Source: a virus
Lineage: Duplodnaviria; Heunggongvirae; Uroviricota; Caudoviricetes
Virus record (IMG/VR): IMGVR_UViG_2833096052_000002
Span: 11,673 to 38,749 of that record
Length of the DNA: 27,077 nucleotides
Reading direction: 5' to 3' (one strand)
Part shown: piece by piece, positions 1 to 27,077 of the stretch
Layout of the letters: every line of letters starts with the position of its first letter
How positions within the stretch are numbered: position 1 is the first letter of the stretch
Notes under the pieces: generated by a model
What the model was told of the DNA's origin: nothing
Seen by the model: the letters and a program-made list of their open reading frames with translations, nothing else
The model's database searches: none
Position numbers and translations under genes: made by a program

Positions 1-12
1 TCATCTTCCAAG

Positions 13-26
13 TAAACTGTCGTTTA
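13..26. repeat. KAAA-N6-TTTM boundary palindrome (TAAA CTGTCG TTTA)
   Basis: Overlaps the TAA stop at 24-26. Confidence 0.6.
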
Positions 27-452
27 TTGTTTATTGCTTTTTATATAATCCAAATATTCTTTGTGATACACATCTAGGTCTTTTAGTAATTCTTTACAAT
101 TTTCTGCGTACTGAATATATGTATCAGCCAAATGTCGTCTGCTTTCTTCTGAATCATCGACTAGCTTATATTTCCATTTATTAGCTCTTAACAAGTCTGC
201 ATTATGGTTATAAGTTTCAATACTTTCAGCGTATTCTTTCTTTTTCTTTTCATATGTTTCATCATCAATAATCAGATGTCCAAGTAATTTAGGGAAATCA
301 AAACCTAGTTGTGTTCTTGATATTCCATTGTCTTCTGCATATTTAATATTCCAAGCAATATCATCCCAAGCCATACCACCCAAAAGTGATTTGTTATCCT
401 CTTGTTGCATATATGAAAAATACTCATATAATTCTTCCTTTGATTTGCTCAT
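24..452 (-). CDS. Hypothetical phage protein (142 aa)
   Basis: ORF with a strong SD (GGAGGTG, 4 nt before ATG). No family recognised. Confidence 0.8.
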   Translation of the reverse strand: MSKSKEELYEYFSYMQQEDNKSLLGGMAWDDIAWNIKYAEDNGISRTQLGFDFPKLLGHLIIDDETYEKKKKEYAESIETYNHNADLLRANKWKYKLVDDSEESRRHLADTYIQYAENCKELLKDLDVYHKEYLDYIKSNKQ

Positions 453-508
453 AATTCACCTCCTATGAGAAATCAGTTTATTCTTGCTACTGTATTATTC
501 TCTGTTCT

Positions 509-1069
509 TTATAAAACTTCATCGACAATTCCGTACTTGACTGCTTTATCAGAATGAATATAGAAATCTTTCTTCTTTTCACGAATCTCCTTAATATCAT
601 CTTTTGTGAGATTGGTTCTGTCGATTACATATTCTTCAATCTTTTTATTCAGCCAGTCCATTTCTTCTCTGTCTTCTACCAAATCCTGATATTTACCACT
701 TCTCCAAAAACTTATCTGATGATACATAAATGTTGAATGTTTATAGCAAAATCTTTTATGCCCTGCTAAGAAAATCTTAAAAGCTGCACTCATTGCAGAT
801 CCTGTACAATATGTATAGATTGGAGTTTTGCTATTGAGAATAATATCAATTAATCCCCACATCTCATAAGCAGATCCACCATACGAGTTGATATATAGTT
901 TAATTGGCTCACGCTTATAATCTTTCTCTTTCTCATCTTTCTCATCATCTTCTTGAATCTGTTGTAAAATGCTCCATGTTAATTTACCAATAGATTCGTT
1001 GTCTACATCATCAGATAAGAACAATGTCTTTTTGTCTGTATTTGCATATGAATTATCTCTTGAACTCAT
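509..1069 (-). CDS. clpP: ClpP-like serine protease
   Basis: Motifs TLFLSDDVD, PIKLYINSYGG, TGSAMSAA (catalytic Ser), FMYHQ (His) and KDFY..AVKYGIVD. SD AGGAGG. Confidence 0.9.
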   Translation of the reverse strand: MSSRDNSYANTDKKTLFLSDDVDNESIGKLTWSILQQIQEDDEKDEKEKDYKREPIKLYINSYGGSAYEMWGLIDIILNSKTPIYTYCTGSAMSAAFKIFLAGHKRFCYKHSTFMYHQISFWRSGKYQDLVEDREEMDWLNKKIEEYVIDRTNLTKDDIKEIREKKKDFYIHSDKAVKYGIVDEVL

Positions 1070-1159
1070 AAATCCTCCTATTTTGTTATTTTTATTGTTT
1101 CAATGTACAATATATAGTATGTTTTTATGTTGTCCGCACACTATATATTGTATACAAAA

Positions 1160-1173
1160 GAAATCCGTCTTTC
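1160..1173. repeat. KAAA-N6-TTTM palindrome (GAAA TCCGTC TTTC)
   Basis: Intergenic, between the HD gene and clpP. Confidence 0.6.
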
Positions 1174-1241
1174 CTTGGCTTTTTGAGTCTCTGAAATGCC
1201 CTATTTATGGGCATTCCAGAAATCCTCTATTGTATTATTCT

Positions 1242-1986
1242 CTACAGCTTGGCAAGTAAACTCTTAATTGGCTCTCTATTCATATTTTCTTTAGCCCATG
1301 ATATGTAACTTGGATCTGACTGAGCAACATCAACAAGCTTCTCGCCACTGTGTTTTCCAAAGTTCAGAACATAATCCTCTAACTTAACGGTTTCTTTCTT
1401 TGGCGCTTCAAATCCGTCAAATAGAACTTCAATATCTTTACGACTTGCAAGGTAGTCTGCTAAGTGTAAAATCGTCTGATATTTGTTTTTAGGCAATGGT
1501 AATACCGTTGAACTTCTTTTATCAGTATTCCATGCACCCATATGGCTCTCAATTGTAGTTGCAATCATTTCGATTTCTTCGTCAGGAAGTTCATTGCCTT
1601 TTAACTCACGAATAACATTAGCTGCTAAAAGAGGATGGTTAAACTTTGTATATTTATTTTTTGTGAAGTCATCATCATTTCCGCTTTTTCGTGAATCATG
1701 CATCATCCCTGCAACTCTCATTAAATCTTTCTCTCTTTGAGTAAAATTCTTACCAAAGCAATCAACCGCGAAAATATGGTTTAAGAATCTTACCAAAGCA
1801 CATGTATGTCTTGCCAATCCTAAATCACCAAGAGCATATTGAGGATGGTATTTTCCCGTACTTGACGCACCCACATTCCAAAAAATAATCTAGGATTGTT
1901 TCAATACATCTTTCTGCAAATTTTCTAATATCTTCTGATTCAATTGTGTTTAAAATCGAATCAAAAATGCTTGACTTACTATTCAT
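1242..1986 (-). CDS. HD-domain phosphohydrolase with a C-terminal FGKH..DP.Y..W (DUF3820/ExoX-C-like) module; split by a +1 frameshift at 1880-1885
   Basis: ATG at 1986 behind SD AGGAG gives MNSKSSIF...ETILDYF. Removing one T from the T6 run joins it to WNVGASSTGKYHP...RHT...MMHD...HP...ESHMG...HLADYLAS. Confidence 0.8.
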
Positions 1987-1994
1987 ATATTCTC

Positions 1995-4238
1995 CTATTC
2001 TGCTTTCATAAATATCTGAAGCATTGTTTTTCTATCGAAATTTTCCTTCTTTTTAAGTGCATTATTTACTGTACGAATTTCTCCAAGGTGATAACATTTT
2101 TCTTTTGCTCTACTTTCTCCTACATATAACAAATTGGAATTCAACATGAAGGTATGTGCTTTAGGCGTAATTAAAACAACCACCTTGAACTGACCACCCT
2201 GAGATTTGTGTGTGCTGATAGCATAAGCCAATCGAATATTTTTCATAGAACTTTTTGGGATATAGATAAGCGTTCCATCATAATCAACAACCATTGCATC
2301 TTTTAGAATTTTTACAACTCTACCAGATTCACCATTAGCAATAAATGTTGTATTTTTATCATCAATATATTCCTCATTATAGATAATTGCTTTGTAATCA
2401 TTAGCATAGTTCATTACAATGTCATTCAATCTGAATTCTGTATCTCCAAATGTAATTTTCGCCTTCGGATTAGAATTAACTGCGTTTTGTATCTTCTTAT
2501 TTAATGCTACTGTTCCATAATCACCTACGTTATAGCAAGATAATACTGCAATATCATCAACAGAATATCCTTTGGATAATAATGTCTGATAAAGTTTTAC
2601 AGTATATCCAACAAGTTTATCTTGAAGAATCGGCATAAATATATATGACTGATCTTCACCAAACACTTGCATACCTGTTTTGGTCTTATCTAAATATTCA
2701 GTACCAGTTCGTGTATCTGTAGCAACTGTTGAAAGACCACCTTTACCATATCTGAATACTTTATCAAGCGTAATTGTAGGTATGTTTTCACATTTCAATA
2801 AGTCATATAACACATTACCAGCTCCAACTGAAGGAATCTGTGCATCATCACCAATTAAAAGTAATTTAGTCTTTTCAAAATCAATAGCTTCAAGTAATCT
2901 TCTAAATAAGAAAATATCAACCATAGAAAATTCATCTACGATTACTACATCATATGGTAATTTGTTTTCTTCATTAAATCCCCAATCGGCAGGTGGCATA
3001 TACATAAGACCTCTATGGATTGTCATGGCATTTTCATTTGTAAATCCTGATAATACCTTTGCAGCTCTACCAGTAGGTGCTAAAAGTAAGTGTCTTTTGT
3101 TATATGCATTAAGCATATTTACAAATGCTTGTGTACTCGATGATTTACCACTACCACCATAACCAACTAAAAGAACTATGTTGTTTTCACACATATATTG
3201 AGAAGTTTTACACTGATTGTCTGTTAATTTGAATCCGTCAAGTTCTTGAAATTTAGAGCAATCACAATCCCATTTAGTATGTATTTGTAATCCTTCTTTA
3301 ATCCTATCTGATATATATTTCTCTGTTTCATATGTTTCTTTTTTACATACACTTAATAATTCTCTATCAAATATAACATCATTCTCACTTTTTAATATGA
3401 GTGGCAAATTATTTTTTGCTTCTGGAACTAAAACATCAAACTGTTTCTTCAAATCACCAACATGCATATATGTATTGCCATTGTTCTCATTTTCATCAAG
3501 TAAATAGTCTACACATGCTTTTGCTCTTTGGTATGATGTAATCAAATCAAATCCAAAAAACAATACTGGTTTCTTTCCATTTTTTTGACATTCCTTGCCA
3601 TCTTTATCAAGGGTAAGTAATAATGAATCGGCGGTCTTAAAACCAATTCCACCAAGTCTACATAAACATTGATAAGGTTCTTCTCTGATAACTTCCTTGA
3701 TTTTATCTACTGATGTATATTTGTCATACAACTTTTTTACTGTTGAAAGATTGAATAAACCTCTGAACTCTTCAACAATCTCAGCTAACTTGAAATTTTC
3801 TATAACTTTATTTTTAATGACATTGAATGTATAATCCTTGATTCCTTTAGTCTTATTCAAATCAATATCATCTAATCTGTTATTCATAATCCTATCTACA
3901 ATATCAGGGTACGCTTCAAGTAATACATCCGTTTGATTTGGTGTTAATATTTCATATAAGAAATTTCTTGTTGCTGCTAATGTAGTAGGTTTCTCTCTTT
4001 TAATATTGATTACATCGTATCCGACTCCATGAGAATCGGATACCTCCTTTGCTTTTACAATGTAATCAACTCCAAGATTAAGTTCTGAAATATTACCTTT
4101 AATAGTTGCTGTGCCATATTTGCCAATCTGTACATCAGGATATTCAAATGAATTGACAGAAACGCCATATATTTTGAAGTCAGTAGAATTATATACAGGT
4201 CTTTCTGGTACACATTTAAACTCAATTATTTTATCCAA
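1995..4238 (-). CDS. recD2: RecD2-like SF1B helicase
   Basis: Walker A GYGGSGKS, APTGRAAK, VIVDEFSM, GDDAQIPSVGAG, AYAISTHKSQG, and an N-terminal HhH region (GIGFKTAD). Likely start is TTG at 4238 behind SD AGGAG; the ORF track starts at 4268. Confidence 0.92.
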   Translation of the reverse strand: MDKIIEFKCVPERPVYNSTDFKIYGVSVNSFEYPDVQIGKYGTATIKGNISELNLGVDYIVKAKEVSDSHGVGYDVINIKREKPTTLAATRNFLYEILTPNQTDVLLEAYPDIVDRIMNNRLDDIDLNKTKGIKDYTFNVIKNKVIENFKLAEIVEEFRGLFNLSTVKKLYDKYTSVDKIKEVIREEPYQCLCRLGGIGFKTADSLLLTLDKDGKECQKNGKKPVLFFGFDLITSYQRAKACVDYLLDENENNGNTYMHVGDLKKQFDVLVPEAKNNLPLILKSENDVIFDRELLSVCKKETYETEKYISDRIKEGLQIHTKWDCDCSKFQELDGFKLTDNQCKTSQYMCENNIVLLVGYGGSGKSSSTQAFVNMLNAYNKRHLLLAPTGRAAKVLSGFTNENAMTIHRGLMYMPPADWGFNEENKLPYDVVIVDEFSMVDIFLFRRLLEAIDFEKTKLLLIGDDAQIPSVGAGNVLYDLLKCENIPTITLDKVFRYGKGGLSTVATDTRTGTEYLDKTKTGMQVFGEDQSYIFMPILQDKLVGYTVKLYQTLLSKGYSVDDIAVLSCYNVGDYGTVALNKKIQNAVNSNPKAKITFGDTEFRLNDIVMNYANDYKAIIYNEEYIDDKNTTFIANGESGRVVKILKDAMVVDYDGTLIYIPKSSMKNIRLAYAISTHKSQGGQFKVVVLITPKAHTFMLNSNLLYVGESRAKEKCYHLGEIRTVNNALKKKENFDRKTMLQIFMKAE

Positions 4239-4252
4239 CTTTACATCTCCTT

Positions 4253-7200
4253 TTAATATACGTCCCACTTCTTTACTATTCTCTCTTTTTCATCTGTTTT
4301 AATCCAATCGCCACCAACCTTCTTCATTTTATTTCTCTCACCAAATTCTTTTACATTGATGACATTACCTACTATAAATGGGGATTCAATGAATGACTTT
4401 CCAGAAGTGATTTTTGTTTTAAGATATTCACCATCTCTCATGTTATAAAGCATAAGGTACGGTTTTGTTTTATCCTTATAAAACTTACACTCAAGAACAT
4501 AATACATATCTTTTGGTGCTTTCGGATTTTTATACATTATATTTCCAAGATACTCTTGTTCATATACAATCTGTTCTTTTATTGATAATGGCTTATTCTC
4601 TAAACCGCTTATCATAAGTTTAACAAGTTTGTCTTTATCAACATTACTATACTGTTTAGGTGTCTCTTTCTCTGCACATTTTCTTACATCTTCTTCTCTA
4701 ATGTTCAGTGATGCAATTTTATCTTTTTTCAATGTCTTGCATTTTCCTAACAAATTGTACATATCAATAATTGATAGTAAATATTTATTCTTGCCAAACT
4801 CAGAAAAGAAATTTAGTGTTGTAAGAATATGTAATTGTCTATCATCCACAGATGTTTTTGATATAATATCAGAAAGTAAATCGACAAAATTATCATAATG
4901 ATTTTTAGACAATTCATATAATTCGTCTGCGATCTGATCATTACAATATTTTATAGAAGAGATTCCTTGATAAATGGCATTTTCGTCTTTATCCATAAAA
5001 TACTGTGCTTTGGATTTGCCAAATTTTATTCCTTTGATTTCTATTCCCTGTGATTTGATATATTCTTTGATATTTGACATTTTTTCATTATTGTCTACAT
5101 AAACATTTAATGCTGATGTTAATAGCTCAATCTTATGGTAATACCTTAACCATCCAATAAATAGACCTATCATACTATATGGAACGGAATGATTTCGTGA
5201 AAATAAATAATTAGATGCATCTTCGATTACTATCAAGAATGATTTTATAGTTTCTTTTGCCTCAGCTTCTGTCATTCCATACTTCTCTTGTGCAATTGCA
5301 ATAAATCCTGGAATATATCTATCATCTTTATTACCGTGAATATCTACCATATATCCACCATTTTCAATAATAGGTATATCTGCTTCAGTACCTGTTTTCT
5401 TAGCAAAATGTCTACGGACAATATCTGCTTGTCCCATAGTAAAGCCACAGAAATCATGTAAGAAATCAATAATCTGTTCCTGATATACTAAATAACCAAG
5501 TGTAGGTTTTAAAAACTCATTAAGTGCTTCATTGCCATTGTCCTTGTAAATACCATTAAATAACTGTTCTCTATAAGATTCACCTGCTGGTCTAATAGCA
5601 CCACTAACCATAGCCATTACATCAAGATATGAGATATTATCATTCTGTGCTTTAATATTCTCCAAAGTTTCCTTACTAAGTGTTCTTTTTAATGAATCAC
5701 TTGCAAAACCACTTTCAAACTGGAATATCAATGTAGTATCTTTTGCTATTGAGTTAATAACATTTTCATCTGAGAAATTAACCTTATCAGGTGTTAAATA
5801 ATCTATACCTGCAAGTTTACAAGCACCATCAATTAATCCAACAGCATTTAATCCTAACAAATCTAACTTTACATAATTTAAAGAATCAATTTCGTGCATG
5901 TCTATTTGGCTTACAGGACGTGGATCTGATGTAATAGATAATGTTCCAAAATCATATCTTATATCTGTAGGACTACAAACAATTCCTGCTGCATGTCTGC
6001 CAAGTGATGTAATTGTTCCGATTACCATATCAATATATTTAAACATTTCTGGATATTGTTCTCTGATTTCTTCTGGCATATAATCCCTGCCTTTATCATC
6101 AGTTTCTACCATATTTGATAATTCTTGGGTTTGATCAGGAGTCATCCCATATGCTCTACCGACATCTTTTATCGCTGCTTTTAACTGAATTGTATTAAAA
6201 GTAATAATGTTGCAACAATACAAACCTTCCTTATTAAATAGATACTCACGCACTTTATATCTATCTTCTGCGTAAATATCAGTATCTACATCAGCCAATG
6301 ACATTCTTTCAGGATTCATAAATCGTGAGAAGTTAAGTTTATATTTAACTGAATCAACATCAGTACATTTAATCAAATATGCAATCTCACTACCAGACAC
6401 AGAACCTCTTGAACATCCATAGTGCATATTATTTTTTAGCAACCAATTCTTGTAATCTGAATCGAGTAACATAAAATCAATAGCGTCATTATGTTTATAT
6501 GTTTCTAACTCTTCCTGTATCCTTGGAATATACTCTGTTTTATAATTTGGAAGTTTGCTTATCCTACGTTCTTTTACGCCTTGAACTATTCGTGCCTTAA
6601 ATTCTTTCTCAGCATCAGGATATAATCTTGGATATTTATTACTATAATCCAATTCATATGATTCAATATTATCTGCGAATCTATTTGTTTCTTCGATTGC
6701 ATCAAGATAAATTGATTTGGGTAATGCATTCTGTAATTCAAAGGCAGTAACCATATCATCATAAGATTTCCATGACAAATCACACGCATCCTCGTCATGA
6801 AAATTAACATTTTTTGATTTCTGCATCACTGCTCTACCCATCATATGATCTTTATCAATAGCATGTACATCGCTTGTAGCAATAAGCTTCATTCCATATT
6901 TCTGAGCAATTCTATACAAATACTGATTGTAATAAATTTGAACGTCAAAATTGTGTGGCTGTATTTCCAACCAACATCTATGCTTATTTTTAATAAGGAA
7001 TTTCAGAAATCTTTCCTGTACTTCTTTCGTTCCTTTACATAACATGCCTGCAACACAAGCTGTTAATACTAAAATATTATCTGATGTATTCTCAAGTTCC
7101 TCTAAGGTAATTCGTGGATTATAATAAAAATGACCATCATTACGATTAAATGAATCAGAAGAAAGTTTGTTAAGTTCTAATACCCCGTCATAATTCTTTG

Positions 7201-7486
7201 CGTATAAGCAACAATGATAATTGTCTCTTTGCAGATTATCCATATCAATTTTTTCTGTTACATAGAATTCTTCTGCATTAATATATTTCAACCCAGCCTT
7301 TTCACATGCCTGTCTTTTTGCAACATTATGAAGGACTGCGCCATGCTCTGTGAAAGCAATGGCTTTCATTCCTTCTGATTTTGCTTTATCAATATAAGCT
7401 TGAAAAGGGGTGATTGAGTCAACTTCAAGACCGCTATATGGGTTAGAATCCATACTATGTAAATGTAATACTGTTAAATTGCTCAA
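4253..7486 (-). CDS. dnaE: DNA polymerase III alpha subunit (family C, PHP domain with intact-looking metal ligands)
   Basis: HLHS..S, FTEHG, TSDVH, RGSVSGS, FSRFMNPER, DVDTD catalytic aspartates, GRHAAG, KLDLLGL, YQEQ, YLFSRNHS. No intein seen. Confidence 0.96.
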   Translation of the reverse strand: MSNLTVLHLHSMDSNPYSGLEVDSITPFQAYIDKAKSEGMKAIAFTEHGAVLHNVAKRQACEKAGLKYINAEEFYVTEKIDMDNLQRDNYHCCLYAKNYDGVLELNKLSSDSFNRNDGHFYYNPRITLEELENTSDNILVLTACVAGMLCKGTKEVQERFLKFLIKNKHRCWLEIQPHNFDVQIYYNQYLYRIAQKYGMKLIATSDVHAIDKDHMMGRAVMQKSKNVNFHDEDACDLSWKSYDDMVTAFELQNALPKSIYLDAIEETNRFADNIESYELDYSNKYPRLYPDAEKEFKARIVQGVKERRISKLPNYKTEYIPRIQEELETYKHNDAIDFMLLDSDYKNWLLKNNMHYGCSRGSVSGSEIAYLIKCTDVDSVKYKLNFSRFMNPERMSLADVDTDIYAEDRYKVREYLFNKEGLYCCNIITFNTIQLKAAIKDVGRAYGMTPDQTQELSNMVETDDKGRDYMPEEIREQYPEMFKYIDMVIGTITSLGRHAAGIVCSPTDIRYDFGTLSITSDPRPVSQIDMHEIDSLNYVKLDLLGLNAVGLIDGACKLAGIDYLTPDKVNFSDENVINSIAKDTTLIFQFESGFASDSLKRTLSKETLENIKAQNDNISYLDVMAMVSGAIRPAGESYREQLFNGIYKDNGNEALNEFLKPTLGYLVYQEQIIDFLHDFCGFTMGQADIVRRHFAKKTGTEADIPIIENGGYMVDIHGNKDDRYIPGFIAIAQEKYGMTEAEAKETIKSFLIVIEDASNYLFSRNHSVPYSMIGLFIGWLRYYHKIELLTSALNVYVDNNEKMSNIKEYIKSQGIEIKGIKFGKSKAQYFMDKDENAIYQGISSIKYCNDQIADELYELSKNHYDNFVDLLSDIISKTSVDDRQLHILTTLNFFSEFGKNKYLLSIIDMYNLLGKCKTLKKDKIASLNIREEDVRKCAEKETPKQYSNVDKDKLVKLMISGLENKPLSIKEQIVYEQEYLGNIMYKNPKAPKDMYYVLECKFYKDKTKPYLMLYNMRDGEYLKTKITSGKSFIESPFIVGNVINVKEFGERNKMKKVGGDWIKTDEKERIVKKWDVY

Positions 7487-7504
7487 CTTCTCACCTACCT
7501 ATAT

Positions 7505-8674
7505 CTATAAACTATTCACAAATGCCAATAAATCTTCCTCGTCATTATCAGTTTCGTTTTCTTCTCCACTCTTAAATAATTCCTGAGCCTTCAAATATTC
7601 ATCATATGGTTTATGTAATGATCTTGAATATCCTGATAGGGTTGCCAATCTAAAAGCATCTGCATCTGTAACTTCTTGCCAAAAGATATTTTCATCTTCA
7701 CTATCTTTATATTCTCTTTCTTTCTCGTTGATTTCTGAAATAGTGCTAATGATATCTGTTTTTAGATCATTTATCTTCTCTTCTGTTAATGGAATCTGCA
7801 CATAACAATCATGGATTTCGAATTTTTCTCTAACCTCATCTGGTAAACAATCAATATTGTTGTTTAACACCATCTCATCAACATATTTATCAATATCATC
7901 TTCATATCCGAAATTTTTCAGCCACATCTTTGCCGTATTGATAAGACTTTCGCCTATAGAATTTCTTTCTATATATCTATCTTTTTTCTTACCATTTTTC
8001 TGTTCAATGGTAACTGTGACATATTTTAAGAAATTCCATTCGCATACAATATCTTCCAATGGAATATTTAATGCTTGTCTAATACCTTCAGCATAAATAA
8101 CCAACTGACCACATTCAGCGTCAATTTTTGCGCCTTGATAACGTGTAGATGTCTTCCAATCTACAATATGTACACGTTTTTTCTCATTACCATTTTCATC
8201 TTTGTATGACTCGATATAAAGCATGTCAATATATCCTTGTATATAAATATCATCAGAAATTTTAATTGTAATAAAATGCTCAACTTTATGTGGAAAAGTA
8301 ATCTGATTATGATTTTTAAAGAAATGTCTAATGCAATTTTCATATTTATTTGCTATTGCATCATTTTTATCAGAATCACTGCGATTGTATTTGAGTTCTG
8401 CACAATTCATTGTAAATAAGCTATCTTCATATAAATCTGGCATATCCTCATATTTAATTTTGCCAGTATATAGCTGCTCAATAATATCATGTACATTACC
8501 ACCAGATACACAATAAATACTATTTGTTCTATCTTCTTTCTTGTGTAGGATGTATTTCAAAAAATATTCCCATCTATCTTGTTTGTAACAATGATACCTT
8601 GACCATGACCATAATGTATCAACACCAAACTTGTTACAAATTTCTGTTAATTCTTTACTTGTCTTTCTTGCCAA
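7505..8674 (-). CDS. PD-(D/E)xK nuclease, RecB/AddB-like exonuclease
   Basis: QGYIDML...IVDWKT...QLVIY motif, with an acidic C-terminus. Confidence 0.85.
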   Translation of the reverse strand: MARKTSKELTEICNKFGVDTLWSWSRYHCYKQDRWEYFLKYILHKKEDRTNSIYCVSGGNVHDIIEQLYTGKIKYEDMPDLYEDSLFTMNCAELKYNRSDSDKNDAIANKYENCIRHFFKNHNQITFPHKVEHFITIKISDDIYIQGYIDMLYIESYKDENGNEKKRVHIVDWKTSTRYQGAKIDAECGQLVIYAEGIRQALNIPLEDIVCEWNFLKYVTVTIEQKNGKKKDRYIERNSIGESLINTAKMWLKNFGYEDDIDKYVDEMVLNNNIDCLPDEVREKFEIHDCYVQIPLTEEKINDLKTDIISTISEINEKEREYKDSEDENIFWQEVTDADAFRLATLSGYSRSLHKPYDEYLKAQELFKSGEENETDNDEEDLLAFVNSL

Positions 8675-9723
8675 TCTCTTAACTTTCTCCTTTCTGACTC
8701 ATCATATAAAACACGATGCTTGAGAAGGAAGTTGTATACTTTATTTGGCATATCAGCAGGGCTGTCTTTACTACCTTTCTTAATCAAATCCCAACGATCA
8801 TATATGTAACTTACTTTTCTAATAGGATAAAATTTATCACATTCCTGTCTAATATGGTTTATATCAATTCCTTCATCTAAAGCCACTACAATTTCTACAT
8901 TTAAACTGATCAGTATCCTAACTTGTTCTTCTGTAAGCTCACAATTTCCTATTGCAACAGCCGTACCATCTTTTCGTGAATACCTTTTAAGCACCGATTT
9001 CTGCGCTTCCAAAACGACTGCATAACCAGCCTCTTGAATTGTTTGATAATTCTCATTTAACCCATATACATTTATTCCTTTTGGATATGTTTTGGATAAC
9101 TTAAAAAACTTCGGAATATCAAACATCTCATAATTTGGTACAGTAGTTCTCCCACTGATACCTATATATTCATTGTCATCTCCATCCCACTTTCGTTCAG
9201 GAATGACAATTCGTTTTCTATCATATGAATATCCAATATTAAATCTTTTACATGCAAAAGGCATAACGCCTTCACGAATCCAATCAATATATGGCAAATC
9301 AATATATTCTTTCATACATGAATCATCATACACTGGAACATCTTTATCAATTGTGTATCTTTGGCGTTTCACCTTTTTGAAGATTGCTAATGGATCTTTC
9401 TTATTATCTTTGTTGTCACTCTTGCTATATGAATATTTCAAACCTAAAATATTGTGGAGATATTTATTAGCTTTTCCAAAAGATATACCTTTTATTGTCA
9501 TAACCAATGTAAAAATATCTCCACGCTTATTTTCTTCCGAACTTCTAATCGCCACTGATAATGTATCTTTCTTTACACATATCGCAGTTTTATTATTGCC
9601 TTGTGGCAAGGCGGCTCTCCATTCAGTAGAATAACTTTTTATTCCGTGACACTCTAAGGCAAGAAGAATTTGTTCCACACAATTATTCTCTATAATGTAT
9701 TCTTTAAGTTCACCAGCATTAAT
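8647..9723 (-). CDS. dnaG: Phage DNA primase (TOPRIM)
   Basis: RIVIPER, GISGRT, YGL, VVLEAQKS, VVALDEG and KDSPAD; lies between DnaB and the polymerase. Start is probably ATT at 9723; the ORF track starts at 9786. Confidence 0.8.
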   Translation of the reverse strand: MNAGELKEYIIENNCVEQILLALECHGIKSYSTEWRAALPQGNNKTAICVKKDTLSVAIRSSEENKRGDIFTLVMTIKGISFGKANKYLHNILGLKYSYSKSDNKDNKKDPLAIFKKVKRQRYTIDKDVPVYDDSCMKEYIDLPYIDWIREGVMPFACKRFNIGYSYDRKRIVIPERKWDGDDNEYIGISGRTTVPNYEMFDIPKFFKLSKTYPKGINVYGLNENYQTIQEAGYAVVLEAQKSVLKRYSRKDGTAVAIGNCELTEEQVRILISLNVEIVVALDEGIDINHIRQECDKFYPIRKVSYIYDRWDLIKKGSKDSPADMPNKVYNFLLKHRVLYDESERRKLRDWQERQVKN

Positions 9724-10458
9724 TATGACCACCGCCTTTATCAAGGAATTTTTCATATAAATGTTTTTGAGGTGCAAATTCACCATAATATTTTTGTTCA
9801 GCTAATAATCTTGCTTTTATTGCTTCTGTCATGTCACTAAAGAATCCTAAATGAATTGCTTTGCCATTCATATGTACTCTTGCTTGCCATTTGTTTTGTG
9901 TTTTATTCCAATTAACACCTATAATTCCAGATGTATTATTTTTCTTAAGACCATTATTTCGATTATTTTCTGAATAAGAACAGATTCGTAAATTTGACTT
10001 TCTGCAATCATTTTTATTTCTATTGATATGATCTACAATATTTGTTGAAGGAAGAATAAGTGAATGAAGATTTATTCGTTTTTTATCAGGCTTTTGTGCT
10101 TGCACATATCCATTTCCTGAGATATGCCAACAATAATCTTTAATTTTGTCATAATCCTCTAAATCAAAATAAAACTCTTCACCTTTAGATGTGTATCCAA
10201 TACCATATTCACCTGATAAATCATAAGTATTATATTTTTTGTTTCTATCTTTGCTACTTTGAATTTTTAAACAACCACACGATTTTGTAGTACCATTAGT
10301 CAAGCTTCCTGATACAATTGATTTATAATTACCGCAATCACACAAACATTTCCAATAAACATTTCTTCCTTTGTGTTTCTTCGTTTCATTTTTATCAACT
10401 TCTAAAATACAATCAATTTCCCGAATCTTTGACCTGATAAATCTCGTATTGCACCCAT
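9719..10458 (-). pseudogene. Free-standing HNH-AP2 homing endonuclease, frameshifted after codon 18
   Basis: SD GGAGG plus ATG at 10458 gives MGAIRDLSGQRFGKLIVF-stop (TAG at 10402-10404). Another frame continues with WKCLCDCG, TKSCGC, VDHINRNKNDCRKSNLR (HNH) and NTSGIIGV..WQARV..HLGFF (AP2). Confidence 0.85.
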
Positions 10459-10478
10459 CCTTATCCTCCATCACAAAT

Positions 10479-11987
10479 TTAAAAATCAACTGGGACAGAA
10501 GTAAAACCAACTTCTTTCAGTATATTTCTACTCATATCATGCTCACATACAATCTGTATACTACTTGCAGCACCCTCACGGTTTTTACAAATGAATATAA
10601 GCTGATAATGTTTGCCTTCGTCCAGTTTGACAGGTATTTTTGATTTATTGTTTTTTCCATCAAATCTATATACCTTTAAAGCATTTTTCTCACCTGTATA
10701 CTCATCTTCAAATACATCTCTCAACATTAAACATGTACTCGCAGGATCGACAATACTTTTTGCCATACCAATATTATCTTGACTATAAAATCTCTGACGT
10801 GCTGAAGACTTTGCCAACTGGAATGTAATAGTTACATGAACTTCCAATCCACCTTCTTCTTTACACTTAATTGTGTCATAAATATCAACCATATTCTGTT
10901 GCATATCTAACCACATCTTATCGGAACGACTGCCTGAATCGGCTTTATATGTATCAAGAATGAAATACTTAACACCGAGGTTTGCATATTTCTTTAGAAC
11001 TTTTATGAATTTCTGAGTCTTATATCTTTTAAATGGAATAAGAGTAAGCATGTTATTCTCAGATTTTTCAACAATCCAATCCGCACATTTCTTTAACAAA
11101 TCTTTTGTCTCATCTGAATATTTACCATCTCTTACAACAAACTTCTGTAAGTCTTGTTTGTAGATATTATTTGCAACCCATACAAGTAATTCTCTCTGCC
11201 ACTTACGAATTCCTTCTTCGTTTACAGCTATGACAAGCCTTTCCCCATATTTAATCGTGCTTGGGATTAACATTGATCTTGTTAATGTGGTTTTACCCAT
11301 ATTAGATAATCCACCAATCAGTGTTATATTGCCAGGTAACTGACCACCAGTTTCCTTGTTGAGAATATCCATATTATTATAAGGAAGACCAACTGCAATA
11401 CCTGCATCTAACTCATCAATTAAATCATAAATGCCATCAGCCAATGAATATGACTGTACATCATCATCTGCATTGATGAAAATATGATTTAACATTGCTT
11501 CATATTCTTCATATATTTCATCTAAAGACATATCACAGAATTCATTGATACGATTATTTACAGGAAATCCATTTTTTAACATCTCCAAAACTGTTTTCCA
11601 CTTGTATAACTCTTTGACATATCCATCCATATTGTTGATGTTTACATACTCTTTGGCTTTATCAATAGTTTCATATCCACCATAATCCTCATATTCCTTT
11701 TTGAGTTTTTGATGTTTTTCAAGATATAAACCAACAGTCATATCATCCAATACTGATTTCTTTTCTACTACAATAATGTCATTTGCAATCTGCCAATAGA
11801 CTCGCCATGTATTTTCACTAAAATCTTCAAGCTGCAATGTATAATCAAAAATTAATTCTGGTTGTTTATATAAAATAGCAACTATATTAGCTTCTGCTAT
11901 TATCTTGTATTCTCGAATCTGTTTTGCACATTTTAATACTTCTTCCTGATAAGGAGTTAATTTTTTATTCTCTTTTTTCTCAGCCAA
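10479..11987 (-). CDS. dnaB: Replicative DnaB-like helicase
   Basis: Walker A GGLSNMGKTT, Walker B FILDTYK, TFQL, and ICKNREG (arginine finger region). Confidence 0.9.
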   Translation of the reverse strand: MAEKKENKKLTPYQEEVLKCAKQIREYKIIAEANIVAILYKQPELIFDYTLQLEDFSENTWRVYWQIANDIIVVEKKSVLDDMTVGLYLEKHQKLKKEYEDYGGYETIDKAKEYVNINNMDGYVKELYKWKTVLEMLKNGFPVNNRINEFCDMSLDEIYEEYEAMLNHIFINADDDVQSYSLADGIYDLIDELDAGIAVGLPYNNMDILNKETGGQLPGNITLIGGLSNMGKTTLTRSMLIPSTIKYGERLVIAVNEEGIRKWQRELLVWVANNIYKQDLQKFVVRDGKYSDETKDLLKKCADWIVEKSENNMLTLIPFKRYKTQKFIKVLKKYANLGVKYFILDTYKADSGSRSDKMWLDMQQNMVDIYDTIKCKEEGGLEVHVTITFQLAKSSARQRFYSQDNIGMAKSIVDPASTCLMLRDVFEDEYTGEKNALKVYRFDGKNNKSKIPVKLDEGKHYQLIFICKNREGAASSIQIVCEHDMSRNILKEVGFTSVPVDF

Positions 11988-11998
11988 TTAGTACCTCC

Positions 11999-12457
11999 TC
12001 AAAACAGTTTCTTCATTCTGTCACTTGTCTCTTTAGTCTTTTTTACATATCCAGCATTCTCATTACTCTGATTATTGAAGTCTTTAGATTCAACTCTTTC
12101 CTCAGTCTTTTTAACATTCTGTAATCTTAAATACACATCGTTGATTTCAGGCTCAATCATTTTTATAATAAGATTGATTTTATGTTTTTCATCTTTGATT
12201 TTCTTTTCATTTTCATGCAAATATGTAACAATTTTTCTCTTACATAACTTAAAAGTACATAAAATTGTGTAATCATCATAATTAGCTTTTGCTTCATGAT
12301 TATTATTCGCTATATGTTCGCCACGTTTAATACCTTGTAGCTTTAATGCGAGATACTGTGGAAATTTCATATTATCATCGTATTCAAGAATCTCTTTCTT
12401 TACATATTCACATAGTTCAATCCACTGCTCGTTATCTTTCTTTTTTATATTTCTCAT
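11999..12457 (-). CDS. Hypothetical protein upstream of DnaB (possible helicase partner)
   Basis: ORF with SD AAGGA. The function is suggested by position only. Confidence 0.75.
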   Translation of the reverse strand: MRNIKKKDNEQWIELCEYVKKEILEYDDNMKFPQYLALKLQGIKRGEHIANNNHEAKANYDDYTILCTFKLCKRKIVTYLHENEKKIKDEKHKINLIIKMIEPEINDVYLRLQNVKKTEERVESKDFNNQSNENAGYVKKTKETSDRMKKLF

Positions 12458-12477
12458 TTACCAAATCATCCTTTCTT

Positions 12478-12509
12478 AAAAACTCCAACAGGAAATTAAC
12501 CTGTCGGAG
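12478..12509 (-). terminator. Intrinsic terminator after the AAA ATPase gene
   Basis: On the minus strand CTCCGACAGG-TTAATTT-CCTGTTGGAG forms a 10-bp stem with one G-U pair, followed by TTTTT. Confidence 0.8.
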
Positions 12510-12520
12510 CATAATTTTAA

Positions 12521-13504
12521 TTAGGCTAACTGTAACTTGGCAAAATCAATTAACTCTGTAAGAGTATCTGGTAACTGAAGCTCAAGATTTTTTAATGATA
12601 CATTCTTTTCTTTCATTAGCTTATTAACAGCAAGAAGTGCATCCTTATTATCTTTTAGAGACTTTAAAACCTCCTTAAACTCAGTAGCAAGTTCTTCAGC
12701 TTTATCAGCCTTGTCTTCCATAGATTCTGTAGAAGCTTTAATATCATTCTTGTATGAAGTCTGATTTGTCTCTAATTTACTTCTTCCTTCAAAATAATCC
12801 TTCCAAATATCATAACAAGGATTCTCAATAATATCTCCACGCTTAGTTACTTTTGTTCTATCCTTTAACACCTTGGCATAATAATGTGTTCCATCTGCTT
12901 CTTCTTTCGTAAAGAATTCCAGAACTGTATCATAATCGAATCCAACACTCTTATGCATATCTGGCTTGATTCCAATAATTTTTTCACCAGAATCATCTCT
13001 CTTATCTGTTCCCTGTGCAACAGAAATAATGTGAATTCCTCTTGTTGATAAATCAATTTTTAGCTGCTGTAATTTTAAATTGAGAATTTTGATACGTCCC
13101 CATGAACGCTGACTAATGTTTGCATCGTCAACATTACCACCTTTCTTTCTTGCTCTCTTCTCTTCAACTTCTTGTGCACCAACCTGCATTGTTCCATAAA
13201 ATTTTGTTTCTGAATCAATACTCAAAGTTTCAATCTTTTTATCATATTCGCCATCAAGAAAATCATCTAAGTCAGACTCTAATTCATCTAAATCGGATGT
13301 ATTATCAACTAGGATGAGATTGTTATATGTATTACCATTATTAAGCGTAATGTCTCTTCCCTCATAATGTGCAACACCTGCCTCCGAGTCAATACATGCT
13401 ACCTTTGGAAATGTAAGCTGAAACGTTGACTTTCCTGATCCTGATTCACCATATACTAAAAATTTTCCACCAATTTTTGCTGCCTTTGCATCTCTAAACG
13501 ACAT
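12521..13504 (-). CDS. AAA_24 / Sak4-like ATPase (putative ssDNA-annealing recombinase)
   Basis: YGESGSGKST Walker A, IDSE, SIDSET, and YDYD/FDYD-type motif; adjacent to an SSB-like gene. Confidence 0.8.
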   Translation of the reverse strand: MSFRDAKAAKIGGKFLVYGESGSGKSTFQLTFPKVACIDSEAGVAHYEGRDITLNNGNTYNNLILVDNTSDLDELESDLDDFLDGEYDKKIETLSIDSETKFYGTMQVGAQEVEEKRARKKGGNVDDANISQRSWGRIKILNLKLQQLKIDLSTRGIHIISVAQGTDKRDDSGEKIIGIKPDMHKSVGFDYDTVLEFFTKEEADGTHYYAKVLKDRTKVTKRGDIIENPCYDIWKDYFEGRSKLETNQTSYKNDIKASTESMEDKADKAEELATEFKEVLKSLKDNKDALLAVNKLMKEKNVSLKNLELQLPDTLTELIDFAKLQLA

Positions 13505-13551
13505 TTTTTTATCCTCCTAAAATTTCATAAATTATATTCTTTTGATAAACT

Positions 13552-13591
13552 GCTTACCCTGTTTATTTAATACAGGGTAAGCGTATTTTTT
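13552..13591. terminator. Perfect 11-bp hairpin between the SSB-like and AAA genes, possibly a bidirectional terminator
   Basis: GCTTACCCTGT (13552-13562) pairs with ACAGGGTAAGC (13572-13582). The T-run is on the plus side; only a weak AGTTT follows on the minus side. Confidence 0.65.
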
Positions 13592-14783
13592 AGTTCATGC
13601 CTTCAAGCATTGCAAGAAGGTCATCATCTTCTGACGAAGTTTCCTCGCTCTCTGAATCTGTATCATCATCTGAACTTGGTTCTGCACCAGCATCAAGTAA
13701 TGCCTGCTCGTAGAAATAAAGGTCATCCTCATCATATTTGCCATCTTCAAATGCTACAGTAGGCTTTCTATCGTCACCAGTTCCAACATATGTAATGTCA
13801 GGCTTTACAACAATCATTCTTCTCTCACGACTGCCATTACCCACTGCAATCTTCTTCTCTGCCTCCTCTTCTGAATACAGTCCCATTTCAATAAGTTCTT
13901 TAATATCATCAGGAATATCATCTTCTGTAATATTTACAGTAGAACCGCCCTCTACTAAATTACCTGTAACTGTAATCTCAGTAATCTTGCCCTTCTTAGG
14001 CTTAAAAAATTTCTGAAGCATCTTAGCTGTAATCTCTGGATTCTCATTGATAGCAACTTCAAATGTCTTAGGGTATGTAACATTCTTCTTAACTTCAATC
14101 TTCTCTCCGTCAATCTTAGGCTTTCCAACATAGTCAACAACATATGCTGCCAGTTCCATAGTACCCTTATCATCATTTTTCTTTCCAATACTCTTAGAAT
14201 CTACAAGGATTGTCTGTGAGAATGTAGCCTTGAAATCTGCTTCATCATCAACCTTTGAAAGAACAATAGATGTAATTTCCTTCTTTGTAGATACATTCCC
14301 TTCGTACTCGCTATAACCCATTGTTCCCTTTACGTTCACAATCATTCCGTCTTCAAGATGCTCATTGAGATATTCAACTGCGTCATAAGCTGTAAGGAAC
14401 TTCTTATATACAGTCTTATCCTTAACATCCTTCTCAACACCAACTGTTAAGAAAGAAGAATCTGAAATACTGTCATATAAAGACTCATCAAGACGATCTT
14501 CCCATGCAATCTCTACTGACTTACTCTTTCCTGAATCATCCTTTTCATCCTTGCTATACGCACGAATGACATTATCCTTATCAGGGAAGAAACCACTTCG
14601 CATCTCTGCATAAACCACATTACCATTGCCACAATCAACACCAACATACATACTATTATCTGTCCAACCAGAATCATAACTGTTGTCAAGATTGAATGTC
14701 TTGTCTGTTACTTTTACACGTCCAATAAGATTAAATGCTGCCTTACCTTTCTTTAACGCTTTTCTTTCCTTTGTCTTTGCCAA
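13590..14783 (-). CDS. Putative phage single-stranded DNA-binding protein (397 aa)
   Basis: Beta-rich body, very acidic tail ending DDDLLAMLEGMN, first gene of the replication block, SD AGGAGG plus TTG. The family is inferred from context. Confidence 0.6.
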   Translation of the reverse strand: MAKTKERKALKKGKAAFNLIGRVKVTDKTFNLDNSYDSGWTDNSMYVGVDCGNGNVVYAEMRSGFFPDKDNVIRAYSKDEKDDSGKSKSVEIAWEDRLDESLYDSISDSSFLTVGVEKDVKDKTVYKKFLTAYDAVEYLNEHLEDGMIVNVKGTMGYSEYEGNVSTKKEITSIVLSKVDDEADFKATFSQTILVDSKSIGKKNDDKGTMELAAYVVDYVGKPKIDGEKIEVKKNVTYPKTFEVAINENPEITAKMLQKFFKPKKGKITEITVTGNLVEGGSTVNITEDDIPDDIKELIEMGLYSEEEAEKKIAVGNGSRERRMIVVKPDITYVGTGDDRKPTVAFEDGKYDEDDLYFYEQALLDAGAEPSSDDDTDSESEETSSEDDDLLAMLEGMN

Positions 14784-14998
14784 ATTACTTGTCCTCCTTA
14801 AAATTAAAAAATTTATGTAAATATTGTTAATAAAACAATCTATCTAAACGCCCAAAAAAGGACGGAACATAGAAGTTAATTTATGTAAAATCTATCTTCA
14901 ACAGTGATTTTTGAGTGCAATAACCCAAGGGTATGCTGCTAACCACCCATATTTTTATTCTCTGTTCAGTTATTTGTTTTTGGAATTGTTTGACTTGA

Positions 14999-15301
14999 TT
15001 AAGTCGGATCAACTATTCGATATGCCAATCTTTTATCTGTAAAGATTTCTTCTCCATTATCTTTTAATCTTGTGATATTACAAGACAAATGCATTTCATC
15101 ATATTTCAGATTTGAAATTCTACAATTAGATTGGATGCTGTTACCTTTCATAACTTTTGATTTGAAGAAAACTGCTTTACCATCATAATTCTTATGTGCT
15201 TTACAATATTCGTCCCAACTGTCTGCCTCAACCACTCTTGATTGATGATCTCTAATGATATTATTTTCATCAATGATTAGATTTGTTTCAATTACTTCTA
15301 T
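14999..15301 (-). CDS. Hypothetical protein
   Basis: ORF. The GTG at 15310 lies inside the SD (GAGGTG), so the start is probably ATA at 15301. Confidence 0.7.
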   Translation of the reverse strand: MEVIETNLIIDENNIIRDHQSRVVEADSWDEYCKAHKNYDGKAVFFKSKVMKGNSIQSNCRISNLKYDEMHLSCNITRLKDNGEEIFTDKRLAYRIVDPT

Positions 15302-15315
15302 GTGTCTCACCTCAC

Positions 15316-15933
15316 TTATATATTCTCCAAACTATCTAAAAACTGTTGCATCCACAAATTCTTTTCAGCAGTTCGTTTCAAATCTTCCTGCCATCGTCTG
15401 TATGCTCTTTCAACATCTTTTTCACAAGACTCGTTGATGTCATTCATATAAGCATAAACTGCTTTGTCACTAATATCTAATTCCTTGTTCAAATCATCTT
15501 CCAAGTATTTATAGTAAGATGTGTTCATAGATATATCTATTTGCTCTAATGCAAACTTTTTCAATCCTTCATGTTCATCTGTTGGTGGATTCCACTTTAC
15601 AACTTCGTCTCTAACCTTCTTGTATTTTTCATCCTCTGTTTTATAATTATCCAAACATTTCTTATCAGAAGCGATTCTATCATTGTAACTTTTAATCATT
15701 TCCTGTTTTGCTTTATCAAAAGTCATCTGTCTGTACTTATTACGAACCTCAACAGCTTTATCATATTCTTTCTTGTAATAAGAATTTGGTTCAAAATATG
15801 TTGGAGTTGGTACTGATAATGATTCATCTCTCATGTCCATAGCAATACCAAAATTCCTCGTACAAAGCTTTAAGAAATCTTTTCCTGTTGTAATATCTCC
15901 ATTTTCTATATATGCTGTATAACCTGTTGGCAC
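15316..15933 (-). CDS. Hypothetical phage protein (MPTGYT...)
   Basis: SD GGAGGTG followed 6 nt later by GTG at 15933; helical, charged sequence. Confidence 0.8.
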   Translation of the reverse strand: MPTGYTAYIENGDITTGKDFLKLCTRNFGIAMDMRDESLSVPTPTYFEPNSYYKKEYDKAVEVRNKYRQMTFDKAKQEMIKSYNDRIASDKKCLDNYKTEDEKYKKVRDEVVKWNPPTDEHEGLKKFALEQIDISMNTSYYKYLEDDLNKELDISDKAVYAYMNDINESCEKDVERAYRRWQEDLKRTAEKNLWMQQFLDSLENI

Positions 15934-15957
15934 TTTTCTCACCTCCTAACAACCAAT

Positions 15958-15971
15958 GAAACAGTGATTTA
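15958..15971. repeat. KAAA-N6-TTTM palindrome (GAAA CAGTGA TTTA)
   Basis: Intergenic. Confidence 0.65.
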
Positions 15972-16005
15972 TTATTTAATTAATAACATACTATAATGTT
16001 TCATC

Positions 16006-16377
16006 CTAACATCTATAAATGTCTTTCATGTAGTAGAATTTATGATGCTCGAGGAAGTTACCAACATAGGCACATTCTAAACATTGCTGCCATTTAGCGG
16101 ATTTTGTATAAAAATGGTTTATAGGATATGGGCATTTCCATTTTTCAGAATGACAAAGTGGGCAGACATACTGTACCATTTTTATCAGGTCATGTTTCTC
16201 TTCGATTCTTTTATCCAAGATTTCAACAATATCTCGTTCATATAACCAGTCGAATCCAAATCTTTCTTTATATTCAGCAGGATCAATTATTACCCGATGC
16301 GGCATCTTATCAATGTATTTATTCATTTCTTCAATATTTTGTTTAAATCCTATAAATTTATTTTTAAACTGCTTCAT
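16006..16377 (-). CDS. Hypothetical protein with a C-terminal Zn-ribbon
   Basis: CPLC...CLEC cysteine pairs. Confidence 0.7.
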   Translation of the reverse strand: MKQFKNKFIGFKQNIEEMNKYIDKMPHRVIIDPAEYKERFGFDWLYERDIVEILDKRIEEKHDLIKMVQYVCPLCHSEKWKCPYPINHFYTKSAKWQQCLECAYVGNFLEHHKFYYMKDIYRC

Positions 16378-16381
16378 TTAC

Positions 16382-16708
16382 TTATTCTCTCTTATCATCT
16401 AGCTCTTTTAATACTTCCGTTATTTTCAAAACTTCTTCATTAATACATTCATTCAATTCCTTTTGATATTTCTCAATACTTTTCTTATGTTTTTCCAATA
16501 TCATTGAAATCACTAGATTTACCTCATCTTCTGATAATATATTCTCCGTATTTGAGCATTTTGAATGAATAAATAATTTTGCCGATGAATCAGTATCATT
16601 GTTATAAGATTTAATGTTCTCAATAATATTTTTTGCATTACTGCTTATTGAATCAATACTACTAATACAACAACGGCAAGCGTTATATGTTCGATTATCC
16701 ATATCCAC
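16382..16708 (-). CDS. Hypothetical coiled-coil protein
   Basis: ORF with SD AGAGGTG. Confidence 0.7.
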   Translation of the reverse strand: MDMDNRTYNACRCCISSIDSISSNAKNIIENIKSYNNDTDSSAKLFIHSKCSNTENILSEDEVNLVISMILEKHKKSIEKYQKELNECINEEVLKITEVLKELDDKRE

Positions 16709-16760
16709 CTCTTACTTATTTCTATTCGATTTTCATTTTTATTGGGAATTGTTTGGTTGA

Positions 16761-17066
16761 TTAACCAATAAGATAAAGCATTCCGATTATATAATGTAAT
16801 GTCTGGTCTGTAGTATATGTAATCTTATTCCATCTTGCTTTCAACGGATCAATAATCAGATGTGAAATAAAGATTACTGCCAACTGCCATGTCCAACCGA
16901 ATGCTATTAAGAATGGAACACAATATAATGCACAATGTACAAATAAATGATACCAATTCTTTCCTTTTGTCTGTGCAATAAAATCACATTGCAACACATA
17001 ATCACCAATTAAATGACACAACACAATCAATACAATTGTGTGTAAATTTAAATTCACTATACTCAC
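16761..17066 (-). CDS. DUF3307-like membrane protein
   Basis: HLIGDYVLQ...HLFVH...HLIID...DQTLH pattern with hydrophobic helices. Confidence 0.8.
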   Translation of the reverse strand: MSIVNLNLHTIVLIVLCHLIGDYVLQCDFIAQTKGKNWYHLFVHCALYCVPFLIAFGWTWQLAVIFISHLIIDPLKARWNKITYTTDQTLHYIIGMLYLIG

Positions 17067-17113
17067 ATCCTCACCCCCTAACTATATATTCTCTGTTTTC
17101 TTTCTTCTCATTA

Positions 17114-17227
17114 CTAATTCAAACTCTGTGCTAGGATATGAAATCTGATTTTCTTTTCAGAAATTGATTTCTTTTTTGTCTCAATCTGTTTCTTTAATTC
17201 TAAAATTCTGTCATCGTTTTTACTCAT
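17114..17227 (-). pseudogene. 37-aa ORF, probably the truncated N-terminus of a longer gene
   Basis: The ATG overlaps the TGA of the upstream gene. Translation: MSKNDDRILELKKQIETKKKSISEKKIRF then HILAQSLN-stop. Below the ORF-track size cut-off. Confidence 0.55.
17140..17153. repeat. KAAA-N6-TTTM palindrome (GAAA TCTGAT TTTC)
   Basis: Lies at the apparent truncation point of the 37-aa ORF. Confidence 0.6.
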
Positions 17228-18364
17228 TTAATTTCGTACTCCTTTTTATATTCTCTGCCATTTGCTAAATATTTTTGAATATACATCGGCTTCATCACTT
17301 CAAAAATCTTTTCTAACGTAACTGGAATCATATGCTTTTCTTCTATGTCTTTATATGGATAACGGTTTGATTTAACCATTTTAGATGTAGTCGGAAAAAT
17401 ATCGGTTACTTCAACATATTCTGTATAAGAACCCCAATAAGTATTATTTGATATGTTCTCCTTTTGACGAACAATAAATAGATCTTTACCTTTTTCTATT
17501 GGCTGAACATCAAACTCATATTTACGACCATTGTAATATTCGCTTATAAAATTCCCTCTTCTCCAATAGTCTGTGTTTGGCGTTTCCTTAAATTCATCAA
17601 AGGTGAAATATTTATATTCATTTTTTGAACTGTCGTATGGAGAATACTCACAGTTTCTTTCTAAATTATTGTAGATATTTGCATATTTTTCACTGCATTT
17701 GTTATCAATACATTTGATAAATTTATTCTTTGGTAAAGATTTATAATGTTCAAAAATACCATTATGCCAAAACCAAAAATGTTTACCTTTATTTGTTCCT
17801 TCCCAATAGTCAAAAGCTTCAAATTTACCCATATAAATCCAATTCTCATTATCTTTTGTGAGATATGTAGCACCGATAATTAAATCTTTTGCTTTAATGG
17901 TTTCATTATTATGGATAATTTTATTAAACTCACTAATCTGCTTATAGTCAGGTGACTCAACTGGCATAAGAACTAAATCCTTACCATCCCATCCATATAT
18001 AAATTCTCCCTCAAGTCCCTTACCCTTGATACAATTCGCATTTTCGAGAATGTATAATAAATTTTCAATGGTAATTTCAAACTCAAATCCTCTTGGATCA
18101 TATACTCTACAATAAGCATGTCTGTGATCCCATCCTGTAGAGTAATCGCCAGCTTTCTTATTCAATACAAATCCTTCTGTTGGGACATTATCAAATTCAT
18201 CATTCGGAATATCCTTGTCTCGCCAACCATTCCATGATGCTTCTTTTCGTAGCTTGCCTTTTTTCGTCATAGTAAATGACATAGGCAAGTTTTCCTGTAT
18301 AAGTTCCTGAACGATTTTGATATCCAACATTTATCGTTTTAGGAATAAAAATGTTACTGTTCAA
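17224..18364 (-). CDS. Hypothetical phage protein split by a +1 frameshift at 18259-18264
   Basis: TTG at 18364 behind SD AAGGAG gives MNSNIFIPKTINVGYQNRSGTYTGKLAYVIYYDEK. Deleting one A from the A6 run continues into GKLRKEASWNGWRD of the 368-aa ORF. Confidence 0.8.
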
Positions 18365-18465
18365 TCTATTACCTTCTCCTTTCTTTGCGTAAACATTATG
18401 TATACAATCTATTAACATATAGTAACTATCTGATTGATTACTCTTTCAGAATACTTCATACTCAT

Positions 18466-18741
18466 TTATTCTCTGTTCTTAGAATCCCATTTAACAAAAT
18501 CTTCTAAATCATATTCGCCAGATTCTTCTTCCTTAATCTCAGGAACAAATACGTTATAATTACCTTCGTTACGATCATGTTCAATAATTTGTTTCAACAT
18601 TTCGTACATATTTGTAATTCCTAACTGATATGCTCTCTTCTCGCCTTCAGTCATTCCGTCACAAATTCCATCATTTTTGCTTTCTAATAGATCCTTATAT
18701 TTTTCTAAGCTTTCTACGATTAATAAAAATTCTTCATTCAT
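18466..18741 (-). CDS. Hypothetical acidic protein
   Basis: ORF with SD AAGGAG. Confidence 0.75.
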   Translation of the reverse strand: MNEEFLLIVESLEKYKDLLESKNDGICDGMTEGEKRAYQLGITNMYEMLKQIIEHDRNEGNYNVFVPEIKEEESGEYDLEDFVKWDSKNRE

Positions 18742-18764
18742 TTATATATTCTCCTTTCATTCCA

Positions 18765-18784
18765 CAAGAAACGAATCTTTCTTG
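18765..18784. repeat. Extended palindrome CAAGAAA CGAATC TTTCTTG
   Basis: Perfect 7-bp arms directly after the stop of the PurA-like gene. Confidence 0.7.
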
Positions 18785-18787
18785 TCC

Positions 18788-19879
18788 TCAGTTCACATCA
18801 TTATGTGTTTCGCCATCTGAATAATAAATATTCCAATCCTTGAATAGCTCAATTAACTTATCATTATCCCAATCATATTCATTACAATGTGTAATGGCGA
18901 TTGATTTTTTATCTCCAAAGTTTCCTACATCATTAGAGCATCTACTATATAATTCTCCTAAATCCAGTGTTCCATATCTTAATGTATCCTGGAATGGATT
19001 TGGTACATTTGTTTTGTCAAACATATATTCGTTGATAAATCTCTTATTGCATTCAGATGGAAATTTTCCAGCACCATGTCTTGTCAAATAAGTACGAGAT
19101 ACATAACAAGTTTCAATATTTATCTCATCATTCCATTCAACATTTTCAATTATTCTCTTGGGATTTTTAATACCTGTATTAGACGGTGTTAGATGTGGGA
19201 AATATTCTGTGTTGTTCTGATCAAGCAAAAGTCCTTGTGCTGCTTCAAATACAATATTGTCAAACTGATTTAAGAAATAATTATCTGATATAGCCAATGA
19301 GTGATTATTCATAAAATCCCAATCATCTAAAAAGTGTTCAAATATACCATTATCAAGGAATATTCTTGACCATTCATCTGTTAATATAATATTCTCTCTT
19401 TCAAATTGTTCTAAATAATATTCCCTGATATGATTATCTACATCAGTTATACCAGCTTTATATCTTTTGATAGTTTCAAAAATTCCCAAGCCACAACTAC
19501 CATGTTTATTTTTCCCACGATTTTCCTCTATAATCTGATTTGCCATCATATCAAAAGGCGTTGTCAACATACAGTTTTGATTGATATAAACATTCGGGAC
19601 ATATCCTAATTTCATCAATTCATCATATTCTTGCTTAAAAATAATTGGATTAACAATAAAATCCTCAGATAAATATGTACTTGCATGATTGAATGTTCCA
19701 GATCCAAAATGATGAAAGACATGTCTGATTCCATTAGATGTTATTACAGTATGTCCTCTTTGGGCACCACCATTTGAACACACAACAATACTATTCGGTT
19801 TTTGCGAGAAATAATCTGTCATTAGACCTTTTCCTTCGTCTCCCCAATTCGCTCCACATACAATCTTCATGTCTTTCAT
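18788..19879 (-). CDS. purA: Divergent adenylosuccinate synthetase (PurA) homologue
   Basis: GANWGDEGKG P-loop, GG..GHT, FEAAQGLLLD, TPSNT and TYLTRHGAGKFPSE. The aspartate-binding loop and TKLD motif are substituted, so canonical activity is doubtful. Confidence 0.85.
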   Translation of the reverse strand: MKDMKIVCGANWGDEGKGLMTDYFSQKPNSIVVCSNGGAQRGHTVITSNGIRHVFHHFGSGTFNHASTYLSEDFIVNPIIFKQEYDELMKLGYVPNVYINQNCMLTTPFDMMANQIIEENRGKNKHGSCGLGIFETIKRYKAGITDVDNHIREYYLEQFERENIILTDEWSRIFLDNGIFEHFLDDWDFMNNHSLAISDNYFLNQFDNIVFEAAQGLLLDQNNTEYFPHLTPSNTGIKNPKRIIENVEWNDEINIETCYVSRTYLTRHGAGKFPSECNKRFINEYMFDKTNVPNPFQDTLRYGTLDLGELYSRCSNDVGNFGDKKSIAITHCNEYDWDNDKLIELFKDWNIYYSDGETHNDVN

Positions 19880-19895
19880 AGTTAAATCTCCTATC

Positions 19896-20774
19896 CTACC
19901 AAGTAATTCCTTCTGAGTTAGAAGGTGTAGTAACTGTATCTGCTACATTATTCTCTGCTTCATTAACAATAATATCTACAATCTCATTTGTAATACTGTC
20001 CATATTTACTCTTCTAAAATGAGTATCATCAAGATACTTCTTATAAGACTTTTCAATCTCATCCTCATCCCATCTGTAATAATGATTTACATCTAAATGA
20101 TAAATGTTAAACTTCTGAGAAGCCTCTTTGTATAAATCCTTAGTTTCTACATCTGACTGAAGGCTATCACCTGTTGCTTCAATCAAACCACTTCTTCTAC
20201 CTCTTAATGGAAGGTATGGATTAAGCTGTTCGTCACCCATTGTAATAATAATTCCTTTTCTTCCACGATTTAAACAATCAAGCTTTGTGTGGCGAGAACC
20301 GAAATACCATGCTGCTGTGTAGGATTCATAACTGTTTCCACCACCGCCAAACTCGAAATAAATCTTATCAAGCTGTTCAGCAATACGAATATCCGACTCA
20401 AACTGTGAAGCCTGAATTGGACAGCTATCACAAGCTAAATCACCAATACCCATGATAAGGAACTCAACATCTGTAACTTTTTCATATAACTTAGTCATAA
20501 TTACATTTAACTTCTTTGCCACTTCAACGGCAGCCTGTCCCATGCTCCCAGTAACGTCTAAAGCAAGAATAACAGGGATTGTGTTTGGATGTTCCTCTGT
20601 ATCGCAACACTCTCTAATAACATTCTTAGGATCAAGTGCAGAATCAATATTTCTTGCCTTAAACATATCCTGATTAGAATAAGAACCTCTAATCATACCA
20701 TCCGTTGAAACACTCATACCCTTTGTTGTTGAATAACTTACATAACTATCTCTTGTCCATGAACCGCATCCCAT
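19896..20774 (-). CDS. vWA-domain protein (MIDAS variant DVTGS)
   Basis: ILALDVTGSMG, GIGD, GGGGNSYESY and IITMGDE, in a Rossmann-like strand/helix pattern. Confidence 0.8.
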   Translation of the reverse strand: MGCGSWTRDSYVSYSTTKGMSVSTDGMIRGSYSNQDMFKARNIDSALDPKNVIRECCDTEEHPNTIPVILALDVTGSMGQAAVEVAKKLNVIMTKLYEKVTDVEFLIMGIGDLACDSCPIQASQFESDIRIAEQLDKIYFEFGGGGNSYESYTAAWYFGSRHTKLDCLNRGRKGIIITMGDEQLNPYLPLRGRRSGLIEATGDSLQSDVETKDLYKEASQKFNIYHLDVNHYYRWDEDEIEKSYKKYLDDTHFRRVNMDSITNEIVDIIVNEAENNVADTVTTPSNSEGITW

Positions 20775-20775
20775 A

Positions 20776-21387
20776 TTATGCTTCCTCCTCTTCTATATCT
20801 GTGTCATCATCATTGTCACTCATATCAAAATCAAACATTCCATCGAACATGTCACCCATATTTCCACCCATCATCATAAGTGGTAACATAGAACTCATTC
20901 CACCGTTTCCGTTCATTATGCCAGTAGCACCGTTGTCACCTTTCATCATCTGAGAAAGCATCATATACTTGAAGATATTGTTTGTACCTTTCTTACCTTT
21001 GATAATATCACTACCAAACATTGAAACAATTTTGCCATAAAAATATGTATTACCCATAAATACATGTCTTTCAGGAAGTACAGTCTCGATTGTTGAATCC
21101 TCATAATTGATTACTGTGATCTTTGTCTTATCCGCTTCAATAACGCATCTTGGCTTGCCATTTACAAGAATAATGTCACCCTTCTCTACCTTATTAGTTG
21201 GAATAATAAAGAAGAATTCCTCACCAATATCAAATACAAAGTTACTACAGTTTGTGAGCTTGCCAGTCTTGATGTTATATGTCTTATAACCACCATTTGT
21301 CTTAACTGCAATTCCACCATTCATAGAAAGTCTACACATTCCACTTCCTACTTTGCCAAACATACCATTTAAAAAATTGTTCATCAT
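20776..21387 (-). CDS. Hypothetical protein with a Met/Gly-rich low-complexity region and acidic tail
   Basis: SD AGGAGG. The C-terminus reads MMLSQMM...GGMSSMLPLMMMGGNMGDMFDGMFDFDM then DNDDDTDIEEEEA. Confidence 0.8.
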   Translation of the reverse strand: MMNNFLNGMFGKVGSGMCRLSMNGGIAVKTNGGYKTYNIKTGKLTNCSNFVFDIGEEFFFIIPTNKVEKGDIILVNGKPRCVIEADKTKITVINYEDSTIETVLPERHVFMGNTYFYGKIVSMFGSDIIKGKKGTNNIFKYMMLSQMMKGDNGATGIMNGNGGMSSMLPLMMMGGNMGDMFDGMFDFDMSDNDDDTDIEEEEA

Positions 21388-21430
21388 ATTTATTTCCTCC
21401 TATAATATAAAAATTATTGTTTACAATTAC

Positions 21431-21721
21431 TTATTCTCTCAACTGCGACATTCTCATCAATTCTTCTTTGTCTGCTTTTGATAATGTCAATCCTGCTTTA
21501 ATCCAAGCATCTGTCTGTTCATCAATTTTCTTCTTATATTCACCTTGAATTGTCCCATTTCCACTCAACAAGCTCTTACAATTATCATACTGAATAGCAT
21601 TTGTCTCATAAGCATTTCTGAGATTGCTTTCTAAGCAGCGAATAATTCTTATTAGCTCATCTTTTGTCATATGTTTTAGAGAACTATCTGCCAAAGTATG
21701 TTTCCCATCGCCTATCGCCAT
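21431..21721 (-). CDS. Hypothetical protein
   Basis: ORF with SD AGGAG. Confidence 0.7.
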   Translation of the reverse strand: MAIGDGKHTLADSSLKHMTKDELIRIIRCLESNLRNAYETNAIQYDNCKSLLSGNGTIQGEYKKKIDEQTDAWIKAGLTLSKADKEELMRMSQLRE

Positions 21722-21733
21722 ACATTTATTCTC

Positions 21734-22057
21734 CTACTCTTTTGCAATTCCAATGCCATTTACTTTAAAGCTAGTAACCTTACCCTCTTCAATTTCAACA
21801 TTTTCTTCTGTGCCACCATACCAAACAAGACCAACGCCTGTAATATACATATCATTTTCATCTTCAATCAATTCAACTTCTTGCGTTGCTCCAATAGGAA
21901 GAAACCGACCATCACTACATGGTATCTCAATCGGAACATCCTTTACATTTTTATAAGCGTTTCTAATTGCTTCTTTTGAATATATCACACCGTTCAAATC
22001 AGGCTTATCAACTGGAATTGGAATTTTAAATGTTACTTCTATATTCTCTGTTCTCAT
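21734..22057 (-). CDS. Hypothetical protein
   Basis: ORF with SD AGGAG. Confidence 0.7.
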   Translation of the reverse strand: MRTENIEVTFKIPIPVDKPDLNGVIYSKEAIRNAYKNVKDVPIEIPCSDGRFLPIGATQEVELIEDENDMYITGVGLVWYGGTEENVEIEEGKVTSFKVNGIGIAKE

Positions 22058-22069
22058 GTACTTATTCTC

Positions 22070-22225
22070 CTATTCATCTTTGTCTATAATGAACCAATAA
22101 AAAAAACTTAAAAGTGTAAAAGTGATTCCAAGTATTTTATTTTCTGCTTGATATGAATACATCGTTACACCACTACAGAACCATACCAAAAGAAATGCGA
22201 TTGCTTGTCTATAATACTTTTTCAT
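22070..22225 (-). CDS. Small 51-aa two-helix membrane protein (missing from the ORF track)
   Basis: SD GGAGGTG, 4 nt, ATG. Translation: MKKYYRQAIAFLLVWFCSGVTMYSYQAENKILGITFTLLSFFYWFIIDKDE. It fills the gap between its neighbours exactly and overlaps the upstream stop. Confidence 0.75.
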   Translation of the reverse strand: MKKYYRQAIAFLLVWFCSGVTMYSYQAENKILGITFTLLSFFYWFIIDKDE

Positions 22226-22440
22226 TTCACACCTCCTATCTTCTCGGCTACTTTTGCTTCACATATTTCACAAATACAGTCATTTTTCTCATCATACTTT
22301 TCAAGTTCACTAATGAGATTACTACAACACCAGCTTGATTCATTAAGATAAAATTCAATCATGTCGTTATCCCAATCCGAAGGGAAGTCCATTGGAAGAT
22401 TTATTGTCCACTGTATAGTTTTAATCTGTCTATCTACCAT
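22222..22440 (-). CDS. Hypothetical small acidic protein
   Basis: ORF with SD AGGAG. Confidence 0.65.
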   Translation of the reverse strand: MVDRQIKTIQWTINLPMDFPSDWDNDMIEFYLNESSWCCSNLISELEKYDEKNDCICEICEAKVAEKIGGVK

Positions 22441-22452
22441 ATAGTTATTCTC

Positions 22453-22647
22453 CTATTCGTAATCTTCTGGATATTCTTTATAGTTATCTACCACGCTTTT
22501 CATATAACTAAAATAATCTTTTACAGAATCACTACTATCAGAAAATCCACTTAGCACTTCGTATCCATTATCGAACACTGCAAAGGTTAAGAAACCTGAG
22601 CTATCTAGTCCTACTTCTATGTCACAGCCTTTATATTTACCCTTCAT
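22453..22647 (-). CDS. Hypothetical small protein
   Basis: The second ATG (22647) follows SD GGAG. Confidence 0.65.
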   Translation of the reverse strand: MKGKYKGCDIEVGLDSSGFLTFAVFDNGYEVLSGFSDSSDSVKDYFSYMKSVVDNYKEYPEDYE

Positions 22648-22651
22648 ACTG

Positions 22652-22864
22652 TTATTCTCCATCTAATATTTCAACATCAATACAGAATAAATTATGTAAA
22701 TTTTTAATCTGATCATCAGTTGGTTTCTTCCATGCCATTGTTTCATTAATATTAATCGTTACAGCACCACCACATAATTTAACCCTTGCAATAACTCTTG
22801 GATTACGATAAGCTACAACTTTTGGCATTGGAATACTACAATTTGTTTTTGGTAATTGTGTCAT
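22652..22864 (-). CDS. Hypothetical small protein
   Basis: The ATG at 22864 follows SD GGAG. Confidence 0.65.
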   Translation of the reverse strand: MTQLPKTNCSIPMPKVVAYRNPRVIARVKLCGGAVTININETMAWKKPTDDQIKNLHNLFCIDVEILDGE

Positions 22865-22868
22865 GTAT

Positions 22869-23186
22869 TTATTCTCCAATTTCTATCTTCTGACCAATAA
22901 ACTTCTGAAGCTGTTCATTTACATCATCAGGATAAGTTTTCACAACATAATCAGTGCAAACATGAATTTTTGTAATAATCTTATTCTCATCATACTCAAT
23001 GCTTCCAAGTGTTCCACCTGGAATTCTGATAGGCAAACAATCATCCTCATAATCACAAAGCACATAATGCTTCCAGCATCCATTAGGATCAAGTCCAGCA
23101 AGCTTGTCCAATTCTGCTGTGATTTCACAATAATATTCATTCATTTTTGAATATCTTGAATTCGCATATTTGTTAATCAGCTTCAT
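22869..23186 (-). CDS. Hypothetical protein
   Basis: ORF with an ATGA overlap and SD AGGAG. Confidence 0.7.
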   Translation of the reverse strand: MKLINKYANSRYSKMNEYYCEITAELDKLAGLDPNGCWKHYVLCDYEDDCLPIRIPGGTLGSIEYDENKIITKIHVCTDYVVKTYPDDVNEQLQKFIGQKIEIGE

Positions 23187-23560
23187 GATACAGTTCTCCT
23201 ATTTCTTTTATGCTCTTTATATAAAGTATTTAATTCCTGCTCTAATTTCTTTTTCTCCATAGGATTCTTACAATACTTTATTCTCTTCTTAAGAGTAGAT
23301 ATATCTTGTTTCGGAGGTTCAAGGCATTCAATAGGAAAATTATCGCCAAAATGCATTTCATTGATTGTTTCAAGAAGCTTTGCAACTGGATCTTCTTGTA
23401 CCTGTATTCTTAAGTCTTTATATTTTTGTTCAAGTTCATTTTGTGTTTGAGCTTCTATCATTGCACTTATCATTTTCCCTATTGCATCCATCTGCTTACT
23501 AGCTATTAAGACTTTTATATCGTCACTTATTTTTTCTAATTTATCATGTAATTCTGAAAT
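23183..23560 (-). CDS. Hypothetical coiled-coil protein
   Basis: The GTG at 23569 is part of the SD AGAGGTG; the probable start is ATT at 23560. Confidence 0.7.
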   Translation of the reverse strand: MSELHDKLEKISDDIKVLIASKQMDAIGKMISAMIEAQTQNELEQKYKDLRIQVQEDPVAKLLETINEMHFGDNFPIECLEPPKQDISTLKKRIKYCKNPMEKKKLEQELNTLYKEHKRNRRTVS

Positions 23561-23565
23561 ATTAA

Positions 23566-23856
23566 TCACCTCTTTGCATTTGAAAACCTTTCTTTCGTGT
23601 TTTCTAAAAATAAATCCTTATCAATGCTCCATCCACCACAATGACTCAATATTTCTTTTCTAGCATTTCTAAACTCATTCAAATGGTTTCTGAAATAATT
23701 AATTGCATCATTTTCGCATTGGAATTCATCATTATATTCCCAAAAGAAATGTCTTTGATTTATTGCAAAAAATGAATCTGTATCCAAACAATATGCTATA
23801 ACCCATGTTGCGTATTTATCTGAAAAATTTTCATTACCTTTTAATTCTTGATACAT
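23566..23856 (-). CDS. Hypothetical protein
   Basis: SD GGAGGTG, 5 nt, ATG at 23856 (MYQELKG...). The ORF track starts at 23907. Confidence 0.7.
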   Translation of the reverse strand: MYQELKGNENFSDKYATWVIAYCLDTDSFFAINQRHFFWEYNDEFQCENDAINYFRNHLNEFRNARKEILSHCGGWSIDKDLFLENTKERFSNAKR

Positions 23857-23896
23857 ATTCGCACCTCCATTCTTCACAATAAAGAAAAATTTCTTG

Positions 23897-24535
23897 CTAT
23901 GATTCAAACTGATAATCTTTGTTACTTACAAATTTGTCAATTTTTCCATCTTTGATAAATACAAATTCTGCATAAAAATCATCTGTGTTTTCTGACATTG
24001 CACATGAAACATACTCATCAGATTCTTCATCATATTTTTCAAACCATCTCTCAACGTCATCATCAACTGTTGTATTTTTAAAAACAAAATATGGAAATTC
24101 ATTTTCGTCAATTGACAAAATATCATTTGCTATTTCGGTAAATCTTTCAATAATATGTTCTCTTTTTAAAACTGGGATATTATCTTTTTCTGATACATCA
24201 TAGGTATCATTTTGTTTTAAGAATTGCATAATAGAATCTGAAATAATTTGTTTATCAGATGTATGAAAAATCTGTTGGCTCGACATCTCCCAACAAACTC
24301 TATCAGGTGTGTTATCACATTTATTGATAGCTTTATTAGTTCTTGTCCATACATTATTTCCATCCATTCCAATAATTCCTTTTTTATATCCATACGGTGT
24401 TTGAATGTAGTCATGAATATATTTGTCTGGCAAGACTCTCCAAATTATAGGAGAAAAACACCACGAATTTTTATACTCTAATATTTCTTCTCCTGTATAA
24501 TCTTTTCTTATTCCATAAATGCTACTGCTACTCAT
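23897..24535 (-). CDS. Hypothetical phage protein (212 aa)
   Basis: ORF with SD AAGGAG. Confidence 0.8.
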   Translation of the reverse strand: MSSSSIYGIRKDYTGEEILEYKNSWCFSPIIWRVLPDKYIHDYIQTPYGYKKGIIGMDGNNVWTRTNKAINKCDNTPDRVCWEMSSQQIFHTSDKQIISDSIMQFLKQNDTYDVSEKDNIPVLKREHIIERFTEIANDILSIDENEFPYFVFKNTTVDDDVERWFEKYDEESDEYVSCAMSENTDDFYAEFVFIKDGKIDKFVSNKDYQFES

Positions 24536-24553
24536 TTGTTCTCCTTTCTATCC

Positions 24554-25306
24554 TTAATCCAACCATCTGTTATCTAAATAGTAGAACCCAAATACCATTC
24601 CACCAATTAAAATCACCCAAAAGATCCAGAAAGCAATCATACCTGCATTAGACTGTAAATAGTCTACAGCATCATTGATATCCATATCTTTATAAAATTC
24701 CGTCTTATTGATTGTATGGTTATCTAACTTTGTAAAAATTGTTCCTGTATACTCTGTTTTGCTACCATAATAGACATATCTAACATGATAATCACCATCA
24801 ATCGTGTCAATATAATTCTCATATGGTTTATAAATTTGACCATAATCGAATTCAATTCCAAGAAAAGTTACTTTATCACAATGTTTGTTATCACTGTCAT
24901 ATAAATCCCAAGTCCAATATTCTTCTTCATGACTACCAGTAACATTGCCATCTTCGTCATATTCATATACTGTTCTTGTATGTCTTGTATAATGCTCCTC
25001 ATCTTTGGATACGCTCATATATTCTCCACCAATTTCAGGATATGTAACTGTATCTACTGCTTTCAAATCACCATATACAAACGCATTACCAACATTTGTA
25101 TCCATACCATATTGAAACATTTCTTGACTTTCTATCTTTACAGCTTTGTTATATTTTTCATTTTTATCCATTTGGTACTCTGAAATCTTCCCAGAAATCA
25201 GAATACCAACTAGAATCATTACTGCTATGATAGAAATACTTGCTAAAATTTCACGTTTTGTTATTTCAAAATCACCAAAATCAAAACTTTTTCTACCATA
25301 TCTCAT
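24554..25306 (-). CDS. Membrane protein with N- and C-terminal TM helices, partner of LemA
   Basis: Hydrophobic segments ILASISIIAVMILVGILI and IAFWIFWVILIGGMVFGFYY flank a soluble domain; coupled to lemA. Confidence 0.8.
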   Translation of the reverse strand: MRYGRKSFDFGDFEITKREILASISIIAVMILVGILISGKISEYQMDKNEKYNKAVKIESQEMFQYGMDTNVGNAFVYGDLKAVDTVTYPEIGGEYMSVSKDEEHYTRHTRTVYEYDEDGNVTGSHEEEYWTWDLYDSDNKHCDKVTFLGIEFDYGQIYKPYENYIDTIDGDYHVRYVYYGSKTEYTGTIFTKLDNHTINKTEFYKDMDINDAVDYLQSNAGMIAFWIFWVILIGGMVFGFYYLDNRWLD

Positions 25307-25309
25307 AGA

Positions 25310-25861
25310 CTAATCCTCTTTGAACAAATCCTGTGGAGCATCATCTGGCGCATTGTAATCCAGATACTCATATTCCTGCACTTCATATCCAAGCAATCCA
25401 AGGAAATATCTTATATGGAGCTTTCTTACATATCTCTTGTATTCCTTAACCTGCTTATTGTAATTGCTGCGATGCTCTGCAATCATATTCTCTGTCATAG
25501 ATAACTCATTCATAAGAGTCTTATAGTTCTCATTGGACTTCAGCTCAGGATATGCTTCTGCAACTGCTGTAATAGCTGTTGTTACATTCTCAATATCTCC
25601 TGTTGTTCCACGACCATCGGCAACTGCTGTCAATGTATCAGCTTCATGTTTATCGTACTGTTTTACACAATCAGCAAGGTTATACACAAGGTCAACTCTT
25701 CGCTTTTCCTGTACCTTAATATCTGATGATGCTGTATTTACCTGCTCCTCAAGTGCAATAGCCTTATTCTGTAAACTCTGTACACCAAATACAATCATCA
25801 AAATAACTGCTAATACTCCTACGCCAATAATTACTGGCACTTTCCAATTTGTGTTTTTCAT
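25310..25861 (-). CDS. lemA: LemA family protein
   Basis: N-terminal TM, RR.DLV.NL..VKQY..HE..TL, AVAEAYPELKSNENY..LM.EL..TEN.IA..R..YN. Confidence 0.9.
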   Translation of the reverse strand: MKNTNWKVPVIIGVGVLAVILMIVFGVQSLQNKAIALEEQVNTASSDIKVQEKRRVDLVYNLADCVKQYDKHEADTLTAVADGRGTTGDIENVTTAITAVAEAYPELKSNENYKTLMNELSMTENMIAEHRSNYNKQVKEYKRYVRKLHIRYFLGLLGYEVQEYEYLDYNAPDDAPQDLFKED

Positions 25862-25970
25862 TTAAAATCTCCTTTATATGTATTATTTTTATTGATTACA
25901 CTGTAATATTCTCTTATTTGTTGGGATTTACATAGCCGAATGGCTTAGATATAATTAAAAATTTCCGAAT

Positions 25971-25984
25971 GAAAGATTGGTTTA
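25971..25984. repeat. KAAA-N6-TTTM palindrome (GAAA GATTGG TTTA)
   Basis: Overlaps the TAA stop at 25982-25984. Confidence 0.65.
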
Positions 25985-26926
25985 CTTCGATTCTCCTGAA
26001 TCATTAAATTCTCTACCTTCAATGATATTCTGGATACCTGTTTTACATTTTTCTAAAGCAAAAGCATATGCGTTATTATAGATAAGTTTGTCGTATTCTG
26101 CTGTTAGATTGGCGTATGCACTATCAATAGCTTCATCAATACCATCTATAAACCTGCAAAGTCTGTCAATTACTTCATTATTGACAAACTCTTCATCATA
26201 TAGTTTTGCAGTTGCCCTCAAACCTCTTGATTTATTTGCATGTTCGAAAGCCTTTAACTCATCTTTACCAAGCCATTTGATCCATGCACCGCAATCATCA
26301 CAATAAAGTCCTGTGTTGTTACCTTTTACTTCATTGCAAAGCTTACACATTGTTTGATAGTTACTAATATCATCAATACCACCTTTTGAGCGTGGTATAA
26401 TATGATCTTTTGTCATTAAAATTTCATTGCCATTATCATCAACTGCATATAAATTCAGATGATAACTCTTATCCTGTAAATGTCTTTCTTTTGCAAAATA
26501 TTTTCCTTCAATTCCACAAACTACACATTTACAACCTTTAGTAAAAAATGTTTGGTATCTTTGGCTATTGCCCTTAATCAAATCTCCGTCAAAATCAACT
26601 TTTGCAAGTTTTTTATCTTTCTCAAATAAAACATCTTTAACCTTATCTCTGGCTTCTTCTATTGAATAGATTTCTTTCCTAAGTAATTTTGTAGGATTAA
26701 AATCTTTTAAAAGCGTTTTTACTTCACCTAATTTAAAACATTTTTCAAATAGCGGTTGCTTGTGCCAAGTTACGGATAATAATTCCGTATCTTTTGTAGG
26801 TGACATTGGATTATTGTTCTTAGGGAAATCGGTTTCTAAAAAATCTCGTATTGTCTCGAACCTCAAAGACAATACCTTATCATCGACTTTGTATTGGATT
26901 TTAAATTTTTTATCTTTTCTTCGCAT
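25982..26926 (-). CDS. HNH (McrA-like) endonuclease-domain protein with an extra C-terminal region
   Basis: CVVCG...TKDHIIPRSKGG.DDISNYQTMCKLCNEVKGN. Likely start is ATG at 26926 behind SD AAGGAG. Confidence 0.8.
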   Translation of the reverse strand: MRRKDKKFKIQYKVDDKVLSLRFETIRDFLETDFPKNNNPMSPTKDTELLSVTWHKQPLFEKCFKLGEVKTLLKDFNPTKLLRKEIYSIEEARDKVKDVLFEKDKKLAKVDFDGDLIKGNSQRYQTFFTKGCKCVVCGIEGKYFAKERHLQDKSYHLNLYAVDDNGNEILMTKDHIIPRSKGGIDDISNYQTMCKLCNEVKGNNTGLYCDDCGAWIKWLGKDELKAFEHANKSRGLRATAKLYDEEFVNNEVIDRLCRFIDGIDEAIDSAYANLTAEYDKLIYNNAYAFALEKCKTGIQNIIEGREFNDSGESK

Positions 26927-26992
26927 AAAACATATCTCCTTATAATTTATTGTCACCTATATATTCTCTCTTTGTCATTCAAAAACTCAAAG

Positions 26993-27006
26993 GAAATGCT
27001 TCTTTA
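26993..27006. repeat. KAAA-N6-TTTM palindrome (GAAA TGCTTC TTTA)
   Basis: Overlaps the TAA stop at 27004-27006. Confidence 0.65.
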
Positions 27007-27077
27007 TTGAGATTGTTTCTTAGTAGCTTTTTTCAAAAATTTTTCCATACTATCAGCGTCTTTATCTGTGAGTTTTC
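27004..27077 (-). CDS. 3' end of a gene running off the window
   Basis: Open frame KLTDKDADSMEKFLKKATKKQSQ-stop. Confidence 0.5.
   Translation of the reverse strand, partial: KLTDKDADSMEKFLKKATKKQSQ

Follow-up and report, generated by a model that had tools for sequence, protein, structure and literature searches.

Palindromic KAAA-N6-TTTM sites recur between genes of a gut-bacterial phage of the class Caudoviricetes, and among related phages the junctions between gene modules coincide with the edges of these sites, which follow one another in a fixed order. We tentatively explain them as putative dif/Xer-type hinges, at which related phages would swap modules in register; this is the explanation we prefer, while holding it with some reserve. 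The window, that is, the whole stretch of DNA analysed, comprises 27,077 nucleotides of the 178-kb phage genome, and the comparison set consisted of approximately 160 related phage loci.

The motif and its copies

The first-pass annotation had listed seven exact sites in the window (starting at 13, 1160, 15958, 17140, 18768, 25971 and 26993) and had supposed that they exceed chance; all seven were confirmed, and the excess was borne out by a shuffle test and a spacing control, in both the window and the genome. Exact matches in the window numbered 19, against 9.0 ± 3.0 expected, a count reached in 0 of 100 dinucleotide shuffles. The spacing control is the sharper evidence for enrichment. Within the window, where 9.1% of the sequence is non-coding, the six-base spacer gave 9 matches, mostly non-coding, compared to 0–2 at spacers of 2–10. 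In the whole genome, KAAA-N6-TTTM has 95 matches, 36 of them non-coding (9 of these 36 fall inside the window), whereas other spacers (0–20) yield 44–65 matches in total and 6–14, typically about 9, in non-coding sequence per spacing; for non-palindromic arm pairs at N6, the respective control numbers are 68–80 and 9–18. The spacing-specific non-coding enrichment is also seen in the relatives, and the motif is real. Approximately 33 copies look genuine, every one of them in the leftward early/accessory arm. A PWM scan for strand bias was discarded as circular, since the site is palindromic.

The full site is a 10-6-10 palindrome, tC.MAR-KAAA-N6-TTTC-.TKKGR (extended consensus t-C-n-M-A-R-KAAA-N6-TTTC-n-T-K-K-G-R, from about 500 unique half-sites). 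Thus the arms, first described as up to 7 bp, reach about 10 bp each. The right arm is clear and the left outer arm weakly conserved (C at −4 in 35%); a conserved G at position 19 is followed by purines. In the information profile, the inner arm bases are conserved, the outer ones loosely, and the centre is free. This profile fits Xer/dif core sites and also HTH operators; the consensus matches the initially noted likeness to tyrosine-recombinase core sites, with half-sites around a 6-bp centre. The site is oriented with transcription, 21–26 nt ahead of many start codons and about 10 nt ahead of the ribosome-binding site.

Table 1. Motif copies in the window and candidate proteins encoded elsewhere in the genome. 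Positions are those of the window unless marked as genome positions; hinge sites are putative.
Feature	Position	Strand	Remarks
Hinge site	13..26	-	Sense TAAA-CGACAG-TTTA; the upstream gene 24-452 stops at its TAA
Weak motif-like sequence	469..482	-	Degenerate, imperfect left arm
Hinge site	1160..1173	-	Sense GAAA-GACGGA-TTTC; end of the replication block, past a terminator-like hairpin
Degenerate TCACTG twin	14898..14911	-	AAAA-TCACTG-TTGA, within a conserved 215-nt leader
Hinge site, address TCACTG	15958..15971	-	Upstream boundary of the block with replication genes
Motif copy	17140..17153	-	Intragenic in relatives (codes EKKIRF)
Hinge site, address GATTCG	18768..18781	-	7 nt past a PurZ-like gene
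Hinge site, address TTTTTC	23880..23893	-	Absent from the first-pass list
Hinge site, address CCAATC	25971..25984	-	the HNH gene 25982-26956 stops at its TAA
Hinge site, address GAAGCA	26993..27006	-	TAA is the stop codon of the upstream gene
Recombinase 2, Xer-like tyrosine recombinase	genome 77090-78082
HTH_3 protein	genome 76893-77087		Candidate repressor
HTH_26 protein	genome 102854-103156		Candidate repressor

The copies in the window are listed in Table 1. The one at 23880 had been overlooked because an over-long ORF call hid it. The reported use of the arm's TAA as a stop codon holds at three sites (13, 25971 and 26993), and the replication block (approximately 1995-14783) indeed has no true-like copy. 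Two copies described as weaker, at 469 and 14898, are present but degenerate: the former is probably not a functional copy, and the latter shares its centre with the site at 15958. Matches at 25863, a chance one on a Shine-Dalgarno sequence, and at 9989, inside an HNH gene, were rejected. Two NrdR-box-like palindromes come after the site at 1160. An NrdR reading of a second palindrome was not confirmed, the downstream gene in the window being ClpP-like.

Module junctions and the order of sites

Identical 14-mers sit between 7 × 12, 7 × 12, 3 × 14 and 7 × 11 unrelated flank types in the relatives. For instance, the TTTTTC site (23880) has 7 left and 12 right flank types, the GATTCG 14-mer (18768) has 14 different right-hand flanks, and the CCAATC site (25971) has many unrelated left ones. 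The flank types come from BLAST-based clusters and from greedy local alignment, which bracket the truth; ungapped flank clustering over-split, and k-mer single linkage collapsed everything. Adjacency across gaps with the motif is kept in 7 of 150 cases, as opposed to 362 of 695 for other gaps (per-gap Mann–Whitney p = 5e-4). At 88% of 322 true-like sites, BLAST homology begins or ends at a core edge; the boundaries are sharp on either side of the core, and the four-gamete test was passed at 4 of 13 hinges.

Individual sites show the same. Homology with the relatives begins exactly at the site at 15958, and a joint in a metagenome contig falls at 23881, in the TTTTTC site. At the 3' edge of the 17140 copy, homology stops and the ORF is truncated in this genome; hence this cryptic site served as a junction. 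The TCACTG twin at 14898, which lies 362–1598 nt downstream of the true TCACTG site in relatives, is itself no junction.

Module junctions thus coincide with the site edges, and the synteny breakpoints of relatives fall at the motif, in agreement with the proposal that the sites delimit exchangeable gene modules. Natural recombinants with the crossover in the site occur among these phages, and short-homology exchange would look alike. Conserved intergenic words of other kinds (GAGAATA-type, Shine-Dalgarno) are found in contexts just as diverse and also act as junctions. Moreover, a deletion seen in a metagenome uses an 11-nt microhomology at a conserved intergenic word of this class, so that generic exchange by short homology goes on here in any case.

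Each copy has its own six middle bases, which we call its address. The order of addresses was consistent in all 2113 of 2113 pairwise comparisons (817/817 and 1296/1296), and the same address never occurred twice in one of the approximately 160 loci. Same-centre duplicates within a genome were chance matches only, apart from the TCACTG twin. About 6% of the flanks occur beside two addresses (greedy local alignment clusters). As the order is fixed, the addresses are single-copy and two-address flanks are few, exchange proceeds in register at homologous positions and not by free movement of cassettes. The earlier 'integron-like' description therefore keeps its module boundaries, whereas the fixed order, the single copy per address, the small share of two-address flanks and the lack of an attC-like fold tell against the remainder of it; free cassette mobility as in integrons is not supported.

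The centres are marginally more conserved than 4-fold sites (p = 0.037, one site); strong purifying selection on them was not upheld, the earlier impression having been biased by filtering. The linkers directly outside the core are hypervariable, with a minor-allele share of up to 0.49 vs 0.07 at 4-fold sites.

Candidate proteins and competing explanations

A search for a phage recombinase, advised by the first-pass annotation, yielded three Xer-like tyrosine recombinases, all encoded outside the window and all with the catalytic set R-K-H-R-H-Y intact. One of them is conserved across the clade (70–97% identity) and lies within the motif-rich arm. Annotated phages contain only Xer-like relatives at ≤34% identity. 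Recombinase 2 showed no similarity to SPbeta YopP (E = 0.14), no serine recombinase was found in the genome, and integron-integrase models scored 22–70 bits at cut-offs of 265–435, that is, an IntI-type integrase is absent. One of the two HTH genes directly adjoins recombinase 2. Several HNH and GIY-YIG genes are present, too, along with genes for a Sak4-like annealing protein and an exonuclease. The one raw RNA data set, taken from a sample that contained a relative, gave 0 reads and is uninformative on transcripts or 5' ends.

Two readings place the signal in expression as such. The site could act within the polycistronic mRNA, for example as a hairpin of small size or a protein site through which translation or processing of the downstream gene is controlled, as its orientation with transcription and its constant position before many starts would suggest. 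However, mirror positions that are not conserved pair less often than by chance, so there is no hairpin covariation (positions 0/15, 7 vs 10.6 expected; 5/10, 6 vs 10.2); RNA folds of the sites are weak (−1.3 to −7.9 kcal/mol, z from +0.2 to −1.7), often leaving the arms unused; an Rfam search gave no match; and a palindrome is meaningless in single-stranded RNA without pairing. This reading is largely refuted, and we consider it very improbable. As there is neither covariation nor a stable RNA fold, the site is most likely a protein-binding site on double-stranded DNA, judging from its sequence. It could also be a promoter or other transcription signal for a phage-specific sigma factor or polymerase: the conserved G at position 19 with the purines could be a start point, and there is a weak sigma-70 region 2 match (19 bits, genome 74382-74534). 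Yet the ORF with this match has no Pfam match, a T7-like RNA polymerase was not found (in a weak search that gave no match in control genomes either), the distance from most sites to the ribosome-binding site is too short for a promoter, and the GAGAATA-type words are the better candidate. Dyad symmetry, which the site has, is untypical of promoters. A promoter role is accordingly hardly to be expected.

The main rival, which we regard as a serious possibility, is that the sites bind a repressor (a Cro/CI-type HTH dimer or a repressor with the recombinase fold) and act as operators or roadblocks, by which the long leftward operons would be silenced or insulated in the prophage. That the sites serve as mosaic junctions would then be a passive by-product, since nothing else between unrelated modules is conserved; PeSLs offer a parallel. 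Inverted arms of 4–6 bp with a 6-bp spacer suit HTH dimers too; the approximately 33 copies are confined to gaps between genes in a single transcription arm and keep a steady distance to the ribosome-binding site that follows; the phage has an HTH_3 and an HTH_26 protein, one beside recombinase 2; other intergenic motifs are likewise junctions; the Sak4-like protein and the exonuclease could exploit short homology; and there are precedents in SPBRE/MrpR (PMC10516654) and in the Cluster O 17-bp palindrome (PMC4351075). On the other hand, a promoter-like word was found by reading within 60 nt of only about 5 of the 33 sites. Thus, of the operator alternative raised initially, the many copies in early-operon gaps stand, and since promoter-like words are few, an operator would have to work as a roadblock, a mode that does not require promoters. 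Crossovers within 14–26 bp at dozens of hinges, in phages that are about 7% diverged, would be a very high rate for passive homology, and the junction at the cryptic intragenic copy, with its unique centre, cannot stem from homology. A query with SPbeta MrpR (YopR) gave no match in the genome, in a weak search without a positive control. An improbable further alternative is exchange induced by breaks or stalls: a site-specific nicking or cutting enzyme, or a fork stalled at a bound protein, would produce ends at the motif, and a co-infecting relative would provide the partner for their repair through template switching or annealing. It would agree with the sharp boundaries at both core edges, the hypervariable linkers, the HNH gene bracketed by the hinges at 25971 and 26993, and the use of the cryptic site as a junction. 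But the candidate enzymes have no tie to the site, and a phage that made 30 cuts in its own DNA would have to be protected. Conversion tracts of the homing type usually end at scattered distances and not at site edges.

If the sites are instead dif/Xer-type hinges, each would have dif/Xer geometry, a free 6-bp centre being flanked by inverted arms of about 10 bp that are read at their inner 4–6 bp. The binder would be phage-encoded, most likely the clade-conserved Xer-like recombinase 2, which is a candidate. The approximately 33 copies would stand at the module boundaries of the leftward arm in fixed order, each with a private 6-bp centre. An encounter of two related genomes would allow strand exchange at copies whose centres are identical, and so swap the flanking modules in register, whereas differing centres would prevent recombination among the copies of one genome. 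We infer that a site-specific process, and not short homology, drives the exchange. In favour of hinges we count the spacing-specific enrichment, the conserved inner arms with a free centre, the lack of hairpin covariation, the fixed order of addresses, the unrelated flanks of identical 14-mers, the broken adjacency, the homology boundaries at core edges, the four-gamete result, the junction at the cryptic copy and the three intact Xer-like recombinases. Counting against hinges, the location of the sites in one transcription arm, shortly before the ribosome-binding site, also fits a role in expression, and the hinge nearest to recombinase 2 lies about 650 nt upstream of it. The weak left outer arm, the context diversity of other intergenic words, the deletion at a microhomology, the marginal conservation of the centres and the precedent of MrpR, a recombinase-fold protein that purely represses, weigh against hinges as well.

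Relation to known systems and implications

In the XerH–difH structure, which has arms of 11 and 10 bp, the inner 5 bp are read base-specifically and the 6-bp centre is barely contacted (PMC5241119); conserved inner arms and a free centre give the phage site a similar readout pattern. The difSL arms TTTCCGAAAA and TTTTCTTGAAA also resemble the phage consensus (PMC5357621). In the XerS and XerH modules the site adjoins the recombinase, unlike in the phage. As in Acinetobacter pdif modules, many arm/6-bp centre/arm sites in one replicon bound accessory modules that differ among relatives (PMC6449649, PMC13141974). However, pdif sites copy the host dif, use the host XerC/XerD and alternate in orientation, and their modules move between plasmids and positions (PMC6449649, PMC13141974), whereas the phage sites have phage-specific GAAA/TTTC arms, private centres and a fixed order, with a phage-encoded candidate enzyme.

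T4-type PeSLs are likewise short conserved intergenic exchange points between unrelated genes in hyperplastic regions, but they are composites of a sigma-70 promoter and a terminator hairpin that recombine by homology (PMC2839356, PMC4122927). The phage sites measure 14–26 bp and have site-specific centres; promoter- and terminator-like sites showed no excess and there is no stable hairpin, so identity with PeSLs was rejected. Integrons share recombination sites at the edges of one- or few-gene units. Their attC acts as a folded single strand and their cassettes move and reorder, while the phage sites have no attC-type fold, a 100% conserved order and no IntI-type integrase; membership in this class was rejected on these grounds.

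Stoperators of Cluster A mycobacteriophages are short sites of near-identical sequence, present in at least 30 copies in short intergenic gaps of phage operons. Both they and the Cluster O palindrome resemble the phage sites in having at least 30 copies in short operon gaps. In Cluster O mycobacteriophages, more than 30 copies of the 17-bp palindrome have a variable 3-bp centre (PMC4351075); the palindrome is near-identical at every copy, whereas the phage site centres all differ. Address-like centres in a fixed order are not described for stoperators or for this palindrome. In the SPBRE/MrpR system, too, a conserved element is dispersed over the intergenic regions of a large temperate phage of Firmicutes: MrpR, the SPbeta master repressor, has the tyrosine-recombinase fold without the catalytic residues and purely represses at dispersed intergenic sites, the SPBREs, of which there are about 10, in promoter regions (PMC10516654). 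The approximately 33 phage sites mostly lack promoters, and the three recombinases keep their catalytic residues.

It is conceivable, if rather unlikely, that the sites form a natural analogue of recombinase-mediated cassette exchange with heterospecific sites, with about 30 hinges of shared arms and private centres and a phage Xer-like recombinase. If so, only the same hinge in two genomes would recombine, so that modules could be traded slot by slot and at a high rate without any one genome becoming unstable. Should a phage recombinase act on the sites, abundant gut phages would possess a dedicated system for exchanging accessory and counter-defence genes, and the sites would be a natural source of orthogonal recombination sites. 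Alternatively, if a repressor binds them, they would be a new case of genome-wide roadblock control that also channels recombination. It is an old question whether the joints of phage mosaics at gene boundaries result from selection on random joints or from built-in linkers. Here linkers are directly visible: a short protein-type site, in fixed order and individually addressed, with exchange at its edges in approximately 160 natural relatives.

Anatomy and occurrence of the hinge

The KAAA-N6-TTTM palindrome (the hinge) is a real motif. In the window we observed 19 copies, against 9.0 +/- 3.0 in dinucleotide shuffles; variation of the spacer length, judged a better control, gave 0-2 non-coding copies for spacers of 2-10 nt and nine for N6. 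In the whole genome there are 95 copies, 36 of them non-coding, compared to 44-65 (6-14 non-coding) for spacers of 0-20 nt and 68-80 (9-18 non-coding) for other arm arrangements at N6. The enrichment outside genes suspected in the first-pass annotation is thus borne out (36 vs. 6-14). N6 also stands out from other spacers among relatives, with 828 matches vs. 399-571 over 80 related loci and 126 vs. 42-69 in their more distant subset. All seven exact sites listed at first pass were found in the window, and the list was incomplete, as it missed the copy at 23880.

The phage (32% GC; classified in IMG/VR as a provirus, 100% complete) has genes directed leftward from 1 to ~105 kb and rightward past this point. 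The leftward arm holds 30 of the 36 non-coding copies; the other six are on the rightward arm, where two of them belong to terminator hairpins. An A two bases before the core and a T two bases after it accompany 26/36 non-coding copies vs. 12/59 copies called coding, several of these 12 being at gene edges (e.g. 23880). We estimate that there are about 33 genuine sites, all on the leftward arm. By this estimate none lies in the replication block (RecD/Dda-like helicase, DNA polymerase, exonuclease, primase-like protein, DnaB-like helicase, Sak4-like annealing protein and an HNH gene), where none had been noticed earlier either. Bordering the block are small accessory genes, the PurZ/PurA-like gene and a second HNH gene.

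Read in the direction of transcription, the hinge has the consensus A-R-[G>T]AAA-N6-TTT[C>A]-N-T-K-K-G-R-A, which the half-sites of relatives (~500 unique ones) extend to about 10 bases per arm. Of the two arms, the right is well defined (G19 in 71% of the half-site set), while the left mirrors it more weakly (C at -4 in 35%, T at -5 in 46%). The six central bases, or the address of a copy, are free, but have higher GC content than the surroundings. Many copies lie 0-10 nt past a stop codon, and many are 21-26 nt ahead of the next start codon. For three hinges in the window the TAA stop is part of the arm itself, as initially reported. A run of ten Ns (genome 11663-11672) just ahead of the window directly follows hinge 13-26; the gene downstream of this hinge cannot be read through.

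Module exchange among relatives

The comparison drew on two sets of 80 loci, one surrounding the PurZ-like gene and the other a recombinase gene. These phages are highly mosaic, and identical 14-mers, centre included, are flanked by many unrelated 300-nt sequences: two such 14-mers have 7 left and 12 right flank types each, another has 7 and 11, and hinge 18768 has 3 and 14. The core edges account for ~12% of the distinct starts and 12% of the distinct ends of BLAST homology, vs. 0.4-1.5% for the control motifs N5, N7 and N8, with sharp peaks at the first and the last base of the core. Breakpoints coincide with the motif, a homology boundary being present at the core edge in 88% of 322 true-like sites. 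The gene adjacency of the reference phage is retained in 7/150 cases across motif gaps vs. 362/695 across other gaps (per gap, Mann-Whitney p = 5e-4), and is zero for 8/10 motif gaps vs. 12/49 others (Fisher p = 0.0016).

The order of addresses along the genome is invariant (817/817 and 1296/1296 pairwise comparisons), no address occurs twice in one locus, and flanks are slot-specific, with 19/309 left and 21/324 right clusters found beside two different addresses. Thus, of the integron-like exchangeable cassettes proposed at first pass, the module boundaries stand, while free movement is excluded by the invariant order. The motif marks fixed, addressed boundaries between exchangeable modules.

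At 4 of the 13 hinges varying on both sides, two left and two right flanks occurred in each of the four possible pairings; therefore, a crossover must have taken place within ~30 nt of the core. Copy 17140-17153 is intragenic in relatives (coding for EKKIRF), and in the reference phage homology stops at its 3' edge and the ORF is cut. Here a cryptic copy, whose centre is unique, served as a junction, and homology cannot explain this.

Short-homology exchange and other intergenic words

Beside a conserved gene (PurZ), a boundary at the core may arise without a crossover in the core. Words of the GAGAATA and Shine-Dalgarno types are as context-diverse as hinge cores. Further, 807 bp of small genes (window 22053-22861) are missing from one metagenome contig, the 11 bases at the joint fitting either side, at repeated GGAGAATAA ribosome-binding-site words; this is a short-homology deletion without a palindrome. 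Exchange by short homology thus takes place in this phage group at any conserved intergenic word. The conservation of hinge centres exceeds that of 4-fold sites in the neighbouring gene only marginally (p = 0.037, at one site), and linkers just outside the core are far above neutral variability (minor-allele share up to 0.49 vs. 0.07).

GAGAATA occurs 134 times in sense and 15 times in antisense orientation genome-wide. One class is a Shine-Dalgarno with spacer, GGAGAATA-N3-5-ATG, often overlapping the preceding stop codon; a second class, ACAGAGAATATATAG-like, is found 10-45 nt ahead of a real ribosome-binding site, often after a hinge, and looks like a candidate phage promoter element. A third recurring intergenic word, ACAATTYCCAATAAAAATGAAAAT, ranks with the most context-diverse 14-mers of the relatives and is present at some module boundaries without the palindrome. 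Palindromes of 16 bp, of type ACACTATATATAGTGT, form two tandem pairs with members 31-33 bp apart, the arrangement of NrdR boxes; as the gene following the window pair is ClpP-like, not nrd, the NrdR reading is only tentative. The HNH gene at 9719-10510, between the primase-like and DnaB-like genes, shows the presence/absence variation usual for homing-type genes: a metagenome contig lacks it, passing from 9723 to 10465 through 12 other letters.

Coordinates of features in the window, the phage genome and SPbeta c2
Feature	Position	Strand	Remarks
Window	record 11673-38749		single virus record, 178,076 bp
Xer-like tyrosine recombinases	genome 77090-78082, 121706-122722, 174564-175562
PurZ/PurA-like gene	window 18788-19879		PHROG 1211 '2-aminooxy adenylosuccinate synthetase', E = 1.5e-66
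GAGAATA examples	window 17087, 26962, 25907, 14956, 496	minus
ACAATTYCCAATAAAAATGAAAAT word	window 16709-16760 and 14784-14998	minus
ACACTATATATAGTGT-type palindrome pairs	window 1107-1122 and 1140-1155; genome 50099 and 50130
SPbeta c2 palindromes	37857-37872 and 42395-42412		TTGTAATGCATTACAA and GTAAAC-CATATG-GTTTAC

Candidate binding proteins and possible roles

Three tyrosine recombinases are encoded in the genome (Pfam). Their best matches are XerC, XerS, XerA and XerH, well under the equivalog cut-offs, and all three keep the R-K-H-R-H-Y catalytic set. Recombinase 1, near the right end, is likely the integrase; of the three genes, only 174564-175562 is near a genome end, as expected for an integrase. 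Recombinase 2 (77090-78082) is encoded within the motif-rich arm, followed by a 64-residue HTH_3 protein, and maintains 70-97% identity across the same phage clade. Additional HTH proteins are encoded in the genome.

We tentatively read the hinges as genuine Xer-type recombination sites, at a probability a little short of even. XerH binds across arms of 11 and 10 bp, reading the inner 5 bp on both sides and making hardly any contact with the 6-bp centre, the same information profile as in the hinge (PMC5241119), and the difSL arms, TTTCCGAAAA and TTTTCTTGAAA, resemble ..CAAGAAA / TTTCTTG.. of the hinge (PMC5357621). Short sites are known to mediate module shuffling, namely PeSLs (PMC2839356, PMC4122927) and pdif modules (PMC6449649, PMC13141974). 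The likeness to Xer sites should be treated with caution, since MrpR of SPbeta, having the recombinase fold, only represses, via dispersed SPBRE elements (PMC10516654), and since the palindromes of Cluster O mycobacteriophages, present in >30 copies, have unknown function (PMC4351075). Repressor roadblock sites, passively used as linkers, are a substantial possibility, only slightly less probable than Xer-type sites. In the SPbeta c2 record, palindromes are annotated at two places, next to yopM and following yopR (mrpR); the second has six bases between A-rich arms and bears a loose likeness to the hinge.

Exchange induced by breaks or stalls is unlikely. An RNA-level signal is very improbable: mirror positions outside the conserved set pair not above chance, if anything below, predicted hairpins at hinges are weak, with the arms often unused, and an Rfam search yielded zero matches. 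The hinge therefore has the character of a protein site on double-stranded DNA rather than that of a hairpin. That the hinges are promoters we likewise consider hardly probable.

The PurZ/PurA-like enzyme is 84-97% conserved across 80 relatives. Given this enzyme, the phage DNA might contain a modified adenine, which, if present, would alter protein reading of the A-rich hinge arms.

Follow-up and report, generated by a model that had tools for sequence, protein, structure and literature searches.

Which reaction does a phage obtain from a PurA-like enzyme whose gene directly follows that of a vWA protein? To our knowledge, adenylosuccinate synthetase has so far had one famous phage variant, the PurZ of the Z-DNA phages. 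The question is raised by a 27,077-nt stretch of DNA (hereafter the window; positions 11,673 to 38,749 of the IMG/VR record IMGVR_UViG_2833096052_000002, Caudoviricetes) from a large phage of gut bacteria, in which three tightly coupled minus-strand genes encode a Met/Gly-rich protein, a vWA protein with a putative MIDAS and a PurA-like amidoligase of the short form.

Of 481 phage PurA homologues examined in a recent survey, 147 were placed in PurZ/PurZ0; the remainder went undiscussed, and Mycobacterium is not mentioned (PMC12884076). The window enzyme belongs to this undiscussed group, a majority the members of which are widely mislabelled PurZ or PurA, and our phage search returned 201 homologues from mycobacteriophages. 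The PurA-like protein of the module thus stands for an as yet unstudied lineage of a textbook enzyme. The preliminary description of this locus knew of no characterised system of such composition, and our full-text literature searches found no description of a vWA protein together with a PurA-like one. Working out the module would correct a large annotation error and add a new reaction to those of the PurA fold. A new participant in the phage-host conflicts over NAD+ and nucleotides, and possibly a new protein modification, could come to light as well.

Organization of the module

The three genes of the module are translationally coupled. The Met/Gly-rich protein gene (20776..21387 in the ORF list, minus strand, 203 aa) ends with a TAA at 20778-20776 and is separated by a single nucleotide from the vWA gene (19896..20774 in the same list, minus strand, 292 aa), which starts with the ATG at 20774. 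The SD-like sequence of the latter, GAGGAGGAAG (20781..20790, minus strand), lies inside the EEEA codons of the acidic tail of the former. The vWA stop, a TAG at 19898-19896, is followed by a 16-nt spacer carrying an AGGAG ribosome-binding site (19888..19892, minus strand) and then by the ATG of the PurA-like gene at 19879; this third gene occupies 18788..19879 on the minus strand and encodes 363 aa. Reading of the sequence bears out the coupling as it was first described, including the SD in the EEEA tail and the gaps of 1 and 16 nt. A weak sigma-70-like promoter match (TTGAGA, 18 nt, AATAAT; 10/12) is located 5′ of the Met/Gly-rich gene (21413..21442, minus strand), and sigma-70-like matches in the region are not above the shuffled expectation.

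Just 3′ of the PurA-like stop, an inverted repeat with perfect 8-bp arms and a 6-nt loop (ACAAGAAA/TTTCTTGT; 18764..18785, minus strand) had been taken to close the module. This view did not hold, as a T-run is missing from the repeat, folding gives a z-score of only -0.87 and another gene begins as close as 18741. We therefore reject it as a functional module terminator, and the whole of 18300-22300 contains zero terminator-like sites. The repeat is the sole perfect 8-bp hairpin of the window, where shuffles give 5.7. The motif AACAAGAAAGATTCGTTTCTT at this position is conserved among relatives, and the gene content beyond it differs from one relative to another.

The PurA-like gene is found in a context of replication genes, with no purB nearby. 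A Pfam scan of the neighbouring ORFs at 18466-18741, 21431-21721 and 21734-22057 revealed no Ser/Thr kinase or PP2C phosphatase, as in a TerY-P-type triad, and no AAA+ MoxR ATPase, as in a MoxR-vWA system, and none of the three module proteins matched a family of the PADLOC-DB v2 defence models at E 0.01 or better.

A putative third branch of the adenylosuccinate synthetase family

The PurA-like protein matches PF00709 (E 4.3e-37), with only positions 1-282 of the 416 of the profile aligned, and phrog_1211 (E 1.5e-66); its top PDB matches are bacterial PurA (E 5e-19). In a quick-search tree of 43 rows, SH-aLRT values were 99 for a vWA-linked branch (21 rows), 99 for PurZ/PurZ0 (five rows) and 89 for canonical PurA, and the window enzyme was placed in the vWA-linked branch, outside the PurZ/PurZ0 clade. 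On sequence criteria, the window enzyme is distinct from both PurA and PurZ and falls into a third branch of the adenylosuccinate-synthetase family.

The alignment of 21 family members with 17 canonical PurA and PurZ shows that the active-site substitutions are family-wide and do not reflect chance. The catalytic residues are kept, window D14, K17, H43 and Q215 corresponding to E. coli D13, K16, H41 and Q224. Throughout the family, D13, K16, H41 and T239 are found in 21/21 members and Q224 in 20/21. All the motifs quoted in the preliminary description (GDEGKG, GGAQRGHT, GSCGLG, FEAAQG, TPSNT, a replaced aspartate loop and THCN) are present in the window protein.

The changes concern substrate sites that are invariant or nearly so across the 17 canonical PurA. 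T301, R303 and R305, which contact aspartate, are found in 17/17 of the latter and T300 in 15/17; the four positions are F, Q, a deletion and L (T300, T301, R303 and R305, respectively) in the window enzyme, and in the family T300 is replaced by W/F/H, T301 by Q (21/21) and R305 by F/L/M, R303 being deleted. The contacts of the IMP 5′-phosphate, N38, T129 and R143, are Q, C and G in the window, the alignment around R143 being less certain. Family-wide, N38 becomes Q (20/21), T129 becomes C (19/21), R131 becomes hydrophobic and R143 is lost. Because the 5′-phosphate site is rewritten in this way and R143 is gone, the first substrate may be no purine mononucleotide at all. Furthermore, V273 is a His in all 21 members. 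In the guanine-specificity motif (T)KLD, K331/D333 are H/N in the window (THCN), and the D333 position holds D in 13/21 members and N in 8/21, phiVC8 PurZ also having Asn there. Finally, the family has motifs of its own, GGxQxxH, HGSCGxG, TRHG and a QGxxR loop, which in the window correspond to Q40, H126-G-S-C129, H268, Q297 and R301; Q40, H126, C129, H268, N291, Q297 and R301 are invariant or nearly so among the members.

The vWA partner and the third gene

A vWA gene lies directly 5′ of the PurA-like gene, on the same strand, in 14/14 bacterial loci of the family as against 0/66 canonical purA loci. The same two genes lie side by side in Vibrio and Rhizobium phages and in mycobacteriophages of cluster C, with a vWA identity of 39-42%. 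The linkage on which the first reading of the locus depended is consistent, and the module is widespread. In terms of PHROGs, the vWA-linked branch corresponds to part of phrog_1211, plus phrog_2971.

The vWA protein matches phrog_2971 (E 4e-67), a PHROG of unknown function, and no Pfam vWA domain at E 0.1 or better. Its assignment, without support from Pfam, was confirmed by the fold: Foldseek matched its AF2 model (pLDDT 88.3, pTM 0.89) to integrin I-domains, SpaC and the vWA domain of TFIIH (p44), with a probability of 1.0. The putative MIDAS consists of D73-V-T75-G-S77, a DxTxS variant of DxSxS, and of G180-D181, all invariant or nearly so. The protein starts with MGCGSW, has a GGGG loop and finishes with a disordered tail ending in ITW, and its invariant columns include M1, G2, R54, D73, S77 and D181. 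Met-Gly followed by an aromatic residue at position 6 was found in 21/21 partner sequences (18 aligned partners and the Vibrio, Rhizobium and Cane17 proteins) from five phyla, namely Firmicutes, Bacteroidota, Proteobacteria, Actinobacteria and Planctomycetota. A strong AAGGAGA ribosome site precedes the MG start of the vWA gene in Cane17. Longer, fused vWA forms were limited to two singleton chimeras.

The Met/Gly-rich protein begins with a beta-rich N-domain (residues 1-125), which contains a predicted SH3/KOW-like barrel. A helix follows, then a Met/Gly-rich segment that is disordered, an FDGMFD motif and finally a poly-acidic tail. AF2 gave a pLDDT of 80-95 for the N-domain and below 60 for the C-terminal half. 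The fold matches of the N-domain are KOW, Tudor and EF-P (domain I) barrels with Z 4.7 or less, and since these are weak and lie below our noise guide of Z about 8, we draw no functional inference from them. The protein has no Pfam or PHROG family, and clustering of its own family at 50% identity gives 743 clusters. The gene products 5′ of vWA in the phages of Vibrio and Rhizobium are its homologues (hhalign 96.1%, E 3.5e-9), and the three-gene order is held in three phage lineages and in 77/80 close relatives. In actinobacterial loci, in locus L015 and in mycobacteriophage Cane17, a kinase-like gene is found in its place 5′ of vWA. Members of the Met/Gly-rich family also exist where the module is absent, namely in phages G and WH1 of Bacillus and on three metagenomic contigs. 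Thus, of the three-gene unit initially proposed, the vWA and PurA-like pair stands and the Met/Gly-rich protein as a constant member does not. Judged by gene comparison, the latter accompanies the pair as a third member in certain lineages, and its conservation with the pair is confined to a single sub-branch. The WH1 homologue carries a ‘virion structural protein’ label, for which we found neither a supporting paper nor a PHROG. Single-protein scans of IMG/VR for contexts of divergent members of this family returned almost nothing.

NAD-related genes in the neighbourhood

In locus L006, PncA-like, NadE/NMNAT-like and NAPRTase genes are located directly 5′ of the module. The Vibrio phage has a NADAR gene and loci L010 and L011 have NrtR at the 5′ side, and in the Rhizobium phage NMNAT/Nudix and phosphoribosyltransferase genes are found within 4 kb. 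The window phage has a NAPRTase-like gene about 19 kb from its module, and NAD-type neighbours are absent in L008. This association, which is one of neighbourhood only, points to NAD+/ADP-ribose metabolism in phage-host conflict and not to bulk purine synthesis. We rejected the PurA-like enzyme as a substitute for NAD synthetase, since NadE is present in 5/5 module-bearing genomes tested and, in L006, belongs to the same operon.

A model for the reaction and its alternatives

What could such an active site do? We propose a system in which an NTP-driven amidoligase of the AdSS fold uses an amine other than aspartate and the vWA partner supplies or presents this amine; we give this proposal an even chance of being correct. 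The substrate, the amine and the product are all what we infer. The first half-reaction would be kept, the lactam oxygen of a purine-type nucleotide being phosphorylated. GTP would be the donor where Asp333 is kept, and ATP or another NTP would probably be used in the window phage, because the window enzyme, like the ATP-using PurZ, carries an Asn in place of D333. The phosphate would then be displaced by the amine, in a pocket predicted to be hydrophobic and uncharged (W/F/H, Q, F/L). The vWA protein would be an obligate partner supplying or presenting the amine, for which its invariant N-terminal glycine is the leading candidate. In the window lineage, the Met/Gly-rich protein may be an accessory third subunit or a client, the acidic tail of which could bind the MIDAS metal. 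Two relatives bear on the need for the partners: L087, 97% identical, has kept the enzyme and cleanly lost both partner genes, and in L115 the Met/Gly-rich gene and vWA residues 1-58 are replaced. These variants show that the phage can do without the partners, and perhaps the enzyme can as well.

These elements can be assembled into a more complete scenario, which we regard as speculative and, taken as a whole, as clearly unlikely. The N-terminal glycine amine of the partner would replace aspartate, and a purine nucleotide would be covalently joined through its C6 to the alpha-amine of the vWA protein, in an N6-(carboxymethyl)adenylate-type linkage. Since NAD-salvage neighbours recur, an NAD/ADP-ribose analogue bound to the protein could be what the enzyme attaches, or what the attached nucleotide is later turned into, and it could act in the NAD conflict as a bait, a sensor or a private cofactor. 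The Met/Gly-rich protein or, in other lineages, a J-domain kinase-like protein would be held at the MIDAS site as client or recruiter. Such an N-terminal modification, if true, would amount to a novel type of linkage between protein and nucleotide.

A possible, though somewhat doubtful, alternative is that the enzyme is a small-molecule amidoligase of NAD/ADP-ribose metabolism, with the vWA protein as a regulator or scaffold only and not as a substrate. A free hypoxanthine or guanine nucleotide or dinucleotide, for which a deaminated NAD analogue, IDP-ribose, ITP and dITP are candidates, would be aminated or otherwise converted with ammonia or another small amine; His268 and Gln297, both new and invariant, could deal with such an amine. 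The reshaped 5′-phosphate site, in which R143 is missing and N38, T129 and K18 are altered, is as expected for a larger 5′ group on the substrate. Furthermore, NAD-salvage, NADAR and NrtR genes recurrently adjoin the module, and L087 has the enzyme without its partners. However, this alternative leaves unexplained both the invariant Gly2 and aromatic position 6 of the partner and the constant location of the vWA gene directly 5′, and its version as a replacement of NAD synthetase is excluded by the NadE genes of all five genomes tested. The partner-supplied amine that we favour is contested differently by a non-catalytic or decaying module, either a nucleotide-binding scaffold or switch that acts with its vWA adaptor as MoxR-vWA pairs do, or a selfish cargo with no chemistry of its own. 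The usual role of vWA proteins as NTPase adaptors and the recent deletion and replacement variants (L087 and L115) would fit with this, but we hold it to be improbable. Indeed, 20 or 21 of the 21 members retain the catalytic Asp, Lys, His and Gln, together with new family-specific residues, at identities down to 26%, and this conservation therefore argues for selection on an active site.

The remaining two explanations come from the annotation of the enzyme. An ordinary auxiliary metabolic gene, encoding a divergent and functional adenylosuccinate synthetase for AMP supply during infection, would account for the PF00709 match and for the bacterial PurA among the best PDB matches. It is nevertheless very improbable: all four aspartate contacts are lost, the branch is separate, the context is that of replication genes with no purB nearby, and the NCBIfam PurA equivalog models (NF002223, TIGR00184 and others) give no more than 105 bits for cut-offs of 368 to 700 (for example 104.9 bits versus 402, and 90.3 versus 395.6). 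The site table, the tree and these scores agree with the preliminary description in setting AMP supply aside, and they likewise set PurZ aside. As for a PurZ/PurZ0-type enzyme making 2-aminoadenine (Z) DNA, we reject it with hardly any reservation in spite of the phrog_1211 match, the PurZ labels of phage homologues (‘2-aminooxy adenylosuccinate synthetase’, PHROG/RefSeq), the PurZ-like short form and the Asn at the D333 position, as the hallmark Asp13 to Ser change, found in 100% of the 147 phage PurZ/PurZ0 (PMC12884076), is absent (GDEGKG in the window versus GS(T/E) in phiVC8, Acinetobacter, Burkholderia, Wayne and Archimedes), the PurZ model NF038379 gives 46.8 bits for a cut-off of 300, the enzyme is outside the PurZ/PurZ0 clade, the aspartate-binding arginines retained in PurZ are gone, and the complete 178-kb record gave no match to DatZ (PF12917) in a search to which the controls responded. 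PF04447 (MazZ/DUF550) had no match in this record either, and the same search gave none in any control genome.

Comparison with known systems

The surroundings of the module recall the NAD+ reconstitution pathways of phages (NARP1/NARP2) and the NrtR-controlled NAD salvage operons, with NAPRTase, NMNAT, nicotinamidase, NAD synthetase, NADAR and NrtR encoded nearby in phages and bacteria; however, no protein of the module is a member of an established NAD-pathway family. With PurA (EC 6.3.4.4; E. coli b4177, PDB 1ADE/1CG0; B. anthracis 4M0G), the window enzyme has in common the PF00709 fold, the P-loop Asp and Lys, the catalytic His, the glutamine of FE(G/A)AQG and the T239-equivalent, as well as the expected chemistry, i.e., transfer of the gamma-phosphate to the lactam oxygen and then amine attack. 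It differs from PurA by its shortened C-terminal third (363 vs 432 aa), the missing aspartate contacts, the changed N38, T129 and R143, the invariant His in place of V273 and the H/N in place of K331/D333, and also by its accompanying vWA gene and its separate branch in the tree.

PurZ/PurZ0 (phiVC8, S-2L and the Gordonia phage Archimedes) are likewise phage-borne short forms of altered substrate specificity and have the same database label, and the ATP-using phiVC8 PurZ shares with the window enzyme the Asn at the D333 position. In contrast, the window enzyme has the Asp13 that is Ser in phage PurZ/PurZ0 and is devoid of the aspartate-binding arginines, and PurZ has no vWA partner.

vWA proteins are usually adaptors for NTPases, as in the MoxR/CbbQ/NorQ-vWA pairs. 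By analogy, the module may be likened to the MoxR-type pairs (CbbQ/CbbO, NorQ/NorD, RavA/ViaA) and to the ChlI/ChlD subunits of Mg-chelatase, in which a P-loop NTP-user is also encoded beside a vWA protein with a MIDAS, putative in the case of the window. The NTP-user of the window is, however, an AdSS-fold amidoligase and not an AAA+ ATPase, and no AAA+ domain was found by Pfam scan in seven proteins in and around the module. If the analogy extends to the mode of action, the vWA protein could bridge the NTP-user to a client through a contact between its metal and an acidic residue.

Organization of the module and its linkage across genomes

In the species-representative genomes, a vWA gene is found directly upstream of the PurA homologue in 14/14 loci scoring with the family, that is, the third adenylosuccinate-synthetase branch to which the window enzyme belongs, versus 0/66 canonical purA loci. 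Vibrio phage VB_VaC_TDDLMA, Rhizobium phage RHph_Y65 and Mycobacterium phage Cane17 likewise have the two genes side by side. The consistent linkage to the vWA gene, whose absence would have refuted the reading of the preliminary description, is borne out.

In the window, all three genes are on the minus strand: the Met/Gly-rich protein (203 aa) is encoded at 20776-21387, the vWA protein (292 aa) at 19896-20774 and the PurA-like protein (363 aa) at 18788-19879. The Met/Gly-rich gene ends in ...GAA GAG GAG GAA GCA TAA and, as a single T separates this stop from the vWA ATG, the ribosome site of the vWA gene, GAGGAGGAAG, is located inside the codons of the acidic tail. The vWA gene stops with TAG, and a 16-nt spacer, GATAGGAGATTTAACT, precedes the ATG of the PurA-like gene. 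The tight coupling noticed at the outset (SD in the EEEA tail, junctions of 1 and 16 nt) reads in the sequence just as it was stated.

The module had also been described as closed by a boundary palindrome. A perfect 8-bp inverted repeat is indeed present at 18764-18785, 3′ of the PurA-like stop, but we rejected it as a terminator: it has no T-run, and shuffled sequence folds just as well (z -0.87). The window contains no other perfect 8-bp hairpin, against 5.7 in mononucleotide shuffles, and the next gene begins 23 nt past the repeat with its own AGGAG. When the 60 nt following the PurA-like stop were compared among the IMG/VR relatives (L086-L165), the repeat sequence, AACAAGAAAGATTCGTTTCTT, was found to be kept without any compensatory change, the downstream gene varying beyond it, which suggests a recombination or mosaic junction rather than an RNA structure.

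The window is taken from a provirus record of 178,076 bp (bases 11673-38749) that is complete by CheckV; the window's G+C is about 31% and its minus strand carries nearly all genes. The three genes are surrounded by a replication module comprising a DNA polymerase, a DnaB-like helicase, a primase-like protein, exonucleases, a Sak4-like annealing protein and two HNH endonucleases. Among cultured or deposited relatives the closest is MT835469, a 176-kb human faecal phage with 82% DNA identity across the three-gene region. The two HNH genes of this replication/early region (9719-10510 and 25982-26956), one of which is flanked by the genes for the primase-like protein and the DnaB-like helicase, are likely homing elements.

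Close relatives carry all three genes in 77/80 IMG/VR loci, one of the 80 being a truncated contig. Two loci are recent natural variants. L087 (5604-7089) has a clean deletion of the Met/Gly-rich and vWA genes, and a homologue of window gene 21431-21721 abuts the PurA-like gene, which is kept at 97% identity. In L115 (5054-7089) unrelated sequence stands in place of the Met/Gly-rich gene and of vWA residues 1-58, the MG N-terminus included, and the remainder is 95% identical. Seen against the conservation in the other loci, this deletion and this replacement indicate that the module is strongly conserved yet dispensable, as is often the case for accessory or conflict genes.

The vWA partner

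The vWA protein has no match in Pfam and falls in phrog_2971, to which PHROGs assigns no known function. Its AF2 model, built from 18 homologues, is confident (pLDDT 88, pTM 0.89) and has its structural matches among integrin I-domains and further vWA folds. The residues D73-x-T75-x-S77 and G180-D181 are conserved, a pattern consistent with a MIDAS site. R54, D116, P119, Q121, Q124-F-E126, E141, a GGG(G) loop and E150-S-Y152 are also invariant, and E55 and G146 nearly so.

Every vWA protein compared begins with Met-Gly, and its sixth residue is Trp, Tyr or Phe. The pattern applies in bacteria to Clostridia, Bacteroidales, Competibacter, Saprospiraceae, Streptomyces, Amycolatopsis, Nocardiopsis, and myxobacterial and planctomycete loci, and in viruses to the Vibrio, Rhizobium and Mycobacterium phages. 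In Cane17 gp251, a 605-aa vWA protein, the annotated GTG start overlaps the stop of the kinase gene, and an ATG 12 codons downstream of it (L003:2909-2947, the Cane17 locus), served by a strong AAGGAGA site, yields the N-terminus MGSGAW typical of the family; the deposited start is probably too long. Two singleton metagenomic proteins, P0391 (619 aa) and P0392 (514 aa), combine half of a near-identical vWA protein with unrelated sequence, one having the N-terminal 194 vWA residues followed by other sequence and the other unrelated sequence before the C-terminal 160 residues. Both are probably recombinants or assembly chimeras.

The Met/Gly-rich protein

The Met/Gly-rich protein has no family in Pfam or PHROG, and its own family amounts to 743 clusters at 50% identity. 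Its model displays a beta-rich N-domain (pLDDT 80-95), one helix, and then disorder; residues 60-122 weakly resemble small KOW/Tudor/EF-P barrels (Z ≤4.7). The C-terminal half has conserved short motifs, K-x-MM-x-S-x-M, M-x-P-x-MM-x-GG and FDG(L/M)FD, and the acidic tail. In the Vibrio and Rhizobium phages, a gene upstream of the vWA gene encodes a protein to which BLASTP gave no link; profile comparison identifies these proteins as homologues (96.1%, E 3.5e-9) of the same build. In RHph_Y65 the Met/Gly-rich and vWA genes are separated by a small HIRAN-domain gene (L002:3655-3972).

In the enzyme tree, the loci with a Met/Gly-rich gene (window clade, Vibrio and Rhizobium phages, L008 and the Clostridiales locus L006) form one sub-branch. 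In the other sub-branch and in L007 its place is taken by a kinase-like gene, often with a weak J-domain match. The family also occurs outside the module: three divergent members from metagenomes lie next to neither a vWA nor a PurA-like gene, and Bacillus phages G, Edson and WH1 have larger proteins whose C-terminal part is this domain (in the jumbo phages, G gp39 at L169:3605-4645 and vB_BceM_WH1 gp208 at L170:3260-4735). The vWA protein is absent from the phage G and WH1 genomes. We found no basis for the 'virion structural protein' label on the gp208 record. The three-gene module of the preliminary description is therefore real in one lineage and does not hold as a general unit, the two-gene vWA/PurA-like pair being the universal core.

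Active site of the PurA-like enzyme

The PurA-like enzyme retains the phosphotransfer core; its aspartate and IMP-phosphate sites are gone, and new family-specific residues are invariant. We aligned the 21 branch members with E. coli PurA, phiVC8 PurZ and 17 canonical PurA drawn from genomes of bacteria and archaea (E. coli numbering). The phosphotransfer residues G12, D13, G15, K16, G17, H41, E221 and G225 are retained in 21/21 members, and Q224 in 20/21. Among the IMP-phosphate contacts, T239 is retained in 21/21, N38 is replaced by Q (20/21) and T129 by C (19/21), and R143 is lost; R131, near the substrates, is hydrophobic, and V273, near the ribose, is H in 21/21. At the aspartate site, T300 becomes W, F or H, T301 becomes Q in 21/21, R303 is deleted, and R305 becomes F, L or M. 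As to guanine specificity, K331 is H in 16/21, and D333 is D in 13 and N in 8. The substitutions first read by eye all proved in this alignment to be family traits and not noise.

In the window enzyme the guanine-specificity segment is T-H-C-N (residues 330-333; codons at 18881-18892). Asn occupies the D333 position in the 8 sequences of the window clade, L006 and the Vibrio phages, as it does in phiVC8 PurZ, and Asp in the remaining 13. The D333N mutant of E. coli PurA changes its donor preference from GTP to XTP. With Asn at this position, the phosphate donor of this phage's enzyme is probably not GTP, and the split between Asn and Asp suggests at least two independent donor switches within the family.

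Possible substrates and the NAD neighbourhoods

We propose that the PurA-like enzyme would use an NTP to activate the lactam oxygen of a purine-type nucleotide, and would then couple the activated nucleotide to a non-acidic amine. Its gene shows obligate synteny with the vWA gene, and the N-terminal glycine of the partner is invariant; in bacteria, such a glycine is exposed by removal of the initiator methionine. Chemistry at an amine would best explain this invariance. Because the one enzyme found at every locus is a putative amidoligase that has lost the amine pocket it once had, the N-terminus of the vWA partner would be the leading candidate for the amine donor, although we still consider it improbable that the enzyme uses this very glycine. 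That the Met/Gly-rich protein might serve as client or recruiter, its acidic tail binding the MIDAS metal, is a conjecture.

Alternatively, the substrate could be a free small molecule tied to NAD/ADP-ribose metabolism, the vWA protein acting as a regulator, a possibility to which we give tentative credit. A chromosomal copy of all three genes in an uncultured Clostridiales MAG (L006:486-7182, contig CADCHI010000016.1) directly follows isochorismatase-type (nicotinamidase-like), NAD-synthase/NMNAT-like and NAPRTase genes, with an Rnf operon next, an arrangement that resembles a complete nicotinate salvage operon with the module attached. In VB_VaC_TDDLMA a NADAR-domain gene (E 7e-49; L001:2483-3133) is directly upstream of the Met/Gly-rich gene, and RHph_Y65 has phosphoribosyltransferase-like and NMNAT/Nudix genes at most 4 kb from the module. 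An NrtR regulator (NUDIX + NrtR winged helix) heads the cassette in L010 and L011, and the window phage has a NAPRTase-like gene about 19 kb from the module on the same strand. In L008 the module has no NAD-related neighbour. Replacement of NAD synthetase by the PurA-like enzyme was rejected, since NadE is present in 5/5 genomes tested.

Relation to PurA and PurZ

The PurA-like protein matches PF00709 (E 4e-37) over profile positions 1-282 of 416 only, and falls in phrog_1211, a family labelled PurZ. Among solved structures the nearest are bacterial PurA (E 5e-19), with no PurZ entry at E 0.001. It scores at most 105 bits with the NCBIfam PurA equivalog models (cut-offs 368-700) and 47 bits with the PurZ model (cut-off 300). 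In a maximum-likelihood tree of 43 rows, a quick search with several long branches, the vWA-linked proteins, PurZ/PurZ0 and canonical PurA each lie on one side of a branch (SH-aLRT 99, 99 and 89). DatZ is absent from the complete 178,076-bp phage record. Full-text literature searches returned no description of a vWA + PurA-like system, and a 2026 survey of PurZ leaves roughly 330 non-PurZ phage PurA homologues undiscussed (PMC12884076). Judged by its scores, its place in the tree and its Asp13, the protein belongs to a third branch outside both PurA and PurZ, in agreement with the initial view that it is not a PurA for AMP supply. Position 13 is Ser in 100% of the 147 phage PurZ/PurZ0 of that survey (PMC12884076), whereas the window enzyme keeps the Asp.
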